A stretch of DNA of 64,000 bases from positions 1 through 64,000 of IMG/VR virus record IMGVR_UViG_3300012153_000001; one strand, given 5' to 3'. How positions within the stretch are numbered: position 1 is the first letter of the stretch; each line of letters begins with the position of its first letter. Below the pieces are notes generated by a model that saw nothing but the letters and a program-made list of their open reading frames with translations, was not told the DNA's origin and ran no database searches. The position numbers were made by a program, and so were the translations under genes. Source of the DNA: a virus. This document shows, in pieces, positions 1 to 64,000 of the stretch.

Positions 1-2
1 AG

Positions 3-194
3 TTCAAAACAACGCCATCTCGCGTCGAACGTGCCATCCGTCATGCCATTGAAGTGGCTTGGACACGTGGCAACATCGACAGCATCAGCCACCTGTTTGG
101 CTATACGATTAACATCAGCAAATCGAAACCGACGAATTCGGAATTCATCGCGATGGTTGCTGACAAGCTGAGAATTGAGCATAAGGTGTCCTGA
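3..194 (+). CDS. spo0A: Spo0A sporulation response regulator, C-terminal DNA-binding end (5' part outside window)
   Basis: Frame-3 translation [63 protein letters not shown] matches, from memory, the highly conserved Spo0A C-terminus ([15 protein letters not shown]...[16 protein letters not shown]). Absent from the ORF track because no start codon lies in the window. Confidence 0.85.
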
Positions 195-242
195 AAGCCC
201 GCTGCATCAACGTTTTCAGACGGGGACTAGAACGATTGTTCG

Positions 243-366
243 CGTAAACTTATCGGCCGTTGGTCGCGAGATTCCGATAAACTATGCGGACGTTGTTCCG
301 GTAAACTGTCTGATTCTCCGCGCAATTTTAGCGTAAACTTATCGTTCATTTAGCTGATAAACATAA
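243..366. repeat. Array of five TAAAC-core repeats
   Basis: GCGTAAACTTATCG (x2), CCGATAAACTATGCG, CGGTAAACTGTCTG, CTGATAAACATAAT. TAAAC cores start at 245, 278, 302, 334 and 358 (spacing 33/24/32/24). Lies between the spo0A stop and the terminator. Confidence 0.5.
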
Positions 367-390
367 TAGCGTATATAATGAAAGAATACA

Positions 391-430
391 AACGCATGTC
401 TCTTCGGAGGCGTGCGTTATTTTTTTTTTT
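391..430 (+). terminator. Rho-independent terminator
   Basis: Hairpin AACGCATGTCTC-TTCG-GAGGCGTGCGTT followed by a long T run. Confidence 0.75.
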
Positions 431-437
431 GCCTGCG

Positions 438-473
438 ATGTCCCAACTTTGCGATTTCGTGTCCTTATATAAA
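438..473 (+). promoter_or_regulatory. Copy 1 of the 36-bp element ATGTCCCAA-N8-WTTCGTGTCCTTATATA
   Basis: Near-identical copies at 9975-10010 and 24780-24816. Sits directly after a terminator and ~90 nt upstream of the first phage gene. Confidence 0.6.
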
Positions 474-563
474 ACGAGAACAAAAACTTTACGAGAAAGT
501 GCCCGAAAATAAAGCCGGCCGGGAACAAGGTAGTATAAAGCAAAACGGAAAGGAGACGGAGAC

Positions 564-1601
564 ATGGCGCGTAAATCTAAGATCAATTTAAAACATCTAC
601 AGGATATCCTAGACAGTGGAGCTTCCCTTTCACAGGCGGCTAGAATATTTAATGTACACCATGAAGTCGTTCGAAGGGAGATCCTGCGCGGTAACGTTGA
701 ATTATACGAGGCCTATGACGAAAATGTAAGTACGGCGGTTACCGTACTATCAAACTGGGATATAGAGGACCTATTGGATGAGTGGTGGCGAGCCGCTTTT
801 GATGGTGATGTCATCCGCATTCCACCACCAAATCGAAACAACAGTCTAACCGTGGCGCTATATAGATACTTAGGATCGGAATACGGAGGGGTATACGGAT
901 GGCTAAGCATTAGGGGGATTACACGCCTCAGACACAACTTCCAGAAAATATGCACCGGTTGTGGTCAGTTCTTTCCACTTGGTCAGTTCACGCGAAAAAC
1001 GAAATCCCTAATGGGTACTAGTTTCCGATGCAGAGCATGTGACAAACGTAATGAGGATGTTGTAAGATCCGCAGCTAATCGACGTAGAGCGCTATTACTC
1101 AGCCTTCCCGCGAACTGGGAACGTACTCACCGAATAGCTATGCGCCTAGACGGAGGCGGTACATGCGACCTTACGGATGAACTCGAATGTGATGACGATC
1201 ATTTCATTCCGATAGCAACCGGACACTGTGGGACGTATCTCGGTAACATGCGTCCGTTAGCTTCGTGGTTGAACGGAAATAAGAACGCGGCAAACCCTTT
1301 CGAATGGTTCGAAGCGAACAGGCAACGCTTTGACCTCGATCCAACACGCTTCGATGCGCTAGTTTGGCGACTGGCGTCACAGAACGGATTGACTCCGGGA
1401 GAGTTTCGCAGTTTCACGTATTGGTGCTTCGATAATCCGCGTACTGTCGAACAGATTGCGGAGGATAACGCGCGTTACGGATACAAAAAGTCGTCGCTCG
1501 AAATATGGCGCGAACAAACGAGATTACCGTTTCCTATCGCTGTGGACTTCGGAGATACAGCGCTTAACAACGATATTAAGCGAGAGGGGGACGTGGCATA
1601 A
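564..1601 (+). CDS. HTH plus HNH endonuclease-domain protein
   Basis: SD AAAGGAG. N-terminal HTH (LSQAARIFNVHHEVVRREI), CxxC...CxxC ribbon (CTGCG...CRAC), HNH-like DDDHFIPIATGH...N...NGNKN. Confidence 0.7.
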   Translation: MARKSKINLKHLQDILDSGASLSQAARIFNVHHEVVRREILRGNVELYEAYDENVSTAVTVLSNWDIEDLLDEWWRAAFDGDVIRIPPPNRNNSLTVALYRYLGSEYGGVYGWLSIRGITRLRHNFQKICTGCGQFFPLGQFTRKTKSLMGTSFRCRACDKRNEDVVRSAANRRRALLLSLPANWERTHRIAMRLDGGGTCDLTDELECDDDHFIPIATGHCGTYLGNMRPLASWLNGNKNAANPFEWFEANRQRFDLDPTRFDALVWRLASQNGLTPGEFRSFTYWCFDNPRTVEQIAEDNARYGYKKSSLEIWREQTRLPFPIAVDFGDTALNNDIKREGDVA

Positions 1602-2008
1602 TGACGCAATTAACCGACACTCAACGCCTCGTCAGCGTCGAATCCCAAACGGAATATTCCGTCACATCCGGCGCAACTGAAACGCGCATCTTCGTAAAAT
1701 TCTACGTTGAGGCCGTTCGCTCCGGAATGATCGCGGATCTTGGACCGGAACGTCTGCAGACGCTCATCGTTCTCGCCTCGTATATGGGCGCTGACGGAAC
1801 GTGCTACCCTACGCAATGGCAGATCGCTAGCAGTCTCGGAGTAGCGCGGGAGACGGCCGCCAGGCGCGTTAAGGCACTCGCGGATTACCGGTGGAAAGGG
1901 CAGCCGCTAATGTTACGGGAGCGGACGCGCCATCCGGATAGTAAGAAGTGGGAGAACACCGTGTATAAAATCCTGCCGATCAGCGGATTGCGGATATTCG
2001 ATAAGTGA
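1601..2008 (+). CDS. Winged-helix DNA-binding protein (replication-organizer-like)
   Basis: ATG overlaps the upstream stop (ATAATG). YPTQWQIASSLGVARETAARRVKALADY resembles a wHTH. Confidence 0.6.
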   Translation: MTQLTDTQRLVSVESQTEYSVTSGATETRIFVKFYVEAVRSGMIADLGPERLQTLIVLASYMGADGTCYPTQWQIASSLGVARETAARRVKALADYRWKGQPLMLRERTRHPDSKKWENTVYKILPISGLRIFDK

Positions 2009-2066
2009 GCCACGTGACGGCTACGCCACATAGCTTGAAGCTTACAAGGCTCGGCATCACACTAAG

Positions 2067-2104
2067 TAGAACCAGTAATAACTAGAACCATCTTTATAAC
2101 TAGA
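2067..2104. repeat. Short iteron-like direct repeats
   Basis: TAGAACCA at 2067 and 2083; ATAACTAGA at 2078 and 2096. In a 270-nt non-coding gap. Confidence 0.4.
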
Positions 2105-2121
2105 TTAAACATTACCACTCA

Positions 2122-2160
2122 GTTGATTTTGCTTCGCAAACTAAACTTCGCGGGACGATT
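2122..2160 (+). repeat. Copy A of a ~39-bp conserved non-coding element
   Basis: GTTGATTTTGCTTCGCAAACTAAACtTCGCGGGAcGA is repeated with 3 mismatches at 37789-37827. Confidence 0.7.
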
Positions 2161-2278
2161 ATTACTAACATAATTGATTACGCGTAGAAAGTTATACGGA
2201 GCCAAAGGCGACGGCGAGTATGAACGAAGTGAATCGCGAGCATATACGCACTTATAAAAGAAACGGAGGAATCACGTT

Positions 2279-2812
2279 ATGTCTAACCGCAAACCTGCCG
2301 CATGCTTCACCGGTCACCGCCCGAATAAACTCGGAGGCTACAACGAAAGCAACGCGATAATGTCCGATGTAAGAGCTCGCTTGGACCGCGCAATTGACTA
2401 CGCGCTTGACTCATTCGGTATCACAACGTTTATCTCCGGCATGGCGCTCGGCGTCGATATGGCCGCGGCAGAAATCGTATTAAAGAAGCGCGAACAGTTT
2501 CCGCGTTACGGTATCCGCTTGGTAGCCGCGATCCCGTTCGAAGGTCAGGAACGCATGTGGCCGGACACCTCGCAAGATCGTTGGCACGATATTCTAGCGC
2601 AAGCTGACGAAGTTGAATACGTTTGTGAGCCCGGATATGCCGCGTGGAAGATGCAGAAGCGTAACGCGTGGATGGTCGATAATTCCGCTCTAGTAATCGC
2701 GGTATGGGACGGAACAAAAGGCGGTACCGGTAATTGCGTAGAGTACGCGAGGAAGGCGGAGCACAAGCCGCGCATCATAAGTATTAATCCGCTAAAGGAG
2801 ATCCCGCAATGA
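2279..2812 (+). CDS. YpsA/DUF1273-like SLOG-family protein
   Basis: SD ACGGAGGA. FTGHRPNKLGG, ISGMALGVDMAAAE, AAIPFEGQE..W, and VIAVWDG..GGTGNCV follow the YpsA architecture recalled from B. subtilis. Confidence 0.6.
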   Translation: MSNRKPAACFTGHRPNKLGGYNESNAIMSDVRARLDRAIDYALDSFGITTFISGMALGVDMAAAEIVLKKREQFPRYGIRLVAAIPFEGQERMWPDTSQDRWHDILAQADEVEYVCEPGYAAWKMQKRNAWMVDNSALVIAVWDGTKGGTGNCVEYARKAEHKPRIISINPLKEIPQ

Positions 2813-2940
2813 AACGTATCGACGCAACCCTCGCCGCCTACGCCCTTGCTATCACCGTAATAATCGCGTGGATTTACGTCGATTACGCGTCGCTCGTCAC
2901 AAATATACCGGAGGTGTTTCCGCATGTTAAACAACGTTAA
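2809..2940 (+). CDS. Small membrane protein (43 aa)
   Basis: AAAGGAG 8 nt before the ATG, which overlaps the upstream stop (ATGA). Hydrophobic LAAYALAITVIIAWIYV. Below the ORF-track size cutoff. Confidence 0.45.
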   Translation: MKRIDATLAAYALAITVIIAWIYVDYASLVTNIPEVFPHVKQR

Positions 2941-3274
2941 AATCACGCAAAATTACGCACTCAAAACGGACGACCGCAACTTCATCGTCCTGCAGCGCAA
3001 GATCGTTGACCCTACGAAGGCGCCCGGTTACAAAGCGGTTGAAGGCGCTGAGCCACCCGCGCTAAAAGAGCGGTGGGATGAAATCGCGTATTACCCGCTG
3101 ACGTCCGCCGGTCTGACCTCGTTCATTGAACACGTAAGGATGCGCGAGGCTACGGAACATGATGTCGCAAACTTGGCGGAACTTGGCGCAGCATTTCGGG
3201 AGACGACGGCAGAGATTATCGCGGCTGTTAACGCTGGATTATCGCCTGAGTTTAGCGTGAAGATGGGCGCTTAG
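2924..3274 (+). CDS. Hypothetical protein
   Basis: SD CGGAGGTG 7 nt before the ATG. Protein-like composition. Confidence 0.65.
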   Translation: MLNNVKITQNYALKTDDRNFIVLQRKIVDPTKAPGYKAVEGAEPPALKERWDEIAYYPLTSAGLTSFIEHVRMREATEHDVANLAELGAAFRETTAEIIAAVNAGLSPEFSVKMGA

Positions 3275-3349
3275 ATGGTGCGGGAGGGTATTCGGTAGGG
3301 TGCGGAGGGAAGGCGCTAATAACGCGGTTAAAATACGGGAGGGATACGT

Positions 3350-3607
3350 ATGAGTAACGAAAGGGAAGCACGTTTTATTTACGAGAGTATGAAGGAGCAT
3401 TGCGCGGGGCTACGTGAAGCACGAGAGTTAGGGGTGACGTCAATCTCGATTGATACGGCTGTTAGGCTCGCAGAAGTTGGCGCTATGGTTGCGTCACTAC
3501 TCATTACGGAGTGTGCTAAGACAGACGAAAGAGCTCGCGTTACTCGTGGGATTACTGACGCACTTGACGGAGCAATTGCGCGGTTAGACCGAACGAGTCG
3601 CTACTAA
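3350..3607 (+). CDS. Hypothetical protein
   Basis: SD GGGAGGGA before the ATG. Confidence 0.65.
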   Translation: MSNEREARFIYESMKEHCAGLREARELGVTSISIDTAVRLAEVGAMVASLLITECAKTDERARVTRGITDALDGAIARLDRTSRY

Positions 3608-3627
3608 ATAACGGAGGATTAACGCAG

Positions 3628-3714
3628 ATGAACAATGTACCAACATTCGAAACAATCGACGATATCATCGAATATTATCGCAAACAAAACGGAGGAGCTG
3701 ACGCGAATGAGTAA
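3628..3714 (+). CDS. Small hypothetical protein (28 aa)
   Basis: ACGGAGGA 8 nt before the ATG. Overlaps the next start by 8 nt. Confidence 0.4.
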   Translation: MNNVPTFETIDDIIEYYRKQNGGADANE

Positions 3715-4072
3715 CAGGCCGACTATTCCCGCAGAAGTTGCTGACCTGATAGAGAATATGCGCAAAGCTGGCGCAACGAACCAGCAAATGACGCGAGTTG
3801 CGCAAGGTAACACGCAGGTTGCGGTATATCACGAAATCCTATCGTCCATTCCGTTCGACACGTTGCTGGCCGCGATGGTTAACGGGTATGAGCGGGAGTT
3901 GACGGAGGAGCAGAAACGGGCGGAGTCAGAGCGCGAGCTTGTGCTTTCCTACGAGAACCACCGCGGAGGAATTGGTCGATACACTACTGGGGAAGCGGAC
4001 GACGCGTTCGCCGACGGAATTGAGTACGCGCTTGATATGATCGGAGTCCAAATCGAAGGAGTGAACGCGTGA
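3707..4072 (+). CDS. Hypothetical protein
   Basis: Track ORF 3635-4072. The internal ATG 3707 has SD ACGGAGGAG 8 nt upstream; the 3635 ATG has none. Confidence 0.65.
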   Translation: MSNRPTIPAEVADLIENMRKAGATNQQMTRVAQGNTQVAVYHEILSSIPFDTLLAAMVNGYERELTEEQKRAESERELVLSYENHRGGIGRYTTGEADDAFADGIEYALDMIGVQIEGVNA

Positions 4073-4272
4073 AGATGGCGTTTATCCGACGCATTATCGA
4101 AAATGCATTCGTTCAGTACGTATTATTCGGAATCATATTCGCGGCGGTACTATGCGTGTGTTTCCCGATTACGCCTAACGTATTTTGGATGATCGTTGCT
4201 TTCTGGCCGTTTATCGTAGCACTATGGTTTTACGCTTTCATCAACGGAACAATTCCCGGAATGAATTTGTAA
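4069..4272 (+). CDS. Small two-TM membrane protein
   Basis: SD GAAGGAG. Hydrophobic segments YVLFGIIFAAVLCVCF and FWMIVAFWPFIVALWFYAF. Confidence 0.65.
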   Translation: MKMAFIRRIIENAFVQYVLFGIIFAAVLCVCFPITPNVFWMIVAFWPFIVALWFYAFINGTIPGMNL

Positions 4273-4490
4273 GGAAACGGGAGTAATAGAGCCTAAAACG
4301 GAGTTGGAATTAATTACCCAGTTTCAATAAAACGGCACTTAAGTTAACATAACAAATCTTTCGGATATATTATGATAACTAGATCAACCAGTATTTTCCT
4401 TTTAACGATATACTCCTTTTTGCTTATTCGCCGAATATGACGTTTTACCAAATTACGCTAGTCCACTTATACTACGGAGGTGTCAACGAG

Positions 4491-4868
4491 ATGACAACGG
4501 AAACTAAGCGGGATTTACAAGCTGATCTTGCGCTATGTGATGCGGCGACGGCTGGGCCTTGGCGGATGTACGGCGGAAAGTTCGGAGAGACAAACGTGTA
4601 TTATCCTCCTTACGATAATCACGACGAAGTGGTATCGGATATCGACGCGGATCGAACGCATGATGCGAGGTTCATCGCAGAATCCCGCGAAGCATGGCCC
4701 GAAGCTATCCGCAGGGCGATCGCGGCAGAGGAAAAATGGGCTAAACTTCGGAGTGTTGTCATTACTAATGCTACGGGAGGAAACGGCGAGAATATTAACG
4801 ATTGGGACATCATGCGGAACCATATGGACGAATTTGACTCGGAGGTGGTCGATGGTGTGGGACTTTAA
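4491..4868 (+). CDS. Hypothetical protein (possibly Ead/Ea22-like)
   Basis: Track ORF 4437-4868. ATG 4491 follows ACGGAGGTG. The AATAGPW...DARFIAESR pattern is reminiscent of Ead/Ea22-type phage proteins (weak). Confidence 0.6.
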   Translation: MTTETKRDLQADLALCDAATAGPWRMYGGKFGETNVYYPPYDNHDEVVSDIDADRTHDARFIAESREAWPEAIRRAIAAEEKWAKLRSVVITNATGGNGENINDWDIMRNHMDEFDSEVVDGVGL

Positions 4869-5094
4869 ACTTAAGAAACGCGCATCAAAGCCGAAGGAGC
4901 CCGTCTGCTACCACGAATGGTTCTTGATAGACATGCGGATGGTCGACAGTTATATTTTTAACGACTCGCCAGAAGTCCGTTATGAAATCGTATGTAAGTC
5001 GTGCGAGAAATGTAAATCGCTTGACAAATACGAGTACCGGAAGTTTTGCGAAGTGTTCGAAGTAAAAGGAGGTCGGGAAGATGCCACGCGCTAA
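4852..5094 (+). CDS. Small Cys-rich protein
   Basis: The internal ATG of track ORF 4528-5094 follows CGGAGGTGG. The upstream part of that ORF overlaps 4491-4868 in another frame. CYHEW...CKSCEKC. Confidence 0.55.
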   Translation: MVWDFKLKKRASKPKEPVCYHEWFLIDMRMVDSYIFNDSPEVRYEIVCKSCEKCKSLDKYEYRKFCEVFEVKGGREDATR

Positions 5095-5515
5095 GAAGCC
5101 GCCTAAACCGAAGATCACCGCAGACCAGCGCAAGGACTGGCGCAACCTTCCGCTCGAAAGCTGGAATGTACTCACGCTACAGGCGATGGTTGCCGATCTC
5201 AACCGCGAGCAATACGGAGTTACCGTATACGTCCCGATGCGCGGACACGGATTTGAGCAGGGCCAACTAAAGCGCGCACTTACGCAATATGGGCCGTCAG
5301 CCCTACGCGAGACAATTACGCGAGCATTCCGTGAGCATCGGGTGACGCCGCAGTACCCGCAATTGACGGCGGGATTTCTGATTGCGTATCTTTTGCCGAG
5401 AATAATGCCGCAGGTGCTGGCGGAACAGGCGCGGGCGGAGAAACAGGCGGAGTATTGCGGTGATAATGCGGATAACAACGTGTTGACTGACAATGAAATA
5501 ATTAATTTATTTTAG
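5081..5515 (+). CDS. Hypothetical protein
   Basis: SD AAAGGAGG before the ATG. Confidence 0.65.
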   Translation: MPRAKKPPKPKITADQRKDWRNLPLESWNVLTLQAMVADLNREQYGVTVYVPMRGHGFEQGQLKRALTQYGPSALRETITRAFREHRVTPQYPQLTAGFLIAYLLPRIMPQVLAEQARAEKQAEYCGDNADNNVLTDNEIINLF

Positions 5516-5632
5516 CGCGGGAAAAAGCGGAGGAATCTGGAAAGTAATATAATACAACGATAATCATTCTAAAATCAGCCGTAAATTAGCCGCAAGCAAT
5601 CCAAGATTACGTTACAGTTAGGGGGAACGCAA

Positions 5633-6409
5633 TTGTCGAATGCTAAAAACTGCATACTGGCGCAGCACTGTTCGCTAGCAGGCGGCGCGCAATGTACAAA
5701 GCTATGCGGATCTTATATCGCAACACACGGATTAAACGGCGCAGGCGGACGTGTAGGCGCAGCAAACCTACCGTCAGGCTACCGCGGCTTAACGCTTGCC
5801 AATTCGCCAGCACGGACGGACCAGGCGTCGATATACCGCGCTTTGGACACCTACGTTAAGACATTCGTACGCCAATTCGAAGAGTCACCGGAGGAACCGA
5901 TCAAATCGCTGTACTTATATAGCGCAGGTCCGGGTACCGGAAAAACAACGACGGCGGCTGCGATAATCGGCGAATACATCGTACGTCACTATATCGGATC
6001 AATCCAGCGCAACAGGCAAGCGCTTGATCGACCAGCGTATTTTCTCGATGTAAACGCGTGGCAAACGCTGTATACGGAGTTCAACCGACCCAAAGTACCG
6101 GATGACATTGCGGAGCCTGCAGCGCGCCAATATTACGCGCAAATGCAGCACGCTAAAGCCGCTCCGTTTGCGGTGCTTGACGATATCGGTGTGCGTGAAG
6201 ATACGGAGGGATTCCGCAGCGACTTGCATAGCGTGATTAACTATCGCGTGACAAACGACTTAATTACGGTATATACGAGCAACGTAGCGTTGAAGGACCT
6301 CGGCACGGTGTTACGTGAGACTACGCCGCGATTAATAGACCGGATTCGGGACCGTTGCATCGAGCGTGAGTTTGTCGGAATTAGTCACCGAGGACTCAAG
6401 CGAGCGTGA
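5633..6409 (+). CDS. DnaC/DnaI-like helicase loader (AAA+ ATPase)
   Basis: Walker A GPGTGKTT, Walker B FAVLDDIG, Cys-rich N-terminus (CILAQHCS...CTKLC). TTG start after AGGGGGA. Confidence 0.75.
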   Translation: MSNAKNCILAQHCSLAGGAQCTKLCGSYIATHGLNGAGGRVGAANLPSGYRGLTLANSPARTDQASIYRALDTYVKTFVRQFEESPEEPIKSLYLYSAGPGTGKTTTAAAIIGEYIVRHYIGSIQRNRQALDRPAYFLDVNAWQTLYTEFNRPKVPDDIAEPAARQYYAQMQHAKAAPFAVLDDIGVREDTEGFRSDLHSVINYRVTNDLITVYTSNVALKDLGTVLRETTPRLIDRIRDRCIEREFVGISHRGLKRA

Positions 6410-6463
6410 AAACGAAAAACGGAGTAAACGGGAGCATTCGGGAGATGGGGATAACTTACGTGT

Positions 6464-6577
6464 ATTGATTTCGACAAATTGCGACTTGACAAACTGATTG
6501 TCAATCATTTTTTGACCACTTTTTCACCTAAATATGTCCAATTAATTACGTAAATTGGTATCACTGTCGAAATCAAT
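6464..6577. promoter_or_regulatory. Nested inverted repeats containing two consensus Spo0A (0A) boxes; candidate origin or operator
   Basis: ATTGATTTCGACA (6464-6476) is perfectly complementary to TGTCGAAATCAAT (6565-6577). TTGACAA-N5-TTGTCAA lies at 6486-6504. In the 241-nt loader-helicase gap. Confidence 0.45.
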
Positions 6578-6650
6578 TCGTGGGAAATTTGTCCTAAACC
6601 GGATTTGACGATATCTATCATGGCGGTGTAAAACTGGAGGTGTAGGAATT

Positions 6651-8009
6651 ATGGCGGTTACAGGTCAACAGTTGCTAAGTAAATTGCTTGATGAGGGAAA
6701 TGTGCAAGCGCTGGTAAAGTACAACATTAAGCGGGCGGATTTTCCAACAGTAGGCGAGCGCGAGGCATACGATTTTATTGACGGATATGCGAAAGAAAAC
6801 GGAGGCGCAGCGCCTTCCTACGCGACTTTCGCTAATAACATACGAACAGTAACTTACCTGGCAGGGGTTACGGATTCATTCGAATACCTTGCGGGACAGC
6901 TTAAAGATGCATCAGGAAAACGGGAATTGGCGGAGTATATCAATAGCGCGGAGTTCACACAGGACTACGAAACGCTTTCGACAGAATCCTTCATTAATCG
7001 CTTGACTGCACGTACTAATGAGATTAAGATTAAAACACGAACGAGTGTTCCTAAAATAACTGATATTTCCACATCAGGAGAACAATTTCTAACAGAATAC
7101 CGCGCACGTAAATCAGGCACCTCGTTCAAGATTTGGCGGAGCAAATTCGAAACTGTCAACGAAGCGATCGGCGGATACCTTTCCGGAAACATGTACGCGT
7201 GGTATGGGCGATCCGGCCGCGGCAAATCCGTCATCGTAATGGAGGAGGCGCTAGAATCTGCGTTCCAGGGCGCGGTCGTCCTACTGTGGATACTCGAAAT
7301 GAGTACGTTCGAATGGATGGCGCGTGCATACTCGTCCATTTCCGCGAGAGTCAGCGGCACGGTTGAACGGATTGACGGCGTAGATTATACGGTCGGTTTC
7401 GATAACAAACGGATGCTCATGGGGAAGTTGGATGACGCATACGAACGCGGACTCGAACAGTTTGTCGCGGCGCTTAACGAGATCATTCCAGGTAAAATAC
7501 TACTCCGCGCTACAGATAGCGAAGGGTTTATCAACCGCGGTATAACGAATCTGGAATCGGACATTATCGAAGTGGATGCGGACGTTGTCGTAGTCGATCC
7601 GATATATTTAATGGATTTCGAAGCGAATACATCACGGGTTGCCGGCGGTGACGTTGCGGAAACATCGAAGAAGCTGCGGAGAATGGCCGGACGATTGAAG
7701 ACCGTTGTACATGTGGTAACGCAGGCGGACGAAGTTAAAGACGAAGAGAACGCGGATGGCGAGCGCGAATTGGTTGCGCCTAAGCGTGCGGAAGTTAAGA
7801 AGACGAAAGCCATACTCGAAGATGCGACGAACCTACTCGGCGTAGATACGTTGAACAAGGAAGGTCGAGGCGCGGTATGGATCAAGAAGGGACGTAACGG
7901 AGGCGAGGATACACGCGTTGAAATTGTATACTTGCCAAATTATGGTGTGGTGCGCGAGTTGGATACGCAAGGACAAGCGGAACAGTTTGCGAGCGTGAGC
8001 GGTTTTTAA
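6651..8009 (+). CDS. DnaB-like replicative helicase
   Basis: SD TGGAGGTG. Walker A GRSGRGKS, Walker B VVVVDPIYLM, DnaB-like N-terminal domain. Confidence 0.8.
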   Translation: MAVTGQQLLSKLLDEGNVQALVKYNIKRADFPTVGEREAYDFIDGYAKENGGAAPSYATFANNIRTVTYLAGVTDSFEYLAGQLKDASGKRELAEYINSAEFTQDYETLSTESFINRLTARTNEIKIKTRTSVPKITDISTSGEQFLTEYRARKSGTSFKIWRSKFETVNEAIGGYLSGNMYAWYGRSGRGKSVIVMEEALESAFQGAVVLLWILEMSTFEWMARAYSSISARVSGTVERIDGVDYTVGFDNKRMLMGKLDDAYERGLEQFVAALNEIIPGKILLRATDSEGFINRGITNLESDIIEVDADVVVVDPIYLMDFEANTSRVAGGDVAETSKKLRRMAGRLKTVVHVVTQADEVKDEENADGERELVAPKRAEVKKTKAILEDATNLLGVDTLNKEGRGAVWIKKGRNGGEDTRVEIVYLPNYGVVRELDTQGQAEQFASVSGF

Positions 8010-8028
8010 AAGTACTTTTCGGAAACTA

Positions 8029-8057
8029 TTGACAAAAGGAAATGACTGGATTATATT
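8029..8057 (+). promoter_or_regulatory. SigA-type promoter
   Basis: TTGACA (8029-8034), 17-nt spacer, TATATT (8052-8057). Followed by a direct repeat TAGTCACG x2 inside a GGTGGT/ACCACC hairpin. Confidence 0.6.
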
Positions 8058-8125
8058 TTGGTGGTGGTAGTCACGGTGTTAGTCACGACAAACCACCATA
8101 AAATCAATTCGGAGGTAATACCCCT

Positions 8126-8644
8126 ATGACAAAACCAACACCAGAACATATCCGTAAAGAAGCTTTATCAGAAATTCAAAATTATCCTTACGGAATAAAA
8201 CAGTCGGACTTTTGGGTTGTCATGGGGCAGATGTTTATAGACAAAGGATACGAGGTAGGGGATTCCACCATTAAAAACGCGTTGTGGAGACTCGACCAGC
8301 AACATCCCGAAGCGGTAGTTAAAGTCCGCAAATCCGCTAAAGAGGTAGTTCTTTATCCCGCCAGAGAGTCGGAAAGCATTAAGAAAAGCAATGAGATCGC
8401 AGTCGAAGAAGCGGAAGCAGTAATCGATGAGGTCGCAATAACACTTTCCACATTGTGGGTAGAGTTTGAGAAGTGGCACTTCTCTGCTGTAATTGAAGAA
8501 GTGTATACACAATTTATGAAAGACTTTAAAGAGCCTTCGGATGTAGAAGCTTTAATAAACTTAAAAATAGGGATGGATTTGATTAGTAAGAGCCATTCTC
8601 ACTTTAAGAGCAGACACCAGGACAACAAGGAGGTTAAGGAGTAG
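8126..8644 (+). CDS. Hypothetical protein (AT-richer, own promoter)
   Basis: SD CGGAGGTAA. Inserted between the helicase and primase genes. Confidence 0.65.
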   Translation: MTKPTPEHIRKEALSEIQNYPYGIKQSDFWVVMGQMFIDKGYEVGDSTIKNALWRLDQQHPEAVVKVRKSAKEVVLYPARESESIKKSNEIAVEEAEAVIDEVAITLSTLWVEFEKWHFSAVIEEVYTQFMKDFKEPSDVEALINLKIGMDLISKSHSHFKSRHQDNKEVKE

Positions 8645-9633
8645 TGAAGACTAACATAAACGTTGACACGTTCCTTGCCGCAATCGACGCGCACGACTGG
8701 CGTAACGTACAACCGAATACTCGCGGTCGGTTAAACGCTTCATCTCCGTTTGGTAACCGAGTAGATAAGACGCCGTCATTCAGCGTAATTATCGATCCGG
8801 ATTCGTCGGACTTCGGTTGCTGGCGTGATTCAGGCGCAAACGATCCGGAATGGGCTCGCGGAGGTCCCGTTAAACTCTACGCTTTCTTACGCAACATAAC
8901 GTATGAAGAGGCGCGCGAAGAATTGATAAGCGGAGATGTAACCGAAGACGGTCCGCCTAAGCTACGGATCAAACTCGTACCACCCGGACCGCCACCTAAG
9001 CCGCAGCCGATCGATGTGAGCGCGTATAAGTCCGTCGCGGTTCCGTATCTTACTGGACGCGGAATAGATCCGGAAGTACAGCGCATGTTCGATTGCGGCT
9101 ATGACAGCGGGAAGAGTGCGGTGGTCATGCCGTGGCACGATCCGGACGGTACGATTATCAACGCAAAGTGGCGGGCAACTTGGTCGAAGGTCTTCTTTTA
9201 CGCTAAGGGCGGCGCGCCTGTCCGTAACATGATATACGGGATACACCTCGTTTATGCGCGGAAGATTGCGCGAGTTGTCATAGTCGAATCCGAAACCGAC
9301 GCGTTATATCTGTGGAGCTGCGGTATACCTGCGATAGCTGTCGGCGGATCTACGTTTACAGATAACCAGGCGGAGATGCTGCGGATGTCTCCGGTGACTG
9401 CGCTTGTGATCGGGACGGATAATGACGCGGCGGGCGAGAAACTTCGCGAAGAGGTTGCGGATAAGATACGCGGATATTGCGAGTTATATGATGCGAGATG
9501 GCCGGATGGCGCGAAGGATGCGAACGATGTTGGCGACGAGATGACGGTGAGGAATACGGTTGCTGGCGCTGTTAGGAGAAATATTTTCAACATAGCGCAA
9601 CATAGTATTGCCGCATATCGTCGAATAATGTAA
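8644..9633 (+). CDS. DnaG-like primase (Toprim) with degenerate zinc-finger region
   Basis: Toprim motifs VIVESETDALYLW and VIGTDNDAAGEKLR. The N-terminus SSPFGNRVDKTPSFSV...FGCWRDSG resembles the CHC2 finger but lacks most ligands. Confidence 0.75.
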   Translation: MKTNINVDTFLAAIDAHDWRNVQPNTRGRLNASSPFGNRVDKTPSFSVIIDPDSSDFGCWRDSGANDPEWARGGPVKLYAFLRNITYEEAREELISGDVTEDGPPKLRIKLVPPGPPPKPQPIDVSAYKSVAVPYLTGRGIDPEVQRMFDCGYDSGKSAVVMPWHDPDGTIINAKWRATWSKVFFYAKGGAPVRNMIYGIHLVYARKIARVVIVESETDALYLWSCGIPAIAVGGSTFTDNQAEMLRMSPVTALVIGTDNDAAGEKLREEVADKIRGYCELYDARWPDGAKDANDVGDEMTVRNTVAGAVRRNIFNIAQHSIAAYRRIM

Positions 9634-9680
9634 TATTAGGCAGTACACAAACCTGTGTACTATTCGTCGGTACAAGCGAA

Positions 9681-9932
9681 TTAATCGCCTGCAGCCTCTT
9701 CGGGAGATCGCGCAACTCTCTTCATTTCGTACAGCTCATATGGGGAATCAAGGTTAAGTGCTTCCGCTATGGTGCGTAGGGTTCCCAGACCCATTACACC
9801 AACGATGTGCTGACGATTAATATAGTTGTTGATCTGTTGCTTACTTATACCAGTAAGCTCAGCCAACTTGACTTGCGTCATCCTTTTGGATTTAAGTATC
9901 TCCCGAAGTCGGCACTTACCGACTTCATACAT
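9681..9932 (-). CDS. Xre-family HTH transcriptional regulator
   Basis: Track ORF 9681-9989. The internal ATG (MYEVGK...) follows GGAGGG. MTQVKLAELTGISKQQINNYINRQ is a classic HTH_3 motif. Confidence 0.8.
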   Translation of the reverse strand: MYEVGKCRLREILKSKRMTQVKLAELTGISKQQINNYINRQHIVGVMGLGTLRTIAEALNLDSPYELYEMKRVARSPEEAAGD

Positions 9933-9974
9933 AAAACCCTCCAACAACAAGATTAAAAAAAAGATTTCAGAACG

Positions 9975-10010
9975 ATGTCCCAATATCAAAGATTCGTGTC
10001 CTTATATACT
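9975..10010 (+). promoter_or_regulatory. Copy 2 of the 36-bp element
   Basis: ATGTCCCAATATCAAAGATTCGTGTCCTTATATACT lies in the divergent Xre/sigma intergenic region. Confidence 0.6.
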
Positions 10011-10036
10011 ATGTAACCAAAACAAGGAGCTGATAA

Positions 10037-10627
10037 ATGGTGAATAAACAACAACTGAATATCTTAGCCATGAGTGCTAAGAATGGTGACTCGGATGCAA
10101 TGTGGGGAGTGAAGTATCACTTTCAGGAAACGATTCACCGGATGTCGGAATACAACCGTAACCGACTGAACCAAGCTGATTTTGAAGACGAGTGTTTCAA
10201 GATCATTGAAGATACGGTAATGAGGTTTGAAGCCGATAAAGGCGACTTACCACAATTAGTCATCAACTTCATTAAGCGCAGGTTAGGTCGATCTACAAAA
10301 CGTTACAGTAAGAAGACAAAAGCGGATGAGTACGTTACGGTACCGATGGTACATAACGAAAACACCGACGGATTCACGGAGTTCGAAATACAAGACGATT
10401 TGGCGATCGTCGACAAGGATTTAATGTATAACGAAAGAATCACCGGCTTGGCGGCCGGCGACTCGAAGAAATTGGCGATCTTGAAAGCTTGGTCTGAACC
10501 AGGGCATAGCGTCACTGCAACCGCAAAGGAGTTGGCGCTCCTATTCGGTGGTAAAGCAGAATCGCACCGCAAGTCCATCGCAAGATTCAGATCAGAATGT
10601 GAGAAAGCACTGGCGTGTGCAGTCTAA
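10037..10627 (+). CDS. Sigma-70 family (ECF-size) sigma factor-like protein
   Basis: SD AAGGAG. Region-2-like AKNGDSDAMWGVKYHFQETI...FEDECFKIIEDTVMRFE...FIKRRL. C-terminal region-4-like HTH SVTATAKELALLFGGKAESHRKSIARFRSE. Confidence 0.55.
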   Translation: MVNKQQLNILAMSAKNGDSDAMWGVKYHFQETIHRMSEYNRNRLNQADFEDECFKIIEDTVMRFEADKGDLPQLVINFIKRRLGRSTKRYSKKTKADEYVTVPMVHNENTDGFTEFEIQDDLAIVDKDLMYNERITGLAAGDSKKLAILKAWSEPGHSVTATAKELALLFGGKAESHRKSIARFRSECEKALACAV

Positions 10628-10739
10628 CATAAACGCGGTCGGAGTTTCAGGCAAGAAGCCCGACCTTGTTCGTAAAGAGTATATCACACTTTCTTAACAA
10701 TTAAACAATACGAAATAGATATGTATGTTGTAAATCTTT

Positions 10740-10774
10740 GGTAACAATGTTCAATCCACAATTAGCATGTTACC
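10740..10774. promoter_or_regulatory. Inverted repeat in an AT-rich intergenic region
   Basis: GGTAACA(A)TG...CATGTTACC, followed by TTGATAACGC/TTGTCAACGC direct repeats just upstream of the 10823 operon. Confidence 0.35.
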
Positions 10775-10822
10775 ACGGTTGATAACGCTTGTCAACGCTA
10801 TCTAACTATATTATACCCGGAG

Positions 10823-11017
10823 GTGGCCGCCTTGAAACGCGCCCTTGCTAAAAATATACGTTCGTCTAACACGGAAGTTTCACGTTTTCATAACGAAATT
10901 TTACCTCAGTCCCGCCGCTACCCTGACGTTTGGTACAACGGTGCAGTCGCAGAGTACGAAGACTCCGCGGACTATATCGAAGCACTCACTTTGCGGAGAG
11001 GCCGGGTGATTGCGTGA
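10823..11017 (+). CDS. Hypothetical protein
   Basis: Track start GTG 10823 overlaps the SD GGAGG. TTG 10832 (8-nt spacing) is the more likely start. Confidence 0.55.
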   Translation: MAALKRALAKNIRSSNTEVSRFHNEILPQSRRYPDVWYNGAVAEYEDSADYIEALTLRRGRVIA

Positions 11018-11550
11018 AAACTCCGCTCAGATGGTCCGCAACTTCACACGCAATTAAGCGCGCTCGGGAACGGTTTAATGTCCGCGGCAGTGACGTACAA
11101 ATCACCGAATGGCTTGCGCAGAAGTTAGATGCCGCGTCGTTTATCGGATGTATTCCGGATGACTCCGGCAAGATGCGCCGCGCATTTACGTCAGGTAAAG
11201 TCGTCATCTTCGTCGCCATTGCGGATAACGCGGTGATCACCGTAAGAGAGGCGAGCGTCCAAAAAGAGTGGCGCGGAGTCATCGAAAGGTTGGCGGATAA
11301 GGAATTGCGCAAGCACAAGCGGAGGGCCCTCGCAGAAGAACGCAAGCTCCTCGAATTGAGAACGCAGATGGAAACGGAAGTATGCGGATTGCGGTCGGCG
11401 GCCCTCAGCGCCAGATCAGACGCTAAGCGTAACGCATGCCATGCGAGAGTTAACGCATTAACTATGCGGATAACAGAGGTGGAGCGCGATATAAACCGCG
11501 TCAGACGCGACGTTTTAAAGGCGGCCGAGAGTTATGCCGCGGTAATTTAA
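11014..11550 (+). CDS. Hypothetical protein with C-terminal coiled coil
   Basis: GTG overlaps the upstream stop (GTGA). The upstream part of track ORF 10930-11550 overlaps the previous gene. Confidence 0.6.
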   Translation: MKTPLRWSATSHAIKRARERFNVRGSDVQITEWLAQKLDAASFIGCIPDDSGKMRRAFTSGKVVIFVAIADNAVITVREASVQKEWRGVIERLADKELRKHKRRALAEERKLLELRTQMETEVCGLRSAALSARSDAKRNACHARVNALTMRITEVERDINRVRRDVLKAAESYAAVI

Positions 11551-11781
11551 ACCGTGTCATTACCTATTAAATAGCGTACCAAGTCGGCCCTGCGTCGGCT
11601 GCGCGGTATTAACTGTGTAAACATCCGGTTAGTGCCGTGCAGCGGGCGTGGGACTTGTGGAACAGGAGCGGACAATGATCCGCTTAGCACAAGCGAAGAG
11701 TAAGCCGCGAACGATACGGAGTGCACACGTATCCAGTAGCGCAATCCCCGTCCGAAATAAACCGAAAAGGAACGTGATTGA

Positions 11782-12576
11782 ATGTCGATGTTTACGAAAA
11801 AAGGTGCCGCCGCTGTTGCTAATGCTCAAGCTGATAAGGATACGCCAAACTCCGCCCTTGTTCCGTTCACATCCGGAACAACGTACAAAGTCCGCGTTAA
11901 ATCTGTTGAGGACTCCGTTGAGTACTACGGCTTCGGAATGTTCGGTAAGGTCAATACGTTTGTACCGGAGAATCCCGCTACTCGTAACGATAAAGGCTAC
12001 GTAACAGCGAACCCTTCAGTATGGGACCGCGCGGCTGACTTGCTCTACGCTGATGCGAAGAAAGCGAAAGACGGCGGGGATGAGGCAGGAGCGGAGGAAA
12101 TCCGTAAGCAAGCGTACTTGTACAAAGGGAAACCGAAGTACCTCGTTGCTTTCGGTAACCTGGAAGATGGCGCGGATATCGTTATCGACTTGACGCCGAA
12201 GCAAGCGGCCGGAGTATTCGCGGCAATCAAGAAGTACGAGAAGAAACTCGATCGCCTCGCGTTTGAGATTTCGAAGACCGGATCATCTACGAACACCGTC
12301 GTAAGCTTGTCGCCGATCCTCGATATGGACGAAGACCTGACGGAGAAAGAACGCGCTAACTTCGATAAAGCTGGCGAAAATCCGTTCGATTTCGAAACGT
12401 TTGAAACGTGCCTTTATGTCGCGAAGGAGGATGAGCAGGTTAAGAACCTCGTAATCGCGGGCTTTGACATCGGACGACTCGGACTCTCGATTGGTGCCAA
12501 CTCGGGAAACAACGCGCCAGCTCCATCCGATAATGACGCGCCTATCGATATCTCTGACGAAGATTTACCGTTCTAA
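11782..12576 (+). CDS. Putative single-stranded DNA-binding protein
   Basis: The acidic C-terminal tail ...PIDISDEDLPF resembles the SSB DDDIPF tip. Located in the replication module. The fold was not verified. Confidence 0.45.
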   Translation: MSMFTKKGAAAVANAQADKDTPNSALVPFTSGTTYKVRVKSVEDSVEYYGFGMFGKVNTFVPENPATRNDKGYVTANPSVWDRAADLLYADAKKAKDGGDEAGAEEIRKQAYLYKGKPKYLVAFGNLEDGADIVIDLTPKQAAGVFAAIKKYEKKLDRLAFEISKTGSSTNTVVSLSPILDMDEDLTEKERANFDKAGENPFDFETFETCLYVAKEDEQVKNLVIAGFDIGRLGLSIGANSGNNAPAPSDNDAPIDISDEDLPF

Positions 12577-12612
12577 TACGCAATTTACACGCTCGCAAAA
12601 TAACGAAGAGGA

Positions 12613-13035
12613 GTGATTTATATCGCACATGTTTCAGAAAGAGTCGGAAAGTATTCGGAGCTGGCGGCGCGTCTTGCGCTGCTCGCTAACGGATGGACCG
12701 TACACAAGGCGGAGACGGACGAAGCGTACGATATCCTGGCGTGCGATCCATTATCGGGCGACTACGCTAAGATTCAGGTGAAGACGGTCAGACAGCGGAT
12801 GGACCGCGGCGGCGACCTCGTAGTTTATGCGCGGAAAGGGAACGGAACAACGTACGACTTATCCGACGCTGATCTAATAATTGGCGTCTGGGCGCAAGAT
12901 GGCGAAATGCCGCGCGTATTTATGTTCGAGAACCGATTATGCGGAGAGTACTGGGCGCGGGAAGCAAGCGCGAGTGAGCGTTGGGTTGAGCTCTCGTTAG
13001 CGTTGAACCGCGGATTAGTAACAGCGGCGGCCTAA
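12613..13035 (+). CDS. PD-(D/E)XK nuclease-like protein (Hjc/resolvase-like)
   Basis: E-x-YDILA...KIQVKT motif. The track start GTG 12613 overlaps the SD GAGGAG; ATC 12622 has ideal 8-nt spacing. Confidence 0.55.
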   Translation: MIYIAHVSERVGKYSELAARLALLANGWTVHKAETDEAYDILACDPLSGDYAKIQVKTVRQRMDRGGDLVVYARKGNGTTYDLSDADLIIGVWAQDGEMPRVFMFENRLCGEYWAREASASERWVELSLALNRGLVTAAA

Positions 13036-13109
13036 CGTAAGTAAACGGAGCAAGCGTAGTATTGGGCGGAGGTCCCAACGGACAGCCCACGAAAAGGGGA
13101 AACTCATTA

Positions 13110-14561
13110 ATGGCGAAACTTAACGTGGTAATTCCGGCAGTAGAGGTAACGGTGGATGGCGTGACTTATCGCAAGGTTGACCGCAAGGCGCAAGCGGGTG
13201 ATATCGTTAAGGCGCTAAATAATGGTGACGACATCGATATGGGCGCATTCTACGCGGTGTACGTAAGCTCAGACCGTGAACTCGTGTTTGCGGATGATAA
13301 CGGTGATGAGAGAGCGTATCAACTCAGAGAGAACTCGGATAAGTACGAAGTCTACGCGCCAATCTCCGAACCAGCCGCGGACACTATCACGTTCGAAGGC
13401 GCAACATGGCGCAAAGTCGACCGCGATGTCCGCGAAGGCGATGCGATTAAGTTTACGGGTAAGGGACGCCGCAGCTACTTGACTGGTGCGGAGCTGTACG
13501 TTGTTGACCGCGTAGATTCGTGCGACGATCCGCAAATTACGGATGACGACGGAGATGATTACGACGCGGGCAGCGCTGATTACGAAGTCTACGAGAAGGT
13601 TGCGGAAGAGAAGACGCAAGTCACTACACCTCAGTATCGCGAGGTTAAGCGGAAAGCTGACGTAGGTGAGCGGATTAAGATCGTCGATAGGCTCGTATGG
13701 GAGACACGTTATGCGAACGGAGATACCTTCGTTGTAGCAGAGGACGCGGCTGGTGGTGACGTCGTTATTAGAACGGAGAATTTCCCGAGAGTATGCGTAG
13801 TTTATTCCGAATACGTCGTACTCGAACCGGTAACCGCGGAGCCTGCGAAGAAAGCGGAGCCAGAACGCCTGGCCGTCGGAGATTATGCGCGGGTTGTTGA
13901 CGGAGAGAAAATAAACTCGGGAGCTCGCGTTGGAGACATCGTTGAGATACTCGTAGATGATAAGAGCACGGTGCCGTATAAAGTACGTACAATTAGCGGC
14001 TATAGGGTCGGAGACGAAAACTGGGCGCTTCCTTCCGCATTTGTCCGCGCAACAGACGAAGAGGTGGCGGCCGCTAAAGATCCGCGCAGTAAATTCGAGA
14101 TCGGAGACTACGTAAAGGTTGCGGTCGAATACTGCGAGCATAAGGTAGGCGACGTATTGAAGATTACGAACACAGCCAGCAGACACGATTTCTACGTAAC
14201 TAACGTGGCTACTAATCGTCTTGGGTGCATCGACGCAGACAAACTCGTTAAACTCACCGCAGCCGAAATCGCGGAGATCGAACGCAAGCAAGCGGAAGAA
14301 GCCGCTAAACGCGCTGAGGAAGCCCGCTGGAACGCGATCGGCCGTAAGGTGAACGAGTATAAACGCGGAGATTTGGTAAAGGTACTCGGAACTCTCGGCG
14401 GAGAAACCGAAGTAGGCGACATCGTGGAGGTATACGAAGGAGACGGAACTGACTCACCGATGATTTACGGTAATGATGGTTCAACATACTACGCCACGGT
14501 TGAGCTAATCGTTCCGGTAGAGCAACGTTTCGACCGCGTAGAGGAGGTGGACGCCGCATAA
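13110..14561 (+). CDS. Repeat protein, paralog 1 (three Y/W-R-K-V-D-R-K...GD-IK modules plus further xVGDxV repeats)
   Basis: ATG 13110 follows AAAGGGGA. Modules VTYRKVDRKAQAGDIVK, ATWRKVDRDVREGDAIK and PQYREVKRKADVGERIKIV...EYVVLEP. Confidence 0.7.
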   Translation: MAKLNVVIPAVEVTVDGVTYRKVDRKAQAGDIVKALNNGDDIDMGAFYAVYVSSDRELVFADDNGDERAYQLRENSDKYEVYAPISEPAADTITFEGATWRKVDRDVREGDAIKFTGKGRRSYLTGAELYVVDRVDSCDDPQITDDDGDDYDAGSADYEVYEKVAEEKTQVTTPQYREVKRKADVGERIKIVDRLVWETRYANGDTFVVAEDAAGGDVVIRTENFPRVCVVYSEYVVLEPVTAEPAKKAEPERLAVGDYARVVDGEKINSGARVGDIVEILVDDKSTVPYKVRTISGYRVGDENWALPSAFVRATDEEVAAAKDPRSKFEIGDYVKVAVEYCEHKVGDVLKITNTASRHDFYVTNVATNRLGCIDADKLVKLTAAEIAEIERKQAEEAAKRAEEARWNAIGRKVNEYKRGDLVKVLGTLGGETEVGDIVEVYEGDGTDSPMIYGNDGSTYYATVELIVPVEQRFDRVEEVDAA

Positions 14562-14570
14562 GCGCTAACC

Positions 14571-16433
14571 GTGCGGACTACAACGAAAGGAGTGAGCGCT
14601 ATATCACCGAAACTAACGCTAAACTTACGGCCGCCAGCGGATGACGAAGCGGCGGAACGGGTGGCAGACGCAGCTAAACGGAAGAAGGCGGCGCAGGAGA
14701 CGGACGAAGAGGCGATCGACCGCGTACTGCGGATGTCATTAACGGATAAGCAACGCGAGGCAATCGAAGGCTTACGGCAGGTATACGGATCGGGCGAAAC
14801 AGGCAATCGTCCGACTCTCCGTACCTCTGGCGGCCAAGTAACGAAAGAAGACGTAATCCGCGCGGCTGAACAACTGCAACGACAAAGGCAGACGGATCAG
14901 CGCGCGGAGAAAGTTGCGGAGACATTGCGGTCAAAGCCGGATAATTTCCACATCGTAACGGATGACGCGGAGTTACCTGCGTTCGTCGAGCGTATTCGCG
15001 AAGAGTGTCGGCGCCAAATGGCGGAGTGGCCGGATAGGTGGGCGATACTTGGCGTAAAATCGCTGACCGCGAATGACTTCGAGGGAACCGGAGTAGACAC
15101 GTACATTGACGTATCAATCGGATATTCCGTATGGCTTCCGTTACTGGACGAAGGGTACTACCTTCCGTATGGGCACGTTGACATGCGCGGAGAATCGGGC
15201 TTCGACTTCCTGGACGATATGAGCGCACATAAATCAACCGACCGCCAGCTCACGCGTTCAAAAGTTCTCGCGGCAATCACGCCTTATCTATCGCAACCAG
15301 CGCATGGCAAATCGTTTCATATGGGATCTGCGCGCTATGACTTACACGTTGCGATTAAAGACGGCTACGAGATTCACGGCTGCGTATGGGATTCGCTGGA
15401 CGCGATGAACTCGTTAAATGAGCACGAGGAGTACTTCGGTCTCAAACCGTTAACCGCTAAATACGGACGTTACTTCGGAATTGACGGTCCGGTCTATACG
15501 TTTGAAGACATGTTTGGAAACCGTTCGCCAGCTCCGTTCAGCATCGAACTCGTCGGAATCTACGCGATCAAGGACGTACTGTACGGTTGGCGCCTTACGG
15601 AATGGCAATTCGAACAGATGCGCGTTACGCCGTCCGCAGAGAAGCCGGGCAAGCTTCTCGAATGTTATGCGCAAATTGACTCGAAGCTTCCGGAGACAGA
15701 CGTATTCTTGGCGCGGTCCGGCTTCTGCGTTGATATTGACGGACTCGCCGCGTTAGAAACCGAGTTCGAACCGCTACTTGAGAAGGCTCGTGCTGACGTA
15801 TTCGAAGCGTACGAAATTGACGACGCGTTTGTACGTAAGATGGACCGCACGATCAACGCGGCTAAGGTTACGGACTGGATCGATAAGCAACGTAAGAGGA
15901 TCGCACGGAATGCGGAAGCTCAGGAGAAACAACTCGCGATAATCTCGGAATGTAAAGCCGCAGGGAAAACGCAGCTCAAGAAATATACGAACGCGGTCGA
16001 AAGGCTTGCGCAATTGAAGGCGGAGAATTTAGCGCCAGCCGACGAAGAGCACGCGCCACTTAACGTAACGGAGTTTTCGATAACGAACGGGAATCACCTT
16101 GCGTATCTGATTTACGATCACCTCGGAATACGCGACCGCACCGGACAGTTCAAGCGCGGCAAGAACCGCAGTACGGCTGCTGACGTCATGGAGGCGTATT
16201 ACGAAGAGGAAGAAGCGCTCAAGCCGTTGGCGACCGTGGCTGCGTACGAGAAGCTGCTAACAACGTATATCCAACCGATGTTAGGGAGCGCGGGCAAATC
16301 GTCCATTATCGAAGTGGATGGGCGCGTACACTCGGAGTTCAAAGCGGGAGGGACCGCAACAGGGCGGTACAGTTCGTCAGGATACAGCGGAAGACCGATC
16401 GATATATTACGCGAATTTGAAACGGAGGAATGA
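14571..16433 (+). CDS. Family-A DNA polymerase, N-terminal piece (3'-5' exo domain plus start of pol domain)
   Basis: Exo motifs NDFEGTG, YDLHV, YAIKD. Ends ...GRVHSEFKAGGTATGRYSSS+17 aa, right after the TGRLSS-equivalent motif. The start is uncertain (GTG 14571 has no SD; ATA 14601 follows AAAGGAG). Confidence 0.8.
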   Translation: MRTTTKGVSAISPKLTLNLRPPADDEAAERVADAAKRKKAAQETDEEAIDRVLRMSLTDKQREAIEGLRQVYGSGETGNRPTLRTSGGQVTKEDVIRAAEQLQRQRQTDQRAEKVAETLRSKPDNFHIVTDDAELPAFVERIREECRRQMAEWPDRWAILGVKSLTANDFEGTGVDTYIDVSIGYSVWLPLLDEGYYLPYGHVDMRGESGFDFLDDMSAHKSTDRQLTRSKVLAAITPYLSQPAHGKSFHMGSARYDLHVAIKDGYEIHGCVWDSLDAMNSLNEHEEYFGLKPLTAKYGRYFGIDGPVYTFEDMFGNRSPAPFSIELVGIYAIKDVLYGWRLTEWQFEQMRVTPSAEKPGKLLECYAQIDSKLPETDVFLARSGFCVDIDGLAALETEFEPLLEKARADVFEAYEIDDAFVRKMDRTINAAKVTDWIDKQRKRIARNAEAQEKQLAIISECKAAGKTQLKKYTNAVERLAQLKAENLAPADEEHAPLNVTEFSITNGNHLAYLIYDHLGIRDRTGQFKRGKNRSTAADVMEAYYEEEEALKPLATVAAYEKLLTTYIQPMLGSAGKSSIIEVDGRVHSEFKAGGTATGRYSSSGYSGRPIDILREFETEE

Positions 16434-16437
16434 GTAG

Positions 16438-16767
16438 ATGACTAAATATCTTTTGCCTCTCATTGACGGTGGTATCGTGAAAATTGAGACTGATTCGGAG
16501 TACTCGCCAGGCTGCGAGACGTGTGACTACGGAAGTTTATATATAAACGATTTCAACGTTCTATTGAGTACTGGAAATATATACGTCAGAGCAGAAAATA
16601 TGTACGAGTACGCATTGTCCGAGGGCTACTTAATGGAGCTCATTCTTCCGAATACAGACCTTATTAAAGGGATGACAGAGCGTGGGTTCTTTGAGTGGGT
16701 TGAGGAGAGCCTGCGAGGTAAGTTTGGAAGTCTAATCGATATTTGCGAGTTCAACGCTAATGCCTAA
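16438..16767 (+). CDS. Unknown 109-aa protein inserted within the split polA
   Basis: Strong SD ACGGAGGA 8 nt before the ATG. Visibly AT-richer than its flanks. No homing-endonuclease motif recognised. Confidence 0.7.
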   Translation: MTKYLLPLIDGGIVKIETDSEYSPGCETCDYGSLYINDFNVLLSTGNIYVRAENMYEYALSEGYLMELILPNTDLIKGMTERGFFEWVEESLRGKFGSLIDICEFNANA

Positions 16768-17848
16768 CATAACTGACGCTAATTACCACGCTATTGTCCG
16801 TAAGCTTATCGCAGACAACCGCAAGGTAAGACGCGGCCTCAACGCCCAGAATTTACCATCTAAAGGCGCAGGCAGCCGCGTCCGTAATCAATTCGTTCCT
16901 CGCGAAGGCTTCACGTTTGTCGGCGCCGACCTCGGGCAGATAGAGCCTCGAATAATGGCGCACATCATGTATACGAAATATAACGACAACTCTATGCGTC
17001 AAATCTTCGTAGACGGCGTCGACCTCTATACGACTATGGCGATGATGACGTTCGACTTGCCAGAAGAATACTGCGTCGACAAAGCGTACGATCCGACCGG
17101 CAAGTTCAAGCCGCGCGTAATGATGAAGACAGGCCAGCTCGCGGTGTCATACGATCAATCCGTTAAGTCTTTCGCGAAGAAGATGCAAGTTACCGACGAC
17201 GTTGCGCAGATGTTCTTCGAAAACTTCGACCAAACGTTTCCGTCGTTTAAAACGATGGTGGCCGATATTCGCGACTTCATGCGTCAGCACGGTTATGTAG
17301 AAACACTTTTCGGCCGCAAACGTCGCTTCCCGGATTATAAACGCGTAGCTGCGTCAGCATCGAAGAATGAGCAACGGTTGATCCGCTTGTACACTGAACG
17401 GAAATCACTCCGCCGCCTGACGCCGACCGATGCAGAACAACGAAGGATCACCGCACTGCAAGAGGAGATAGGCAAGCTCGCAGAGGATCGCGGTAATGTC
17501 GGCTACTGGGAACGTGCTGCCTTCAACGCGGTTATCCAAGGAACTGGCGCGGACATCCTCAAGCGCATTGGTATCCGTATGGCACAGATATGTCGAGAAC
17601 GCGGATGGGAGTTTAACGCGTCAATACATGATGAAGTTATCGTAAGCATTCCGGACGATCAAATGACGCCGGAAACAATCGCGCTTATTAACGAAGTGAT
17701 GACGAAGACTTCCGAGTTAAGCGTGCCGCTTACGACGGACATTGCGATACAAAAGCGCTGGATGATGGAGTATTCAGCGGACGAATGGGACTACGCGAAT
17801 AACCGGCCGTTGCCGGAGTTTGCGAATAAATACGGGGAGGCTGCGTAA
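16760..17848 (+). CDS. Family-A DNA polymerase, C-terminal piece (palm/fingers)
   Basis: GLNAQNLPSK (PNLQNIP equivalent), ADLGQIEPRIMAH (motif A), KTGQLAVSY (motif B), SIHDEV (motif C). The ATG overlaps the end of the inserted ORF. Confidence 0.8.
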   Translation: MPNITDANYHAIVRKLIADNRKVRRGLNAQNLPSKGAGSRVRNQFVPREGFTFVGADLGQIEPRIMAHIMYTKYNDNSMRQIFVDGVDLYTTMAMMTFDLPEEYCVDKAYDPTGKFKPRVMMKTGQLAVSYDQSVKSFAKKMQVTDDVAQMFFENFDQTFPSFKTMVADIRDFMRQHGYVETLFGRKRRFPDYKRVAASASKNEQRLIRLYTERKSLRRLTPTDAEQRRITALQEEIGKLAEDRGNVGYWERAAFNAVIQGTGADILKRIGIRMAQICRERGWEFNASIHDEVIVSIPDDQMTPETIALINEVMTKTSELSVPLTTDIAIQKRWMMEYSADEWDYANNRPLPEFANKYGEAA

Positions 17849-18748
17849 ATGGAACAGCGTAAATATACGAGTATTGTACGAATGGGACATCGCGATACTG
17901 TAGGAGTCGTTAAGGAAGGCGACTATATCACGGTATACGAAAAGTTGGACGGAGCTAACGCGTCGTTTTCGCTAAGAGATGACGGAGAAGTCCTCGCGTT
18001 CTCACGTAACACGCAGCTCTCTCCGGAAAATAACCTACGTGGATTCTACGAGTTTACTCGCGGTATTAATCCTTCCGCACTAATGCCAGACACTATTTAC
18101 TACGGAGAATGGCTCGTTAAGCACAAAGTCGATTACGGAGACAAAGCGGCAACGTTCTATCTGTTCGATATCTACAGCACTATCGACGAAGATTACGCGC
18201 CAACTGACGTTGTTATCTCCGAGGCCGCATGGTTGGGACTCGCAATTGCACCGATCCTATACGCAGGCCCTTACGTATCATTCGAACACCTGCAATCGCT
18301 GGTTGGGCGGTCTTCATACGCGGTAAACGCAGCAGGCGGCGAAGGCATCGTCGTCAAGAACGTTAATTTCCGGGATCAGTACGGTAAGCAAACGTTTATG
18401 AAGCTCGTTAGCGAAGAATTCCGCGAGATGCAGCCGCAGAAGGCTCCGCGTGATCCTAACGCTGTGGAAACGGTCGAGACGGCGTTCGTCAAAACGTACC
18501 TGACCGAGGCGCGCGTCGATAAGCTATTACGCAAACTCGTTGATGAGGCGATTATTCCGGAAGCGTTCGGACTAGAGGATATGGGCGTCATCCTGCGTGA
18601 GCTTGGCGGCCGCGTATACGATGACCTATTGAAAGAGGAGAGCGCGGACTTACCAGCGGACTTTGACGAGAAGGGATTGCGCAAGGCGATCGGAAGGGTA
18701 TTACCGGTACTTGTACGCGAAATTATTAACGGAGAGGTGGCTGCGTAA
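17849..18748 (+). CDS. ATP-dependent RNA ligase (Rnl2-like nucleotidyltransferase)
   Basis: Motif I YEKLDGAN, motif III YYGEW, motif IV EGIVVKN, motif V FMKLV. Confidence 0.6.
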   Translation: MEQRKYTSIVRMGHRDTVGVVKEGDYITVYEKLDGANASFSLRDDGEVLAFSRNTQLSPENNLRGFYEFTRGINPSALMPDTIYYGEWLVKHKVDYGDKAATFYLFDIYSTIDEDYAPTDVVISEAAWLGLAIAPILYAGPYVSFEHLQSLVGRSSYAVNAAGGEGIVVKNVNFRDQYGKQTFMKLVSEEFREMQPQKAPRDPNAVETVETAFVKTYLTEARVDKLLRKLVDEAIIPEAFGLEDMGVILRELGGRVYDDLLKEESADLPADFDEKGLRKAIGRVLPVLVREIINGEVAA

Positions 18749-19372
18749 ATGAACGAAATAGTAACGGTAATTGACATCGAAACAACCGGACTTGACCCGC
18801 TCACCGATCATATTACGGAAATCGCCGCCATCCGTGCGGAAGTTGGGTCGGGCAGTTACATCCGCGAGATCGGACGGTTCCAGACGTACGTTGCACTTCC
18901 GCTGGGTGTTAGGATTCCGGAGAAGATTACGGAGTTGACCGGAATTAAGGCGGAGGATTTGCGCGATGCTCCTTCGGAAATAAACGCTTGGACAATGTTA
19001 CAGCGACTGTCTCGGGGATCTCGATTAGTGGCGCATAATGCTCCGTTCGATCTCGCGTTTATTAGGCCGGTAATGCACCAAGGATTCGCCTGCACTCGCG
19101 CCATGTCCCGCCTAATTGATCCGGACGAGAACGCAAGCCTTGCGCCGACATGTGAGCGTTACGGAATCGCGCTTAACGGACATCACCGCGCTATGAATGA
19201 CGTGGAGGCTACGCTGCAGCTTTACGCAATCCTGCGGGAGAAAGCGGAAGTTAACGGAATCACATACCGCAATGTCGTCGTTGATAGCGCGGAACGGCCG
19301 CTGACGTATACGCCGCCTGGCGCGATTGTGCGTACGATTACGCGGAAACAACAAACTAAGGAGGCGGTTTAA
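18749..19372 (+). CDS. DnaQ-like DEDDh 3'-5' exonuclease
   Basis: VIDIETTGLDP, VAHNAPFDLAF, HRAMNDVEAT. Confidence 0.8.
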   Translation: MNEIVTVIDIETTGLDPLTDHITEIAAIRAEVGSGSYIREIGRFQTYVALPLGVRIPEKITELTGIKAEDLRDAPSEINAWTMLQRLSRGSRLVAHNAPFDLAFIRPVMHQGFACTRAMSRLIDPDENASLAPTCERYGIALNGHHRAMNDVEATLQLYAILREKAEVNGITYRNVVVDSAERPLTYTPPGAIVRTITRKQQTKEAV

Positions 19373-20422
19373 ATTACGGATAACCAACTAATCGCAAATA
19401 GAATCGCGGAGCAATTTACGGTATTCCTGAACGAGTGGCATTCCGCGCCAGAAGTGTACGACGACGCTCTCGACGCGCAGATTCACGGCTGGTATCAAAA
19501 CGTACTTACGGACAAATCACGCAAAGTATGGCCGCCGCGGAACATTCCGTACTTCTCGCCAAGCTCCTCCAACTCCGATGCACGCGGCCTCTACGAAAAG
19601 ATGCGCGGCGCTAAGCGTGAGTCATCCGACCGACCTGCGCATCAAGGACGTTGGGTCCGGATAGGGACGGCAATTGGCGATGTCATTCAGCGCGATATTC
19701 TGTTCGCGGAGAAACATTACGCACGCCATTACGGAGAGAATCCGCGCTTCACATTCGACCGTAACGAACGCGGCGAGCCGGTATTCGAGGACTTCGCTAA
19801 ACGCGGCCATATCGTTAATCACGGCGGCCAGACATTCGCGTTATATGGAACATGCGACGGAATCATGCAAGTTTACGTACCGGAGCTCGGCCGGACGGTG
19901 CGCGTCGGCCTCGAAATTAAATCGAAGCAAGGAACGTACTCCGCGACATCCGGATATTCCACGAGGAATGGCGCGAAGGAAGACCACGTTAAGCAATGCG
20001 TCTGCTACTCGATTATGTATGACGTTGACTTCTACGTAATCCTCTACGTTAACGCGAGTAAGAAGGCGTGGGCGATGCCTGACGTGGATATCGAAAAGTA
20101 TCCGGACATTGCGGCGTTCGGCCTGCATATTACGGATGCGATGCGCGGTGAAATGCTTGACCACTTCGCCGAAATCGTTGACGCTGCGAATAAAGGCGAG
20201 CCGCCTGCGCTGGATCTCGATAAGTGGTTATTCCTAGACTTCAAGCGGACGGTATCCTTGTCACTTTCGGAAGACGAGGTGGAAGCGTTAAGGCGCAAAG
20301 TAGCCGCGATTATGAGATCGAACCTGCCGGACTGGAAGAAGCGCGGGCCGGCGGAGGCGTTAGCGGATATTGAGCGGATTAGGGAGGAAGAGGCGGAGAG
20401 CCAAACGAAGGAGGCTGCGTAA
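19373..20422 (+). CDS. PD-(D/E)XK (YqaJ/lambda-Exo-like) nuclease
   Basis: CDGIM...VGLEIKSK motif. The first canonical start, GTG 19454, lacks an SD. The frame is open from 19373, where ATT lies 8 nt after AAGGAGG. Confidence 0.6.
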   Translation: MTDNQLIANRIAEQFTVFLNEWHSAPEVYDDALDAQIHGWYQNVLTDKSRKVWPPRNIPYFSPSSSNSDARGLYEKMRGAKRESSDRPAHQGRWVRIGTAIGDVIQRDILFAEKHYARHYGENPRFTFDRNERGEPVFEDFAKRGHIVNHGGQTFALYGTCDGIMQVYVPELGRTVRVGLEIKSKQGTYSATSGYSTRNGAKEDHVKQCVCYSIMYDVDFYVILYVNASKKAWAMPDVDIEKYPDIAAFGLHITDAMRGEMLDHFAEIVDAANKGEPPALDLDKWLFLDFKRTVSLSLSEDEVEALRRKVAAIMRSNLPDWKKRGPAEALADIERIREEEAESQTKEAA

Positions 20423-20424
20423 TT

Positions 20425-20637
20425 ATGAACGTACTCAAACGCATACTTAACGGAATTGCATATGTAGGTGTGACCGCCGCTACTCTATACGGCTTGATGC
20501 TGTGGATTATCCTGCTCGCGAATAGTGGGAATACGTGGCTAACTCGGATTGGATTTGCGTTAATCATTCTCGCGCTATTTATCCAGGGATACACGTCAGG
20601 AGGCGATAACAATAGCGAAGCCAAAAGCGCAGACTAA
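20425..20637 (+). CDS. Small two-TM membrane protein
   Basis: SD AAGGAGG. Hydrophobic YVGVTAATLYGLMLWIILL and IGFALIILALFI. Confidence 0.65.
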   Translation: MNVLKRILNGIAYVGVTAATLYGLMLWIILLANSGNTWLTRIGFALIILALFIQGYTSGGDNNSEAKSAD

Positions 20638-21148
20638 ACGTTACGCCGGACTCGACCTTTCGTTAACTTCGCCAGGCTTTGCGGTTGTGGACGTGAAGAA
20701 TCGCGTCCCTAAGTTAGTCGCCACATCCATCGTTAAAACTGACGCAGGCGAGGCGCGCCCGTTACGCTACGAAGTCATCGAAGCTCACGCGTTATTATTC
20801 TTCCGCGAACATAAGCCTGATTCCGAAATCATTCGTGAGATATGGCCGCCAGCGCGTAACTACGAACAGAACGATAAGGTTCATGGAGCATGGTCGGCGG
20901 TTGATCGCGCACTATCGCGGCTTGGCTACGAGGTTGCGGAGAATCTGACACCACCTAACGTTAAGAAACTCGTAACAGGAAACGGTCGCGCTGAGAAACC
21001 GCAAGTTGCGGAAAGCGTGCGGAAGATACTACGGCTCGGCCCTGATTACAAGTTCGCGTCCGGCTACGATGACTCGGATGCTGCAGCGGTAATTCTGGCG
21101 TACCTTATCCGCGAGAACTTAATTGATACGGAAGTGGCCGCGGCATGA
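20612..21148 (+). CDS. RuvC-like Holliday junction resolvase
   Basis: YAGLDLSLTSPGFAVV, VTGNGRAEKPQV, DDSDAAAVILAY. The first motif lies upstream of canonical GTG 20687. ATA 20612 sits 8 nt after AGGAGG. Confidence 0.7.
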   Translation: MAKPKAQTKRYAGLDLSLTSPGFAVVDVKNRVPKLVATSIVKTDAGEARPLRYEVIEAHALLFFREHKPDSEIIREIWPPARNYEQNDKVHGAWSAVDRALSRLGYEVAENLTPPNVKKLVTGNGRAEKPQVAESVRKILRLGPDYKFASGYDDSDAAAVILAYLIRENLIDTEVAAA

Positions 21149-21303
21149 GCGAACTAGCCGCACGCCTCGCCGAACACCAGCGCCAGGAAATCGCAGCCCT
21201 CGAACGGTCCGTCGCAGTATACCGAGGGCTTGCGGAGAAGTATGAACGTAGGCTCGCCGAAGCCCGCGCAATATACGAAAGGAGCGAGCGCGAAGAATGC
21301 TAG
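21145..21303 (+). CDS. Small helical protein (52 aa)
   Basis: The ATG overlaps the upstream stop (ATGA). Fills the gap up to nrdI. Confidence 0.45.
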   Translation: MSELAARLAEHQRQEIAALERSVAVYRGLAEKYERRLAEARAIYERSEREEC

Positions 21304-21659
21304 TCGTCTACGCATCACGTACGGGAAATGTCGGCCTATTCGCGCGGCGTCTCCCTTATCCTACAGCTAAACTTACGGAGGATCTACGCGTAACTGAGCC
21401 GTTTATCCTCGTGACATATACGGATAAGATCGGAGAGGTTCCGTCCAAGACACGTGCTTTCCTCGCATATAACAACGAATACTTACGCGGCGTGGCAGCG
21501 TCCGGCAACCGTAATTTCGGACCAGCTTACGCACTCGCCGCGGATCAAATAGCGAAACAATACGGAGTGCCGATCGTTTGCAAGTTCGAACTGGCGGGCA
21601 CGCCTACCGACATACAAAAATTCACCGAAGGAGTGGACGCGCTTGTCAAGTACCTATAA
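21297..21659 (+). CDS. nrdI: NrdI flavodoxin-like protein
   Basis: MLVVYASRTGNV N-terminus, ~120 aa, immediately upstream of nrdE. Confidence 0.8.
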   Translation: MLVVYASRTGNVGLFARRLPYPTAKLTEDLRVTEPFILVTYTDKIGEVPSKTRAFLAYNNEYLRGVAASGNRNFGPAYALAADQIAKQYGVPIVCKFELAGTPTDIQKFTEGVDALVKYL

Positions 21660-23739
21660 ATATATCGAACTCAATAACGAGGTTACCGTAATGAAGGACG
21701 GTTTTTACCAACTCGAAAAGGATACGGAGGCCGTCGACGAGTTCATGCGCTTCATCCGCGATAATAAGATGCGGTTTGACTCCGTAATGGCGCGCGTTCA
21801 TTATATGGTCGACAACGGGTATTACTATCCGGAAGTCCTGGCGCAATATACTCCGGAGCAAATTACGGATGTTCACCGCATGGCTGACGACGCTGGCTTG
21901 CGATTCGCTTCGTACATGGCCGCGTTCAAATATTATACGGATTACGCGCTTAAGACTCGCGACAAGAAAACGTACCTGGAATCGCCAGAGGAACGTTACG
22001 CAATCATCGCGTTATACCTGGCTCAAGGTAATTACGAACAAGCGCGGGAACTTATGTGGGGCTACCTAAACGGAGTTCAACCGGCCACGCCTACGTTCCT
22101 TAACGCAGGCAAAGCGAGACGCGGCGAGATGGTATCGTGTTTCCTTACGGAGCTTGACGACAGCCTTAACGCAATTGGCCACGCACATAATACCGCGATG
22201 CAACTTTCGAAGATTGGCGGAGGTGTGGCGCTGAATCTATCGAAACTGCGCGGACGTGGCGAGGCGATTAAAGAGGAGGAAGGCGTAGCAAAAGGCATCC
22301 TTCCGGTCGCCAAACAACTAGAAATGGCGTTCTCATACGCGGACCAAATGGGACAGCGTAAAGGTAGCGGGGCGGTCTATTACAACATCTTCGGATGGGA
22401 CGTGATGGAGCTGCTTGACGCGAAGAAGATTAACGCGGATGAACGGTCGCGCCTTAAAACGTTGTCTATCGGACTTATCGTTCCGTCCAAGTTTATCGAG
22501 CTTGCGGAGACTAACGAGCCGTATTACGTATTCGCGCCATACACCGTCTTCAAAGCGTATGGAACGCACTTGGACGATATGGATATTAGCGCGATGTATG
22601 ACGAGTTGGTTGCGAATCCGGTCATTAAGAAGCGCGAGTTAAATGCGCGTGATATGTTGACGAAGATTGCGACAACGCAACTTGAATCCGGATATCCGTA
22701 TCTCATGTTCAAGGACAACGCGAATGACGGACATGCGCTGAAAGGCGTCGGTCAGGTGAAGATGTCAAACCTCTGCACGGAAATTTTCCAGTTGATGGAA
22801 ACTAATATCATCAACGATTACGGTGAGCCTGACGAAATCGGCCTCGATATCTCGTGTAACCTCGCGTCACTCAATATCGTTACTGCTATGGATTCCGGAG
22901 ATTTACGCCGCGCTGTTCATTCCGCAATGGACTCGCTGACCGCAGTATCCGATATGACTGCGATCGCCAATGCACCAGGCGTCCGCAAAGCTAACGATTT
23001 AATGCATAGCGTCGGCCTCGGCGCAATGAACCTACACGGTTTCCTTATGAAGAACCGCATATCGTATCAATCCGAGTTGGGACGTGAGTTTGCGGACGCC
23101 TTCTTCGCCGCGATCAACTATTACTCGCTGGAACGTTCGATGCAAATCGCTAAGGAGCGCGGAGAGTCATTCTACGGATTCGACCGTTCTGATTACGCAA
23201 GCGGCGCGTACTTTACGCAATATATCGAAAATGATTTCCGTCCGAAGTTCGAAAAAGTAGCGGATTTGTTCGCAGCTTCGGGAATCGTTCTTCCGGGACC
23301 TGACGAATGGGAACGTTTGGCCGCGGAAGTTAAAGAATACGGATTGTGGCACGCGTATAGACTTGCGATTGCACCTACGCAAAGTATTTCGTACGTTCAG
23401 AACGCGACGAGCTCCGTATTGCCGATTTCTGACGTAATGGAGACGCGGACCTACGGAAACTCTACGACGTACTATCCGGCTCCGTTCCTGGCGCGTGACA
23501 ATATGATTTCGTATACCAGCGCGTTCAATATGGACCAGCGGAAAATACTCGAAATGGTTGCGACAATTCAGCGCCACGTTGACCAAGGGATATCAACGAT
23601 ACTCTACGTAGACTCGAAAACGCCAACTAATGAACTCGTCCGCTATTATCTATACGCGCACAAACTCGGCCTTAAGTCGCTGTACTATACGCGGAATAAA
23701 CTACTGTCCGTAGCTGAATGCACATCTTGCGCTGTCTAA
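21643..23739 (+). CDS. nrdE: Class Ib ribonucleotide reductase alpha subunit
   Basis: 698 aa. PTFLNAGK, SCFL, NLCTEI, C-terminal ...CTSCAV. Confidence 0.9.
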   Translation: MSSTYKYIELNNEVTVMKDGFYQLEKDTEAVDEFMRFIRDNKMRFDSVMARVHYMVDNGYYYPEVLAQYTPEQITDVHRMADDAGLRFASYMAAFKYYTDYALKTRDKKTYLESPEERYAIIALYLAQGNYEQARELMWGYLNGVQPATPTFLNAGKARRGEMVSCFLTELDDSLNAIGHAHNTAMQLSKIGGGVALNLSKLRGRGEAIKEEEGVAKGILPVAKQLEMAFSYADQMGQRKGSGAVYYNIFGWDVMELLDAKKINADERSRLKTLSIGLIVPSKFIELAETNEPYYVFAPYTVFKAYGTHLDDMDISAMYDELVANPVIKKRELNARDMLTKIATTQLESGYPYLMFKDNANDGHALKGVGQVKMSNLCTEIFQLMETNIINDYGEPDEIGLDISCNLASLNIVTAMDSGDLRRAVHSAMDSLTAVSDMTAIANAPGVRKANDLMHSVGLGAMNLHGFLMKNRISYQSELGREFADAFFAAINYYSLERSMQIAKERGESFYGFDRSDYASGAYFTQYIENDFRPKFEKVADLFAASGIVLPGPDEWERLAAEVKEYGLWHAYRLAIAPTQSISYVQNATSSVLPISDVMETRTYGNSTTYYPAPFLARDNMISYTSAFNMDQRKILEMVATIQRHVDQGISTILYVDSKTPTNELVRYYLYAHKLGLKSLYYTRNKLLSVAECTSCAV

Positions 23740-23764
23740 ATACGAGAGGAGACTGATATCTTAA

Positions 23765-24727
23765 ATGACGAACATTATCCGCGCTGTGAATTGGAACCGA
23801 CCTGACGACGACTACTCCGAGGATTTCCTCGACCAGAACTTTATGCAAATATGGCGCGAGCACGAAATCCCGCTTGATGACGATAAGATGGCGTGGCTTG
23901 CGCTGAGTGATACGGAGCGTGACGTGTATAAGAAGGTGCTTGGCGGCCTTACATTTCTAGATACGGAGCAAGGTTCCGAAGGGATGCCGCTTATTATGCA
24001 GCACGTCGAGAGCGCGCAGAAGAAGGCGGTCCTATCGTTCATGGGCATGATGGAGCATATCCACGCGAAGTCTTATAGCGCAATCTTCGCAACGCTCACC
24101 TCTACGGAAGAGTCCGACCGCGTATTCGAATGGACCGTAGCCAATCCGTTCCTACGGCGCAAGGGCGAAATCATTAGCGGATATTACCGTTCCATTACGT
24201 CGCCTGAGCGCTTATACATGGCGATGGTTGCGTCGGTATTCCTGGAATCCGCGCTGTTCTATTCCGGATTCTACTATCCGCTATTACTCGCAGGACGCGG
24301 CAAGATGACGGCCAGCGGCGAGATTATCGATTTGATCATGCGCGATGAGGCGGTGCACGGTCAGTACATTGGAACACTAGCACGTGAGGTGTACGCTGAT
24401 CTTCCGCAAGAGTCGCAGGAGGCGCTTGACCGCGAAGTCGCCGTATTGCTGCGCCGGCTTTACGATAATGAGGCGGGGTATACCGTTGATTTGTACGCGC
24501 CAATCGGACTTGAGGAGGACGTGCTGCGGTTCCTGCGTTACAACTTTAATCGTGCGCTTATGAATCTCGGACGGCCTACGCATTTTCCCGACGAAGATAT
24601 CAATCCGATCGTACTCAACGGGATTAATACCGCGACGAAGATACACGATTTCTTCTCGAAGAAAGGTAACGGATATCAGAAGGCGGTCAATATCGTACCG
24701 CTTACGGATGCTGATTTCGCGGTATAG
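23765..24727 (+). CDS. nrdF: Class Ib ribonucleotide reductase beta subunit
   Basis: 320 aa. Di-metal ligand motifs EHIHAKSY and RDEAVHG. Confidence 0.9.
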   Translation: MTNIIRAVNWNRPDDDYSEDFLDQNFMQIWREHEIPLDDDKMAWLALSDTERDVYKKVLGGLTFLDTEQGSEGMPLIMQHVESAQKKAVLSFMGMMEHIHAKSYSAIFATLTSTEESDRVFEWTVANPFLRRKGEIISGYYRSITSPERLYMAMVASVFLESALFYSGFYYPLLLAGRGKMTASGEIIDLIMRDEAVHGQYIGTLAREVYADLPQESQEALDREVAVLLRRLYDNEAGYTVDLYAPIGLEEDVLRFLRYNFNRALMNLGRPTHFPDEDINPIVLNGINTATKIHDFFSKKGNGYQKAVNIVPLTDADFAV

Positions 24728-24737
24728 AACGGACACT

Positions 24738-24772
24738 AACGGAGGGCCTACGGGCTGCTCCGTTATTTTTTT
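24738..24772 (+). terminator. Rho-independent terminator
   Basis: AACGGAGGGCC-TAC-GGGCTGCTCCGTT followed by ATTTTTTT. Confidence 0.7.
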
Positions 24773-24779
24773 ATCTGCA

Positions 24780-24816
24780 ATGTCCCAATCTGCTCAATTC
24801 GTGTCCTTATATAGTA
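24780..24816 (+). promoter_or_regulatory. Copy 3 of the 36-bp element
   Basis: ATGTCCCAATCTGCTCAATTCGTGTCCTTATATAGT lies directly after a terminator and upstream of paralog 2. Confidence 0.6.
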
Positions 24817-24857
24817 TGTAAGACGGAAACACACTCAAACGAAACGGAGATGATACG

Positions 24858-25736
24858 ATGTCAAACGTTAATCAAACGTATCGAGAAGTCCAACGCAAAG
24901 CCAACGCAGGTGAGCGCATCAAGATCGTAGCCGCCGCGGTCACTGGCGGTAGTTACCACAACGGTGACGAGCTCGTAGTTAGTGCCGTCCAGCCGTCTGG
25001 AGTACTCGCGACACTTGCGGACGGATATCGCGCAGGTATCTGGCACCGCGAATACGTAGTCCTCGAACCTATCGTAGCTCCCGCGCCATCAAACGTTAAC
25101 CTCCCGGACCTCTTCGCACAATTCATCCGGGACAATGCGCCGGCCGTACGCAGCTACTTGGCGGAGGTTGATCCGGTTGATAGCGCGGAGATCAACGAAC
25201 CGGCCCCGCTGATACGCGCCAAGGTTATCGAAATGGCTCGCGAAAGGGTTACGGAGTTGGAGCGGCTCGGTTCTGATCCTAACGCGGAATTAGCGCAAGG
25301 TCCGTTCAAAACGAAGTTCTATAACGTAGAATTTCACGTTAACCGCGATAAACGGACAGTTACCGCATTAGTGCGTATGGGGCGGAGACGGAGCGGAGAT
25401 AAACCAGCCGCAGTAGGCATCGCTAAGGCCGCGCCCGACGACGTATTTAACGCAGACATCGGCAAGGCAATCGCGGCTGAACGAGCGCTCGGTCTGACGC
25501 TGACGGATGCGTTTGTGAATGCGCCGAAGCCGGAGAAGGCGGTACCTGGCGTCGTTATCCGTAAGATAAACGGAGCCCATATCGGTACAACTCGCGTCAT
25601 TGAACGGACAATATTGGACGGTACTAGATACGAATTTACCAACGGGTATAACTCGGAGATTCGTAACTGCGCGATTATCGACGACACCGACGCAGATTAC
25701 ACGGAGTCGGCCGCAAAGGACGGTGAAGCCGCGTGA
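24858..25736 (+). CDS. Repeat protein, paralog 2
   Basis: QTYREVQRKANAGERIKIV...EYVVLEP module plus a C-terminal VEFHVNRDKRTVTALVR...APDDVFNADIGKAIA domain shared with 29206-30444. Confidence 0.75.
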   Translation: MSNVNQTYREVQRKANAGERIKIVAAAVTGGSYHNGDELVVSAVQPSGVLATLADGYRAGIWHREYVVLEPIVAPAPSNVNLPDLFAQFIRDNAPAVRSYLAEVDPVDSAEINEPAPLIRAKVIEMARERVTELERLGSDPNAELAQGPFKTKFYNVEFHVNRDKRTVTALVRMGRRRSGDKPAAVGIAKAAPDDVFNADIGKAIAAERALGLTLTDAFVNAPKPEKAVPGVVIRKINGAHIGTTRVIERTILDGTRYEFTNGYNSEIRNCAIIDDTDADYTESAAKDGEAA

Positions 25737-25894
25737 CCAAAGACGAACTCATTATCGCACTCACAAAGCTAGATGCGCCAGGCAACGCGCAAATCCTCGT
25801 ATGGAGTGAAGACGGCGAGAGACTTACGCTTAACAACGAAGCTCGCGCAGTCTATGACGGAAAGTATGTTGTAATCGAGGAGGTGGGCGCGTGA
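25733..25894 (+). CDS. Small protein (53 aa), tandem paralog a
   Basis: GTGA overlap start. MTKDELIIALTKL... resembles the next ORF. Confidence 0.45.
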   Translation: MTKDELIIALTKLDAPGNAQILVWSEDGERLTLNNEARAVYDGKYVVIEEVGA

Positions 25895-26040
25895 CTAAGG
25901 CGGAATTAATCGAACTTATCGAACGCTTTCCGGATGACGCGGAAGTTTGCGTAAGAGATGTTGACGGAGACTCTCACCGAAATGTGTACGCGGTAATGTC
26001 CGGAGATAGAGTAGCGATTTGCTACGAATATGACCGCTAA
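25891..26040 (+). CDS. Small protein (49 aa), tandem paralog b
   Basis: SD GAGGAGG, GTGA overlap. MTKAELIELIERF... Confidence 0.5.
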   Translation: MTKAELIELIERFPDDAEVCVRDVDGDSHRNVYAVMSGDRVAICYEYDR

Positions 26041-26054
26041 AGGAGGGCGCAACT

Positions 26055-26201
26055 ATGGCGTATAAACTTGAACGCACCCCGACCGGATTCACCATAAGAA
26101 CCGCGCCAGCCGATCGTATCGAACGCGAACAGGCTGCGCGTGATTGGGCGGCGATTGCGCTAGTGGTTGCGGGATTGGTCGCGGTGTGGGCGCTCGTGTG
26201 A
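26055..26201 (+). CDS. Small membrane-anchored protein (48 aa)
   Basis: SD AAAGGAGGG. C-terminal TM WAAIALVVAGLVAVWALV. Confidence 0.5.
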   Translation: MAYKLERTPTGFTIRTAPADRIEREQAARDWAAIALVVAGLVAVWALV

Positions 26202-26228
26202 AACCTAATTTAACGAAGGAGTGATCGT

Positions 26229-26381
26229 ATGGAAGAAACGGTAACTATCGCAAAGTCGGAGTATGAACGCTTGGTACGAGATAGCGAATTTCTCGGCGCG
26301 CTAGAAGCATGCGGCGTAGACAATTGGGGCGGGTATAGTGACGCGTGGGATTTGATGGACGAAGAGGAGGACGCCGAGTGA
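26229..26381 (+). CDS. Small acidic protein (50 aa)
   Basis: SD GAAGGAG. Ends in a GTGA overlap with dut. Confidence 0.5.
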   Translation: MEETVTIAKSEYERLVRDSEFLGALEACGVDNWGGYSDAWDLMDEEEDAE

Positions 26382-26947
26382 ACGCAATCAACGTAAAATT
26401 CAAGCGCCTGCATCCGGACGCTAAGATTCCGCAGTATGCAACGGAAATGGCCGCCGGCTTCGATTTGGTGGCGGTAGAAGACGTAATCATCGCGCCGGGC
26501 GAAACTGCGAAGGTTCCGTTAGGATTCGCGGTGCAGATTCCGGCGGGCTACGAAATACAAATCCGGCCGCGTTCGGGAGTTTCCGCTAAGACGAAGCTTC
26601 GCGTAGCTAACTCGCCGGGTACGATCGATGCGGATTATCGCGGAGAGGTTGCGGTGCTTATCGATAACATTGCGCCAGTATGGGATGCGGCCGCTGGTTA
26701 TGCGTTAGATATCGAAGGTAAACCGACACATTCGCCTGTTCGCGGATTTCTTCCGGAAGGTACGTACATCATCCGCAAAGGTGATCGCATCGCTCAAGGC
26801 GTACTCGCCGCAGTATCCCGTGCATCCTTCGAAGATGTCGCGGAGGTTGACGATACGGAGCGCGGAAATGGCGGCTTCGGCTCGACCGGAACTCACGTAC
26901 ACAACGTAACTATTACGCCGCTGAATCGGAGTGTGAACGCAATTTGA
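26378..26947 (+). CDS. dut: dUTP diphosphatase
   Basis: AAGFDL, IRPRSG, NSPGTIDADYRGEV, GDRIAQ, RGNGGFGSTG. GTG 26378 follows GAGGAGG (the track ORF starts at 26345). Confidence 0.85.
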   Translation: MNAINVKFKRLHPDAKIPQYATEMAAGFDLVAVEDVIIAPGETAKVPLGFAVQIPAGYEIQIRPRSGVSAKTKLRVANSPGTIDADYRGEVAVLIDNIAPVWDAAAGYALDIEGKPTHSPVRGFLPEGTYIIRKGDRIAQGVLAAVSRASFEDVAEVDDTERGNGGFGSTGTHVHNVTITPLNRSVNAI

Positions 26948-27040
26948 TCAAACGCTATACCTACGCAATCATCACCGCTTACTGTATGACGGTTTGGGTC
27001 GGACTCGTAGTCCGGACGATATTACGATAGGAGGTCGCAC

Positions 27041-27262
27041 ATGATCGTAATCAGCGTTTACCTCTCGCTAGGTATGTTAATCGCAATGGCATTCGCTAAG
27101 TGGGGCGTGATTGACCCGGATGACGAAGGAATGCGCGAACTAGAAAGATCGCCACAAATGCAGCGCATGTTCTTGATTATACTCGCGCTATTATGGTTGC
27201 CACTTATATTGATCGGCGGAATCCAAGCGAAAATTACACGTAAGGGAGATGACGCGGATTGA
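27041..27262 (+). CDS. Small membrane protein
   Basis: SD TAGGAGG. Two hydrophobic segments. Confidence 0.6.
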   Translation: MIVISVYLSLGMLIAMAFAKWGVIDPDDEGMRELERSPQMQRMFLIILALLWLPLILIGGIQAKITRKGDDAD

Positions 27263-28053
27263 ACGTTAAGCTAATCGCACATACGCAACTATCCGAAGAG
27301 TTTAGGAATGCGCTATGGGACAGAGAGGACGCGGATGTAGACGTAAATGACCGCGCAGCCATCGCATTAACCGCAATCCGCACGTGTTACTCACCGCTCA
27401 AGCCTACGGAGATCGTCGCGCAAGAAGGCGAAAAGTACTTCGGAAACGCGGCGTCAGATGGCGCAGGAGGTACGGAAGCCGATCGATTGTTCCGCCATAT
27501 TACCGGATCAGGTCATACGTCAACTCTCGAACATATCACGTACACATTCGCGGTCGAAGACGTGAGCCGCGCACTCCTGGCGCAACTCACGCGTCACCGT
27601 CATCTATCGTTCAGCGTGCAGTCACAGCGCTATGTCCGTATGGGAAGCGCGGATAAGATTGGCGGATTCGATTACGTGACGCCTCCGAAAGTGGGGACGC
27701 AGGATGTTCCCGGAACAGATCGCTACGATGGTACTCGAACTCCATATCGCGGAGATCCGCTCAAGGCATACGAAGTGTTTGGGGAGTTTATGGCGGAAGC
27801 ACAACGAACATATGACCAACTTCGCGAAGCCGGAGTCCCGGCGGAAGACGCGCGCATGGTCCTACCGAATGCCGCCGCGTGTAATCTCGTAATGACCGGA
27901 AACTTGCGTACGTTCCTCGACTTTTACGCGAAGAGACGGCCGGGACGTGGTGCTCAGTGGGAGATTGCGGATTTGGCGGTAAGGCTGCGCGACGAGATCA
28001 TAAAGGTTGATCCGTGGTTGGCTCCATATTTTGATACGAAGGAGAGTGCGTAA
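27259..28053 (+). CDS. thyX: Flavin-dependent thymidylate synthase
   Basis: ThyX signature RHRHLSFSVQSQRY. Confidence 0.85.
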   Translation: MNVKLIAHTQLSEEFRNALWDREDADVDVNDRAAIALTAIRTCYSPLKPTEIVAQEGEKYFGNAASDGAGGTEADRLFRHITGSGHTSTLEHITYTFAVEDVSRALLAQLTRHRHLSFSVQSQRYVRMGSADKIGGFDYVTPPKVGTQDVPGTDRYDGTRTPYRGDPLKAYEVFGEFMAEAQRTYDQLREAGVPAEDARMVLPNAAACNLVMTGNLRTFLDFYAKRRPGRGAQWEIADLAVRLRDEIIKVDPWLAPYFDTKESA

Positions 28054-28263
28054 ATGAGCGAAGTTAACGTCTCATGGAATTATCACGATATTAATACGAC
28101 CTGTGACCGTCTTGAGAAAGACGCGGATGCTTGCGTACTTTATATCAAAGGCGATCCGGAGTATAAGGAGCATATCGGACTAAGCGCGGCGCAGGCGGAG
28201 ACTCTTATAGTAGACATCCGCAACATGCTCGATAAACTCTACGCAAAGGAGGACGCAGAATGA
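28054..28263 (+). CDS. Hypothetical protein
   Basis: SD AAGGAGAG before the ATG. Confidence 0.6.
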   Translation: MSEVNVSWNYHDINTTCDRLEKDADACVLYIKGDPEYKEHIGLSAAQAETLIVDIRNMLDKLYAKEDAE

Positions 28264-28427
28264 GACTTATCGGACAGTTAATCGCCGGCCTAATCACGCA
28301 GCAACTCGCATTACACATGTTTGACGCAAGCCCGGCCGAAGGTTATATCGCGTATATTCTCGGATGGATTCTCGCGAAACAAATCATAGCGGAGGTGACC
28401 GCAGATGAGCGAAGCCAAAACGGATGA
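28260..28427 (+). CDS. Small membrane protein (55 aa)
   Basis: ATGA overlap start. Hydrophobic. Below the track cutoff. Confidence 0.4.
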   Translation: MRLIGQLIAGLITQQLALHMFDASPAEGYIAYILGWILAKQIIAEVTADERSQNG

Positions 28428-28692
28428 TCCGCGCCAACTAGCCGAAGTCCTCCCGTTCGTACCGCGTCCCACTCCGGAATCAATCGCGCAGATGGAACTC
28501 GTTTCCCTACTCGAACGCTACGTAGACTTAGCGCGGTCAGGCGAAGTCACCGGTGTAATCATCGCGGCCAAGACGGAGAATGACGTGTTAACCGGCGAAA
28601 TCATGGCGGAAAGCGCCGGCGTCAATCCACGCGAAGCAACGTTATTGATCGAGGAATTACGCATAGTTAACTTTTACGAATACGACGTTTAA
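28405..28692 (+). CDS. Hypothetical protein
   Basis: SD GCGGAGGTG before the ATG. Confidence 0.6.
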   Translation: MSEAKTDDPRQLAEVLPFVPRPTPESIAQMELVSLLERYVDLARSGEVTGVIIAAKTENDVLTGEIMAESAGVNPREATLLIEELRIVNFYEYDV

Positions 28693-28711
28693 CAACGAAG
28701 GAGGCGGATTA

Positions 28712-29185
28712 ATCTCGCTAAGTATAATCGCGCAAATCATCGTAGCTTTATCCGTAGGACTAAGCGCAGTTAACGGAGTCCCACCGAACGAACCGATGCA
28801 ACCACCCGCAGTCTCTTCGCAGGTAACAGGCAAACTTGCGAAAGAACAGGCGGAGATTAAGGCGCATGACGACGCGTGGCAAACGTACGAAGCGACTGCT
28901 TATACGGCGTTTTGCTCCGAAGGATGTACGGGAATCACCGCGACCGGCCTCGACGTCAGCGAAACGACTACGTATAAAGGGCGCACGGTTATCGCAACTG
29001 ATCCGAAGGAGATCCCGCTTGGCACGCGGATAACAATACGGACTGCTGACGGTGGGGAAATCGCAGGCATATCGCAAGACCGCGGATCGGCGATTAAAGG
29101 CCGCAAGCTTGACGTATTAGTTGCGTCGGAAAAGGAAGCGCGCCAGTTCGGACGCCAGAAAGTACGCGTTAAAATCGAAAACTAA
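28712..29185 (+). CDS. Secreted or anchored 3D-domain (RlpA/YocH-like) cell-wall protein
   Basis: AYTAFCSEGCTGITATG...IATDPKEIPLGTRI...DRGSAIKGRKLDV. A signal/anchor peptide SLSIIAQIIVALSVGLSAV is encoded upstream of canonical ATG 28796. ATC 28712 lies 7 nt after GAAGGAGG. Confidence 0.65.
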   Translation: MSLSIIAQIIVALSVGLSAVNGVPPNEPMQPPAVSSQVTGKLAKEQAEIKAHDDAWQTYEATAYTAFCSEGCTGITATGLDVSETTTYKGRTVIATDPKEIPLGTRITIRTADGGEIAGISQDRGSAIKGRKLDVLVASEKEARQFGRQKVRVKIEN

Positions 29186-29205
29186 ACGATAAGGGAGCGG
29201 ATTAT

Positions 29206-30444
29206 ATGAACGCAAACATTACCGTATTGAAAGACGAAAGCCTCGGCGGAGTTGAGCGCGAGTACCACGAGGTTAAGCGGAAGGCGAGCGTTGGTGAACG
29301 TATTAAGATCGTTGACGCCTCTTCATTCAGCGATTATGGAAACGGAGATACGTTTATCGTGGAACGCGATGACTGTGACGGGGATATTTTCATTACGGAT
29401 AATGTCGGAGATGAGGAGGGTGTGTTTGATTACGAATACGTAACGCTCGAACCGTCCGATATCGTCCGCATCAACTCCGCCCGCTTCCGCATGGTCGATC
29501 GGAAAGCCGCGGTGGGCGAGCGCGTGATTATCGTAAATACTGTCGATTTAAACGGGGATGGCTACGAGAATGGTAATGTATTTGACGTAACGGAACTTTG
29601 GGAAGCGGGAGTTGACGTTGATCACAGCGTAACGCTCTATCATCGAGAATACCACGTACTCGAACCAGTAAAAAGCACGCCAATCTCCGAACCTCTCTCC
29701 GCCAAGCCCGCGCCTGACCAAGCCGCCGAAATCATCGCGAAGTTATCGACGCGAGTAACTGCGCTTGAGGAACGTGTGGCGGCGTTGGAAACTGCGCCTA
29801 TTAACCCGCGCTTATCTGACGTAGGAGTTAGAGCGCAGGAAGCTACGGACGCATTCGCTAGAGCTACGAAAAGGACATCCGCCACAGTAGCGGAAGTTAC
29901 CGCTAACCTGGCGCAACGGGCGAAGGAAGCGCGCCAGAGAAAGCGCGATGACATCGTTAAGCGTGCGAAGGAGGACTTACACGCGCTGTCTATCGAAACT
30001 GGAAATTACGTTGTTAAGGATTCGCCCACATGTCGAGGTAATATATGTGAGGTGGAGTTCATTGTCAACCGAGATAAGCGTAAAGTTACCGCTATCCTGC
30101 GCGGAGTAAACTCTCGAAAAGTACGCGCCGTTGGTCGGGCGGTCTGCAATCCGGATGACGTGTTTAACGTACATCTAGGGCGCGCAATTTCGCTAAGAAA
30201 AGCGCTAAAACAACCGATTCCGGAGGAGTACGTTAACGCGCCGCAGCCTACGGAGGTTCGCGTTGGGGATGTCGTTAAGTGGACGTATAAATATGGCGGG
30301 GAGATTACGGAGGTTGTAACGATTACACGTATTGACGGTGATCAATACCGATTCTCAGACGGGTGCTGGGACGATAGAGATACGCTAACTGTGCTCGACG
30401 ACTCCCGTACAGACAGCGCAGAGCCGCGGAAGGAGGTGGCGTAA
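29206..30444 (+). CDS. Repeat protein, paralog 3
   Basis: Two modules (REYHEVKRKASVGERIKIV...YEYVTLEP; ARFRMVDRKAAVGERVIIV...EYHVLEP), a coiled-coil linker, and a C-terminal VEFIVNRDKRKVTAILR...NPDDVFNVHLGRAIS domain. Confidence 0.75.
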   Translation: MNANITVLKDESLGGVEREYHEVKRKASVGERIKIVDASSFSDYGNGDTFIVERDDCDGDIFITDNVGDEEGVFDYEYVTLEPSDIVRINSARFRMVDRKAAVGERVIIVNTVDLNGDGYENGNVFDVTELWEAGVDVDHSVTLYHREYHVLEPVKSTPISEPLSAKPAPDQAAEIIAKLSTRVTALEERVAALETAPINPRLSDVGVRAQEATDAFARATKRTSATVAEVTANLAQRAKEARQRKRDDIVKRAKEDLHALSIETGNYVVKDSPTCRGNICEVEFIVNRDKRKVTAILRGVNSRKVRAVGRAVCNPDDVFNVHLGRAISLRKALKQPIPEEYVNAPQPTEVRVGDVVKWTYKYGGEITEVVTITRIDGDQYRFSDGCWDDRDTLTVLDDSRTDSAEPRKEVA

Positions 30445-30445
30445 T

Positions 30446-31006
30446 ATGGGCGCGCTTCCTAACATCGCTCTCACGGGGAGATTACGCGCAGGCAAGGACG
30501 AGGCCGCCCGTTATCTCACGTCAAAGTACGGTTACACCGCGTTCGCATTCGGCGACGAGCTCAAACGCGATTTCCACCGCCGCTATCCCGAAATTCCCCG
30601 CGAGCCTAAACCACGCGTAGGTTATCAAGCGCACGGACAGCTCATGCGTGAATTAGTCGACGAGGATATATGGGTCCGCAAGTGTTTAGCAGAAGTACAG
30701 CGCGCCTATTACGGTAACCTAGATTTCCGCGCAGTCATTTGCGATTTACGCCAGCCAAACGAATACGGCGCACTCAAACGTAACAATTACGTCCTTATCC
30801 GTGTAGAATCACCTGAGTCGCTCCGCATCCAACGCGCAGTCACGTCAGGCGACCGCTTTAACCTGCGGGACCTTACGCACGGCACGGAGACGGCGCTTGA
30901 CGGGTTCATAGCGGATTTCACCGTAACGAATGACGCAGGCTTGCCGGAGCTGTACGCGCAGATTGACGAAATCGTACGTCAGTTGTCCGGAAGTGATGCG
31001 GCGTGA
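30446..31006 (+). CDS. P-loop dNMP kinase-like protein
   Basis: The GRLRAGKDEAARYL P-loop resembles the G-x-(K/R)-x-GKD of phage dNMP kinases. Confidence 0.5.
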   Translation: MGALPNIALTGRLRAGKDEAARYLTSKYGYTAFAFGDELKRDFHRRYPEIPREPKPRVGYQAHGQLMRELVDEDIWVRKCLAEVQRAYYGNLDFRAVICDLRQPNEYGALKRNNYVLIRVESPESLRIQRAVTSGDRFNLRDLTHGTETALDGFIADFTVTNDAGLPELYAQIDEIVRQLSGSDAA

Positions 31007-31182
31007 CGGCAGCGGAAACTACGCTTAACATCGCAGAAGAGTGGCGCAAAGGATACAAGGCCGGCTACGTAAATGGACGGATCGACGCGTTAGATGGACG
31101 TGAATATGACGATCGGACTCCGCTGCAGAAGCGGAAGGATACGGAAGAGATGAGAGGAGATGATGACCATCCGCAATTATAA
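31003..31182 (+). CDS. Small hypothetical protein (59 aa)
   Basis: GTGA overlap start. Fills the gap before the methyltransferase. Confidence 0.4.
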   Translation: MTAAETTLNIAEEWRKGYKAGYVNGRIDALDGREYDDRTPLQKRKDTEEMRGDDDHPQL

Positions 31183-32140
31183 CGTTACTCCGCAGCTACC
31201 ACCGAACGGCCTTACGGTCGCCGAGTTCTTTTGTGGCGGCGGTCTGATGGCCGTCGGACTCAAAGCGGCAGGCTACGATATCACATTCGCTAATGACTTC
31301 GATAAGCGCGCGGCAGAAGCTTACGCATACAATCTCGGCGATTACGTTATCTGCGGCGATATTACGGACGATGAAATTCAGGCGCAAATCCCTAACGCAG
31401 ACATTTATGCAGGAGGCCCACCGTGCCAAGACTATAGTATCGCAGGTGACGGTGAAGGCGAAGAAGGGGAGCGCGGTAAGCTCGTATGGACGTATCTCGG
31501 AATTATCGAACGGAAACAGCCGAAAGCCTTCGTATTCGAAAACGTGAAGGGCTTGCTTACGAAGAAGCACCGCCCGACATTCGACGCGCTTATCAAGAAG
31601 TTCGAGGAGATCGGATATAACGTCTCTTGGCGCTTAATCAACGCTTGGGATTACGGAGTCGCCCAGAAAAGGGAGCGCGTGTTTATCGTAGGCGTACGTA
31701 AGGATATAGGCTTTACGTTCGAGTTTCCGGAGCCCCGAACGGAAGATTACCGGACGCAAATGCTGCGTGATGTGATCGGAGATTTACCGGAACCGGACGC
31801 GCAATCAAACGGACTATACTGGTCGCCAAAGCGCGATTACTCATATGACCAAGCTAACCGAGTCCAGTCGATGGATGGCGCAAGTAACACGATACCGGCG
31901 CACCACAACAGCGGTCAGCCAATTCATCCAACGCAAGCACCTCGCCGTTTCACAGTCCGCGAATGTCTCCGTATCCAGTCCGTACCCGACACGTATGTGC
32001 TCCCGGACTCAATCTCGCTATCCGCGCAATACCGTATCGTAGGCAACGGAGTCGCATCGCGCGTCTCTTACCTGATCGGAGTCGCGCTAGCGGAGCAGTT
32101 TATCGGAGCCTTGACGCAGTCCTTACCGGAGGCCGCGTAA
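31160..32140 (+). CDS. dcm: DNA (cytosine-5) methyltransferase
   Basis: Motif I FCGGGL, motif IV GGPPCQDYS, motif VI FVFENVKGL, motif VIII QKRERVF, motif X GNGV. Confidence 0.9.
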   Translation: MMTIRNYNVTPQLPPNGLTVAEFFCGGGLMAVGLKAAGYDITFANDFDKRAAEAYAYNLGDYVICGDITDDEIQAQIPNADIYAGGPPCQDYSIAGDGEGEEGERGKLVWTYLGIIERKQPKAFVFENVKGLLTKKHRPTFDALIKKFEEIGYNVSWRLINAWDYGVAQKRERVFIVGVRKDIGFTFEFPEPRTEDYRTQMLRDVIGDLPEPDAQSNGLYWSPKRDYSYDQANRVQSMDGASNTIPAHHNSGQPIHPTQAPRRFTVRECLRIQSVPDTYVLPDSISLSAQYRIVGNGVASRVSYLIGVALAEQFIGALTQSLPEAA

Positions 32141-32141
32141 G

Positions 32142-32333
32142 ATGGGCGCCTTTGACCGTTTCCAGCCGCCAGATGAGCGCGTGGAGATCGTCGGCTACTG
32201 CGCTTATTGCGGCGAAACGATTGAGCGCGGACAATCCGTTACATCTTACGCAAGCGGTGCGCAGACACACGACGGATTTTGCGAGGTTCAGTACGTAGAG
32301 AACGAGTTAGGGATAACGCGCAGTACCGTATGA
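32142..32333 (+). CDS. Small zinc-ribbon-like protein
   Basis: SD CGGAGG. CAYCGE...FCE. Confidence 0.55.
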   Translation: MGAFDRFQPPDERVEIVGYCAYCGETIERGQSVTSYASGAQTHDGFCEVQYVENELGITRSTV

Positions 32334-32446
32334 AAACGTAAGTATTCGAAAAATTCACGATAGAGGAGCGGAGGGCTCGGGCGGTGTCTTGTTAACGCAA
32401 GATTACCGCTTGGCCTGCGCCTTCTCATCGTTAAAAGGGAGCGGAT

Positions 32447-32851
32447 TTGCGTATGGGTTCAGTTAAAATTGACATCGAAAAGGGTTCGCGCAGCTATTCC
32501 GTTAAATACTCGCTTTCATCCGCGGCCGGAGTTAAGGCGCTTCTCCGCGACCGCCACCGGATCAGCTCCGCACGCTTTCGCGGTGATTATGCCGCCTGTG
32601 ACATACTCGTCGACTTGCATAGCGCAATTAACAGCGCCGGCTTGACCGCGAGACAAGTCGAAGCCATTGCGTTCGTATACGGAATTGACGTAACACAGGC
32701 GGAGGCGGCGCGCCAGATGGGTATCACGCAGCAAGGCGTCGCCAAACTAATCGATGATGCAGCAGAGAAAATGGCGGAGGTTTACCGTCGATGGGAATAC
32801 GAAGAGGTTAGCGTTGAATATACGGAAGATATCGAATTGGAGGCGGCTTAA
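32447..32851 (+). CDS. Sigma-70 region-4-like late transcription regulator (ArpU/RinA-like size and position)
   Basis: LTARQVEAIAFVYGIDVTQAEAARQMGITQQGVAKLIDDAAEKM. Confidence 0.55.
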   Translation: MRMGSVKIDIEKGSRSYSVKYSLSSAAGVKALLRDRHRISSARFRGDYAACDILVDLHSAINSAGLTARQVEAIAFVYGIDVTQAEAARQMGITQQGVAKLIDDAAEKMAEVYRRWEYEEVSVEYTEDIELEAA

Positions 32852-33576
32852 TGACGACAACTTACCGCGAGATTACGGAGCAATTGGTTACTACGTTGGA
32901 AGGCGTGGTGGAGACGTTGTTTAAGGCGGAAGGATCGCCGCCTATCACGTTTGAGCACGGAGGAAAAACGTATGATCTCCGCGATAGAGAAACGCGCATG
33001 TACGTTATTGCGGCCGTTCAACGCGACTATTACTCGGAGCACGGCGAGTTTAACCAGCGTAAGATCAGCGAGTGGGAAGCGAAAGGTTGCCCCGGAGAAC
33101 GTCCGGCCATGACGCCTGCAGACTCAGCGCTAATGGACCGCCTAACGGATCTCGCGCTGTACGAAGAGATTACGGACCCAAATCCGTATAAAGTGTCCCA
33201 CACGGAATATCCGTTTATGTCCGAACGACAGCTTGGCTTGCGCCGTGACCGTGAGACATCGGATACAGCCACGCAATCTACCGGAGTTGACGGCAAAGAC
33301 TACCGTAGGCCAACGAAGCGTAAGCGTAGTAGCTACGAACACTGGCGCGTAGATCAAGGCGCTAAGATCCGCAACGAGGCGCGTAAAGCTCAATACGAGT
33401 TGGATACGGAGCCGAGCGCAATCAAAACATATAACCTCTACGAAAATGGCGGCGAACTTACGGAGCCTTTCGTTAATTGCGTCGGCATTGGCAAGCGTTG
33501 GTCGAACGAAATGGGCGCGGTCAATGAAATCGAAGTAGTTACGGAAGTTATATACGAAGAAAAGGCCGCAGCTTAA
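32851..33576 (+). CDS. Hypothetical protein
   Basis: SD TGGAGG, ATG overlaps the stop (TAATG). Confidence 0.65.
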   Translation: MTTTYREITEQLVTTLEGVVETLFKAEGSPPITFEHGGKTYDLRDRETRMYVIAAVQRDYYSEHGEFNQRKISEWEAKGCPGERPAMTPADSALMDRLTDLALYEEITDPNPYKVSHTEYPFMSERQLGLRRDRETSDTATQSTGVDGKDYRRPTKRKRSSYEHWRVDQGAKIRNEARKAQYELDTEPSAIKTYNLYENGGELTEPFVNCVGIGKRWSNEMGAVNEIEVVTEVIYEEKAAA

Positions 33577-33797
33577 TCGCGCGGCTCTTTTTCTAGCTCA
33601 AGTACATCCGCTATCTCTACGCCGAGGACTTCGCATATTTTAGCGAGATTGTCAAGCGGCAGCCGCTGCGTCTTGTTAGCGCGCATTTCTCCGACAGATG
33701 TGCGGCGTATTCCGGTTAAGCGTCCGAACTCGCGATCGCCTATGCCGCGTTCTTTCAATAGTTCGTCCAGTTTGAGGCGGACTTTATACGTGGACAT
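33573..33797 (-). CDS. Xre/Cro-CI family HTH repressor
   Basis: SD AGGAGG. LDELLKERGIGDREFGRLTGIRRTSVGEMRANK. Confidence 0.8.
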   Translation of the reverse strand: MSTYKVRLKLDELLKERGIGDREFGRLTGIRRTSVGEMRANKTQRLPLDNLAKICEVLGVEIADVLELEKEPRD

Positions 33798-33812
33798 TCA
33801 ATTGCCACCTCC

Positions 33813-33920
33813 TGCGTTTAGTATATCGCAAAATTCGTCACGTTAAAAGTGCCAAAAATGTATTGACACGTTAAACGGGACATAATATACTGATAACAGT
33901 TGGAACGCTAAACGTGCCAA
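33813..33920. promoter_or_regulatory. Divergent promoter/operator switch
   Basis: TTGACA (33863-68), 17 nt, TATACT (33886-91). Three CG(T/C)TAAA(A/C)G-containing repeats: CACGTTAAAAGTGCCA 33840, CACGTTAAACGGGACA 33868, ACGCTAAACGTGCCAA 33904. Confidence 0.55.
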
Positions 33921-34090
33921 TTAAGACTGAGGCAGAGGAACTCAACGGCGATAGTCTCCGGAACGAAGGGCTTAAGTAACCCGAGGTACTCTTTTGAGGA
34001 AAGAACCGGCGTCGCTAGTTATCTAAGACCCTAAGGGACAAAAGGTTGAACGATCCGATGCCTAGTCTAATAAACTGCGAGGTGTGTCTT

Positions 34091-34441
34091 ATGTCACTGA
34101 TTGAATACAAAGGTAATAAATATAAACCCTGCCCATATTGCAAAGGGAAGGGTTACAAAAACGGGTATGAGCATGTTCGTAACGGTATTTGCTTCCAATG
34201 CGAAGGGTACAAGTCAGTAGAAATATTCAATCTCATAGAAAAAACTCGAAAGGAAATAAAAAAAGAAAAAGAGGTGGAGTATCGCTATTCTGAAATTAAG
34301 AGGTTAAGACGCCTACTAGGAGGAAAGACAGAGGGCGACATGAAAGCAATCGATAAGTCGCGTCTCAGTCTCCTTAAAAGGAATGAGGAAGCGCTTATAA
34401 GACAGGGCATCCCTCTGCCGGAGAAATGTCAAGATGAATAA
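34091..34441 (+). CDS. DnaJ-type zinc-finger (CxxCxGxG) protein, AT-richer
   Basis: CPYCKGKGY and CFQCEGYK. ATG 34091 follows GAGGTG. Confidence 0.6.
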   Translation: MSLIEYKGNKYKPCPYCKGKGYKNGYEHVRNGICFQCEGYKSVEIFNLIEKTRKEIKKEKEVEYRYSEIKRLRRLLGGKTEGDMKAIDKSRLSLLKRNEEALIRQGIPLPEKCQDE

Positions 34442-34715
34442 TAACGTAACCTGCGAACGCTGCGACGGTTCCGGCCGCTATAACAAATCCTACGTATGTT
34501 ACGGATGCGCCGGCACGGGCAACGCTAATACGCCGACTAAGCGCGTGATCTGCGTCAAGCCTTTCGCAAAGTTCGGATTCCTGCGCAGCACCTTCGCAAT
34601 CGCCCGCATGACTACGCCGGCCGTCTACACCGGAGAAACGCGCTGGATTATCCGCGGCCATACGTTACTTGAGCGCCATGTTAACGAATACTTTCGAGAG
34701 GTGGGCGGAAAATGA
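34434..34715 (+). CDS. DnaJ-type zinc-finger (CxxCxGxG) protein
   Basis: CERCDGSGR and CYGCAGTGN. Confidence 0.6.
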   Translation: MNNNVTCERCDGSGRYNKSYVCYGCAGTGNANTPTKRVICVKPFAKFGFLRSTFAIARMTTPAVYTGETRWIIRGHTLLERHVNEYFREVGGK

Positions 34716-34915
34716 GTACGAAGACATACGCACAGATCCTGCGGGATAGTTATACGAAGGATGACGCGCCAGATCAACGCCGGGCGCTGATTCACGCAGC
34801 ATTCGTCGGCATGCTCGAATCAATCGTTAACCAGGCGGACTACACAGCCGCGCAGAAAATATCGAAGATACGTAATCTTAACGACGCGCGTAAGGAGGTA
34901 TTAGCGGATGAATAA
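34712..34915 (+). CDS. Hypothetical protein
   Basis: SD GAGAGGTGG before the ATG. Confidence 0.6.
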   Translation: MSTKTYAQILRDSYTKDDAPDQRRALIHAAFVGMLESIVNQADYTAAQKISKIRNLNDARKEVLADE

Positions 34916-35024
34916 GCGGTTATTTGCGGCAGGTAAACGGGTAGGTGGGCGGAGTTATGTACGGACGGCGGGCGGCGAGTGGGTCGAGGTAAAAGCGGCG
35001 GTGTCGGATGAAAAAGCGCGTTGA
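34908..35024 (+). CDS. Small basic protein (38 aa)
   Basis: SD AAGGAGG about 9 nt before the ATG. Confidence 0.35.
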   Translation: MNKRLFAAGKRVGGRSYVRTAGGEWVEVKAAVSDEKAR

Positions 35025-35091
35025 TGTGCGGAAGATATGCGAACAAATGGGGCTGACGTTATATATTAAGATGAATAGGAAGGTGAGATCG

Positions 35092-35274
35092 ATGATCAAT
35101 TGGCAGGATGCTAAAGTAGGGCAACGACCGGGCGGCGTGGTTCTAATGACGGACGGGGAAGATGTGTTTCTCGGGTACTTTGACGACGATATTAATGAGT
35201 GGGTTAGCTGCTACGGAGAGGATGAGTTTGACGAAATAACACACTTCGCGAAAATAATTCTTCCAGCTAAGTAA
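35092..35274 (+). CDS. Small protein (DUF551-like)
   Basis: ATG 35092 follows AGGAAGGTGAG. The WQDAKVGQRP...VLMTDGEDVFLGYF...W pattern is weak evidence. Confidence 0.45.
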   Translation: MINWQDAKVGQRPGGVVLMTDGEDVFLGYFDDDINEWVSCYGEDEFDEITHFAKIILPAK

Positions 35275-35350
35275 GAAATACAAGATAGTCCCAACACTTA
35301 CCGCCTCACCTCGCCTTAGCCACGCGCTATAATCGGAGTGAGGTGTTTTT

Positions 35351-36211
35351 ATGTTCATTAGTCCGATGTTACTCGAAAAGGCGGACGCCCCGTTCTCGGA
35401 TTCGCGCTTCATATTCGAGCCGAAGATCGACGGCCACCGCCTTATATTTTCGCAAATTGACGGAGAAGTCCGTTTATATACGCGTCACAACAACGATTGC
35501 ACTCGCCAGTATCCCGAAATAGCTGTCGCCCGATTCGGCCACGACGTTATCCTTGACGGTGAAATCGCGTGCGTTAACCCGGCAAATGGAGTCTCGGACT
35601 TTGAGGCGGTAATGTCCCGGTTCTCCGCGCGTAAAGCCGATAAGATACGCAATTTGACCGTAACTAACCCGGCCACATTCGCCGTATTCGACGTGCTGCG
35701 GTATAAAGACGCCGATGTCCGGAGCATACCGCTAATTGAGCGCAAGGCCATTCTCGCGGGGCTGACGATGCCTAACGCAAGCGTGGGCGTTGTCCCTTAC
35801 GTAGAGGGCGCCGGCGAAGCGCTTTTTACGCAAATAGAAGGGCGCGAAATGGAAGGCGTAGTCGCCAAGCGGAAGGACAGTGCGTACGTAAGCCGCAGGT
35901 CCGCTGACTGGCGCAAGATTATTAACTGGACGTATGCCGACGTGTTCATAACGGGATACCGTAAAGGTGAGTTCGGTTGGCTTGCGAGTGTTGCGAATGA
36001 GCGCGGTAACGTCCGTCCCGCCGGCATTATCGAGTTTGGCGCGTCACCAACGCATAAGAAGGCGTTCTATGGCGTGAGTAAAGCGATCGTATCCGGTGAG
36101 GACAGCGAGTTTGTATACGTTGAGCCGTGGATTAGGGCTCGCGTTAAGATACGGAACTGGACCAAAGCGGGAATGTTGCGGACTCCGGTATTCTGCGAGT
36201 TTATAGTTTAG
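35351..36211 (+). CDS. ATP-dependent DNA ligase
   Basis: Motif I EPKIDGHR, followed by LDGEI, FDVL, MEGVVAKR and WRKIINW-type motifs. Confidence 0.85.
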   Translation: MFISPMLLEKADAPFSDSRFIFEPKIDGHRLIFSQIDGEVRLYTRHNNDCTRQYPEIAVARFGHDVILDGEIACVNPANGVSDFEAVMSRFSARKADKIRNLTVTNPATFAVFDVLRYKDADVRSIPLIERKAILAGLTMPNASVGVVPYVEGAGEALFTQIEGREMEGVVAKRKDSAYVSRRSADWRKIINWTYADVFITGYRKGEFGWLASVANERGNVRPAGIIEFGASPTHKKAFYGVSKAIVSGEDSEFVYVEPWIRARVKIRNWTKAGMLRTPVFCEFIV

Positions 36212-36218
36212 CGAGAGG

Positions 36219-36242
36219 GACCGGAGTTATTCCGGTCTTTTT
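36219..36242. terminator. Hairpin terminator
   Basis: GACCGGA-GTTAT-TCCGGTC followed by TTTTT. Confidence 0.65.
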
Positions 36243-36436
36243 CGTGTCCCCTGCACCTTGAATACGAAGAGGTCGCGCCTGAAATATGTATCGGCAATCT
36301 TAACGTAATCTGGCGTGTACTTTTCGATGATTCCGCCGTAATCTGCGATCGTGTGAGCGCCGGGTTCGAAGACAGTAACGCGGACTTGAGCGAGGGCGGC
36401 CGCCAGCAATTCGGTGTCTGTAATTAACGTTTTCAT
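36227..36436 (-). CDS. Hypothetical protein on the opposite strand
   Basis: Protein-like composition, but no clear SD. The 3' end overlaps the terminator hairpin. Confidence 0.35.
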   Translation of the reverse strand: MKTLITDTELLAAALAQVRVTVFEPGAHTIADYGGIIEKYTPDYVKIADTYFRRDLFVFKVQGTRKRPE

Positions 36437-36582
36437 ACGAAAATAAATTCGGCAAATTGGCGAAAAATCCTTCTTGGAAGGTTGTTTTTTGCGTCATCTC
36501 AAGGCTATAGGAGTATAGGGCCGCCGATGTGCGGTCTTAATCCCGTTTGGGGAACGAAATTAATCGAAGGAGTGACGTGATT

Positions 36583-36735
36583 ATGGCGGCTATAAACGAA
36601 ATCAGCGCGCGCATCAACGTAGATGTATCCGAGGCATTAACCGGACTTAAAGCGATTCAACGCGAGGCTAAGAAGGCTACGCAGGCATTACGCGAGCTTG
36701 AAGAGGCGCAAAAGGCGGTGGCTGCGAGTGAGTAA
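36583..36735 (+). CDS. Small helical protein (50 aa)
   Basis: ATG 36583 follows GAAGGAG. Confidence 0.5.
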   Translation: MAAINEISARINVDVSEALTGLKAIQREAKKATQALRELEEAQKAVAASE

Positions 36736-37582
36736 CGTAATTCCAATCGGAATCAATCCGGAAACGGGCGAAATCGGACGTTTTGTGCCATACGGTCAAG
36801 GATACGAGGTTACAACGCCTAAACAGCGTGAAGCCCGCCGTAAGCACGTTAAACGGGCACAAGCGGTTGAGTCTCGTAACGGAATGCGTTGGGTTGCGTG
36901 CTATCACGATGCTATCCGCGACATTACGCAAAGCATGTCTCTTACGGAAGCAGGCGCGCTTATCCGATTGTTGCCGTTTCTACGTTTCAAGGGCGACGGC
37001 AAGCTTATCGAGAACGGCAAACCGCTTAAACAGGCGGACATTCAGCGCATCATTGGACGTAGTAAGCCCGTTACGATCGCGTTGCTCAAGCGCCTGGAAG
37101 AGCTCTCCGTCATCACGAAGGAGACGTCCGGACGGTCTAACGTATACGCGTTTAATGGCGACTTCCATACGTACGGCATCGTTAATGAAGGCGTTAAGTT
37201 TACGAAGCTGTACCAGTACCATACGAACGAGATTACGCGCGATCTTGACTTAAACGAGATCGGCCTACTATACAAGATACTTCCGTATTTCCACTATCAA
37301 ACGTTCTACCTTTGCGCTAACCCGGATGAGGATAGCGAGGACAACATCGATCACTTAACGCGCGAGAGACTGGCTGAGCTTATCGGACACGAACCGGAAA
37401 CAGTATCGCGCCTAATATCGAAGCTGCAGTCTAAAGGCGTTATCCTATCGACTAAAGCGATGAACAGCGTCAACTATATCGTCCATCCTGACGTCATGTA
37501 TCGGCAGGAAACGGAAGACGCAGAGTACGCGGGAATGGTGCGGAGACTGTTCAAACAACACAGACTGCGCCAAGCTATGTGA
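36728..37582 (+). CDS. Two-wHTH Rep/replication-organizer-like protein
   Basis: MSLTEAGALIRLLPFLRF and LTRERLAELIGHEPETVSRLISKLQSKGVI. The start is uncertain (GTG 36728 or TTG 36698). Confidence 0.5.
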   Translation: MSNVIPIGINPETGEIGRFVPYGQGYEVTTPKQREARRKHVKRAQAVESRNGMRWVACYHDAIRDITQSMSLTEAGALIRLLPFLRFKGDGKLIENGKPLKQADIQRIIGRSKPVTIALLKRLEELSVITKETSGRSNVYAFNGDFHTYGIVNEGVKFTKLYQYHTNEITRDLDLNEIGLLYKILPYFHYQTFYLCANPDEDSEDNIDHLTRERLAELIGHEPETVSRLISKLQSKGVILSTKAMNSVNYIVHPDVMYRQETEDAEYAGMVRRLFKQHRLRQAM

Positions 37583-37788
37583 TCAAATCATTACCTATTG
37601 AGGGGGTCTATGTGACCAAATCAATACCAATCGAAAGTCGCCTGAGCCTTAGAGCCACGCGGCTTTTCGGCGTTTTTGGGCAAAATGTTCTCTTATCTTA
37701 TAGAGACTTTTATCCGCGCAAAAACAGTGGTTCGTTCCATATAATGCGGAGTTCGCGAAGAGAGTTGAAAGAGGTACCTACCGCTTCG

Positions 37789-37827
37789 GTTGATTTTGCT
37801 TCGCAAACTAAACCTCGCGGGATGACT
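37789..37827 (+). repeat. Copy B of the ~39-bp conserved non-coding element
   Basis: GTTGATTTTGCTTCGCAAACTAAACcTCGCGGGAtGA. Like copy A, it lies downstream of a wHTH gene in a long non-coding gap. Confidence 0.7.
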
Positions 37828-38033
37828 AAGGTAAAGGAGTAGCGCGTCATCAATTCTATGTTCCAGAGCCGCCAGGCGATGGAGCTAGGAACGCAGTGAC
37901 GAAGCATTCTTTAAGCTCAAACCTCTGTCTGTAAGAAACATGAAGCTTACTCTTCGAAGTACCTCATGTAGTCAAGATCAAATAACGCGGATGTTTACGT
38001 TAAGCGAACGCTAAGTGAGCGGAGGGAGAACGT

Positions 38034-38204
38034 ATGTTAAACGTAGTAATGTTCGTATGGTTTACGTTAGGTGCGTACTTAGCCGTGAGACATACGCGTG
38101 AATACGCTAATGATCCGTTAGGTGTCGTAATTGCTTACGCTTGTCCTCCGCTTTATCTAGCGGTTAGGTTCGTAGTTAGACGTATACCTTGGATCGGAGA
38201 GTGA
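38034..38204 (+). CDS. Small two-TM membrane protein (56 aa)
   Basis: SD GGAGGGAG before the ATG. Confidence 0.5.
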   Translation: MLNVVMFVWFTLGAYLAVRHTREYANDPLGVVIAYACPPLYLAVRFVVRRIPWIGE

Positions 38205-38208
38205 GCGT

Positions 38209-38370
38209 ATGACTACGGATGAGATACGCAAGAAGATCGCTAAAGAACGCAACCTTAAAGTAGATAATATCGAGTACCACGAAGGTATCTATTGGTATTG
38301 CGTTAGAGGCGGCAACAGCGGCGTGACCCTTGTGCGTCACCCACTCGCTGAATACGTAGAATCACCGTAA
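38209..38370 (+). CDS. Small hypothetical protein (53 aa)
   Basis: The ATG follows the previous stop by 4 nt. Confidence 0.45.
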   Translation: MTTDEIRKKIAKERNLKVDNIEYHEGIYWYCVRGGNSGVTLVRHPLAEYVESP

Positions 38371-38979
38371 TATTAGCGCGTCTATCTTACGCCTTGCCTG
38401 AGCGTAGGAAGGCGCGTTATTAGCGTGTTTAAGCTATCGAGTACAAACGGAAGTATTGACGTGAGGGTACGGAGGAAAGGCGCTATTAGCACGTAGATAT
38501 TACGGTAATGGAGCGCAGCTATTCGGCATTGACGTAAACACTTCGGATTAGGTACGTGAGAAGCAGCGGAACCATGTACGGATAGGTGGTGCGCAGGTAG
38601 GCGATGGGTAACGGGGGATTACAGTAGGTATGGCGGAATCACCTACGAGAGCCGCCTGGCGCAAGCCCTCCGCCAAACTCACGGGGCACTGGCGGTAGTA
38701 CTCACGTTAATCACCGCTTATTCTGCGTTATAGTACAAATGGCGCGGCGATTACGGGCGATGCGGAAGGGGCTAACGGGCGGAAACATAGGCGGGGCGCG
38801 GGTTTGCGCAACCTGTAACTTTCGTAGATATATGTACAAAAGTCAGCATTTATGTAAATGCCATCGCGTTAATGCGTTAACGTACAAACGCAAAGCGGTG
38901 ACCCCCAAGGCCCCCGTCGCGGGCGGCCGGGTCAGGCGGTAACTACTAGCTCACGAAAATTTATCCTCAGGGGGTTATT
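38360..38979. other. Non-coding packaging (cos/pac-like) region
   Basis: ~600 nt without a credible ORF, immediately upstream of HNH-terS-terL. ATTAGC(G/A)(C/T)G repeats at 38372, 38419 and 38485. G/C-rich tract at 38896-38940. Confidence 0.5.
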
Positions 38980-39594
38980 ATGACGAAGAATCCGGAGCTA
39001 AACGAAAAGCGACGCGAACGACGGAAGAATGATCCAGAATATCGAGCGCGGTTGAACGAGTATTCCCGCAGGTACCAAGCCGCTAGGAGGACGGATGAGT
39101 CACGTGCTAAACACCGTGAGCGAACACGTGAGTACCGCGCCAAGAACCCGCACATAACGTTTTACACAACGTCACGGTATCTCGCAGGTAAAGCGGGAGT
39201 ATTTTCGGACATTACCGAAGCAGACGCGCTTGATATTTACGAACTGCCTAACGTTTGTGCATATTGCGGAACGGATCACGGCCCGACTCCGGAAAAGCGC
39301 GCCATCCACATCGATCACATTATTCCAATGGTGCAGGGCGGTCACAACACTCGATGGAACCTCGCAAAAGTATGTATAAGCTGTAACACGTCAAAAGATT
39401 CCGCATCTCTTATTGATTTCCGCGAGAGAACAGAAGCATTCACACAGGAACGTTATGACGCAGTTGTCGCTCAAATGGCGCGGCTGTCCGGAAAGTCTAT
39501 CGAAGAGATAACGCATCTACTCGAACAGTCCCACGAATTTGAAGTCGCATATCAGCGCGAGAGGGAGCGGATGGTTTTGCTTCTCAGTGCTTAA
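38980..39594 (+). CDS. HNH endonuclease (terminase-associated)
   Basis: CAYCG...HIDHIIPMVQGGHNTRWNLAKVCISCNTSK. Confidence 0.85.
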   Translation: MTKNPELNEKRRERRKNDPEYRARLNEYSRRYQAARRTDESRAKHRERTREYRAKNPHITFYTTSRYLAGKAGVFSDITEADALDIYELPNVCAYCGTDHGPTPEKRAIHIDHIIPMVQGGHNTRWNLAKVCISCNTSKDSASLIDFRERTEAFTQERYDAVVAQMARLSGKSIEEITHLLEQSHEFEVAYQRERERMVLLLSA

Positions 39595-39598
39595 TATT

Positions 39599-39697
39599 CA
39601 CGTAAAATCACCGTCAAATTAGCGCATTACATACGGTTTGGGTACATCCGTTACCCCTACGTGTGAAATGCGCTAATTTGACGTAAAAATCACGGGG
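39599..39697. promoter_or_regulatory. Large inverted repeat upstream of terS
   Basis: CGTCAAATTAGCGCATT (39612-28) is perfectly complementary to AATGCGCTAATTTGACG (39667-83). Flanked by direct repeats CGTAAAATCAC / CGTAAAAATCAC. Confidence 0.55.
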
Positions 39698-39715
39698 AAA
39701 CGGAGGGGTACGAAT

Positions 39716-40147
39716 ATGTCAAAACGGAAATCAGCGTTAGAGGCGAAATTGGAAGTGCGCCAGATCCGCGCGGCTCTCTTGTGCGTTGAACGCGAGTTTG
39801 CTGCGGAAGATGAGCGCAAAGGATTCGATGAGATTGCGGAGGAAGTCGGAGTATCACGCCAATCACTGTATAAATGGCGGACGCAAAATCGTACGTTTAT
39901 CGACTACGTGAATCTGATCGCGGACGAAATGCTCGAAGCTGAGCGCGCGTTTGTATATCGGCAGCTTATGAAGACGATTAGCGGATCGCAACCGTCCATT
40001 AAGGGCATCGACTTGTACTTTAAGCGCCACGGACTCATTACGAATCAAATCGCGGTTGAAACGAAAGGCGCAGACGGCGCTAAGACAAACGAAGATATCA
40101 GCGCGGAGATTGCGGAACTGGACGCTCTACTTGGCGACGAAGAATAA
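39716..40147 (+). CDS. terS: Terminase small subunit
   Basis: HTH EEVGVSRQSLYKWRTQN. Positioned directly before terL. Confidence 0.75.
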   Translation: MSKRKSALEAKLEVRQIRAALLCVEREFAAEDERKGFDEIAEEVGVSRQSLYKWRTQNRTFIDYVNLIADEMLEAERAFVYRQLMKTISGSQPSIKGIDLYFKRHGLITNQIAVETKGADGAKTNEDISAEIAELDALLGDEE

Positions 40148-40166
40148 ACGATAAGGAGGCGGTATT

Positions 40167-41936
40167 TTGGCGTGGATCAATGACGAATGGCTTGATAAGC
40201 CTGCGAGACAAGAGCGGATCAAGCTCGTTAGTGAACGCGCTAAGAAGCTGCGGGCCTTGATCGAGAGCGGTCGCGCTACGGAGTACCACAACGAGACATT
40301 CCGGATTACGCTCAGCGAGTTGAAGCGGCTTAAACGGATCGATCGCGCGGAAGACGACATGCTGTTCTTCTTCTACGAGTACTTTTCGGAAGCGCGGAAT
40401 CCCGGCAATCCGGACAACCTCGTTCCGACTCCGGACGTGGATATAGATGGCGCGCCGGACTTTCACCTTAAGCTATCGCGTATCCTAGACTCGGTATCAT
40501 CACGTAATAAGACAGCGCGTATCGCATGGGCGGCGAGTCGGGGTCACGCCAAGTCTGCATACCTATCAAACGCCTTTCCGGTCCATGAGATCGCGTACAG
40601 GAAGCGGAAGATGATCCTTATTATCTCCGAGACGAATAACGGTTCGAAGAAGTTCATCAAGTGGGTTGCAAATCAGCTTAAGCACAATCAGAAGCTACGC
40701 GAGGACTTCGGTCCCTTGCTCCATGAGAAGAAGATGCTGAACGAAAAGGATTCGGAAGACGCGTTCCTTACGCTAAGCGGCGCGAAGATGGAAGCGACAT
40801 CGCTCGGTATGCAAATCCGGGGTTTCCGTAACGGGGCTTATCGGCCGGACCTTATCCTGCTCGACGACTTGGAATCGCGCGACTCGAACAATACGCCGGA
40901 CTTGCGTCAGAAGGCGAAGGATTGGCTTAACGCGGACTTGATGCCGGCATACGATCCGACTCGTACCGCGATTATCTTCATGGGTACAATCGTCCACCAC
41001 GACTCGCTCTTAAACTACGTGCTCAACGAGCGGCGCGACTTTATCAAGAACCGTTTCCCCGCGATTATCTCGCCGCCTGAGCGCGCGGATTTGTGGGCGG
41101 AGTTCGAACGTATCTACAAGGACTACGAACCTACTGACGAGGAGTTAGCGGAGTTTGAGGACTCGGAGGAAGAGCGTTCGGCACCTAACGTTGAGGCCGC
41201 GCTTAAGTATTTCGAAGCTAACCGCGAGGAAATGGAACGTGGGTCCGAGGTATTGTGGCCGCAGCGCTTTCCGATACAGTTTCTCGCTCTTGAAAAGCTA
41301 AACTACGGCACCAAAGCGTTTAATACGGAATTTATGAACAATCCGGTCGACGAGGACTCGCAGATATTCAAACCGGACACCTTCACGTACTACGACGCCG
41401 GCATGACGTTCCCTCACCGCGATTATAACATTACCATGGGAATCGACTTCGCCATGGGTAAACAGCGCGGAGACTACTCGGCAATAGTCGTACTGGCCCG
41501 CCATAAAATAACGGCCAAATATTACGTAATTCATGCGTGGGGAGCGCGAGTGCATCCCGACGCTTTTTTAACGGAGATCGTTACGCAGGTACTCCGGTTT
41601 CAGCCGGATGCAATCGCTGCTGAGGCGCAGATGGCGCAAGAGTTCTTCGTACACAAGCTTAAGCAAGAGCTGCAGGCGAAAGGGTTCCCGTCAAGTACGC
41701 GCGTTAAGGAGATACACCAACGAACGCGGAAAGAGCTCCGGATCGAGGCGTTAATACCGGATATCGAAAAGGGAACGATTCAATTTAGCAAAGCGCACGC
41801 GCTGTTAATTGAGCACTTCGAACGATACGGAAGTAACTGGCACGATGACCTTCCGGATGCCCTCGAAATGGCGTATTCGATTAATAAACGCGGCCGCAAG
41901 AAGATACGGACGACTAAGCCTAAGTGGGCGTACTAA
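40167..41936 (+). CDS. terL: Terminase large subunit
   Basis: Walker-A-like ASRGHAKS, Walker B LILLDDLES, C-terminal RNaseH-like nuclease GIDFAMGK...YSAIVV. Confidence 0.85.
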   Translation: MAWINDEWLDKPARQERIKLVSERAKKLRALIESGRATEYHNETFRITLSELKRLKRIDRAEDDMLFFFYEYFSEARNPGNPDNLVPTPDVDIDGAPDFHLKLSRILDSVSSRNKTARIAWAASRGHAKSAYLSNAFPVHEIAYRKRKMILIISETNNGSKKFIKWVANQLKHNQKLREDFGPLLHEKKMLNEKDSEDAFLTLSGAKMEATSLGMQIRGFRNGAYRPDLILLDDLESRDSNNTPDLRQKAKDWLNADLMPAYDPTRTAIIFMGTIVHHDSLLNYVLNERRDFIKNRFPAIISPPERADLWAEFERIYKDYEPTDEELAEFEDSEEERSAPNVEAALKYFEANREEMERGSEVLWPQRFPIQFLALEKLNYGTKAFNTEFMNNPVDEDSQIFKPDTFTYYDAGMTFPHRDYNITMGIDFAMGKQRGDYSAIVVLARHKITAKYYVIHAWGARVHPDAFLTEIVTQVLRFQPDAIAAEAQMAQEFFVHKLKQELQAKGFPSSTRVKEIHQRTRKELRIEALIPDIEKGTIQFSKAHALLIEHFERYGSNWHDDLPDALEMAYSINKRGRKKIRTTKPKWAY

Positions 41937-41957
41937 AAAGCGGAAGGAGGATGCAAT

Positions 41958-43544
41958 TTGACCGAATTTTACACGGTTAAGGAGACAAAGCTGTTCTACC
42001 CTGGCGCTCAATATCCGCCTCAAACAGAAATTGCGCGGTTAGCTAAGTACGAACGAGGCCGCAAGATATTCGAAGGCAAACACGCCGAGATTTATGACCG
42101 CGCCACTAAATTGCTCGGAGATACTCCGCACGCGCCTCAGCTTAAAACGCTCTTCATTGCGGTGAATATCGTTGACGTTCTCGTAACGAAACCGGCCGAC
42201 TTGCTTGTTGGCGAGAAACCTACGTACAACAGCGGTAAGGGTCCGAAGTCGACCGAGCAGAGACAGCTAGACTCTATCGTTGAGGAAAACGACCTTAATC
42301 AGATGATCCATGAAACCACGATCGGCGGCGGTTACCGCGGTGACTCGTTTATCAAAACACGTTACGGTATCCGCGATGATTTTACGGAAACTGAGCGGCT
42401 CGGACTCAAGTTACCTGTTACAAAGAAAGAAGCGATTATCGAAACGGTAGACCCGTCAATAGTGTTTCCGGAGCTGTCACGCGGATCGAAGAAACGATTC
42501 AAGGCAATTAATATCGCGTGGGTTGAGTGGGAGGTCGAACAGACTCGCTCGATCATGTCTTTCATACGCAGTGTACCGACATCCGCTGAATCCCCTTACT
42601 TGAATGTTGAGCGGCACATACCTGGATATATCATTTACGAGCGGTTCAAGCTCATTGAAAATGGTATCGACAACTCAGAGGACATTCCGATTCCGATTTA
42701 TATTGTCGGAGAGCAGGTTGGGGAGACGTGGAAAGAAGAAACGGGAACTCCACACCTGAATGTTGACCATATCCCTCATAAGACAACGGACGATAATTGG
42801 CAGGGGATCAGTACCGTTGAAAAGATGGAAAGCGTGCTTTCAGCAATCAATGATCGCTTAGTCCAGATCGACTATATCTTGTGGAAACACAGTGACCCAA
42901 TTATGTACGGTCCAGAAGACGTCGGCGATGACGAGGCTAACACGGTAAGAGCAAGTACGGGGTATATTCCAGTTTCCAAGGATGACGTGGTTCCCGCGTA
43001 TCTAGTCTGGAATTCCCAACTTGACGGCGCGTTTAAGGAGCTCGACTACCTACTCGGCCTCGTGTATCAAATGGCGGAAACCCCGCAGTGGTTATTCGGT
43101 ACAACGATCACGGCGGACAGCGGCGGCACGGGAACGTCACACACGGACGGAGCGGCAATTAAAGCCCGGTTTATGCCGATCCTCAAGAAAGTGGAGCGTA
43201 TTCGGACGCACGTTGACCGCGCGATCAGGAATGCGTTATGGAAAGCGATGGTGCTTGAAAACATCGCGAACACTGGCGTTGAGTCCTTCGAGAGTTACGA
43301 GGCAGTATATCCGACGATTGGCTGGCGCGATGGAATTCCGCGTAACGAGAAGGAAGCCGCTGAAACAGCGCAAATACGTACCGGTAATAAGGCTACATGG
43401 TCCGTTACTGACGCGATCAAGGACCTCGACGGCGTAACTGACGCTGAGGCCGAAGAAACCATCCGCCGCATCGACGAAGATGAAACGCGCGTCGGCGGCA
43501 TAGCGGATTCAACGTCGGCGGACGCGGTGTTTAACAATGGATGA
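41958..43544 (+). CDS. Portal protein
   Basis: 528 aa, immediately after terL, before the Mu F/gp7-like head morphogenesis gene. Confidence 0.75.
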   Translation: MTEFYTVKETKLFYPGAQYPPQTEIARLAKYERGRKIFEGKHAEIYDRATKLLGDTPHAPQLKTLFIAVNIVDVLVTKPADLLVGEKPTYNSGKGPKSTEQRQLDSIVEENDLNQMIHETTIGGGYRGDSFIKTRYGIRDDFTETERLGLKLPVTKKEAIIETVDPSIVFPELSRGSKKRFKAINIAWVEWEVEQTRSIMSFIRSVPTSAESPYLNVERHIPGYIIYERFKLIENGIDNSEDIPIPIYIVGEQVGETWKEETGTPHLNVDHIPHKTTDDNWQGISTVEKMESVLSAINDRLVQIDYILWKHSDPIMYGPEDVGDDEANTVRASTGYIPVSKDDVVPAYLVWNSQLDGAFKELDYLLGLVYQMAETPQWLFGTTITADSGGTGTSHTDGAAIKARFMPILKKVERIRTHVDRAIRNALWKAMVLENIANTGVESFESYEAVYPTIGWRDGIPRNEKEAAETAQIRTGNKATWSVTDAIKDLDGVTDAEAEETIRRIDEDETRVGGIADSTSADAVFNNG

Positions 43545-44346
43545 GCGGCCGGTATCGAAAATAGTCAACGCGTTTAAGCGTGCGAAATCCGCCATTGGTG
43601 CGGCAGTCGGACGCTTATTTACGTTAGGCTTTTCCCGCAAGAATGGCGATGCGGCCGCGAAGGAATCTGCGAAGATACTCAGCGAGCTTAACGAAGAATC
43701 TCGGAAGCACATTGACGAGGCGCTGACTACGGCGGCCAAAGACGGCACTCGACAAACGTTAATTGCGCTTGGCGTAGGAAACGCGCTGGCTGACGTCAAA
43801 CTCACTCGTATGAATCTCGCCATGCTAAACGCGGCCAAGGCGGACGCGTACGCGGACCTGCTCGCAGTTACTCAGAACATGGACCGTAGGACGCGCATGA
43901 GTATCCGCCAAGCAATTGCGGAGGCCATGCGCGCCAATCTCGGGCAAGGCGTCAACAGTTCGCGGACAATAAGTGCCGACGCGCTTAGTCGTCTACGAAA
44001 CACGCTAGGACAGGCGGCTGACACCGGCATTATCGACGCTGCAGGAAGGCGCTGGAAACCGGAAGTATACGTCGAAACCGTTGTCCTTACGAAGATGGCG
44101 GAAACGCAGCGCGAAGCAACGATTAATGAAGCGCTAGGCCGCGACGTCTATTACGCGCAGATATCGAGCCATGGCGCAAAGGATGCGTGTCGTAACTGGG
44201 AAGGCCGCATTGTCAAGTTAACACCGGATGCTCCCGGAGATTATCCGTATGTAGGCGATCTACCTCGCAGAGAAATATTCCACCCCCGCTGTCGTCACGT
44301 GCTTTCTCCGGTAAGGAATCCGGAAATTATCGGAGGAGGAAATTAG
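43537..44346 (+). CDS. Head morphogenesis protein (SPP1 gp7 / Mu F-like)
   Basis: C-terminal CRNWEGRIV...FHPRCRHVL signature. Confidence 0.7.
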   Translation: MDERPVSKIVNAFKRAKSAIGAAVGRLFTLGFSRKNGDAAAKESAKILSELNEESRKHIDEALTTAAKDGTRQTLIALGVGNALADVKLTRMNLAMLNAAKADAYADLLAVTQNMDRRTRMSIRQAIAEAMRANLGQGVNSSRTISADALSRLRNTLGQAADTGIIDAAGRRWKPEVYVETVVLTKMAETQREATINEALGRDVYYAQISSHGAKDACRNWEGRIVKLTPDAPGDYPYVGDLPRREIFHPRCRHVLSPVRNPEIIGGGN

Positions 44347-44613
44347 ATGGCGGAGAGATGTGTTTTAAAAGCGGTATCTAGTAGTACTGACAGTGATGTC
44401 AAGACCGAGGTGCTAGCAACCGAGCTCGTAGTGTACAACAAAAGTGGGGCAGATTTAAGTCTTACGGTAGTAAATGATAACGGGCTTAAAATTGTAGACA
44501 CCTTCGTACTTAAGGACGGTCAGGGAGTTGATTGGAAACTCAATCCTTTCCGAAAAGTAAGTATTAGGGCCGTGGGTTTTTACCAGGTTGTTGTCGGCAA
44601 GGAGGCGCGGTAA
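44347..44613 (+). CDS. Small beta-rich hypothetical protein
   Basis: SD GGAGGAGGA. Resembles 59818-60123 (ELVVYNKSGADLSLTV vs AVTLCNTTSAPLGVTL; both end in ..GKE). Confidence 0.6.
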   Translation: MAERCVLKAVSSSTDSDVKTEVLATELVVYNKSGADLSLTVVNDNGLKIVDTFVLKDGQGVDWKLNPFRKVSIRAVGFYQVVVGKEAR

Positions 44614-44616
44614 TCG

Positions 44617-45210
44617 ATGCGTATTACAGACAGCGGCGTTACCCTAGCTGGCAGTTCTATCGTAATCCCAGTAGACATTCAAGGCGCTGAGTTAATCAAC
44701 TCGGGAGAGATGCTTCCAGTTAAACAAGCTGGAGGAACAACAGGTACAGGCACCACAGAGTCCGATCCAATCGAAATCATTACGCTGCTAACCAGCGAGC
44801 AAGTTAGGGACGTGAATGCCAAGACAGTTGCATTGCCTAGTTTGCTAAAGTACAAACGCTATGTAATCCAAGTTTTCAACGGACTAGATCAGGACCTGCG
44901 AGTCGTGCCATGGAACACAGCTCCGGCAATATTCGAAGACGACACAGTTGGGATTTTCTCAACTACGGCAACCACAGACGATGCGTACAGTTGGCTCATT
45001 CCTAAGAAGATCGCTGCAAATAGTGGCGTATTTTTCCTGAACGAGATGGCACCAAAATCAAACGCGTCAGGCACAAAAAAAGTGAAGTCACCTGATCATC
45101 TTTTTGAAACTCGCTTCAATATTGACGGCGCTTTTTCACTTGCATACAAAGCTTCCACCGCACCGACGACAGGAAGCATTACCATACGATTTATCGGAGT
45201 TAGACGCTAA
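44617..45210 (+). CDS. Hypothetical protein
   Basis: SD AAGGAGG. Confidence 0.6.
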   Translation: MRITDSGVTLAGSSIVIPVDIQGAELINSGEMLPVKQAGGTTGTGTTESDPIEIITLLTSEQVRDVNAKTVALPSLLKYKRYVIQVFNGLDQDLRVVPWNTAPAIFEDDTVGIFSTTATTDDAYSWLIPKKIAANSGVFFLNEMAPKSNASGTKKVKSPDHLFETRFNIDGAFSLAYKASTAPTTGSITIRFIGVRR

Positions 45211-45224
45211 GGAGGGCGTGAGGT

Positions 45225-47504
45225 ATGCGCAGAATCAAACCATCACGACACTTAGTCCCGGTAAGAAGTATGCCGCGCGGCAGACAACTGAATTGGGATT
45301 ACAAAATTTTCAGAAGTGACTCAAATTATCGCGAAACAGGAAATTGGCTATCAAGCAGCTTGACCGGATTTGATTCGGGAAGCACTTCATACTCATCTAC
45401 GCGTGGAGATACTGCGGAGTGGAGCCGATACGCGGACAAAACCGGTGTTTACAATGTCTACGCCTGGTACCCGTCTGATAACTTAAATACGGAACAAGCG
45501 GAGTACACAATTACGTCACTAGGCGGAACTTGGGTCAAGTTTGTAAACCAGAGAATTAACGGTGGGGCGTGGTTCAAACTCACTACAATAACAGCCGAAG
45601 CGGGTACAGTAATGTCGGTCGTTGTAAAAGCGGACATAGGTAACACAAGGGCCGGACAAATCCGGTTCGAGTTCAGTCCTAGCGACAGACCGGAACCGAT
45701 GGGCGCCGGCATAACGGATACCGAGACGCAAGCTATCTACCTGAACCAGTCCGGTTTCGATGCGCGCAAGACTAAGCGGGCCACCATTACGAATGTTCCG
45801 GATGGCACGCCGTTCTTGATTAAGACAAAATCCGACGGTTCTTCCGTATTTAGCGGTGTTGTACAAGGTCAAGTTGCAGATTTCACATCGTTCGACAACT
45901 CCGGAGATTTCTATATGGAATGCGTTGGCATCAAATCTTACACGTTCAGCATCGGCAAGTATTGGACGCAGCGAATTTCCGTTGGACCAACGCTACGGTT
46001 TATGGATCAGTCACGAAGCGATGTGTTTTTGGCCGGACAAAATGGCGTTGCTTGGCGCGATAGTCATCAATTCTCATTTGAGTTGGAGAGTTTGACGCAG
46101 CAGTATCAAGCTAACCCGAGCGCATATGAGCGCATGGAAAAGGGAATCAGCAACCTAGCGACCAGCCAGTATCCAGAGCTACGAACGCAAACCGAGCCGG
46201 ACATTATCTGGTTAATGAAATTTGGTGTTCAGAGATATTGGGACCTTTGGAAAAACCAAGGGAAGAAGCACCATGCCTTAATCAAGGCACAACTTCCGTA
46301 CTTTTTGGCCCTGTATCCGGACATTAAACAACACGTTTCCGAAGCATTTTACACAAAGATACGTGACTTTGCGGTGGAAGTTTGGGCAGATCCGCAGTCT
46401 AATTACCATTGGTATGAAACCGCGTCATTCCACACATTGACCACCAACAACAATCTGCTTGAGGTGCAACCGAGCATCGGCGGAATCAAAGGCGAAAAGC
46501 CGCCCGGTTACGCAATTCGTCCAAACCTGCTTATGTACGAGATGGCTCTGCGTGATGGCCTGTCTAACCCGCAACAGTACAAGGACGCGGCAATAAACAA
46601 CGCAAAGTGGTTGGTTGAATCCGTAGACTTAGACGATCCGGCCATGACGAAGGGTCAGCGTATGAGCGAGTACGTCACAATGCAAGGATTGGCGTACCTG
46701 CTCGAAAAGTACCCGGAACTTGCTCCGAATGGGACGCGCGAGAAAATCAACCGATGGGTTGACGTTATGATTGCGCGCTCAAACAACCTTTGGGACCTGC
46801 GCAAATACGCCGATCCGAACGATGGTACGAAGTATAAAGCGGACCAATGGACCGGAGGTATGATTCGCTATAATGAGCCGGGCAACCTTACGGGATTCCT
46901 TTCGGCAGCGTATGCGGCGGCTCGCGTACTGGGTAATCCAGCCAAAGAAGCTCGCATCAAGGAAATCGGCATTGCGCAACTAGATAACGCGTTCGGTCGC
47001 AATCCGATGGGAATGCACTTTAGCTACGATGGACCAAAAGAAATCGAAGGCGTAGATAAGGGTTGGCCTACGTTTTATGTCGGTGGTTCAGGCGTTCTGC
47101 AGGACGTTGTGGGTGTAATCGACGGGTCTCCGAAAGAGTTCGCTTATCCGTATAATCCGAAAGCTCCGGCAGGTTACACGGAAGGTTGGGTAGCGTTTAA
47201 TACCGCGTGGAACTCGTCTCTTGCTTACCATGCCGGCGACGAGATAGAGATCAGTGCGACGCGCTCAGGATCGACCATAACGGTAACTCTGCGGGCGGCT
47301 TTAAACTTCGACCCTACCAAAGCGGAAACGGGTGAGGTCGATGTTACGACAAGCGCGGGCACATCCGCAAAGCTAACGGTTACGGAAAATAGCAACGATG
47401 ATTACTACTTATCGGCGCAGTACGCCATTCCAAACGGCGTCACTTGGGTCGATTTTTCGTATGGCTACGGAATTTTCCGCAAATCTGTCCGCGTTACTTT
47501 GTAA
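45225..47504 (+). CDS. Putative carbohydrate-active protein: CBM-like N-domain + CelD_N-type Ig-like domain + (alpha/alpha)6 GH9-like region
   Basis: SD AAGGAGGG. YNVYAWYPSD...EYTITSLGG..VKFVNQRINGGAWFKL (golvesin-C/CBM-like). NQSGFDARKTKRATI...DFTSFDNSGDFYMECVGIKSYTFSI (GH9 N-terminal Ig-like pattern). The catalytic DAGD motif was not found (WRDSHQ instead). Confidence 0.4.
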   Translation: MRRIKPSRHLVPVRSMPRGRQLNWDYKIFRSDSNYRETGNWLSSSLTGFDSGSTSYSSTRGDTAEWSRYADKTGVYNVYAWYPSDNLNTEQAEYTITSLGGTWVKFVNQRINGGAWFKLTTITAEAGTVMSVVVKADIGNTRAGQIRFEFSPSDRPEPMGAGITDTETQAIYLNQSGFDARKTKRATITNVPDGTPFLIKTKSDGSSVFSGVVQGQVADFTSFDNSGDFYMECVGIKSYTFSIGKYWTQRISVGPTLRFMDQSRSDVFLAGQNGVAWRDSHQFSFELESLTQQYQANPSAYERMEKGISNLATSQYPELRTQTEPDIIWLMKFGVQRYWDLWKNQGKKHHALIKAQLPYFLALYPDIKQHVSEAFYTKIRDFAVEVWADPQSNYHWYETASFHTLTTNNNLLEVQPSIGGIKGEKPPGYAIRPNLLMYEMALRDGLSNPQQYKDAAINNAKWLVESVDLDDPAMTKGQRMSEYVTMQGLAYLLEKYPELAPNGTREKINRWVDVMIARSNNLWDLRKYADPNDGTKYKADQWTGGMIRYNEPGNLTGFLSAAYAAARVLGNPAKEARIKEIGIAQLDNAFGRNPMGMHFSYDGPKEIEGVDKGWPTFYVGGSGVLQDVVGVIDGSPKEFAYPYNPKAPAGYTEGWVAFNTAWNSSLAYHAGDEIEISATRSGSTITVTLRAALNFDPTKAETGEVDVTTSAGTSAKLTVTENSNDDYYLSAQYAIPNGVTWVDFSYGYGIFRKSVRVTL

Positions 47505-47584
47505 TGCTAGACACGACCTACGATACGTCGCTAAACTGACGGATACTATGCGCTACGCGGCGCTAAAACGCGGGAGGAAACGAT

Positions 47585-48277
47585 ATGACAAACGTTAAGT
47601 ATCCGATGAACTTGCAACTTTTCGCAGAAGACGATGATCCGAATCCGGCACCAACTCCGCAAGATCCACCGGCTGATCCGCAGCCAACGAAGACATTTAC
47701 GCAGGAGGACGTTGACCGTTTGATCGCGGACCGACTCGGAAGAGTACACAAGAAATACGGAGACTACGACGATTTGAAAACGAAGCTCACCGCGCTAGAA
47801 GAGGCGGAAGAGGAGCGCAAGAAGGCAGACATGTCCGTAGCCGAGCGATTAGAAGCGGAGAAAGCAGCCGCAATCCAAGCCGCAGAGGACGCGAAAGCCG
47901 AGCTCAGTAAGACAATTTCAGCCGCAAACCAGCGTCTTATTAATGCGGAGTTCCGGGATGTTGCCCGCGAGCTTAAACTGCGACCAGACGCCTTGAAATC
48001 CGCGCTTAAACTCGTTGATCTATCCGCGGTAGAAGTTGACGAGGAAGGCAGCGTAAAAGGGCTTGAGGACGCGGTTAAGGCGCTGATTGAAGATAATCCG
48101 TACATGGTCGAGCAGGCACCGGTCGAACCGAGAACAATCGGAGCACCGTCCGGAGGCGAGGCGAAGCCGGCGAAGACGAAGGAACAGATTCTCGCGGAAG
48201 CAGCCGAAAAGGTGCGCGAGAATCCAACGCCAACCGCTATCGCGCAATTCACGAAATTGAAAAGAGAACTGAGCTAA
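47585..48277 (+). CDS. Scaffolding protein
   Basis: MNLQLFAEDD N-terminal hallmark. Acidic, helical. Immediately upstream of the major capsid gene. Confidence 0.7.
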   Translation: MTNVKYPMNLQLFAEDDDPNPAPTPQDPPADPQPTKTFTQEDVDRLIADRLGRVHKKYGDYDDLKTKLTALEEAEEERKKADMSVAERLEAEKAAAIQAAEDAKAELSKTISAANQRLINAEFRDVARELKLRPDALKSALKLVDLSAVEVDEEGSVKGLEDAVKALIEDNPYMVEQAPVEPRTIGAPSGGEAKPAKTKEQILAEAAEKVRENPTPTAIAQFTKLKRELS

Positions 48278-48306
48278 GGGCTGTCCGTAATCGGGCGGCC
48301 TTTTTG
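48277..48306 (+). terminator. Imperfect hairpin plus T5
   Basis: GGGCTGTCCG-TAAT-CGGGCGGCC followed by TTTTT. Confidence 0.4.
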
Positions 48307-48343
48307 TTTACCCAAAAACCCTTATAAACGGAGGAAACAAACA

Positions 48344-49435
48344 ATGACTAAGATTTTTAACGTAGACCTGATCGGCAAACCGGAATCCGTAACAGAAGAG
48401 ATTTTGCTCCTTAACCCGCACCAAACGCCAATGCTCGCAATGCTCGGTTTTGCCGGTGCCGTGAGCCAGGTCGAACATAACTGGTATGAGGACGCGATGT
48501 TCGCAACGGAGTCCACGATCACAGCGGACGTTACAAACAGCGCGACTGCGGTCGTAGTTGCATCCGTTGAGCCTTTCCGCGTTAACGACGTAATCAAACT
48601 CGGCGATGAATTGCTGAAAGTTACCGCAATCAACACCGGAACTAAAACGTTGACTGTTACGCGTGGGTACGCAGGCACTTCCGCAGCAGCCGGAGTAACT
48701 GGCGCTGTAATCGAGTTCCAGTTCACGGAATCCGTAGAAGGTCGCGATGCAATCGATGCGCGCTTCAAAAAGCGTGAGCGTAAGTCCAACCTGACGCAAA
48801 TCTTTACGGACACTGTAGAGATCACCGGTACAGCCGCCGCAGTTGCGAACTACGGTATCTCCGATATGTATACGTACGAGCAGTCGAAGAAACAGCTTGA
48901 GCTCGCGTTGCAACTGGAAAAAGCGCTGATCAACGGTATCAAATATGAGAATGGTAGTGTCCGCCAAATGGCCGGTCTGCGCAGCTTGATCAGCACCAAC
49001 GTTAAGGACGCAGCAGGCGCAGCGCTGGCCCTCGACATGGTTAACGATAGTCTGCAATCCATCTACGAAAAAGGCGGATTTGCTACGGGCGGTAACTACG
49101 AAATCATTGTACCAGCGAAACAAAAACGCGCCGTGTCAAAATTCGGCGAAAACCTCGTACGTATCGACCAAAACGATAGACGTCGCGGTACGGTTGTATC
49201 CCAACTGACTACTGACTTCGGTGAGTTCCCGGTATCCATCAACGATAACCTGGCGACAAACGAAGTGTTCATCGTCGATAAAAACCGCGCAAGCATCCGT
49301 AACCTGAACGGCCGTGATTTCCAGCACGAGTACCTCGGCAAAAAAGGCGACTACTACCAAGGTATGATTGTCGGCGAGTACACGTTCGAGCTGCACCAAG
49401 AGCAAGCGCACGCACGCATCAAAGGTTTGGCGTAA
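48344..49435 (+). CDS. Major capsid protein
   Basis: 363 aa after the scaffold gene. SD ACGGAGGAA. Followed by a hairpin at 49450-49480. Confidence 0.75.
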   Translation: MTKIFNVDLIGKPESVTEEILLLNPHQTPMLAMLGFAGAVSQVEHNWYEDAMFATESTITADVTNSATAVVVASVEPFRVNDVIKLGDELLKVTAINTGTKTLTVTRGYAGTSAAAGVTGAVIEFQFTESVEGRDAIDARFKKRERKSNLTQIFTDTVEITGTAAAVANYGISDMYTYEQSKKQLELALQLEKALINGIKYENGSVRQMAGLRSLISTNVKDAAGAALALDMVNDSLQSIYEKGGFATGGNYEIIVPAKQKRAVSKFGENLVRIDQNDRRRGTVVSQLTTDFGEFPVSINDNLATNEVFIVDKNRASIRNLNGRDFQHEYLGKKGDYYQGMIVGEYTFELHQEQAHARIKGLA

Positions 49436-49495
49436 GCCGACCGCAAATAACCGGGAGTTCTTTCGAGAGCTCCCGTTAAATACGGAGGTTTTACG

Positions 49496-49738
49496 ATGGC
49501 AAAGTATAAATCGCGCTATCCGGAACTCTCGTTTTACGTTGACGGCGTAGAGCGTAAGTTTTCAGGCGGTGTTTATGACGCAAAGACTGCGGAAGAGGTA
49601 GCGGTTCTTAACCGTTTATCTGATGCGGAACCAGATACGGAGGAACCTGCGCAAGTGGACGAAGTGGACGCGGAAGAAAAGCCCGCTAAAGCTCCGGCTA
49701 CTAAGCGCAAAGCTAGCGCTACGTCCTCCGCAAAATAA
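49496..49738 (+). CDS. Hypothetical head-associated protein
   Basis: SD ACGGAGG. Confidence 0.6.
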   Translation: MAKYKSRYPELSFYVDGVERKFSGGVYDAKTAEEVAVLNRLSDAEPDTEEPAQVDEVDAEEKPAKAPATKRKASATSSAK

Positions 49739-49753
49739 ACGGAGGTGTGGCGG

Positions 49754-50152
49754 ATGAACTACGTAATACCTGACGCAGATGCGTACATCAACGCGAACTG
49801 TATTGATATCGAGGATTGGACGGCCAGCGATACCGCGAAAAAAACACGAATGTTAAATGTCGCAGGATCAACGCTGACACGCGCCTATTCGAAGTACACG
49901 ATACCGAACGCGGCTGTCTACGAATTTGCGAATGTGCTTGCGATTATGTACAACGATATGCTTCGGATGCAGCAGCAGGGCGTATCCACGTTCGGCCTGA
50001 CCGGAGTGTTCAACGTTAACTTTAAGGACGGCACAACGTCGATGCCTTACGATGACATGCGTAAGAAGATTCCGCAGGTGTCACTCGATTTAATCGGCGA
50101 AGAGAACGGCGTTAAGATTTCACGCCGCGCATGGAAGTCGGTGATCTTGTAA
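49754..50152 (+). CDS. Head-tail connector (gp6-like)
   Basis: Assigned by position and size. ATG 49754 follows GGAGGTG. Confidence 0.55.
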   Translation: MNYVIPDADAYINANCIDIEDWTASDTAKKTRMLNVAGSTLTRAYSKYTIPNAAVYEFANVLAIMYNDMLRMQQQGVSTFGLTGVFNVNFKDGTTSMPYDDMRKKIPQVSLDLIGEENGVKISRRAWKSVIL

Positions 50153-50469
50153 TGCCGCTAGTAGCGATGAATCAAACGATTACAGTTACGAAGGCGGGCG
50201 CAAGTGACGGATGGGGAAGCAACGTCGATGCCGCGATTGTCGAATATAAGGCTCGCGTTACCGAAGAGACGAAGACCGTCGTTAACAATTACGGAGAGGA
50301 GGCCGTATCAAGCATGTCGATATTGCTCGATAAGCTGCCGGATATATCGTACGACGACACAATAACGTACACGAACGAATTGGGTGTTACGATCAAGCGA
50401 AAACCCGCCGCAATCAAGCCCCGTCGCATGCTAAGCGGCCGCCCCGTATTAACGGAGGTGAACGTCTAA
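50152..50469 (+). CDS. Head-tail adaptor
   Basis: TAATG overlap start. Assigned by position. Confidence 0.5.
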   Translation: MPLVAMNQTITVTKAGASDGWGSNVDAAIVEYKARVTEETKTVVNNYGEEAVSSMSILLDKLPDISYDDTITYTNELGVTIKRKPAAIKPRRMLSGRPVLTEVNV

Positions 50470-50945
50470 TGGCGCGTAACCGTATAGATTTCGATGCTGC
50501 GCGTGGAGGCGGCTTTATTCGACGCTTGGTGAGTCGTTTTTCCCGGCGTTATGAGGAGCGTCTAACCAACGCAATCGAGGACGGAGCAATGACCGGAACA
50601 CACGACGTTATGGACGATTGGAAACGCCAGGCTACGGACTTAGCGCCGCTCGGTAAAACGGGTGATCTGAGACGCGGTATCGAAACGGACGTCACACATA
50701 ACGGTAAGGCGTGGACCGGTGAGATCACGTCAACAGCGGTAACAATGCGCGGAGGGCGGCGATTTGATTACGCGACATATCTACACGATACGTATCCGGA
50801 AAAGTACGGCGATTCGTTTAAGAATCCGACAACGTCCGGAACGATTCCGCGCTACCTCGCTGTACCGGCGGAAGAGAACGAGGCGGAGTGGGCGCGTATC
50901 TTCGAAGGCGAAATAAAGGCCGCGATTAAACGGGGGCGGTTATAA
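50469..50945 (+). CDS. HK97 gp10-like neck protein
   Basis: Assigned by position and size. SD ACGGAGGTG. Confidence 0.5.
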   Translation: MARNRIDFDAARGGGFIRRLVSRFSRRYEERLTNAIEDGAMTGTHDVMDDWKRQATDLAPLGKTGDLRRGIETDVTHNGKAWTGEITSTAVTMRGGRRFDYATYLHDTYPEKYGDSFKNPTTSGTIPRYLAVPAEENEAEWARIFEGEIKAAIKRGRL

Positions 50946-51400
50946 TGGCCGCAATCATCGACGAAATCCTCGGCATCGAGGCGTTTATCAAGTCCGTTGT
51001 TTCTGGCGCGGTAGTCGAAAAGCAAACGGTCCCGCTGCAACCTACGCCGGGTCTCTTTGTCGTGCGCTTTTTAGCGGAACCAGTACGTACAAACGAAACA
51101 GCGTACCACTACCGGATTGAGCGCGATTACCAAGTGATCTATTATAGCGCGACTCCTCAAGCGGCATTTCCCGTTATGGACGCGCTCAGTAACGCGATAT
51201 TCGACGTGCAGCGGATTGTTGCGACAGGTTCACGTCTGAACGCGCTGAACTATTCGCAACCCATGCGGACGGATACCGATAAGGCGTCGACCACTAACGC
51301 GGGCTACGCAACACTCGGCATACTCCGGATTACTTCGCGGCAGTCACGCACCCAACAGTCGTATCCGCTTATTCAGAACGTTAATTCACGATTTAACTAG
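50945..51400 (+). CDS. Tail completion/terminator protein
   Basis: Assigned by position. Followed by the hairpin GCGTCC-ATCC-GGGCGC plus a T run. Confidence 0.5.
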   Translation: MAAIIDEILGIEAFIKSVVSGAVVEKQTVPLQPTPGLFVVRFLAEPVRTNETAYHYRIERDYQVIYYSATPQAAFPVMDALSNAIFDVQRIVATGSRLNALNYSQPMRTDTDKASTTNAGYATLGILRITSRQSRTQQSYPLIQNVNSRFN

Positions 51401-51444
51401 GGCGTCCATCCGGGCGCTCTTTTCAATTTAAAGGAGGTCATTGC

Positions 51445-52482
51445 ATGGCAACTTGGGACCCATCAAATTTACCGACACGTCCCGGAATCTACATGCGCTT
51501 TATCCGCGCAGCAGCCGCACAAATTAGCGGAGGCACGCTCGGCACGGTCGCAATCCCGCTGCTGTCGTACGCCGGTACTGCGGTTGAGAAATCGTTCTAC
51601 ACGGTCGATTCGGAGGCATCTGCGGTCGGTCTGTTCGGTAGCGCGAACGTACAGTCCGTTTTGCTCGCGTTAGCAGGCGGCGCAAAGGACGTTCTCGTCT
51701 ACACAATGCCCGTCGATGCGGTTGCGGACGACTACGTTGATATGCGCGAGGCTTTCGATGCGCGTCCGTTTAACGTGTTCGTGTTCGACGGAGAGTTTGA
51801 CGCTACGCAACAAGCCGCGACTAAAACGTGGGTAACGCGCAATCGTGACGAAGGCAAACACTTCATCGTCGTAATCGGCGGAGACGCGGCTTCTGACGCA
51901 GATCCTGCGCTTGGCAACGCTCGCTCAACGCTTAACGAAGACGACTACATCGTCAACGTAATCAGCGGCGGTATTGTAGGCGGAGTTACTTATACTTCCG
52001 CGGAATACGCACCATTCATCGCGGGCGATATCGCAGGGACTCCGATTAGCGAGTCGATTACCTACGATCAATTGCCGCTGGAAGACGTGACGAAGCGCCT
52101 GACCAATTCGCAGACTATCGCAGCTTTGGCGGCCGGATCGCTGTTATTTACGAATGATGGCGCGAAGGTGAAGATCGAGCAAGGACTCGTAACAAGCGGC
52201 CTCAAGATCAAATCGATCCGTACGCAACAAGCGATTACGAACGATATCTCGCGCACAGCTACCGACAGTTACATCGGCAAGCTTCCGAATAACGCGGACG
52301 GTCAAGCTACGTTGATGGTCGCGGTAAAAGCGTACCTGGAATCGTTAGGCGCGGCCGTACTTACGAATCCCGTCGTAATGCTCGATCCGCAACGGCCGAG
52401 CGTGGGAGACTCCGTTTTCCTGGCGGTTAGCTATACGGAAACCGACACAATGGAACGCATCTTTATCACGGTAAACATCTAA
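51445..52482 (+). CDS. Tail sheath protein (XkdK-like)
   Basis: N-terminus ...LPTRPGIYMRF. Followed by the tube gene. Confidence 0.7.
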   Translation: MATWDPSNLPTRPGIYMRFIRAAAAQISGGTLGTVAIPLLSYAGTAVEKSFYTVDSEASAVGLFGSANVQSVLLALAGGAKDVLVYTMPVDAVADDYVDMREAFDARPFNVFVFDGEFDATQQAATKTWVTRNRDEGKHFIVVIGGDAASDADPALGNARSTLNEDDYIVNVISGGIVGGVTYTSAEYAPFIAGDIAGTPISESITYDQLPLEDVTKRLTNSQTIAALAAGSLLFTNDGAKVKIEQGLVTSGLKIKSIRTQQAITNDISRTATDSYIGKLPNNADGQATLMVAVKAYLESLGAAVLTNPVVMLDPQRPSVGDSVFLAVSYTETDTMERIFITVNI

Positions 52483-52498
52483 TCGAGGCGGTGAGAGA

Positions 52499-52939
52499 AT
52501 GACTTTGGATGCAAAACGCGTTATCAGTGGTAACTACGGTCAGTTGTTCGACCAAGACGGCGAATGGCTGTCTAACGTTACCAGCGTTGAAGCGAATATC
52601 GAGATCGGCATGGAAGAGATCAAGCTGGCCGGAACGCGCTGGCTCGGCAACAAGACCACTACGCTGAAAGGTAGCGGATCGATTAACGGTTACCTCGTTA
52701 CGTCCGAGTGGATCGAAAAGATGGCGCAAGTCACCGACGATGTCAGCTCGCCGTACGTTACGGAGCTTATCGTTAAGATCGACGATCCTGAAGCGTTCGG
52801 TGCGTATCGCGTACGTCTGAAAAACGTAACGTTCGACCGGATTCCGGTTGTGAATTACGAAGTTGGCTCGATTGTTGAGCAGGAGTATACGTTTGTGTTC
52901 TCCGGTTACGAAATTCTTGACGCAATCCGTCCGTCATAA
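52499..52939 (+). CDS. Tail tube protein (XkdM-like)
   Basis: 146 aa. VISGNYGQLF...GSGSINGY pattern. Confidence 0.7.
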   Translation: MTLDAKRVISGNYGQLFDQDGEWLSNVTSVEANIEIGMEEIKLAGTRWLGNKTTTLKGSGSINGYLVTSEWIEKMAQVTDDVSSPYVTELIVKIDDPEAFGAYRVRLKNVTFDRIPVVNYEVGSIVEQEYTFVFSGYEILDAIRPS

Positions 52940-52954
52940 TAGCGCAACAAAACT

Positions 52955-52987
52955 AGCGGACTGTCTTCGGGTGGTCCGCTTTTAATT
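52955..52987 (+). terminator. Rho-independent terminator/attenuator
   Basis: AGCGGACTGTC-TTCG-GGTGGTCCGCT followed by TTTAATT. Confidence 0.55.
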
Positions 52988-53013
52988 ACGAAAATAATCG
53001 GAGGTTGACATAT

Positions 53014-53385
53014 ATGGCAAAAGGATTAGAGGCGTTGTTAGGTGCGAATTTGGACGTTACCAAAGAGGTGTATATTCCTCGTCTCAAGACGTCATTCACC
53101 GTTAAGGCGCTGACCAACGCGGAAACAACAAAGGCGAGATTGCGCGCAACAACAGGCAAAGACAACGTAGACTCGACGGTACTTAGTTACGTGATGATTT
53201 CGATGGCTTGCGTTGATCCGGACTTTAACGACAAGGCGCTCAAGGCGCATTATGGCGCGAGCGATGACGTTGACTGCGTAGGCAAGGCGTTGCTGCCGGG
53301 TGAGATCGCAAAACTGACTACGGAGATTTCGAATCTATCCGGATTCGGAAACGAAGAGGAGCTGCTGGAAGAGGCAAAAAACTAA
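53014..53385 (+). CDS. Tail assembly chaperone (XkdN-like), short form
   Basis: ATG 53014 follows CGGAGG (the track TTG 53005 abuts the SD). Confidence 0.7.
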   Translation: MAKGLEALLGANLDVTKEVYIPRLKTSFTVKALTNAETTKARLRATTGKDNVDSTVLSYVMISMACVDPDFNDKALKAHYGASDDVDCVGKALLPGEIAKLTTEISNLSGFGNEEELLEEAKN

Positions 53386-53558
53386 TTCGGGCGGGCGGTG
53401 AGGCTTGGTTCTTACACGAGATATTCCAGCGTCACCACATCCCGCCCGACGAAGTATACGCCAAACCTACGCGCTTTCGTGTCATGATGTACGCCTCTAT
53501 GGAGGTACGCCGCGAAGAAGAAGAACACGCACGGAAAATAGCAGAGCGAGGGAGGTAA
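53014..53558 (+). CDS. Tail assembly chaperone, -1 frameshift-extended form
   Basis: After a slip at 53376-53382 the -1 frame stays open for 58 codons and stops 6 nt before the tape-measure ATG. Confidence 0.55.
53376..53382 (+). promoter_or_regulatory. Slippery heptamer A_AAA_AAC
   Basis: X_XXY_YYZ motif in the zero frame, at the last two sense codons of the chaperone. Confidence 0.55.
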
Positions 53559-53564
53559 CGGGAC

Positions 53565-55382
53565 ATGTCGTTTGATATTGTAGGGCACTTAAAAATCGTA
53601 GATAACGCCACCCGCCCTCTTCGCGCTATGACTGCCGGGATACTCAAGTTCGGAGCGGCAGCAGCCGGCATCGGAGCGGCAGTCGGCACAGTTGCGGTTG
53701 TTGGCGATAGTCTCAAGAAAGCGATCGATTTCGAATCGCAGCTCCAATCGATCAAGGCGCTTACTGGCGCAACTGACGCTTCTATGGCGAAAATTAACGC
53801 TTTGGCTCTCGAGCAAGGCGCACTCACGAAGTATTCCGCGTTAGAATCAGCGCAAGCCATCGAAGAACTTTTAAAGGCCGGTATGAGCGAAGCAACGATA
53901 ATGTCAGGCGGACTTAATGCAGCGCTAAACCTCGCAACCGCCGGAGGACTCGAACTTGCAGAAGCGGCCGAAACGATGGCTACGTCGATGAACGCGTTTA
54001 AGAAAGACGGACTGAGCGCGGCACAGACTGCGGATATCCTCGCGGGTACTGCGAACGCGGCGGCGACAGACGTACGGAACATTGCGTACGGTATCGCGTC
54101 TGCGGGTGGTGTTGCGGACATGGCCGGCATTTCCTTCCGCGATTTGAATACAGCAATCGGGCTTATGTCCAACGACGGATTGAAAAGCGGATCTGACGCG
54201 GGTACGTCGTTCAAATCGATGCTGATGTATTTACAGCCGCAAACGAAGAAAGCTACCGCGATGTTTAACCAACTCGGAATCGGCGTTGGGAAAGCGAACA
54301 AGTTCTTTGAGGGCGGAAAGATCAAGGATCTCGCAGGAATTGCGGAGGTCTTGAATAAAACGCTCGGCAAGATGAACAACCAGGACCGCGTTGCCACGTT
54401 GCTAGACATGTTCGGAACCGACGGCGTTAAAGCGGCGACTACGTTATACAAGGCCGGCGCTAAAGGCGTAGAAGAGTTCCATAACGAGATGGCGAAGGTC
54501 ACGGCGCTGCAGGTTGCGGAAGAGAAGATGAATAGCGCGGCGGGTGCGATCGAGCAATTCCAAGGCGCGATGGAGACGTTGCAGATATCCGCGATGTCAC
54601 CGTTACTTCCGTACATTAAAAAGTTCGCGTTGGGTGCGCAGGAGATGATTGCGGATTGGACTCCGCAGATTACGGCGGCGGTTCAGAATGCGGTGGATAC
54701 TGCGGCGAAGTACATTAATACGAACTTTATTAATAACCCGGCTTTTAACAACCTACCTGATTTCGAGAGCAAGGTTAAATTTGTTTTCGATTCAATCGGC
54801 AATTCATTCAATAAATGGTGGGAAGCTGGGGGCAAAGCCGAAACGACCCGCGTTACAACCAACATGATTGGATTTTTAATTGACGGGATTGAGGCATCGT
54901 CTCCACAAATCGTGGCCGTAGCCGTGAAGATAGGGCAAGGCATCGCTGATGGGATAATGCAGGGTATTAAGGATCATCTGAACGTGGTATCTCTTCTGAA
55001 CCCGGTTAAGCAACAGATGGAGGAGTTTAACAAGCAATACGACTCTGCTAAAGACCTTAAAAATAATCTGGAGAGTTGGAGCAAAGAGAATCCAGGAAAA
55101 CCTATGGTCGAAGGTGGCACAATCGAACCTTCCTCGAAGCCTAAAGGTTTTTGGGGTTCTTTAGGATTCTCTGGAGGACTTGACCGCGTTCCTTATAATA
55201 ACTACCCAGCTCGCCTGCATCAAGACGAAATGGTATTGAACTCGCAACAGGCGCGTGACTACCGCAACGGAGAAAGTGGCGGAGGAGCTTCTGTAGTGGT
55301 AACGGGTAACACGTTCGTTGTCCGTAACGACGAGGACATCGACGCAATTGCGAACAAAATCGCGCTTCGATTGGCGCAATAA
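53565..55382 (+). CDS. Tail tape measure protein
   Basis: 605 aa, Ala/Gly-rich and helical. Follows the chaperone pair. Confidence 0.85.
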   Translation: MSFDIVGHLKIVDNATRPLRAMTAGILKFGAAAAGIGAAVGTVAVVGDSLKKAIDFESQLQSIKALTGATDASMAKINALALEQGALTKYSALESAQAIEELLKAGMSEATIMSGGLNAALNLATAGGLELAEAAETMATSMNAFKKDGLSAAQTADILAGTANAAATDVRNIAYGIASAGGVADMAGISFRDLNTAIGLMSNDGLKSGSDAGTSFKSMLMYLQPQTKKATAMFNQLGIGVGKANKFFEGGKIKDLAGIAEVLNKTLGKMNNQDRVATLLDMFGTDGVKAATTLYKAGAKGVEEFHNEMAKVTALQVAEEKMNSAAGAIEQFQGAMETLQISAMSPLLPYIKKFALGAQEMIADWTPQITAAVQNAVDTAAKYINTNFINNPAFNNLPDFESKVKFVFDSIGNSFNKWWEAGGKAETTRVTTNMIGFLIDGIEASSPQIVAVAVKIGQGIADGIMQGIKDHLNVVSLLNPVKQQMEEFNKQYDSAKDLKNNLESWSKENPGKPMVEGGTIEPSSKPKGFWGSLGFSGGLDRVPYNNYPARLHQDEMVLNSQQARDYRNGESGGGASVVVTGNTFVVRNDEDIDAIANKIALRLAQ

Positions 55383-55403
55383 AACGGAAAGGAGGCGGCA
55401 TTA

Positions 55404-56084
55404 TTGGCGAGAGGCAAGCCGCAGTTTTGGCTCAAGTATAACAACAACGCGGAGGTCTTATGGCTTCCCGTTAATCCCGAAACAATCAACGCATCATCTA
55501 CGTATGGCTACGAAGACGTTAACGTATCGAATCTCGGTGAGTATACGATTCTCGGAAACAATCGCCAGAAGGACTTCACGGTATCGTCGTTCTTTCCGCG
55601 CGATTATAACGGATCGTACTGCCAGTACTCGAAGCTAAAGGACCCGTGGGAACTCGTTAAGACGATTGAACGGTGGCAGAAGTCCGGCCGTCCTGTCCGT
55701 TTTATTGTGACGAATACGCCGATTAATATCGCGGTTACGATTCGGTCGTTTGAGTATGAAGAACGCGGCGGAGAGCCTGGCGACATTTACTACACGCTGC
55801 AGCTTAAGGAGTATACGTTTATTTCCAACGCTAAGAAATCGGACCCTAACGCAAAGAAGACGAATATCTCGGCGGCAAAGGTTACGACCGACCCAGCGCG
55901 CCCATCAACGCGCACTACTCCGACATCCTATACAGTCAAGTCGGGCGACTCGCTGTTTAAGATCGCGGCCAAAGTCTACGGGAACGGCGATCGATGGCGC
56001 GATATCTACGCGAAGAACAAGTCGGCAATCGGCGCGAATCCTAACGCAATCAAGCCGGGGCAGAAGCTGGTGATCCCGAAATGA
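55404..56084 (+). CDS. LysM-domain tail protein (XkdP-like)
   Basis: C-terminal LysM YTVKSGDSLFKIAAKVYGNGDRWRDIYAKN...IKPGQKLVIP. Confidence 0.8.
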   Translation: MARGKPQFWLKYNNNAEVLWLPVNPETINASSTYGYEDVNVSNLGEYTILGNNRQKDFTVSSFFPRDYNGSYCQYSKLKDPWELVKTIERWQKSGRPVRFIVTNTPINIAVTIRSFEYEERGGEPGDIYYTLQLKEYTFISNAKKSDPNAKKTNISAAKVTTDPARPSTRTTPTSYTVKSGDSLFKIAAKVYGNGDRWRDIYAKNKSAIGANPNAIKPGQKLVIPK

Positions 56085-57142
56085 GTACGCAAATTCGCGT
56101 TTTATATGACGGTAAATATTACGTTGAACCACTCGTAAAGACTGCAACGTGGTCCGGAGACGTGGCGCAACCTCACCGTACCCTAACGCTGTCTCTGTCT
56201 AATACGCTTAACGGCGAGGATCAAGAGATCGCGTTCGAACTCGGCAAGGAGATACGCTTTTACGTAGACGGTAAAGGCGTATTTCGTGGCGTCATCTTTA
56301 CGTATGACATAACGGAGGCTGGCGAGGCGGTCGTCATAGCTTACGATGAAAACGTGTATCTCACGAAGAATACAGATACGCGGAAGTTTGTCAAGATGAC
56401 GGCCGGTGCGATGATTGCGGAGTTGTGTAAATCGTTCGGAATACCGACGGGCGATATCGCAAACACCGGCTACGTAATACCGCGCATGATCCTCCGGAGT
56501 AAAACGTTGTGGGACATGATGGTTACGGCGCTGACGGAAACACGCAAGCAGAATGGACGGAAGTTCGTCGTCTACGCGTCAAACGGCAAGCTTGGACTAC
56601 GCGAGAAAAAGGACGCCACGGTACGTTGGATGATCGAGGATGGCGTTAACATTATCGGCGCAACACGGACGCGCTCTATCGAGGAGCTACGGACAGCCGT
56701 TAAAGTTGTCGGCGGTGAGTCAGAAGAGAAGCAAATCGTCGCATCCGAAAAGAACGCGGCCCTTGTTACGCGATATGGACTAATGCAGCACTACGAAAGC
56801 GCGGACTCAAAACTTAACGCATCCCAATTACGCCAGCTCGCAAAACAGCGCCTTAAGGAGTTATCGACCGTTAAGGAGGACGTAACAGTCAACGCGTTAG
56901 GAATCACGGACGTTGTCGCCGGCACAGCAGTCTATGCCTTCGAGAGTATGACTGACTTGGTCGGCGGCTTTTACGTTAACGCGGATACTCATACGTTTAG
57001 TAACGGCACGCACATGATGGACTTAACGTTGTCCAAAACGGATGACTTGCCGAAGCTGGAATACGAAGATGAGCCGGAGAAAAAGAAAGCCGCGAAGAAA
57101 TCGAAGAAAAAGGCGAAAGAAAAAGCGAAGAAAGGGAAGTGA
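56081..57142 (+). CDS. XkdQ / late-control-D-like tail protein
   Basis: Assigned by position and size. Unusual Lys-rich tail EPEKKKAAKKSKKKAKEKAKKGK. Confidence 0.65.
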   Translation: MSTQIRVLYDGKYYVEPLVKTATWSGDVAQPHRTLTLSLSNTLNGEDQEIAFELGKEIRFYVDGKGVFRGVIFTYDITEAGEAVVIAYDENVYLTKNTDTRKFVKMTAGAMIAELCKSFGIPTGDIANTGYVIPRMILRSKTLWDMMVTALTETRKQNGRKFVVYASNGKLGLREKKDATVRWMIEDGVNIIGATRTRSIEELRTAVKVVGGESEEKQIVASEKNAALVTRYGLMQHYESADSKLNASQLRQLAKQRLKELSTVKEDVTVNALGITDVVAGTAVYAFESMTDLVGGFYVNADTHTFSNGTHMMDLTLSKTDDLPKLEYEDEPEKKKAAKKSKKKAKEKAKKGK

Positions 57143-57146
57143 TGCG

Positions 57147-57494
57147 GTGGCACTCGAAACTATCGACGGAGGCGGCGTAAGTAAATTGCGTGACGTCATC
57201 CGGCAACTCGGTTATAACAAAGATGTTGACGTAGAGATCGGAACGGTCACCGCGCCGCTTCCGGATATTCGCGTGAAACTTGACAACGCCAACTTCGAAC
57301 TGGAGCGTGAGGACATCGTTATTGTTGAGAGGCTCGCGGGGTATAAGCGGGCTGTTAAGATCAACGGAGTAGACGCAGAAATTGAATACGAGCCTTCACT
57401 GGAAGCGGGCGACCGCGTTATCGTCCAAATGTTCAACGCGGGACAGGATTACGTAATACTTGACCGGTTAGGGGGCGTTGGAGATGGCGCTTAG
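57147..57494 (+). CDS. XkdR-like (DUF2577) baseplate protein
   Basis: GTG 57147 follows GGGAAG. The upstream part of track ORF 57042 is the alternate frame of the Lys-rich tail. Confidence 0.55.
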   Translation: MALETIDGGGVSKLRDVIRQLGYNKDVDVEIGTVTAPLPDIRVKLDNANFELEREDIVIVERLAGYKRAVKINGVDAEIEYEPSLEAGDRVIVQMFNAGQDYVILDRLGGVGDGA

Positions 57495-57900
57495 TCCACT
57501 TGCGGTGATTACCGAGGAGGAAACGGAAGAGGCAGTTATTAATGAGATACTGCCGCTCAAGACATACGCGCTTAACGTTGAAACTGGCGAAATGGGCGGG
57601 ATGGTTGACGGGACGGCCGCGATCGAACAGTTCATTTACAAAGCGATCCGGACTGCGCGATACCGTTTCGCGATATTCGATGACGATTACGGTTGCGAGC
57701 TCGACGATTTAATCGGCCAAGAGGTATCGGTCGAACTATTGGAGACGGAAATACCGCGGACAATCGAGGACGCGCTAATATATGACGACCGGATACTTGC
57801 GGTGCGTGACTTTACATTAACGAGGGAGGCGGACAAATTGTACGTCTCTTTTTTCGTGGAAGTAGATAACGAAACGATTCCGGTGGAGGTGACGATTTAA
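57484..57900 (+). CDS. XkdS-like (DUF2634) baseplate protein
   Basis: ATG 8 nt after AGGGGG. Assigned by position. Confidence 0.6.
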   Translation: MALSPLAVITEEETEEAVINEILPLKTYALNVETGEMGGMVDGTAAIEQFIYKAIRTARYRFAIFDDDYGCELDDLIGQEVSVELLETEIPRTIEDALIYDDRILAVRDFTLTREADKLYVSFFVEVDNETIPVEVTI

Positions 57901-58979
57901 TGGCATACGAAGGTCAAACGAAGGCCGCCGTACTCGAACGGATGCTCGGAAACTCTCCGGCGGACATCGACCAACGGCCGGGCTCCGTAACATACGATCT
58001 GGAGTCGCCCACCGCGATAGAAATATCGATGGCTTACGCAGAGCTCGATAACGTACTGGACTGGGGATTCACGGATACGACGTTCGGCGAGTACTTAGAC
58101 AGCCGCGCATCTGACTACGGACTCGTACGTAAGGCCGCGATCAAGTCATCTGGATCAGTAACGTTTACAGGCCCGGATACAACGGTGATTCCGGTGGGCT
58201 CAATCATATCAACAGGCGGAGATAATCCGGTCTATTTCGTAACAACCACGGCCGCCACTATAGCAGGCTCTACGATTACGGTCGCAGCAGAAGCGCAGGA
58301 CGCAGGTGCAGCGGGCAACGTCGGAATGGGCGCGATTAATACAATGGTCGGCGATCTCGTCGGTATTGTAGTGGTAAATAACGCGGTCAACTTCGAAGGG
58401 GGCGTCGATACCGAGTCGGATGCGGCTTTGTACGCGCGCTATCAGGAACGAGCACAGCGGCCAGCCACGTCAGGCAACGCGAATCAATACCGTCAATGGG
58501 CGCTCGAAGTACCTGGCGTAGCTGACGCGATCGTCTATCCGATATGGGCTGGCCCAGGCACGGTTAAAGTCGTACTGCTCGGCGCGGATAAGACTTCGCC
58601 AGATCCTTCCGTAGTTACCGCGGCCCAAACGTATATCGACCCGACGATGGACGGCCACGGCGAAGGAGTTGCGCCCATCGGTCCGGTAGTCACCGTGCAA
58701 GGTGCGGTTGAGGTTCCGATCAATGTCGCGGTAGACGTCGATGTCGAACCGGGCTATACGCTCGAAGAAGTACGCGCGCAACTCGAAGCCGGAGTCACTG
58801 CGTATCTGGCAACGTTGGCCTTCGCGGACCCACTTGTACGGATTACACGGATCGCTAACGTTATCCTCGACGTGCCGCGTGTTATTGATTATCGCGACCT
58901 TACGATCAACGGAGGGACCGCGAATATCGTTGTAAATAACGGAGAGGTTGCGGTTCTTGGGACGGTGACAGTTACGTGA
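57900..58979 (+). CDS. Baseplate J-like protein (XkdT-like)
   Basis: 359 aa. Assigned by position. TAATG overlap start. Confidence 0.7.
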   Translation: MAYEGQTKAAVLERMLGNSPADIDQRPGSVTYDLESPTAIEISMAYAELDNVLDWGFTDTTFGEYLDSRASDYGLVRKAAIKSSGSVTFTGPDTTVIPVGSIISTGGDNPVYFVTTTAATIAGSTITVAAEAQDAGAAGNVGMGAINTMVGDLVGIVVVNNAVNFEGGVDTESDAALYARYQERAQRPATSGNANQYRQWALEVPGVADAIVYPIWAGPGTVKVVLLGADKTSPDPSVVTAAQTYIDPTMDGHGEGVAPIGPVVTVQGAVEVPINVAVDVDVEPGYTLEEVRAQLEAGVTAYLATLAFADPLVRITRIANVILDVPRVIDYRDLTINGGTANIVVNNGEVAVLGTVTVT

Positions 58980-59539
58980 GAACATTAACGGAGATTAAGC
59001 GCGATATGCTCGATTATGTTCCGCAGTATTACCGTGACTCTCTCGTCGCAAGCGGAATACTCAACGCTGAGGCAATCGAGATCGCGAAACTGAATGCGGA
59101 CATTTACGACGTGCTCGACCAGTTTTACATTGACCGGGCAACGTGGGGATTGGCGCGGTGGGAGCGGATATTCGGAGTAACACCGGAAGCTGGCGCAAGT
59201 TACGAACAGCGACGCGAAGTCCTGCGGGGTAAATTGCGCGGCGTCGGTAAGATTAGCGTAAGTCTCATCGAGAACGTTGCGGAAGCCTACGCAAATGGTG
59301 ACGTAGATGTGACGGTGGATAGCGCGGCTTATACGCTGACAATTACGTTTGTCGGCGTTTTTGGCGTGCCTACGCAACTGGACGCGCTCAAGGCGAACCT
59401 ACGCGATATCATTCCGGCCCACATGTCGATTGATTACGTATTCCGCTTCTACACTTACGAGGAGCTCACAGGAAGTGGCGTGGCATATGCGGGCTTAATG
59501 GGATACACGTACGACGATATTTACAATCGGAGGTTATAA
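58976..59539 (+). CDS. XkdU-like (DUF2313) tail protein
   Basis: ...MLDYVPQYYRDS pattern. GTGA overlap start. Confidence 0.6.
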   Translation: MRTLTEIKRDMLDYVPQYYRDSLVASGILNAEAIEIAKLNADIYDVLDQFYIDRATWGLARWERIFGVTPEAGASYEQRREVLRGKLRGVGKISVSLIENVAEAYANGDVDVTVDSAAYTLTITFVGVFGVPTQLDALKANLRDIIPAHMSIDYVFRFYTYEELTGSGVAYAGLMGYTYDDIYNRRL

Positions 59540-59541
59540 CG

Positions 59542-59817
59542 ATGGCAACGACGCCAAATTTAGGGCTACCGCTGATTGATGGCGCGATGACCGCGGATGT
59601 GCCGCGGGATATGAATGCGCTGGCTAATGCGGTGGATACTGCGGTAGGGAACGTAAGTATTCCAGATGCGAGCCTGACCGTGAAGGGTAAAACGCAATTG
59701 TCGAGCGCGACGGGCAGTGCGTTGGAGGATCGGGCGGCTACGCCAAAAGCGGTGAGTGATGCGCTGGCTCAGGCTAAAGCTTACGTAGATCAAGAAAACC
59801 TATGGGGGGCGTTATAA
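59542..59817 (+). CDS. Tail fiber N-terminal/attachment piece
   Basis: TVKGKTQLSSATGSALEDRAATPKAVSDAL is a fiber-shaft-type motif. Only 91 aa. Confidence 0.55.
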   Translation: MATTPNLGLPLIDGAMTADVPRDMNALANAVDTAVGNVSIPDASLTVKGKTQLSSATGSALEDRAATPKAVSDALAQAKAYVDQENLWGAL

Positions 59818-60123
59818 GTGGCGGCGACACCAAAAAGATTGGGGAAAGGTCAATTGTCGACAGCGAGCTCAACATTGTATACCGTTCCCACAGGAACAAC
59901 CACGCTAGTCAAAGCTGTTACACTGTGCAATACAACTTCTGCACCACTCGGTGTAACTCTATCATTCGCTGGTACGGCAGTCATATTCAGTCACAGCATC
60001 AAAGGGTACGATACAATTACAATCCCTTTTATTGACCAAATCATAACGGCGGGCGAGACTATTACCGGCTCTGCTGGAGCAGTTGGAGTAAATTTCTATA
60101 TTAGCGGAAAAGAGGTGACATAA
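59818..60123 (+). CDS. Small beta-rich tail-fiber-associated protein
   Basis: GTG follows GGGGGG. Resembles 44347-44613. Confidence 0.55.
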   Translation: MAATPKRLGKGQLSTASSTLYTVPTGTTTLVKAVTLCNTTSAPLGVTLSFAGTAVIFSHSIKGYDTITIPFIDQIITAGETITGSAGAVGVNFYISGKEVT

Positions 60124-60731
60124 TGCCTGGGATAGATAGTTACTCATTGGATAATTGCGGATTGGATGGCCCATCTAGCGATTCGAACACAAGAAATAGG
60201 ATTGTTGCAAGCTCGAGTAACAATACTGTTGCAAGCGCAAATACAAATTTGCTGGCTTATCCTCAGTTTTCCATAGCACCAATTAAAAATTTTTTAGATG
60301 TCTACTCCCTAGAACCCGCTTTAAATATCAGTGTCGTTGGTTCACATTTGATATATTTCAACTTTTCAGCATCGTCATCATTTCTTTTTCAAAGTTCTAT
60401 GTATGTTGAAACTTCTTTCATTCTCACGGACGATAAAGGCATAAATTTTCCGTTTTTCTCTTCAATAAATTACGGCAGTGACATTACCATGACTCCAGCT
60501 TTTAACCTCAGGCTCTATTCGTTATCAATAGATAAACAAGCTGGGAAATTATATTACACAGGTACTGGTACTACCGGTTCGTATAACTCATTGGTTACTG
60601 TAAACATTCCAACAAACTTAAATTTAGACGGTGAATTAACCTTTAAAGTTGGGGTACGCAAAAATCATACTGCGGGCGGAAACCATAACGTGTTGATTGA
60701 GAAACGTAGTTTGACCGTCTTGACATCTTAA
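60123..60731 (+). CDS. Putative receptor-binding tip protein (clearly AT-richer)
   Basis: SD AGAGGTG. Ser/Asn/Thr-rich and beta-rich. Occupies the distal fiber position. Confidence 0.45.
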   Translation: MPGIDSYSLDNCGLDGPSSDSNTRNRIVASSSNNTVASANTNLLAYPQFSIAPIKNFLDVYSLEPALNISVVGSHLIYFNFSASSSFLFQSSMYVETSFILTDDKGINFPFFSSINYGSDITMTPAFNLRLYSLSIDKQAGKLYYTGTGTTGSYNSLVTVNIPTNLNLDGELTFKVGVRKNHTAGGNHNVLIEKRSLTVLTS

Positions 60732-60812
60732 ATTTTGAGTGGTAGTAAATAAGGGGTGGCCCCTGACATTAATCTTCACATTGTATAGAGACAGCGGAGG
60801 AGATGATCCGAT

Positions 60813-61103
60813 ATGCAAATTGGAGCTAGAATTGTGTATGACCAAGACGGAGAGATTGTTGCCTTTTTGGGAGAAATGATGGGGAACATGCTTCCGAGAA
60901 AAGAGATTACCAGGTTAGATTATATCGATATTGAGTATGAGGAAATCAACTACAACATACATCAAATTGTGAAGGTTGACCCCAAAACAAAACTGCCGGT
61001 GCTGGAAAGGATACATGCTGAATTGACTCCGGAAGAACGTATAAAAGAGTTGGAAGACCAAATACTGTTACTTGCCAATGAAAATACAGGAGGGATTTTG
61101 TAA
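60813..61103 (+). CDS. XkdW-like protein
   Basis: Assigned by size and position. TPEERIKELEDQILLL. Confidence 0.5.
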   Translation: MQIGARIVYDQDGEIVAFLGEMMGNMLPRKEITRLDYIDIEYEEINYNIHQIVKVDPKTKLPVLERIHAELTPEERIKELEDQILLLANENTGGIL

Positions 61104-61261
61104 TGGTGAACGAAGTAGTGGTTCGTATTGCGGCGGAAAGAATTTTGAATAAAGGACTTAACCCAAAGACTGGCCAAATATACCTGCTTGATGACATCAC
61201 CAATACTGGTTATCGGCAAGCAGTCGAGGATTACATCCTGGAGAAAACCGAAGGAATTTAA
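61103..61261 (+). CDS. XkdX-like small protein (52 aa)
   Basis: SD AGGAGGG, TAATG overlap. Last gene of the tail block. Confidence 0.5.
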   Translation: MVNEVVVRIAAERILNKGLNPKTGQIYLLDDITNTGYRQAVEDYILEKTEGI

Positions 61262-61263
61262 CA

Positions 61264-61331
61264 AGCGCTTCCGCTAATCGGAGCGCTATTTTTATGCTCT
61301 CCGCCACCGCGCGGAGGGCTCTTTTATTTTT
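61264..61331 (+). terminator. Two tandem rho-independent terminators
   Basis: AGCGCTTCCG...CGGAGCGCT followed by ATTTTT, then GCTCTCCGC...GCGGAGGGC followed by TCTTTTATTTTT. Confidence 0.7.
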
Positions 61332-61350
61332 ACGGATAGGACGTGAACCC

Positions 61351-61623
61351 GTGAACAAGACGCAGCTTTATCGCATCCTAGTTCTGCTCGCGCTGGCCTT
61401 AACATTCATAGCGAGCGTCTTTGCGGCAACGTCCGTAACTAAATCGCGCATCAACATTAACGTAAGCAGCCGCGCCGCAATCGAAACACTGCCGGGAATC
61501 GGGCCGGTACTTGCAGATCGCATCGTGAGCGGCCGCCCCTACGCGGATGTGTACGAATTGGATCGCGTTGAGGGCGTAGGCCCCGCGACAATAGACGGAA
61601 TTATCGGGAGGGTTGACTGGTGA
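61351..61623 (+). CDS. ComEA-like helix-hairpin-helix DNA-binding protein with signal/anchor peptide
   Basis: LYRILVLLALALTFIASVFA, then INVSSRAAIETLPGIGPVLADRIVSGRPYADVYELDRVEGVGPATIDGI. GTG 61351 was chosen because the track start lies inside the terminators. Confidence 0.65.
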   Translation: MNKTQLYRILVLLALALTFIASVFAATSVTKSRININVSSRAAIETLPGIGPVLADRIVSGRPYADVYELDRVEGVGPATIDGIIGRVDW

Positions 61624-61970
61624 TGGACATTGCGGGAATATCAGCGCTGGCCTTTACGCTATTGAAAGAGGGCGCGTGGATGCCGCTGGCCGTACTCGTT
61701 ATCGGCGTGCTCGTGTGGCTTATGTTACGCGCGCAGAAAGAGCAGACGGAGGCTAACCGGGCAGACGCTAAGAAGCGCGAGGATAAGTTGATGGCGTTCG
61801 TTGACGAGAACAAGGCGGAGGCATTAGCGCGTGAGGATCGTTTGATGGAACATCTTACTAAAACGGAAGAGGTACAGACGCGCATTGTATCGACCTTGGA
61901 ACGGATGGAAATGCGGATGCAGTACATCGAACGCGCTGTGAATATCGAAATAAAGGAGGACGCGGCATGA
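61620..61970 (+). CDS. BhlA/UviB-like holin-like protein
   Basis: One N-terminal TM (WMPLAVLVIGVLVWLML) plus a charged coiled coil. Confidence 0.55.
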   Translation: MMDIAGISALAFTLLKEGAWMPLAVLVIGVLVWLMLRAQKEQTEANRADAKKREDKLMAFVDENKAEALAREDRLMEHLTKTEEVQTRIVSTLERMEMRMQYIERAVNIEIKEDAA

Positions 61971-62653
61971 ACTACCGCAAAGATTACATCCCGAAAGGTA
62001 CCGCGAAAAATAGGCGGCCTGGCCTCGCCATGAACGCGACGACTATTACGATACACAATACGGGTAATCCGTCAAGTTCCGCGGCTAATGAGCGCGCGTG
62101 GCTAACGAATCCGACCAATACGCGTACAGCATCGTTCCATATCGTAGTTGATGAGCGCGAGGCTGTCGAATGTATTCCGCTGAACGAAAACGCTTGGCAT
62201 TCCGGAGACGGCAGCGGAGCGAGTTCCGGCAATCGTACGTCAATCGGCATCGAAATCTGCGAGAGCGGCAATTACGCGAAGACGCTAGATAACGCGGCTA
62301 CTCTCGTTGCGTCGATGTTGAAAGAGCGCGGATGGGGCGTAGATAGATTGCGCCGCCACTACGATTGGTCCGGTAAGATCTGTCCACGCTTAATGTACGA
62401 TGGCGGAACGTGGACCGGCTGGGGTCTGTTTAAAGCGGCGGTGCAAGCGAAATTAAACGAAAAGGTGGCGGATGCTGACGTGAAGAAGGACGTAATTGTT
62501 AGCGTAGTAGTCAACGGTAAGAGGGTAACAGACGGTGTGCTTGACGGCGGAACTACGTATACGCCGGCGCGTGCGGTAGCGGAAGCACTAGGCGCGAAGG
62601 TAACGTGGGACGCGAAGACTAAAACGGTGACGATTACGAAGGAGGGCGTATAA
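61967..62653 (+). CDS. N-acetylmuramoyl-L-alanine amidase endolysin (Amidase_2 plus Cu-amine-oxidase-N-like wall-binding domain)
   Basis: ITIHNTGN, NAWHSGDG, IGIEICE, RHYDWSGKICP. C-terminal VVVNGKRV...YTPARAVAEALGAKVTWDAKTKTVTI. Confidence 0.85.
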   Translation: MNYRKDYIPKGTAKNRRPGLAMNATTITIHNTGNPSSSAANERAWLTNPTNTRTASFHIVVDEREAVECIPLNENAWHSGDGSGASSGNRTSIGIEICESGNYAKTLDNAATLVASMLKERGWGVDRLRRHYDWSGKICPRLMYDGGTWTGWGLFKAAVQAKLNEKVADADVKKDVIVSVVVNGKRVTDGVLDGGTTYTPARAVAEALGAKVTWDAKTKTVTITKEGV

Positions 62654-62654
62654 T

Positions 62655-62840
62655 ATGAAGAAACGCTTAACAAATCCGCTGTTTATCGCGGCGGCCGTAG
62701 GGCTTGCGTATCAGGTACTAGAAAAGTACGGAGTTGCACCGGATTTCGGTACGTGGCAGGTTGGCGTTGACCTCGTGACGTACGCGTTGATCGGAAGCGG
62801 TGTGTATTCTACGTTTAAAAAGACGGAGCCAGCGGAATAA
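62655..62840 (+). CDS. Holin
   Basis: 61 aa, two TM segments, charged C-terminus. Adjacent to the endolysin. Confidence 0.7.
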   Translation: MKKRLTNPLFIAAAVGLAYQVLEKYGVAPDFGTWQVGVDLVTYALIGSGVYSTFKKTEPAE

Positions 62841-62846
62841 AACTGC

Positions 62847-62898
62847 GACCTACTTGCGGAGGACTACGTATTGTATCGTAGGTAGGTCTTTCCTTTTT
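62847..62898 (+). terminator. Long imperfect hairpin plus T run
   Basis: GACCTAC...GTAGGTC followed by TTTCCTTTTT. Confidence 0.55.
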
Positions 62899-62967
62899 AT
62901 ATAATTCGATGGTACTATTTGAATATACATAATTATCGGAGCAATTAAGTACATGGAGGTGTCGCGC

Positions 62968-63264
62968 ATGACTACGATTGACATTACTATCGTTCAAAAA
63001 ATCGAAAGCACATCCGGCTTATCTACGCAACTTGTCCGTACATATGAGACGGGCATGATGCCGCAAGTAGGCCATAAAGTTCGGGATCACTCGTTTGGAG
63101 ACGCCGGCCACCGCGTTATTGAGGATGTTGTAATCGATTACGAGTCGGGAGATTGTTACGTGTACCTGCCGGTCGTAACTTTAGATGGCGCAGGGAAAGA
63201 AGATATACGCGATCAAGCGAACGAGTATATGCGGCACGGATGGGAATGGCCGCGCCCTTTATAA
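62968..63264 (+). CDS. Hypothetical protein (post-lysis moron)
   Basis: ATG 62968 follows GGAGGTG. Bracketed by its own terminators. Confidence 0.6.
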   Translation: MTTIDITIVQKIESTSGLSTQLVRTYETGMMPQVGHKVRDHSFGDAGHRVIEDVVIDYESGDCYVYLPVVTLDGAGKEDIRDQANEYMRHGWEWPRPL

Positions 63265-63275
63265 TACGAACATCT

Positions 63276-63308
63276 AGCGCTCATCTCTTCGGAGGTGGGC
63301 GCTTTTTC
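63276..63308 (+). terminator. Rho-independent terminator
   Basis: AGCGCTCATCTC-TTCG-GAGGTGGGCGCT followed by TTTTT. Confidence 0.65.
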
Positions 63309-63313
63309 TGCGT

Positions 63314-63712
63314 TTATAGACCGCGCATCCGCTCCGGCAACGTCGGGTCCACGTACTTATCCGTATTCAATCCGAGATACTTCCGCATAACCACGCTCGC
63401 CTGCGGAGCCATTGATGACCAACGCAGCCTCATCTCCGATTCATATCCGCGACATTTATAGCGCGCCACTACACCGTCATTATCCGCTACCTCTTCGTAG
63501 ACTTTAATCCCGCGCGTCCGAAACTGTTTACGGATCTCGTATATGTCTGCGGTAATCTTCCGCTGGGCCTCCGCAATGACGTCGACGTATGGGCCCGGCG
63601 TCTTTAGCGTCGTATTGATAAGCGCGATGTCCCGTTCGAATGCGGTGAGGACGCGGGGCAGTATAATATGCGATTTGATGAGTGCGCGGTCTTCCTGCGT
63701 AATGTCGATCAT
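63314..63712 (-). CDS. Hypothetical protein (phage accessory or host flank)
   Basis: Track ORF 63314-63826. The internal ATG (MIDITQEDR...) is preferred because the upstream part is Arg/Ser-rich. Weak SD. Confidence 0.5.
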   Translation of the reverse strand: MIDITQEDRALIKSHIILPRVLTAFERDIALINTTLKTPGPYVDVIAEAQRKITADIYEIRKQFRTRGIKVYEEVADNDGVVARYKCRGYESEMRLRWSSMAPQASVVMRKYLGLNTDKYVDPTLPERMRGL

Positions 63713-63871
63713 TTTCCGTTTCAACTCCGTGTTTGGCGTTTGAGTCCGCGAGAGCGGAACGTTTGTTCTTAGTATAGCGCGGGAGGGGCGGATTATACAA
63801 TGGCTTTTGACTCGACGTCGAGTCAATGGAGAACAAAAAACGAAGGGGTCTATCTCCCTTCGTTGTGATCT

Positions 63872-63997
63872 TTACTTAAACATTTTTCTGCCGCGTTTCT
63901 TCTCGTTACCTTTATCGATCAAACTCGAGATAGGACTCGCCTTGTCGTGCTGCTCGCTCAGATCCGTTCCTGTAAATTTAGCATATACCTGTGTCAT
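63872..63997 (-). CDS. Small basic protein, possibly 5'-truncated by the window edge
   Basis: Minus-strand MTQVYAKFTGTDLSEQHDKASPISSLIDKGNEKKRGRKMFK*, followed on that strand by the hairpin AACGAAGGGAGATAGACCCCTTCGTT plus T6. Confidence 0.4.
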   Translation of the reverse strand: MTQVYAKFTGTDLSEQHDKASPISSLIDKGNEKKRGRKMFK

Positions 63998-64000
63998 ATT

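Follow-up and report, generated by a model that had tools for sequence, protein, structure and literature searches.

Does translation of several genes of a Paenibacillus-type phage begin at ATA, ATT or ATC (ATH) codons instead of the canonical ATG, GTG or TTG? The window analysed here is a stretch of 64,000 bases out of the 65,189 of a phage record with terminal repeats. A preliminary description had proposed that five of its genes carry an in-frame ATH codon behind a Shine-Dalgarno site (SD; strength given in kcal/mol) and have no suitably placed canonical start. Direct reading of the sequence confirmed the position of all five sites, which are listed below with their genes (i to v).

12608..12617, + strand: SD of gene iv, GAGGAG-TGAT (GAGGAG 12608-12613), -12.7 kcal/mol, aligned spacing 7 nt
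12622..13035, + strand: gene iv, small PD-(D/E)XK-like protein (phrog_5018), proposed start ATC 12622
14586..14595, + strand: SD of gene v, AAAGGAGTGA (AAAGGAG 14586-14592), -14.6 kcal/mol, aligned spacing 7 nt
14601..16433, + strand: gene v, N-terminal piece of a split family-A DNA polymerase, proposed start ATA 14601
19358..19364, + strand: SD of gene iii, AAGGAGG, -14.1 kcal/mol, aligned spacing 7 nt
19373..20422, + strand: gene iii, Cas4-like nuclease (phrog_1706), proposed start ATT 19373
20598..20603, + strand: SD of gene i, AGGAGG, -13.9 kcal/mol, aligned spacing 8 nt
20612..21148, + strand: gene i, RuvC-like Holliday-junction resolvase, proposed start ATA 20612
28697..28704, + strand: SD of gene ii, GAAGGAGG, -13.3 kcal/mol, aligned spacing 7 nt
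28712..29185, + strand: gene ii, membrane-anchored 3D-domain protein, proposed start ATC 28712

ATH codons behind strong SD sites in the window

Every tiled ORF of the window was scanned for the lack of a canonical start with an SD of ≤ -8 kcal/mol combined with the presence of an ATH codon with a strong SD. Exactly five genes were flagged, i, ii, iii, iv and v, the same set as in the preliminary description and no others. Each has a one-base variant of AUG at the normal spacing of the organism behind a strong SD (-12.7 to -14.6 kcal/mol): the aligned spacing is 7 nt in genes ii, iii, iv and v and 8 nt in gene i, and the spacing of the canonical genes of the window peaks at 7 nt (34 genes), with 16 genes at 8 nt and 19 at 9 nt. 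The five sites exceed the chance expectation; among internal in-frame ATH codons, 3 out of 1142 (0.26%) had an SD of ≤ -12.5 kcal/mol. The scan flagged 5 of 69 ORFs in the phage versus 3 of 367, mostly artefacts, in 400 kb of the Paenibacillus tundrae chromosome (Fisher p = 0.003). As a positive control, the Paenibacillus host infC gene has an ATT codon 7 nt past GGAGGTG, the same layout as in the phage genes.

The gaps of the window (33.5-34.1, 36.2-36.7, 37.8-39.0 and 9.6-10.0 kb, and both ends) were searched for additional starts of the near-cognate kind, and none was convincing. We also looked for a phage-encoded cause. The window contains no tRNA gene and therefore no altered initiator tRNA; the IF3 C-terminal domain had no match in the phage record, and Rfam families had none in the window.

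Protein segments encoded ahead of the first canonical codon

For genes i, ii and iii it was clear-cut that no ATG, GTG or TTG is available ahead of N-terminal sequence that is conserved or essential. The frame of gene i is open from 20564, and its first canonical codon is GTG 20687, corresponding to residue 26. The protein matched the Pfam RuvC family (PF02075; E = 1.7e-12), residues 13-162 aligning with profile positions 3-146 of 148, as well as phrog_159 (3.2e-22). The Pfam match begins ahead of GTG 20687 and includes the N-terminal strand with the catalytic Asp, which lies in the motif G-L-D-L-S and is encoded before that codon. Across 80 viral contigs, the RuvC start with the best SD was CTG (19), ATC (11), ATA (10), ATT (4) or ACG (6), and in the others ATG (23), TTG (4) or GTG (3). 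At the aligned position the Bacillus-phage clade has ATG, and the Paenibacillus-type clade has CTG, ATA, ATC, ATT or ACG. Of the 80 contigs, 29 lack any canonical codon between the opening of the frame and the catalytic Asp.

In gene iii, the SD sits in the final codons of the upstream RNase_T exonuclease gene, and ATT 19373 abuts the stop codon of that gene (TAA 19370-19372). The first canonical codon, GTG 19454, has an SD of -1.5 kcal/mol, and the conserved segment IA(N/D)(R/K)IAxxF is encoded upstream of it. The aligned codon in relatives was ATT, ATC or ATA, CTG, or TTG (two lineages), and never ATG. Further contigs likewise had ATT, CTG, ATC or ATA immediately past the upstream stop, and the first canonical codon of the nuclease relatives lay 15-76 codons downstream, without an SD.

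The frame of gene ii is open from 28667 and its first canonical codon is ATG 28796, ahead of which a hydrophobic anchor is encoded. Residues 93-155 matched PF06725 with 45.3 bits (curated cut-off 23.8). In 24 of 72 viral contigs, the 3D-domain gene lacked a canonical start with a usable SD; there a strong SD (-10.9 to -18.4 kcal/mol) was followed by ATC, ATT or ATA immediately ahead of the hydrophobic segment. ATG 28796 itself was unconserved, being ACG or absent in the closest relatives. One exception was the 3D-domain homologue of L007 (on the same contig as L021), which has no near-cognate codon at the correct spacing past its SD.

Public records describe these genes differently. Those checked, of the Paenibacillus phages Unity and Tripp, carry shortened versions: both resolvases as annotated lack the catalytic Asp, that of Tripp being 76 residues long, and the polymerase piece and nuclease of Unity are also short. 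According to these GenBank/RefSeq annotations, translation would start at the first downstream canonical codon (e.g. GTG 20687, ATG 28796, GTG 19454, ATG 12799 or GTG 14661) and the upstream segments would be untranslated, which is what gene callers restricted to ATG, GTG and TTG produce. We consider this highly improbable. The downstream codons are unconserved and have no SD (-0.9 to -2.5 kcal/mol), and their use would strip RuvC of its first catalytic Asp, ahead of which the 29 contigs offer no canonical codon. In nuclease relatives the first such codon can be as far as 76 codons in, and the upstream segments show conservation at the protein level.

The arrangement of genes iii and i could also suggest recoding from the upstream gene, by stop readthrough for the nuclease and, for RuvC, by a +1 frameshift out of the ORF that overlaps it upstream, the SD-like sequence acting as a frameshift stimulator. 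The exonuclease and the nuclease do share a frame with TAA 19370-19372 as the sole separator, and the RuvC frame is +1 relative to that of the upstream ORF in Unity as well as in the window. However, the upstream neighbour of RuvC varies, being a 70-aa membrane-like ORF in the window and a 323-aa nuclease in Unity, and in many relatives the RuvC frame opens just 2-5 codons ahead of the start, at a TGA within GGAGGTGA. Unlike the window, L020, L022 and the P. larvae phages have no in-frame stop directly before the nuclease start; L022 does have a stop that overlaps the start, but in another frame, and still keeps the SD and ATC. A distance of 7-8 nt from the SD is typical of initiation sites, and genes ii, iv and v are set 19-46 nt apart from their upstream genes. 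Recoding is therefore very unlikely to account for these genes.

Start-codon interchange among relatives

Relatives were found by protein searches, as megablast of the 18-kb region against the phage collection gave no match. The comparison covered about 16 lineages of Paenibacillus, Fontibacillus and Brevibacillus phages and prophages (individual loci carry labels such as L005 or L026) as well as further viral contigs. At a few loci automatic start picking misfired (wrong SD or tandem SDs), and these were read by eye.

The SD and its spacing were kept in relatives at the codon aligned with each ATH. This codon was nearly always ATG or a one-base variant of it (GTG, TTG, CTG, ATA, ATT, ATC or ACG). 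Leucine was encoded there by CTG or TTG only, valine by GTG only and threonine by ACG only, while in the genome CTG and TTG make up 32% of leucine codons and GTG 17% of valine codons. Orthologues thus retained at this position a codon able to serve as a start, in some cases a canonical one in exchange. By contrast with this variety, 27 neighbouring genes at the same loci, used as a specificity control, started mostly with ATG, GTG or TTG.

Interchange with canonical starts was also seen in the two genes in which upstream canonical codons are present, there only within or before the SD. In gene iv, which matched PF11645 weakly, GTG 12613 lies within the SD, and both GTG 12613 and ATT 12616 are in frame just upstream of ATC 12622. 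The aligned codon is ATC in L015, L017, L019, L020 and L025, ATG in L005, L016 and L024, TTG in the P. larvae phages, L018 and L022, and ACG in L006, L007 and L026. In gene v, the in-frame codons GTG 14571 and GTG 14592 fall before or inside the SD, and the segment KLTLNLR is encoded upstream of the first downstream canonical codon. The codon aligned with ATA 14601 is TTG in L005, L020 and L022, ATG in L006 and L019, ATC in L007, L015-L018, L023 and L024, and ATA in L025 and L026.

The exact start codon proposed for genes i, iv and v is set only by spacing and alignment, because other in-frame candidates lie nearby. Non-canonical initiation might therefore take place at a neighbouring codon, GTG 12613 or ATT 12616 in gene iv, GTG 14592 in gene v or ATA 20606, 2 nt past the SD, in gene i. 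Each is in frame at a distance of 3-9 nt from the named start, and GTG 12613 is kept in L015 and L006. They lie, however, 0-3 nt from the SD core, and a spacing below 5 nt occurs in just 1 of 82 canonical genes of the window. The canonical starts of relatives coincide exactly with the alignment of ATC 12622 and ATA 14601, and the gene v alternative is ruled out in L016-L018, where an in-frame TGA inside the SD severs the GTG from the frame. Initiation at a neighbouring codon is accordingly improbable.

As the record is a metagenome-derived viral contig, the ATH codons could be sequencing or assembly errors of a real ATG. Assemblies made independently, of isolates from several Paenibacillus species, of sequenced P. 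larvae phages and of other metagenomes, carried the same codons, which excludes this explanation for practical purposes; nor would errors hit five start codons exclusively.

Collectively, the comparison of homologues was favourable for all five genes, the N-termini of relatives spanning the upstream segments. Initiation at the ATH codons, as first proposed, is supported by the interchange of SD-spaced aligned codons among start-competent codons. Genes i and ii had been ranked as the strongest cases and remain strong, but gene iii is equally so; genes iv and v, which had also been put forward, are backed by relatives with ATG or TTG precisely at the aligned codon. On the strength of these sequence comparisons, the five genes are very probably translated from the near-cognate codons ATC 12622, ATA 14601, ATT 19373, ATA 20612 and ATC 28712.

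Known weak starts and a possible role in the phage

Starts of this kind have been described in bacterial chromosomes. In E. coli, infC and pcnB are the two confirmed cases (10.1101/063800). In S. aureus, initiation-site profiling and reporters identified conserved AUU/AUA starts behind extended SDs at four sites, cvfC1, ccpN, citZ and infC; reporters with AUU or AUA starts gave about 10% of the AUG level, and ccpN up to 30% in rich medium (PMC13009471). A full-text literature search found no earlier account of such starts in Paenibacillus phages, nor of their phage-wide use, and a paper on 48 P. larvae phage genomes describes start-codon scoring and leaves non-canonical starts unmentioned.

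As a mechanism we propose the weak start known from infC and pcnB, of which the phage set would be a new example, unusually dense and conserved. As in E. coli infC (AUU/AUA) and pcnB (AUU), a near-cognate codon stands behind an SD and is conserved in orthologues; the start lowers translation of the E. coli genes and, by analogy, would do so in the phage. Unlike these single chromosomal genes, the phage has 5 such genes out of about 93, the codon drifts among CTG, ATA, ATC, ATT and ACG between lineages, and there is no evident autoregulatory loop of the kind known for IF3. The S. aureus genes share with the phage genes a Firmicute setting, a strong or extended SD and a conserved AUU/AUA start. 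They differ in that the density in the phage is many times higher, that the aligned positions include CTG and ACG as well and that the phage genes serve replication, recombination and the cell wall.

We infer that fMet begins the proteins at the five ATH codons, that their output is lowered and that there is a selective reason for this. A strong SD at the optimal 7-8 nt would bring the 30S subunit to a codon one base off AUG for fMet-tRNA to pair with, and initiation at such a codon would reach only part of the rate seen with AUG. The pattern points to selection favouring the weak start, beyond mere tolerance: across aligned sequences the codon roams between CTG, ATA, ATC, ATT and ACG in many lineages, ATG is rare, and a change to ATG was never seen in the nuclease gene or in the 3D-domain genes with an ATH start. 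Selection may retain the weak codon so that little of a dose-sensitive protein is made from long, strongly transcribed operons. The dose-sensitive set would comprise two nucleases, a Holliday-junction resolvase, a DNA-polymerase piece and a membrane-anchored cell-wall 3D-domain protein. Judging from these gene functions, the weak starts most likely serve to hold down dose-sensitive proteins.

A more speculative idea, which we think rather unlikely, is that the five weak starts form a coordinated IF3-responsive set. All five carry the codon class that IF3 discriminates against, and their output would therefore rise jointly when IF3 is limiting relative to ribosomes and mRNA, for example when phage transcripts flood the cell or a prophage is induced. 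If this were true, the IF3 response would be a translational timer or sensor for replication, recombination and cell-wall functions, beyond constant attenuation.

About 5% of the phage's genes would use near-cognate initiation. The phages and prophages affected are widespread in Paenibacillaceae and include the Halcyonevirus phages of the honeybee pathogen P. larvae, whose culturable phages offer a ready test system.

Five ATH codons behind strong SD sites

Starts were scored by tiling the window with ORFs and computing, for every in-frame ATG, GTG, TTG, CTG, ATA, ATT, ATC and ACG, the pairing energy of the 15 nt at -18 to -4 with the 16S 3' end (Shine-Dalgarno, SD, score). Genes were flagged when a canonical start (ATG, GTG or TTG) with an SD of -8 kcal/mol or lower was absent and an ATH codon (ATA, ATT or ATC) with a strong SD was present. 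Scoring of all tiled ORFs flagged exactly five genes; the SD and ATH pairs that the preliminary description had claimed for them were all present where it had placed them.

Table. Proposed ATH starts of the five flagged genes
12622, + strand, ATC; gene iv, small PD-(D/E)XK-like; SD -12.7 kcal/mol
14601, + strand, ATA; gene v, N-terminal piece of a split family-A DNA polymerase; SD -14.6 kcal/mol
19373, + strand, ATT; gene iii, nuclease; SD -14.1 kcal/mol
20612, + strand, ATA; gene i, RuvC-like; SD -13.9 kcal/mol
28712, + strand, ATC; gene ii, 3D-domain protein; SD -13.3 kcal/mol

The median SD of the window's canonical genes was -12.0 kcal/mol, and their aligned SD spacing was 7 nt (n = 34), 8 nt (n = 16), 9 nt (n = 19) or 10 nt (n = 8). 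The five ATH codons lie at 7, 7, 7, 8 and 7 nt (genes iv, v, iii, i and ii). An SD of -12.5 kcal/mol or lower was found at only 3 of 1142 internal in-frame ATH codons in the window. By chance, about 0.03 strong-SD ATH codons would be expected among the roughly ten ORFs lacking a canonical ribosome-binding site; five were seen. In 400 kb of P. tundrae chromosome, the same criterion gave 3 flags among 367 ORFs, and at least two of these flags were artefacts; the phage gave 5 among 69 (Fisher p = 0.003). Window gaps examined for further near-cognate starts (one-base variants of ATG) yielded none that was convincing. Two stretches of about 370-510 nt (33577-34090 and 36212-36580) contain no convincing + strand gene or Rfam match; the second extends the frame of gene 35351-36211 past single stops, and its translation looks non-coding.

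Start-competent codons in relatives

The whole IMG/VR record is 65,189 bp long with direct terminal repeats, the window being positions 1-64000, and the window's genes apparently all lie on the + strand. Its nearest named relatives are Halcyonevirus phages of Paenibacillus larvae (Unity, Halcyone, Tripp and others; RuvC about 57% identical in amino acids). More closely related are prophages or phage contigs from genome sequences of Paenibacillus sp. ACRRY, P. tundrae, P. jamilae, P. tuaregi, P. sediminis, P. dakarensis, P. agricola, P. cisolokensis, Fontibacillus phaseoli and Brevibacillus reuszeri. These relatives make a Paenibacillus-type Firmicute the very probable host, and the strong SD sites are consistent with this.

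We compared 12 viral and 10 bacterial-genome loci with 10-kb flanks each (L-numbers below), adding 72 viral loci for the 3D-domain gene, 80 for RuvC and 14 for the nuclease gene. This alignment, proposed in the preliminary description as a check, revealed a start-competent codon in nearly every relative at the aligned ATH position of each of the five genes. The codons found were ATG, GTG, TTG, CTG, ATA, ATT, ATC and ACG, reportedly the same eight that Sussman et al. in 1996 defined genetically in E. coli as efficient plus weak initiation codons. Leu was encoded only by CTG or TTG (32% of the genome's Leu codons), Val only by GTG (17%) and Thr only by ACG (48%). This pattern differs from an ordinary exchange between Ile, Leu, Val and Thr residues. 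With the same automatic start picking, 27 neighbouring genes in these loci had mostly ATG, GTG or TTG, whereas weak codons dominated in the five focal genes.

ACG occupies the aligned start 7-9 nt past an SD near polA in P. larvae phages (L008-L014, e.g. L011:4977-5060), in gene iv (L006:2254, L007:1968, L026:2712) and in RuvC (L026:8571, L104:1486). In these cases the surrounding sequence offers no other start-competent codon at a suitable place, which suggests that translation in this phage group can also begin at ACG. In the host group, infC (L180:1255, P. tundrae; L181:1255, Paenibacillus sp. ACRRY) has ATT 7 nt past GGAGGTG (SD -14.0 kcal/mol). This is the layout of the phage weak-start genes and provides a positive control for the architecture.

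The five genes and their public annotation

The RuvC-like protein matches PF02075 (E = 1.7e-12) from residue 13. As noted earlier, its catalytic segment precedes the first canonical start: GTG 20687 is residue 26, and starting there would delete the catalytic Asp of G-L-D-L-S. At the position of ATA 20612, most relatives have CTG, L018 has ATA, L017 has GTG, and both L019 and Bacillus phage 268TH002 have ATG; the codon always stands 6-9 nt past a GGAGG-type SD. Among 80 viral contigs, the best-SD start was CTG in 19, ATC in 11, ATA in 10, ATT in 4, ACG in 6, ATG in 23, TTG in 4 and GTG in 3, and 29 had no ATG, GTG or TTG between the opening of the frame and the catalytic Asp. A more distant Bacillus-phage-type clade (MTSAKPIRILALDIS...) has canonical starts almost throughout. 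A 70-codon ORF (20425-20637) with a good SD and ATG, encoding a membrane-like peptide, overlaps the RuvC start by 26 nt; it occurs in few relatives only (L019, L023).

The 3D domain (PF06725) of gene ii is preceded by an N-terminal hydrophobic segment. ATC lies exactly 7 nt past GGAGG in the window and in L005, L015, L018, L020, L022, L023 and L024; L006 has ATT. In 24 of 72 viral contigs, ATC, ATT or ATA directly precedes this segment with an SD of -10.9 to -18.4 kcal/mol, and a canonical codon is absent or has an SD of -6.5 kcal/mol at best. More distant relatives start mostly with ATG, TTG or GTG. The DNA alignment passes from diverging upstream sequence to invariant AGGAGGCG, a variable spacer, invariant ATCTCGC and coding-type conservation. 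ATG 28796, already considered an unlikely start, is ACG or absent in the window's nearest relatives. The segment itself (SLSIIAQIIVALSVGLSAVNG, 28712-28800) is Ser/Ala/Gly-rich without preceding basic residues. One homologue (L007:17770-17900; L021 is the same contig) has a GGAGGT site with GTA and GCA as the in-frame codons at the usual spacing.

Gene iii (phrog_1706, Cas4-like nuclease family) sits behind an RNase_T-type exonuclease gene. Its aligned start is ATT in the window, L005, L007, L016-L018 and others, ATC or ATA in the P. larvae phages, L020, L022 and L026, CTG in L019, L023, L024 and others, and TTG in L015 and L025; it was never ATG across the relatives compared. Their first canonical codon lies 15-76 codons further downstream, without an SD.

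In gene iv (phrog_5018, a weak PD-(D/E)XK match), six lineages have ATC as the codon ahead of the conserved A-H-x-(S/T)-E, and ATG, TTG and ACG occur there in three lineages each, with an SD spacing of 5-10 nt in nearly all cases. In gene v, the N-terminal polymerase piece, about ten lineages have ATA or ATC three codons ahead of the conserved K-L-(T/S)-L-N, five have TTG or ATG, and the P. larvae phages have ACG, 8 nt past the SD. A GTG alternative is ruled out in L016-L018 by an in-frame TGA inside GGAGTGA. The polymerase ORFs (14601-16433 and 16760-17848) are parted by a 109-codon ORF (16438-16767, phrog_20043), a layout shared with the Unity annotation.

The public Unity and Tripp records list shortened proteins. 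In Unity (L002, L027; MH460824 / NC_055031), the polymerase (GTG 31726), nuclease (ATG 35729) and RuvC (TTG 36726) starts all lie downstream of the conserved N-termini, the first two 16-18 codons too late and the third an internal TTG past the catalytic Asp. The Tripp resolvase (L004, KT755656) is annotated as a 76-residue fragment. Start-codon scoring is set out in a study of 48 P. larvae phage genomes that makes no mention of non-canonical starts, and no earlier description of these weak starts was found in the literature searched.

Probable near-cognate initiation and proposed low output

Downstream canonical starts were rejected: they lack an SD, are unconserved and would remove conserved or catalytic sequence. 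Independent assemblies excluded assembly error as the source of the ATH codons. Recoding is an unlikely source of the proteins: the genes found upstream vary among relatives, many frames open just 2-5 codons ahead of the start, not every relative has the nuclease arrangement with an in-frame TAA, and three of the five genes are separated from the upstream ORF by 19-46 nt. The scan, the spacing and the comparison of relatives support ATH initiation as originally interpreted, and near-cognate initiation at ATH codons is the best explanation for all five genes. A strong, well-spaced SD would aid ordinary initiation of this kind. Searches for a phage-encoded cause found neither a tRNA gene nor an Rfam element in the window, and no IF3-like domain in the phage record.

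The mechanism itself is known; what is new is an unusually dense and deeply conserved example. Near-cognate initiation has long been described for infC and pcnB (10.1101/063800), and in S. aureus AUU and AUA starts behind extended SDs give about 10% of AUG output, with ccpN reaching up to 30% in rich medium (PMC13009471).

The aligned codon drifts among weak codons and is rarely ATG (never in the nuclease and ATH-start 3D-domain genes), which argues for selection keeping the output of these genes low. The hydrophobic segment of the 3D-domain protein is similar to signal-anchor-release domains found in certain phage lysis enzymes, which would fit a need for scarce protein. Since long operons express all of these genes, selection for low output would be plausible for products such as nucleases, a resolvase, a polymerase subunit and a cell-wall enzyme.

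Follow-up and report, generated by a model that had tools for sequence, protein, structure and literature searches.

A dispersed family of barrel-repeat early genes in a Paenibacillus phage, two of them with an Acb4-related C-terminal domain

Three dispersed genes of a Paenibacillus phage, here called G1, G2, and G3, form one internally repeated paralogous family built on a small SH3-like beta-barrel. Two of the encoded proteins, G2 and G3, also carry a C-terminal domain that is homologous, at the level of sequence profiles, to the Acb4 family (PF13876). All three are early genes and lie in the replication and nucleotide-metabolism region of the window, the 64,000-nucleotide stretch of viral DNA that was analyzed (positions 1 to 64,000 of IMG/VR record IMGVR_UViG_3300012153_000001). 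Their products are probably counter-defence or host-takeover proteins. The first-pass annotation had described three open reading frames and a single repeated family from the letters of the DNA, and both descriptions hold: the frames are intact, with GGAG-type Shine-Dalgarno sites 7 to 10 nt 5' of the start, and BLASTP and a module HMM agree on the relationship.

13110..14561, + strand: G1, 483 aa, acidic (pI 4.6), with six small beta-barrels and one helix
24858..25736, + strand: G2, 292 aa; one module is followed by a linker, an Acb4-like domain, and, at the C terminus, a small beta domain
29206..30444, + strand: G3, 412 aa; two modules are followed by a coiled-coil/helical linker, an Acb4-like domain, and a barrel at the C terminus

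The ATG of G1 at 13110 is backed by a 483-aa database protein (P0121, 100% identity, on a 65-kb contig) and by the N-terminal residues MAKL, which are nearly invariant. A nucleotide search of GenBank phages with the 18-kb region returned nothing; at the DNA level the phage is therefore new.

HMM and BLASTP searches located six copies of the repeated module, each of ~65 to 70 aa and in the distribution first proposed, with three in G1, one in G2, and two in G3.

13158..13367, + strand: G1 module a, residues 17-86, YRKVDRKAQAGD...YEVYAP subtype (HMM domain match; model strands 18-84)
13398..13604, + strand: G1 module b, residues 97-165, WRKVDRDVREGD...YEVYEK subtype (HMM, AF2)
13623..13835, + strand: G1 module c, residues 172-242 (BLASTP, HMM, DNA repeats, AF2)
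24867..25073, + strand: G2 module, residues 4-72 (BLASTP, HMM)
29251..29673, + strand: G3 modules a (residues 16-85) and b (residues 91-156) (BLASTP, HMM, AF2)

Module c of G1 belongs to the YREVKRKAxVGERIKIV...EYVVLEP subtype, common to G2 and G3. Compared gene against gene by BLASTP, G1 and G3 match at an E value of 6e-15, G1 and G2 at 6e-12, and the modules of G2 and G3 at 1e-10. The relationship is also visible in the DNA, as a 55-nt repeat (62 to 82% identity) at 13633, 24877, 29261, and 29483 and as a 25-nt repeat that marks the EYVVLEP module ends. When the six-copy HMM was run against the six-frame translation of the window, no further modules were found (next best E, 0.11). The modules are acidic, with a pI of 4.1 to 4.9 in five of the six copies.

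As the annotation had supposed, no characterized family claims the module, which is left without an assignment by Pfam, NCBIfam, PADLOC, and PHROG. A Pfam scan of 45 isolated modules yielded no family that matched more than three of them (best single E, 0.0022); individual modules matched SH3_13, SH3_15, or DUF1918 at just E 0.06 to 0.09, and the canonical SH3, SH3b, KOW, and Tudor models gave no significant match. NCBIfam returned nothing for G1 or G2 and chance-level matches for G3, PADLOC found nothing, and all PHROG matches are of "unknown function." Against PDB sequences, phmmer with G1 and G3 gave nothing meaningful, and the best result of a profile search with the module was uL14 at E 0.05, a weak resemblance to its RxAxVGD motif. 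Ten long relatives scanned with Pfam contain no informative domain fusion, their extra length consisting of more barrels.

The AF2 models (pLDDT of 86 for G1 and 83 for G3) show each module as a small, five- or six-stranded SH3-like beta-barrel, and the top Foldseek matches of the barrels in the PDB are tandem SH3-like, KOW, and Tudor domains (prob 0.97 to 0.99), which bears out the SH3/KOW-like character originally ascribed to the repeats. Some relatives carry Pfam SH3_15 or SH3_2 matches. The TraI translocation-signal domains (4L0J), DSIF KOW6-7 (5OHQ), kin17 (2CKK), and the Mind bomb MIB/SH3_15 repeats have a like barrel, tandem arrangement, and strand number, but they match the module at E ~1e-3 and 11 to 16% identity and have no functional motif in common with it; the likeness is one of fold only. 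Generic tandem SH3-like matches of this kind (E ~1e-3) dominate whole-chain Foldseek searches of the PDB, in which the C-terminal domain is not cleanly ranked.

The remainder of G1 had been read as at least six shorter xVGDxVxV repeats. The VGD strands are indeed present, but they belong to three barrels of ~60 aa with two GD strands each.

13866..14525, + strand: three shorter SH3-like barrels of G1, residues 253-316, 328-383, and 414-472 (AF2, hhalign)

In the AF2 model, a helix (residues 384-409) separates the second of these barrels from the third. As single sequences aligned to the module profile, the short barrels are homologous to the module (hhalign Prob 90 to 95%, P 1e-6 to 5e-8). They are thus of the same superfamily, and G1 is a six-barrel protein.

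The C-terminal halves of G2 and G3 match each other at a BLASTP E value of 2e-28 and each end in a small beta domain, in agreement with the original description.

25314..25520, + strand: G2 Acb4/Rv2632c-like beta-beta-beta-alpha domain, residues ~153-221, pI 10.1 (Pfam PF08962; family HMM E 2e-27)
25548..25688, + strand: G2 C-terminal small beta domain, residues 231-277
29710..29988, + strand: G3 helical linker (AF2, conservation)
30007..30237, + strand: G3 Acb4/Rv2632c-like domain, residues 268-344, pI 9.7 (AF2 pLDDT >92, Foldseek, profiles)
30247..30408, + strand: G3 C-terminal SH3-like barrel, residues 348-401, followed by a conserved DDSR tail

A heptad pattern (IIAKLSTRVTALEERVAALE) can be read from the sequence of G3 helix 169-195, whose residues L180 and L187 hardly vary. 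Helix 209-261 closes with a conserved RDxIVxRAKxD helix just before the beta sheet. The G3 domain itself is modeled with strands 268-271, 278-288, 293-300, and 306-313 and helix 322-333 (pLDDT >92). In both proteins the domain is basic (pI ~10), in contrast to the acidic remainder, and has a dsRBD-like alpha-beta-beta-beta-alpha arrangement. An HMM search of the window for extra Acb4-like domains found none beyond those of G2 and G3.

For this C-terminal domain, the initial view that no known function could be assigned was too pessimistic, as profiles and Foldseek place it in the Rv2632c/Acb4 superfamily. It is a divergent member of a dsRBD-like superfamily that includes the Rv2632c-like proteins and Acb4. 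In the PDB, Foldseek matched the G3 domain to Acb4 (9e4w; prob 0.94, TM 0.48) and the C-terminal domain to Rv2632c (2fgg; prob 0.82, TM 0.48), and a PDB sequence search with the domain profile had Acb4 as its sole match. A word-index homologue search with SPO1 Acb4 gave five close relatives; the usable family came from an exhaustive representative search of 1.84 billion proteins, of which 81 matched the SPO1 Acb4 profile. All 73 of those scanned with Pfam belong to PF13876, two Tad2 fusions among them. When these matches were combined with the Acb4 seed sequences, the resulting 85-protein HMM found 59 G3-type proteins at i-E <1e-3, the strongest at a full-sequence E of 3.6e-10; the best 40 of the 59 matches all fall within the C-terminal domain. 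The reverse HMM picks up SPO1 Acb4. Family against family, hhalign aligns the G3-type domain and Acb4 over 52 to 53 columns at Prob 92.4 to 92.6% and E 5e-7, with reversed and unrelated controls at P 0.13 to 0.59.

The relationship is a distant one. At E ≤1, Pfam gives no PF13876 match (gathering score, 27 bits) for G2 or G3; the model matches 2 of 20 G3-type domains (best E, 0.031), and a PF13876-derived HMM scores G2 at E 0.017 and G3 at E 0.0023, weak values from a small database. The best Pfam match is PF08962 (Rv2632c-like), which remains below its 25-bit gathering score in G2 (20.5 bits, E 4.7e-4) and G3 (14.5 bits, E 0.035) and matches 14 of 20 family members (best E, 2e-5). Because the Rv2632c-like family is without known function, this match explains nothing mechanistically; a literature search for DUF1876, PF08962, and Rv2632c-like proteins found nothing. 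Members of that family (2FGG) are small cellular actinobacterial proteins, whereas G2 and G3 are multi-domain phage proteins.

Acb4 (anti-CBASS 4; SPO1 gp1.3; PF13876 Phage_gp49_66; PDB 9E4W), like G2 and G3, is phage encoded, and it is an experimentally proven cyclic-dinucleotide sponge (bioRxiv 10.1101/2024.12.30.630793). The AF2 model of G3 has a core topology like that of Acb4, with an N-terminal helix, three antiparallel strands, and a C-terminal helix, and the motifs K(T/R)TV, G(T/I)(S/A)xC, and (D/E)xF(N/D)xxIG(R/K)xxALxxAL occur in both. Acb4 contacts its ligand through K36, F48, E49, V56, Y57, F62, N63, I66, T70, and K81; F62, N63, and I66 form the adenine pocket, and F48 stacks on guanine (bioRxiv 10.1101/2024.12.30.630793). 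Among 122 G3-type domains, F62 and N63 are each kept in 121, I66 is I or L and G67 is G in all, and K36 is replaced by R in 119. The adenine-pocket motif F-N-x-x-I-G is nearly invariant, although it could be purely structural. Other contacts have changed, namely, F48 to V/I/L, V56 to C/A, Y57 to A, and T70 to I, while E49 is matched by R in G3 and the aligned core does not include K81. Acb4 is also a stand-alone tetramer of ~96 aa, with a pI of 5 in SPO1, whereas the window domains (pI of ~10 in G3) are embedded in 290- to 410-aa proteins with barrels and, in G3, with a coiled coil and a C-terminal barrel. Fusion to extra domains is, however, also seen in other Acb4 family members and is common among sponge domains, as in Acb4-Tad2 and Acb4-Sequestin (bioRxiv 10.1101/2025.07.12.664507).

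Genes of the G1/G2/G3 family are widespread in Bacillota phages and are apparently core genes of the lineage; hundreds of phages and prophages of Paenibacillus and Bacillus carry them, in every case under a hypothetical annotation. In the window, G1 lies directly 5' of a split PolA gene, G2 after NrdI/E/F, and G3 after a 3D-domain gene and before a dNMP kinase gene. The position of G1-like genes directly upstream of PolA is strictly conserved, and the window, the JNUCC32 element, and P. larvae phage Ash all have a G3-like gene directly ahead of dNMP kinase. Elsewhere, phi3T_182 comes after ThyA, a PhoH gene takes the slot of G2 in the JNUCC32 element, and Bacillus phages hold the same architecture in other contexts. 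G1 and G3 are fixed in place yet diverge faster than the flanking replication genes: identity to the JNUCC32 positional orthologues is 33% for G1 and 42% for G3, compared with 73 to 81% for PolA and 62% for dNMP kinase. Divergence faster than that of neighboring enzymes is typical of host-interaction genes. The number of barrels varies as well: G1-family proteins have 3 to 10 of them and G3-family proteins 2 to 4.

A T7 gp5.9-like RecBCD inhibitor is encoded 500 bp downstream of G2. Copy 3 of a repeated promoter-like element lies upstream of G2, the first gene to follow it, as had been noticed; the element measures 51 nt rather than the 36 bp first given, with copies at 421-471, 9958-10008, and 24763-24813.

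24750..24813, + strand: terminator-like hairpin (24750-24763) with a T run, then element copy 3 (24763-24813), upstream of G2

The reading that we tentatively prefer is that these are host-interaction proteins of the cytoplasm: G2 and G3 would sequester a nucleotide signal through the Acb4-like domain, and the barrels would act as multivalent protein binders or scaffold. One SH3-like barrel would have been duplicated within and between the three genes. The Acb4-like domain is predicted to capture a nucleotide-derived small molecule, most likely a CBASS-type cyclic di- or oligonucleotide immune signal, in a pocket formed by the conserved K-R hairpin and the F-N-x-x-I-G loop-helix. The conserved heptad helix of G3 hints at an oligomerization element and may gather several copies, as in the Acb4 tetramer. 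The acidic barrels would be the multivalent protein-binding or scaffold units, and in G1, with its six barrels and no Acb4-like domain, the same units would be directed at a host or phage protein.

The predicted anti-defence role draws on the Acb4 homology, the retained ligand residues, the basic domain, the RecBCD-inhibitor neighbor, the fast divergence, and the variable barrel number. Against it stand the sub-threshold PF13876 scores, the lost Acb4 contacts, and PF08962 as the best Pfam match. Sponges so far are short homo-oligomers, far from the size of G2 and G3, and most anti-defence genes are accessory, whereas G1, G2, and G3 are fixed in position beside PolA and dNMP kinase. In addition, since G1 has no Acb4-like domain, the sponge idea leaves the module, the heart of the finding, unexplained. 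The first-pass annotation had proposed a multivalent binder of nucleic acid, cell wall, or a host protein. Of these targets, a host protein stays plausible, as is a small-molecule ligand. Nucleic-acid binding by the modules was rejected because they are acidic, the Acb4-like domain being the only basic part.

Possible, if doubtful, is that the proteins are host-takeover binders whose barrels, like those of SPO1 gp38, gp39, and gp40, bind and inhibit host proteins, for example, RNA polymerase, the replisome, or a protease, with the dsRBD-like domain as another surface. Against BFVD, Foldseek matched G3 (E 5e-8) and G1 (E 9e-6) to a Goe2 "host shutoff protein" that is 96.6% identical to SPO1 gp40. 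Both gp39 and gp40 contain module-like segments, with an ARVGDLIR start and YKVLVPYD/YHVLVPRD ends, and gp40 begins with two such barrels and continues through a long, charged helical linker to a beta domain at the C terminus. Like G1, G2, and G3, the SPO1 proteins are three related early proteins of a Bacillota phage, and they act synergistically in host shut-off (PMC6873191). The acidic, multivalent barrels and the fast divergence fit this alternative too. The sequence similarity is marginal, however (P ~5e-4): hhalign with the module profile reaches Prob 32% (P 4.8e-4) for gp40 and Prob 21% (P 1e-3) for gp39, with controls at P 0.2 to 0.5, and a five-phage family alignment left the Prob against gp38-40 at ≤32%. 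Moreover, gp40 is one of ~60 uncharacterized tandem-SH3 phage proteins among the Foldseek matches, and the SPO1 proteins have no Acb4-like domain. Their genes lie side by side in a single operon of the terminal redundancy; those of the window are dispersed in the replication region. As the mechanism of gp38-40 is itself undefined, the analogy predicts little, and we treat it as a lead only.

It is unlikely that the family works by binding nucleic acid, with the basic dsRBD-like domain on structured RNA, the ribosome, or DNA and effects on translation, RNA processing, or replication. Acb4 structurally resembles RNase III dsRBDs and ribosome hibernation factors most closely, KOW and Tudor domains appear among the fold matches, and the weak uL14 likeness of the module would suit such a role. 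Yet homology in sequence is to the Acb4 family and not to canonical dsRBDs, Pfam shows no match to dsrm or another RNA-binding model, and the bulk of each protein is acidic. Judging from the alignment, the conserved residues fall on the Acb4 nucleotide pocket and not on the RNA-binding regions of dsRBDs.

A function as accessory or scaffold subunits of DNA replication and nucleotide supply, G1 with the split PolA and G3 with dNMP kinase, ThyX, or RNR, and with a domain that senses or binds (d)NTPs, also appears improbable. The strictly conserved positions beside PolA and dNMP kinase, the location of phi3T_182, and the occurrence of the genes across the lineage argue for it. They are offset by a divergence far faster than that of the flanking enzymes, variable copy and repeat numbers, the replacement of G2 by PhoH in the JNUCC32 element, and the other contexts found in Bacillus phages. 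We know of no replisome component with the build of G1, G2, or G3.

There is a slim chance that the barrel itself is a new ligand- or effector-sequestering unit, with tandem barrels in place of homo-oligomerization and pockets between the repeats. The three proteins would then be a multi-specific counter-defence set, and the Acb4-like clade and the Rv2632c-like proteins would be nucleotide-signal binders of new specificity. This suggestion derives from the repeated fusion of the barrel to the Acb4-like domain and from the tendency of sponge domains to fuse with other sponges.

Finally, cell-wall-binding SH3b-type proteins that assist lysis or adsorption are very improbable and were rejected: SH3-like folds are common in the wall-binding domains of endolysins, an SH3-domain amidase (5t1q) stands low in the Foldseek list (E 0.24), and a 3D-domain gene precedes G3, but G1, G2, and G3 contain no signal peptide, membrane segment, or catalytic domain, match none of the Pfam families SH3_3, SH3_5, and SH3_8, and are encoded in the replication module instead of the lysis or structural module.

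Should the C-terminal domain of G2 and G3 be a working sponge, as in our preferred reading, the Acb4 superfamily would reach well beyond PF13876 and include a clade with a multi-domain, coiled-coil architecture. The orphan Rv2632c-like family would gain its first functional handle, and the attached barrels would become candidates for new counter-defence modules through guilt by fusion. If the domain is not a sponge, G1, G2, and G3 would still be conserved, fast-evolving, repeat-expanding early proteins beside replication enzymes, and such a set would be a promising starting point in the search for new mechanisms of host takeover by Bacillota phages.

The three paralogous genes lie on the plus strand of the window:

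13110-14561, plus strand: G1, intact open reading frame (ORF), 483 aa from ATG, three module copies
24858-25736, plus strand: G2, intact ORF, 292 aa, one module copy
29206-30444, plus strand: G3, intact ORF, 412 aa, two module copies

All three are preceded by GGAG-type ribosome-binding sites. The start of G1 agrees with a 100%-identical 483-aa protein (P0121) on a ~65-kb metagenomic contig (run SRR6448731) and with the MAKL N-terminus, which is nearly invariant among 45 relatives. BLASTP comparison of the proteins among themselves recovered the six module copies (E 6e-15 for G1/G3, 6e-12 for G1/G2 and 1e-10 for G2/G3) and aligned the C-terminal halves of G2 and G3 (E 2e-28). At the DNA level, a 55-nt stretch coding YREVKRKAxVGERIKIV is present in four copies with 62-82% identity, and a 25-nt repeat coding EYVVLEP marks the module ends. 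A hidden Markov model (HMM) built from the six copies, run on all six reading frames of the window, found no seventh. The ORF table, BLASTP, DNA repeats and HMM agree that the paralogous genes and their six module copies, as described in the first-pass annotation, are real.

AlphaFold2 models of G3 (45-sequence alignment; mean pLDDT, 83) and G1 (pLDDT, 86) predict the following elements:

G3, residues 16-89 and 92-154: two small beta-barrels
G3, residues 169-195: helix, IIAKLSTRVTALEERVAALE
G3, residues 209-261: long helix ending in a conserved RDxIVxRAKxD segment
G3, residues 268-333: beta sheet plus helix (pLDDT >92)
G3, residues 356-398: final small barrel
G1, residues 12-84, 92-165, 175-241, 259-313, 334-381 and 422-468: six small barrels
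G1, residues 384-409: single helix

The G3 helix at 169-195 shows a clean heptad pattern in which L180 and L187 are nearly invariant; G3-type proteins end in a DDSR tail that is likewise nearly invariant. Within the module, R10 and E67 are invariant. The six shorter xVGDxVxV repeats reported for G1 do contain GD strands, but the six barrels of the G1 model imply that they are really three ~60-aa barrels with two GD strands each. Since each short barrel matches the module profile as a single sequence (hhalign Prob 90-95%, P 1e-6 to 5e-8), G1 is predicted to be built of six domains from a single superfamily. The pI is 4.1-4.9 for five of the six modules and 4.6 for whole G1; in G2 and G3 the sheet-plus-helix domain has a pI of ~10. 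None of the three N-termini has the look of a signal peptide or membrane segment. Overall, the architecture of G1, G2 and G3 is very probably as described here.

By predicted fold, the module is an SH3-like small barrel. The top PDB matches of the G3 model are tandem SH3-like, KOW and Tudor domains (Foldseek, prob ~0.97-0.99), including the TraI translocation-signal domains, DSIF KOW6-7, kin17 and the Mind bomb repeats, at E values of only ~1e-3 and 11-16% identity; this bears out the SH3/KOW-like nature first proposed for the repeats. By sequence, no curated family for the module was found in Pfam, PDB profiles, NCBIfam, PADLOC or PHROGs. In Pfam, the module regions of G1, G2 and G3 gave matches at noise level only, and no family was matched by more than three of 45 isolated modules. 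The best PDB profile match is a motif-level resemblance to uL14 RxAxVGDxIK (E 0.05). NCBIfam and PADLOC returned nothing useful for the three proteins, and the PHROGs matched (phrog_15694, 30892, 17910, 27882, 22171, 19251 and 38360) are all of "unknown function". The module therefore lies outside well-characterized families, as originally suspected, with Foldseek and profile checks giving a likeness of fold and no family.

The C-terminal domain of G2 and G3, to which the first reading could assign no known function, was placed in the Acb4/Rv2632c superfamily by profile comparison. Acb4 (SPO1 gp1.3), 96 aa long, works as a tetrameric sponge sequestering 3'3'-cGAMP and related CBASS signals; it is the founding member of PF13876, and its monomer topology is dsRBD-like (bioRxiv 10.1101/2024.12.30.630793). 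In Pfam, PF08962 (Rv2632c-like) matched G2 (E 4.7e-4) and G3 (E 0.035) below threshold and was matched by 14 of 20 diverse family members (best E 2e-5). Among all PDB sequences, a profile of the domain matched only the Acb4 protein of SPO1, a Bacillus phage (9E4W), without reaching significance (E 0.88); the alignment passes through a striking motif common to both. Foldseek of the G3 model likewise lists 9e4w (prob 0.94) beside 2fgg/Rv2632c (prob 0.82).

A search profile combining SPO1 Acb4 with four close relatives, run against 1.84 billion representative proteins, yielded 81 proteins at E<1e-3, and all 73 of those scanned belong to PF13876 (best E 5.5e-29). Within this Acb4-family set (P0246-P0325), two of 73 representatives carry a Tad2-like domain, two carry a crAss001_48 (PF21825, Sequestin) domain, and several others are extended at the C-terminus by long stretches rich in cysteine and acidic residues (e.g., P0259, P0263 and P0276). 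An HMM built from 85 sequences (the 81 matches together with the Acb4 seeds) matches 59 G3-family proteins at i-E<1e-3 (best full-sequence E 3.6e-10), and the best 40 of these 59 all match within the C-terminal domain. The reverse, G3-type HMM matches many PF13876 proteins, SPO1 Acb4 among them. Family-against-family hhalign gave Prob 92.4-92.6% and E ~5e-7 over 52-53 columns, against P values of 0.13-0.59 for reversed-sequence and unrelated-profile controls. The consensus of the Acb4 family, VEFVKVGEKTTVCVLTLKNGFEVVGTSACVDPENFDEEIGREYALKDAL, can be aligned by eye with that of the G3-type domain, VEFVVNRDKRTVVALLRERESGKVRARGIAKCAPGDVFNAHIGKAIALRRAL. The window proteins themselves reach only E 0.0023 (G3) and 0.017 (G2) with the PF13876-derived HMM, and at curated thresholds the domain belongs to neither PF13876 nor PF08962. 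On these sequence comparisons, it is probably a genuine, divergent Acb4-family relative that stands between the two.

Published Acb4 ligand contacts were mapped onto 122 G3-type domains. R stands in place of K36 (guanine edge) in 119 of them, F62 and N63 (adenine pocket) are each retained in 121, I66 (adenine pocket) is I or L in all 122, and G67 is G throughout. In contrast, F48 (guanine stacking) is replaced by an aliphatic residue, V56 by C or A, Y57 by A and T70 by I, and K81 falls beyond the shared aligned core.

The surroundings of the genes contain the following features:

399-422 and 63284-63307: 24-nt direct repeat pair (TCTCTTCGGAGG...), near both window ends
421-471, 9958-10008 and 24763-24813: 51-nt promoter-like element, each copy ahead of a gene block
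2119-2161 and 37786-37828: 43-nt direct repeat pair, 91% identical, 35.7 kb apart
14571-16433 and 16760-17848, plus strand: split family A DNA polymerase (PolA; whole span, 14571-17848)
16438-16767: 109-codon ORF interrupting PolA, without Pfam match
26229-26381, plus strand: 50-aa ORF matching PF25708, T7 gp5.9 RecBCD inhibitor (Pfam, E 3e-19)
28796-29185, plus strand: 129-aa 3D-domain protein (PF06725, E 6e-12)

The split PolA gene lies directly downstream of G1, G2 comes after NrdI/NrdE/NrdF, and G3 is flanked by the 3D-domain gene, directly upstream, and a dNMP kinase; the genes do sit amid the replication and nucleotide-metabolism region, as had been claimed. G2, the third family copy in this phage, apparently heads its own transcription unit, behind a terminator-like hairpin and copy 3 of the promoter-like element. 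That position had been noted correctly, but the element measures 51 nt and not 36 bp. It reads ...ATGTCCCAA-N13-TTCGTGTCCTTATATA and includes two (A/G)TGTCC half-sites. Because a consensus scan gave no fit to sigma-70, a phage sigma factor may recognize it, or a regulator may bind to it.

The split PolA (14571-17848) showed no intein or homing-endonuclease signature. The 3D-domain (3D/DPBB) protein, although encoded in the replication module, has no obvious signal peptide. The T7 gp5.9-like ORF is a counter-defense gene between G2 and the dUTPase, whose longest ORF call (26345) it overlaps. Many window proteins end in ...EAA, DAA or VAA (e.g., 14550-14561, 17837-17848, 25725-25736 and 30995-31006). 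At several junctions the next start codon lies within a few bases of the stop or overlaps it, so the downstream Shine-Dalgarno sequence may lie partly inside the last codons, as translational coupling. The 24-nt repeats may act as terminators or belong to the genome ends.

Relatives at E<1e-5 number 316 (G3-type) and 417 (G1-type), nearly all from Paenibacillus genomes or contigs of 62-68 kb, and they are annotated as hypothetical throughout. A circular "plasmid" of 62,871 bp in the isolate Paenibacillus sp. JNUCC32 (NZ_CP062261.1, locus L005) is syntenic with the window. Its G1-like gene is directly upstream of a split PolA, likewise two ORFs, its G3-like gene is flanked by a 3D-domain gene, the same pairing as in the window, and a kinase, and a PhoH gene occupies the G2 slot. 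Phages of this lineage may live on extrachromosomally as phage-plasmids; alternatively, the record may simply come from assembly of a phage genome. One all-barrel gene (G1) adjoining PolA is retained in the lineage. Identity to the JNUCC32 element is 33% for G1 and 42% for G3, lower than for the neighboring PolA (73-81%), 322-aa nuclease-like protein (63%) and dNMP kinase (62%); the family genes therefore keep a fixed position and diverge much faster than their neighbors.

In P. larvae phage Ash, the G3-like ASH_78 directly precedes the dNMP kinase and combines two modules with a heptad helix and an Acb4-like domain (E 2e-10, PF13876-derived HMM). Bacillus phages 268TH002 (gp41) and Mawwa (gp71), which are unrelated, share this architecture. 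In SPbeta and phi3T relatives, the helix, Acb4-like domain and C-terminal barrel are kept and the N-terminus differs. Barrels number 3-10 per protein in the G1 family (mode, 6) and 2-4 in the G3 family.

The best-supported reading is that G1, G2 and G3 are cytoplasmic proteins, which we infer to interact with the host. Specifically, the basic Acb4-like domain of G2 and G3 would sequester a nucleotide-derived signal, and the G3 heptad helix could supply the oligomerization that the tetramer provides in Acb4. This is suggested by the Acb4 homology, conserved pocket motif and domain charge, by the phage-restricted distribution of the family, by the T7 gp5.9-like RecBCD inhibitor gene ~500 bp downstream of G2, and by the precedent of Acb4 fusions to other counter-defense domains (Acb4-Tad2 and Acb4-Sequestin; bioRxiv 10.1101/2025.07.12.664507). 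However, half of the Acb4 contacts are unconserved in G3-type domains, G2 and G3 are far larger than known sponges, the genes look like core genes of the lineage, and the FNxxIG motif may be structural. A sponge mechanism for G2 and G3 is tentative, with the balance somewhat against it. Since G1 lacks the Acb4-like domain, this mechanism does not cover the module, which was central to the original finding; that the barrels themselves form a new sequestering or counter-defense unit is improbable.

The rival readings are not mutually exclusive. In one, the proteins would be host-takeover binders comparable to SPO1 gp38/39/40, which co-operate in host shut-off (PMC6873191). By analogy, the family might act similarly: Foldseek against viral models finds the gp40 orthologue of phage Goe2 (E 5e-8 for G3, 9e-6 for G1), and in gp40 and gp39 there are segments resembling the module, with start and end motifs that match (hhalign P 4.8e-4 and 1e-3; controls, 0.2-0.5). 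Yet the hhalign sequence probability for gp39/gp40 is 21-32% even with a five-phage alignment, and gp40 is one among ~60 uncharacterized tandem-SH3 phage proteins in the Foldseek list. The dsRBD-like domain of G2 and G3 could instead bind RNA or other nucleic acid. The fixed synteny suggests that the proteins assist replication or nucleotide supply, but fast divergence and variable repeats make this less likely. Cell-wall binding was rejected because there are no export signals or SH3b family matches and the genomic module is wrong.

The module alone is no new kind of thing, since databases already list these families as unnamed clusters and phage proteins with several SH3 domains are common. 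The novelty lies in placing the G2/G3 C-terminal domain in the Acb4/Rv2632c superfamily, within an uncommon arrangement in which barrels and a coiled coil precede the Acb4-like domain and a barrel follows it. This placement gives a widespread family of hypothetical proteins a directly testable function, and possibly a handle on PF08962.

Follow-up and report, generated by a model that had tools for sequence, protein, structure and literature searches.

A family A DNA polymerase gene split inside its polymerase domain in Bacillales phages, with a junction that probably serves as an exchangeable accessory-gene slot

In Aeromonas phage Aeh1, nrdA is split by the free-standing HNH gene mobE (as summarised in PMC2677866), and in Aeromonas phages 25 and 44RR the T4-like gp43, a family B polymerase, is split into 43A and 43B (PMC2677866). 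A two-gene PolA, with the break falling between the exonuclease and polymerase domains, is known from the LUZ24-like Pseudomonas phages, where 'DNA polymerase part I' and 'part II' are separated by ∼2 kb of small ORFs (PMC3890496), and from T7-like cyanophages such as S-SBP1; the exo/pol split was called the first seen in PolAs, and an intradomain kind was not mentioned (PMC10201439). PolA genes of the Bacillus phages SPO1, Bastille and the Bastillevirinae carry group I introns with HNH genes (PMC11878797). Fixed hotspots of accessory genes have been described in P2/P4 (PMC9122126), as accessory regions (bioRxiv 10.1101/2023.04.06.535777) and in a survey (bioRxiv 10.1101/2024.10.15.618418).

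Here we analysed a window of 64,000 nucleotides of viral DNA (positions 1 to 64,000 of IMG/VR record IMGVR_UViG_3300012153_000001), in which a family A polymerase is encoded by two genes, the N-half and the C-half, with a 109-aa ORF (ORF109) between them (Table 1). Like Aeh1 nrdA and the T4-like gp43, this is an essential DNA-metabolism gene in two cistrons whose break site is continuous in relatives, with a free-standing gene between the pieces, no splicing, and halves presumed to reassemble; unlike them, it is a family A polymerase, its break is common to a whole clade over several host genera, the slot between the halves is often empty or filled with non-nuclease cargo, and ORF109 is no endonuclease. 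With the LUZ24-like and S-SBP1 phages it shares a PolA encoded by two genes, and with the former also small hypothetical ORFs between the parts, but the break lies within the polymerase domain, in a ∼40-aa insertion separating TGRxSS from NxQNxP, and not at the exo/pol boundary; the literature yielded no account of an intradomain PolA split of exactly this kind. As in the PolA introns and the split-intein 'fractured genes' (PMC2677866), an ORF-bearing element interrupts a conserved polymerase region in Firmicutes phages, but no ribozyme or intein was found and the pieces are predicted to be separately translated proteins. As in the phage hotspots, many unrelated and often AT-richer small genes occupy a fixed site between conserved genes, and the methylase, lipoprotein and nuclease genes among them are of the kind typically involved in conflict; unlike in those, the flanking 'genes' together make up one enzyme domain, and the cargo sits within their putative translational coupling.

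Table 1. Features of the split polymerase locus (positions in the window)
Feature	Position	Strand	Remarks
499-aa repeat protein, upstream neighbour	13062..14561	+	homologues inside the slot of split-B relatives
polA N-half	14571..16433	+	Pfam DNA_pol_A positions 5-124/381; phrog_12241, E = 5e-172
TGRYSSS of the N-half	16359-16379		
17-aa tail of the N-half	16380-16430		GYSGRPIDILREFETEE
Shine-Dalgarno GGAGG	16424..16428	+	in the last N-half codons (E-T-E-E = GAAACGGAGGAA)
ORF109, cargo of the slot	16438..16767	+	phrog_20043, E = 2e-15
GCxTCDYGSxY motif of ORF109	16510-16542		
polA C-half	16760..17848	+	Pfam DNA_pol_A positions 127-380/381; phrog_10285, E = 5e-90
27-aa head of the C-half	16760-16840		MPNITDANYHAIVRKLIADNRKVRRGL
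8-nt overlap ATGCCTAA	16760..16767	+	C-half start codon and ORF109 stop codon
ATAACTGAC, codons I-T-D, right-hand cassette boundary	16769..16777	+	identity between window and L006 resumes exactly here
RNA ligase, downstream neighbour	17849..18748	+	Pfam RNA_ligase; homologue inside the slot of L032
DEDDh exonuclease gene, downstream of polA	18749-19372		

The three ORFs proved to be laid out exactly as the initial annotation had described them. The N-half (620 aa as the maximal ORF, 590 aa by gene callers) carries predicted 3′–5′ exonuclease motifs followed by the polymerase domain from its N-terminal side as far as TGRYSSS, and ends with a 17-aa tail and a TGA stop, while the C-half begins with a 27-aa head, continues with NAQNLP and motifs A, B and C, and was aligned to Klentaq from NLQNIP onward. 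Because the positions that they match in the DNA_pol_A profile adjoin, the two are abutting pieces of one domain, and together they contain the family A polymerase domain (Pfam PF00476) with TGRxSS, NxQNxP and motifs A, B and C, the motif residues being invariant in homologue alignment A8. Only 2 residues separate TGRLSSS from NLQNIP in Taq Pol I versus 44 in the window polA, bearing out the earlier remark that these motifs lie near each other in intact Pol I. The exonuclease motif positions D169, E171, D257, Y331 and D335 were invariant across 44 homologues, and PF01612 gave no match to the window protein; PF01612 is on record for polA homologues such as P0320. The N-half is 44-95% identical to the N-halves of loci L001-L054, and dN/dS values of 0.04-0.18 show, at the level of sequence, that both halves are under purifying selection. 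The split arrangement is also present in plaque-forming P. larvae phages. We conclude that the window polA is a true two-cistron family A polymerase and that a sequencing error is excluded. The homologue of the DEDDh exonuclease gene downstream is labelled as DEDDh or Pol III epsilon-like exonuclease in Halcyone and Tripp.

The break had been placed at a conserved motif, which is not strictly so: comparison with relatives carrying an unsplit polA, a check that the initial annotation had proposed, located it inside a clade-specific ∼40-aa insertion lying between the two conserved motifs TGRxSS and NxQNxP. The unsplit relatives (905-953 aa, 44-58% identity), whose polA lies in syntenic replication modules, contain this insertion as one continuous stretch, and the 17-aa tail and the 27-aa head are homologous to that segment; the residues at the new ends, earlier taken as extra, are thus not by-products of an insertion. 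That the break is carried by a surface insertion is the best explanation. An AF2 model of the fused N- and C-halves, built on an alignment that used unsplit homologues, puts the break (620|621) in a linker of low confidence that joins helix 611-614 to helix 626-638, and because confidence is low around the junction (residues 592-645) the model cannot show how the halves hold together. In the NJ tree, the relationship of split-A, split-B and unsplit-U1 has a bootstrap of only 54-59, which does not separate a single from a multiple origin of the split.

Searching IMG/VR, GTDB genomes and GenBank phages revealed the same break in all close relatives found, with polA broken at the same residue in ∼40 related loci of phages and prophages of Paenibacillus, Brevibacillus, Neobacillus and Thermoactinomyces; the ORFs of both halves are undamaged in these ∼40 loci, which show 44-95% identity and no variation in any catalytic motif. 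The content of the junction varies widely. The slot is empty in 10 loci (L012, L015, L017, L022, L023, L026, L027, L048, L051 and L052), where GTGA or ATGA stop-start overlaps occur and the non-coding stretch measures -5 to 8 nt, and across the ∼40 loci the occupied slots hold ∼20 unrelated protein clusters as defined by BLASTP clustering. Cargo with a Pfam or PHROG identity comprises DUF7296, DUF6440, N6_N4_Mtase, HNH_3 with or without AP2, RNA_ligase, phrog_5848 and phrog_9357; a DNA methylase, a lipoprotein and a membrane protein are among the cargo. DUF7296 (PF23969) is the cargo of Halcyonevirus and of L006, and we found no paper mentioning it. In L006, both polymerase halves are ∼94% identical to those of the window and the DUF7296 gene stands where ORF109 would be: the nucleotide sequences are ∼95% identical up to the N-half stop, unrelated in the slot, and alignable again from ATAACTGAC onward. 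Slot GC is lower than polymerase GC in nearly all group-A loci. Neighbouring genes have counterparts among the cargo as well, since the upstream 499-aa repeat protein matches the slot proteins of L028-L030 (BLASTP E = 5e-8 to 6e-20), with which the L031 slot protein was grouped by single-linkage clustering, and the downstream RNA ligase is 40% identical to its slot homologue in L032 (E = 3e-64). The polA junction is thus a fixed position with many unrelated cargos, i.e. a hyper-variable accessory-gene slot.

Since the gap holds a differing gene or none from phage to phage, ORF109 is an interchangeable passenger and not the cause of the split, contrary to the suspicion that it had divided polA, and the comparison of loci indicates that the split is old and independent of ORF109. 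The analogy with 'genes in pieces' was nevertheless apt: the gene is continuous in relatives, and an HNH_3 endonuclease gene fills exactly this gap in L020, L032 and L049, the only relatives in which the intervening ORF is a homing endonuclease, which in the window it is not.

The junction itself is compact, and its coupling by a 4-nt gap and then an 8-nt overlap could be read directly from the sequence, as first noted. The 4 nt between the N-half and ORF109 are the sole non-coding sequence at the junction. The predicted Shine-Dalgarno site of ORF109 was located as GGAGG, 9 nt upstream of its ATG; nearly all group-A relatives have ACGGAGG in the tail of the N-half, where it serves whichever gene comes next, including the C-half itself in empty-slot loci. 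The C-half start has no good Shine-Dalgarno sequence of its own, the cargo ORFs of relatives also end at or just inside it, and comparison of the junction DNA found both the start-stop coupling and the Shine-Dalgarno sequence conserved. We infer that the 8-nt overlap is the site of translational coupling. In the other two frames, the boundary codons I-T-D that follow read as stops, TAA and TGA.

ORF109 is lower in GC than its flanks, an impression by eye that computation supported: its GC content is 0.427 versus ∼0.51-0.52 for the whole window (computed as 0.512), a value as low being reached by only 4.9% of 330-nt windows, and its GC3 is 0.50 versus 0.60-0.61 for the polymerase halves. With a dN/dS of 0.05-0.09, it is a real gene under purifying selection, and it was kept in the slot of the window, L004 and L005 despite dS > 1 (saturating synonymous divergence). 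Its membership in phrog_20043, a family with at least 257 cluster representatives at E ≤ 1e-3, is indicated by the profile match and by the shared GCxTCDYGSxY motif, which is invariant in 84 sequences (alignment A5); the LIBA2945 homologue matches phrog_20043 at E = 1.9e-76. The profile search and structure prediction that had been suggested for the 12.6-kDa product returned only this unannotated phrog from Pfam, PHROGs, NCBIfam, PADLOC and a PDB sequence search, and a confidently predicted small alpha/beta protein (AF2, pLDDT 90) without a meaningful Foldseek match (best PDB E = 0.6, best BFVD E = 0.08), in keeping with the first impression that ORF109 has no recognisable endonuclease motif. 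The family conserves one CxxC only and no catalytic His/Asn/Asp-Glu set, and its homologues elsewhere are surrounded by small hypothetical genes and distant from any polA in 6/6 other context kinds examined. Several specific assignments were tried and rejected. A distant relationship to DUF7296 was hinted at by GG and CxxC columns shared in a MAFFT alignment, but the hhalign probability was 0.7% and there was no Pfam match; a thioredoxin-like processivity factor, considered because of the size and the CxxC, received no support from the fold search; and an endonuclease, defence or other known family was dropped after the searches returned only phrog_20043. Most likely, ORF109 is a stand-alone accessory protein that is expressed alongside the replication genes and serves to take over the host or counter its defences.

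Taken together, we consider it probable that this is an anciently split family A polymerase whose junction has become an exchangeable, translationally coupled accessory-gene slot, with ORF109 as the present occupant. The N-half, the cargo and the C-half would be co-transcribed, and the last N-half codons hold GGAGG, the ribosome-binding site for the next gene. The overlap of the cargo stop with the C-half start suggests that the C-half is translated by termination-reinitiation, which would keep the two halves co-expressed. The halves would assemble non-covalently into an active polymerase, and the purifying selection on both, with the conservation in isolated P. larvae phages, supports pieces that stay functional and would reassemble unspliced. 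The cargo is swapped by recombination in the highly conserved flanks, and the cassette is bounded precisely by the stop codon of the N-half and codon 4 of the C-half. Free-standing HNH homing endonucleases probably drove the original break and part of the cargo turnover, and for an HNH origin of the split the evidence is circumstantial.

A further-reaching reading, which we regard as possible but doubtful, is that the break is kept as a plug-and-play expression slot, with its cargos forming a stock of new proteins that counter defence or modulate replication in time with the polymerase. The N-half tail would provide a fixed ribosome-binding site and the first C-half codons would stop both alternative frames, and therefore any inserted gene would be translated with ribosomes still passed to the C-half; the cargos would include the ORF109 family, which has a CxxC loop and a fold that matches no known structure, and some may act directly on the two-piece enzyme.

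Among the alternatives to the exchangeable slot, the least unlikely makes ORF109 a lineage-specific third subunit, assembly factor or regulator, produced in step with the halves via translational coupling. Its tight coupling between the polA halves, its strong purifying selection and retention in three loci, and a confidently predicted compact fold whose conserved CxxC loop could mediate interaction would all fit. The initial annotation had raised this role, which is disfavoured by the swap for an unrelated DUF7296 gene between ∼94% identical halves in L006 and by the family contexts away from polA, as well as by the 10 relatives with no gene in the slot and by other cargos (methylase, lipoprotein, HNH, membrane protein) that are plainly no polymerase parts; ORF109 is thus probably not a polymerase subunit. 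The retention of ORF109 through dS > 1 in the three loci also fits a polymerase-linked role in that sub-lineage.

It is very unlikely that ORF109 is a homing endonuclease, new or degenerate, or some other actively mobile selfish gene that split polA on insertion. Such an origin would suit the AT-richness of ORF109, the sharp cassette boundaries and the true HNH genes at its site in L020, L032 and L049; against it, the split is older than ORF109 and exists without it, ORF109 had no match in Pfam, PHROG nuclease families, NCBIfam and PADLOC and no nuclease or other fold in Foldseek, a lone CxxC stands in place of a catalytic residue set, and the homologues sit in runs of small genes and not inside conserved target genes. 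The earlier proposal of a novel mobile gene can be kept in the weak sense of a passively exchanged cassette, not in the sense of the agent that split polA.

The chance that a group I or II intron, or a split or three-piece intein, removes the interruption and restores a continuous polymerase appears minimal, for all the group I introns with HNH genes that are common in Bacillus phage family A polymerase genes (PMC11878797) and the split inteins known from 'fractured genes' (PMC2677866). A permissive Rfam scan of 15800-17400 gave no match to RF00028 or RF00029 at E ≤ 10, a scan of the whole window at the gathering threshold was empty, and the few non-coding nucleotides here and in empty slots compare with roughly 350 nt for a ribozyme core (PMC11878797); the tails of 17 and 27 aa are too short for intein halves, show no C/S...HN-C/S/T boundaries and correspond by homology to an ordinary stretch that is continuous in the unsplit relatives, and the ORF109 model has no HINT or intein structure match. 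That polA is a decaying pseudogene, with replication by another polymerase, is hardly credible either, the DEDDh exonuclease gene downstream speaking for it and the intact halves with invariant catalytic motifs, the low dN/dS and the conserved coupling and Shine-Dalgarno sequence against it.

The locus provides a natural example of a family A polymerase in two pieces whose break separates the thumb/TGR region from motif A within the polymerase domain, and the stability of this break across a clade of Bacillales phages informs on the tolerance of the Pol I fold and on split-polymerase engineering. It also corrects annotation: what is listed in Halcyoneviruses as two 'DNA polymerase' genes encodes a single enzyme in two halves. 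By joining 'genes in pieces' to the 'accessory region' idea, it indicates that a hotspot of accessory-gene exchange can arise at the junction where an essential gene is split, and it gives ∼20 small phage protein clusters (the ORF109 family, DUF7296 and others) a defined address beside replication genes, which makes the slot proteins candidates for anti-defence or host-takeover functions.

The initial annotation had claimed that the family A DNA polymerase gene polA of the window is carried by two ORFs (N-half and C-half) with a 109-aa ORF (ORF109) in between, and this three-ORF arrangement was confirmed by the ORF coordinates, the junction sequence and the Pfam coverage. Among the 381 positions of the Pfam DNA_pol_A profile, the N-half matched positions 5–124 and the C-half 127–380, thus the two adjoin as parts of a single polymerase domain. 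The N-half terminates with a TGA at 16431–16433, and a GGAGG at 16424–16428 precedes the ORF109 ATG, which lies 9 nt downstream; the tight spacing noted initially was borne out as well, with 4 nt separating the N-half from ORF109 and an 8-nt overlap (ATGCCTAA) of the ORF109 3′-end with the C-half start. The lower GC of ORF109 than its flanks, first judged by eye, was computed as 0.427 versus 0.512 of the window, equally low in only 4.9% of 330-nt windows, and its GC3 was 0.50 versus 0.60–0.61 in the polymerase halves. Also as expected for motifs that are adjacent in intact Pol I, TGRLSSS and NLQNIP are 2 residues apart in Taq Pol I versus 44 for the equivalent motifs in the window.

Coordinates of the divided polA locus and occupants of the stretch between the halves (slot)
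Feature	Locus	Coordinates	Strand	Remark
polA N-half	window	14571–16433	+	ORF as initially annotated
ORF109	window	16438–16767	+	ORF as initially annotated
polA C-half	window	16760–17848	+	ORF as initially annotated
499-aa repeat protein	window	13062–14561		just upstream of N-half
RNA ligase	window	17849–18748		3′ of C-half
RNA ligase	L032	2238–3128		slot cargo
Repeat protein	L028	2498–3922		split-B slot
Repeat protein	L029	2796–3908		split-B slot
Repeat protein	L030	2194–3765		split-B slot
Repeat protein	L031	738–2102		split-B slot
370–523-aa repeat protein	more distant split-B group			slot cargo
DUF7296	Halcyoneviruses, L006, L014			slot cargo
DUF6440-type lipoprotein	L007			slot cargo
N6/N4 DNA methylase	L018			slot cargo
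HNH_3 endonucleases, one with AP2 domain	L020, L032, L049			slot cargo
Small membrane protein	L054			slot cargo
Cysteine-rich 62-aa protein	L016			slot cargo
phrog_5848 and phrog_9357 members				slot cargo
Several orphans, 52–96 aa				slot cargo
Broken family A polymerase	L056	1775–5038		Clostridium phage vB_CtyS-FA70

Across window positions 1–64000, neither tRNA genes nor, at the gathering threshold, any Rfam family were found, and only four of the 46 ORFs of ≥180 aa lie off the + strand, each overlapping a longer + strand ORF. A protein identical to ORF109 (P0001) is encoded on a 65,204-bp contig, so the window represents nearly a whole phage genome. Other 330-nt windows with GC ≤0.427 form islands at 101–751, 4021–4651, 6311–8791, 9681–11001, 33791–34501 and 59921–61301, which may be additional accessory-gene regions of the phage.

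The closest isolated phages are the Halcyoneviruses of Paenibacillus larvae (~68% nucleotide identity), namely Halcyone, Heath, Scottie, Unity, Tripp, Ash, Ley and C7Cdelta; their annotation places a hypothetical protein between two ‘DNA polymerase’ genes, and their comparative paper lists both polymerase genes without commenting on the split (PMC6070908). By a C-half scan of IMG/VR and one genome per GTDB species, together with GenBank phages and two metagenome contigs, ~40 loci were collected, some being duplicates of each other. Their N-halves and C-halves share 44–95% and 53–94% identity with those of the window, respectively, the named hosts are Paenibacillus, Brevibacillus, Neobacillus and Thermoactinomyces, and the break position is identical in all, with a common N-half end (...TGRYSSxGYxGRPIDILxEFxx(E/G)*) and C-half start (M..(I/V)(T/N)DxNYHxIVxKL...KVxxGxNxQNxP). 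The split is therefore a clade character rather than a local event. One N-half homologue (P0282), sharing 75% identity, is filed under Bifidobacterium pullorum subsp. gallinarum as a hypothetical protein, a label unexpected for a Bacillales phage clade that may reflect contamination or mislabelling. At its 5′-end, N-half homology reaches ~120 nt upstream of the annotated start of Halcyone gp59 (L001 3697–3817; window 14571–14661), running to about residue 11–14 of the 620-aa window ORF, called as 590 aa by gene callers, so the annotated N-half probably starts too late.

What varies between loci is the slot content. All-against-all BLASTP grouped the slot proteins into ~20 clusters, and in nearly all loci of split-A, the group including the window, the slot has a higher AT content than the polymerase genes. 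It is empty in ten loci (L012, L015, L017, L022, L023, L026, L027, L048, L051 and L052), where the halves abut or share a GTGA or ATGA stop–start overlap, and an ORF109 homologue occupies it only in the window and the metagenome contigs L004 and L005. L006 is the most informative case, with both halves ~94% identical to those of the window and a DUF7296 gene as cargo: the DNAs are ~95% identical as far as the N-half stop codon and unrelated in the slot, and identity picks up again exactly at ATAACTGAC, the C-half codon 4. Profile–profile comparison showed no relationship of DUF7296 to the ORF109 family (hhalign probability 0.7%). Thus, ORF109 neither made the split nor is required for it; the feature itself is real, and the earlier mechanistic reading holds in part. 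L004 is a mosaic, sharing 95%, 76% and 80% identity with the window in the N-half, ORF109 and C-half, respectively (L004 1–3209; window 14571–17848), which suggests that recombination took place where the slot begins on its left side.

Homologues of the repeat protein that precedes the N-half in the window occupy the slot of split-B loci (BLASTP E = 5e-8 to 6e-20 for L028–L030, the L031 protein being joined by single-linkage clustering), so gene order around the halves has been shuffled between lineages, with distances between the halves of up to 2.3 kb. The RNA ligase gene 3′ of the C-half has a 40%-identical homologue inside the L032 slot, beside two small ORFs and an HNH-AP2 gene.

ORF109 itself is a real gene, its dN/dS being 0.05–0.09 with dS >1 in the comparison of the window, L004 and L005. 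The profile search and structure prediction proposed earlier placed it in phrog_20043 (E = 2e-15), a function-unknown family, with 257 cluster representatives at E ≤1e-3 in an exhaustive profile search, nearly all stand-alone proteins of 100–125 aa, and gave a confident AlphaFold2 model (pLDDT 90, pTM 0.78). Conserved throughout the family are LLxLxDGGI...I..D near the N-terminus and a loop with G-C-x-T-C-D-Y-G-S-x-Y; among 84 aligned sequences C26, T28 and C29 are invariant, and there is no conserved catalytic set of His, Asn or acidic residues. The model comprises a β-sheet (residues 6–54), two subsequent helices and a strand at the C-terminus; the CxxC lies in the loop joining strands 11–23 and 34–43. 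Neither PDB nor BFVD contained a match to the model (best E = 0.6 and 0.08, respectively, TM below 0.45). Likewise, no match was found in Pfam, NCBIfam, PADLOC or PDB sequences, in keeping with the reported lack of a recognizable endonuclease motif. Homologues were viewed in six kinds of context outside the slot, namely Clostridioides phage LIBA2945, a Paenibacillus alvei contig, an Alkalihalobacillus chromosome and three further cases on phage-like metagenome contigs; in each, the homologue lies within a run of small hypothetical genes, never between or beside polA pieces. The best-supported reading is that ORF109 is a stand-alone accessory protein, an incidental occupant of the slot in the window sub-lineage. 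That it is a new third subunit or regulator of the split polymerase, as also proposed initially, is disfavored by the L006 slot, the empty slots and the family contexts elsewhere, if still conceivable for this sub-lineage.

Cargo appears to be served by the polymerase gene ends. In group A, a Shine–Dalgarno for any following gene lies within the final codons of the N-half (E-T-E-E/G, GAAACGGAGGnn); in empty-slot loci this gene is the C-half itself. Cargo ORFs end at the C-half start or 8–17 nt inside it, and the conserved ATAACTGAC (I-T-D; window 16769–16777, same position in L001–L054) provides TAA and TGA in the two other frames. Most cargo ORFs stop there; it may be a stop trap enforcing coupling, or coincidental codon usage. 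The C-half ATG in the window has no convincing Shine–Dalgarno of its own in the junction sequence, and its translation most likely depends on termination–reinitiation after ORF109. An intron removing the interruption is excluded as far as computation goes: no Rfam match was found, and non-coding sequence is 4 nt in the window and the gap −5 to 8 nt in empty-slot relatives, whereas Bacillus-phage group I introns require ~350 nt beyond their ORFs (PMC11878797).

The proposed comparison with relatives carrying unsplit polA was performed by searching the fused N+C sequence against a protein database, which yielded two full-length groups, U1 (905–946 aa, 53–58% identity) and U2 (935–953 aa, 44–48% identity), the latter mostly chromosomal prophages of Paenibacillus polymyxa, P. 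terrae, P. tuaregi and related species. Representatives of both groups are embedded in syntenic replication modules, in which a RuvC-like nuclease and ribonucleotide reductase follow the polymerase gene, plus an additional primase upstream in the U1 locus and an additional RNase T-like exonuclease downstream in the U2 locus. Because the junction segment is uninterrupted in the unsplit proteins, e.g. TGRYSSSSYNARPIDILEGFTEVTDDNYFEIVKRLVTDDSKVKKGVNLQNI in P0251, this PolA lineage carries a ~40-aa insertion between TGRxSS and NxQNxP and was broken mid-insertion; hence the ‘extra’ residues at the two new ends are not additions, and the break, described as lying at a conserved motif, falls between the two motifs rather than strictly inside one. 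Neither L036, an unsplit PolA that is more distantly related, nor a Clostridium phage PolA has the insertion. When the fused N+C was modelled with AlphaFold2 (mean pLDDT 79.6), the break 620|621 fell in a low-confidence linker between a short helix (611–614) and helix 626–638, a modelled position that would fit a tolerated surface break, with junction 592–645 too uncertain to reveal the contact between the halves. As for the remaining explanations, a novel endonuclease lacks any support, a pseudogene is contradicted by conservation and purifying selection, and an intein is excluded by the tail length and the homology of the tails to unsplit sequence. Separately, a different family A polymerase in L056 is broken inside motif A (...GKDLS*), its pieces flanking an I-HmuI-like HNH gene; TGRYSSSNPNMQNIP is continuous in this polymerase, no Rfam intron match was found at E ≤0.01, and the interruption may be either an intron or a free-standing split.

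A neighbor-joining tree (900 columns, 100 bootstraps) places U2 at the base (bootstrap 100), so unsplit is the ancestral state, followed by split-A including the window (92), split-B (100) and unsplit U1 (97), their branching order being supported by only 54–59. Since split-A and split-B share the break position, a single split event is the simplest reading, and re-fusion or horizontal spread of the split allele could also account for the pattern. HNH_3 genes directly upstream of the C-half in three relatives would fit gene fracture by free-standing homing endonucleases, known to have put nrdA of Aeh1 and the family B gp43 of Aeromonas T4-like phages in pieces (PMC2677866).

Division of family A polymerases at the exo/pol boundary occurs in LUZ24-like phages, with small ORFs between (PMC3890496), and in T7-like cyanophages, for which it was reported as the first split among PolAs (PMC10201439), whereas the window break is inside the polymerase domain. 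Hypervariable accessory slots between conserved phage genes are recognized too (PMC9122126; bioRxiv 10.1101/2023.04.06.535777; bioRxiv 10.1101/2024.10.15.618418). The combination of an intradomain family A break in a lineage-specific insertion, multi-genus persistence and a translationally coupled slot with ~20 kinds of occupant appears undescribed, no account of intradomain PolA break, persistence and cargo slot together being found in the open-access literature. ORF109 is less special than proposed, and the whole locus more interesting than a single insertion event.
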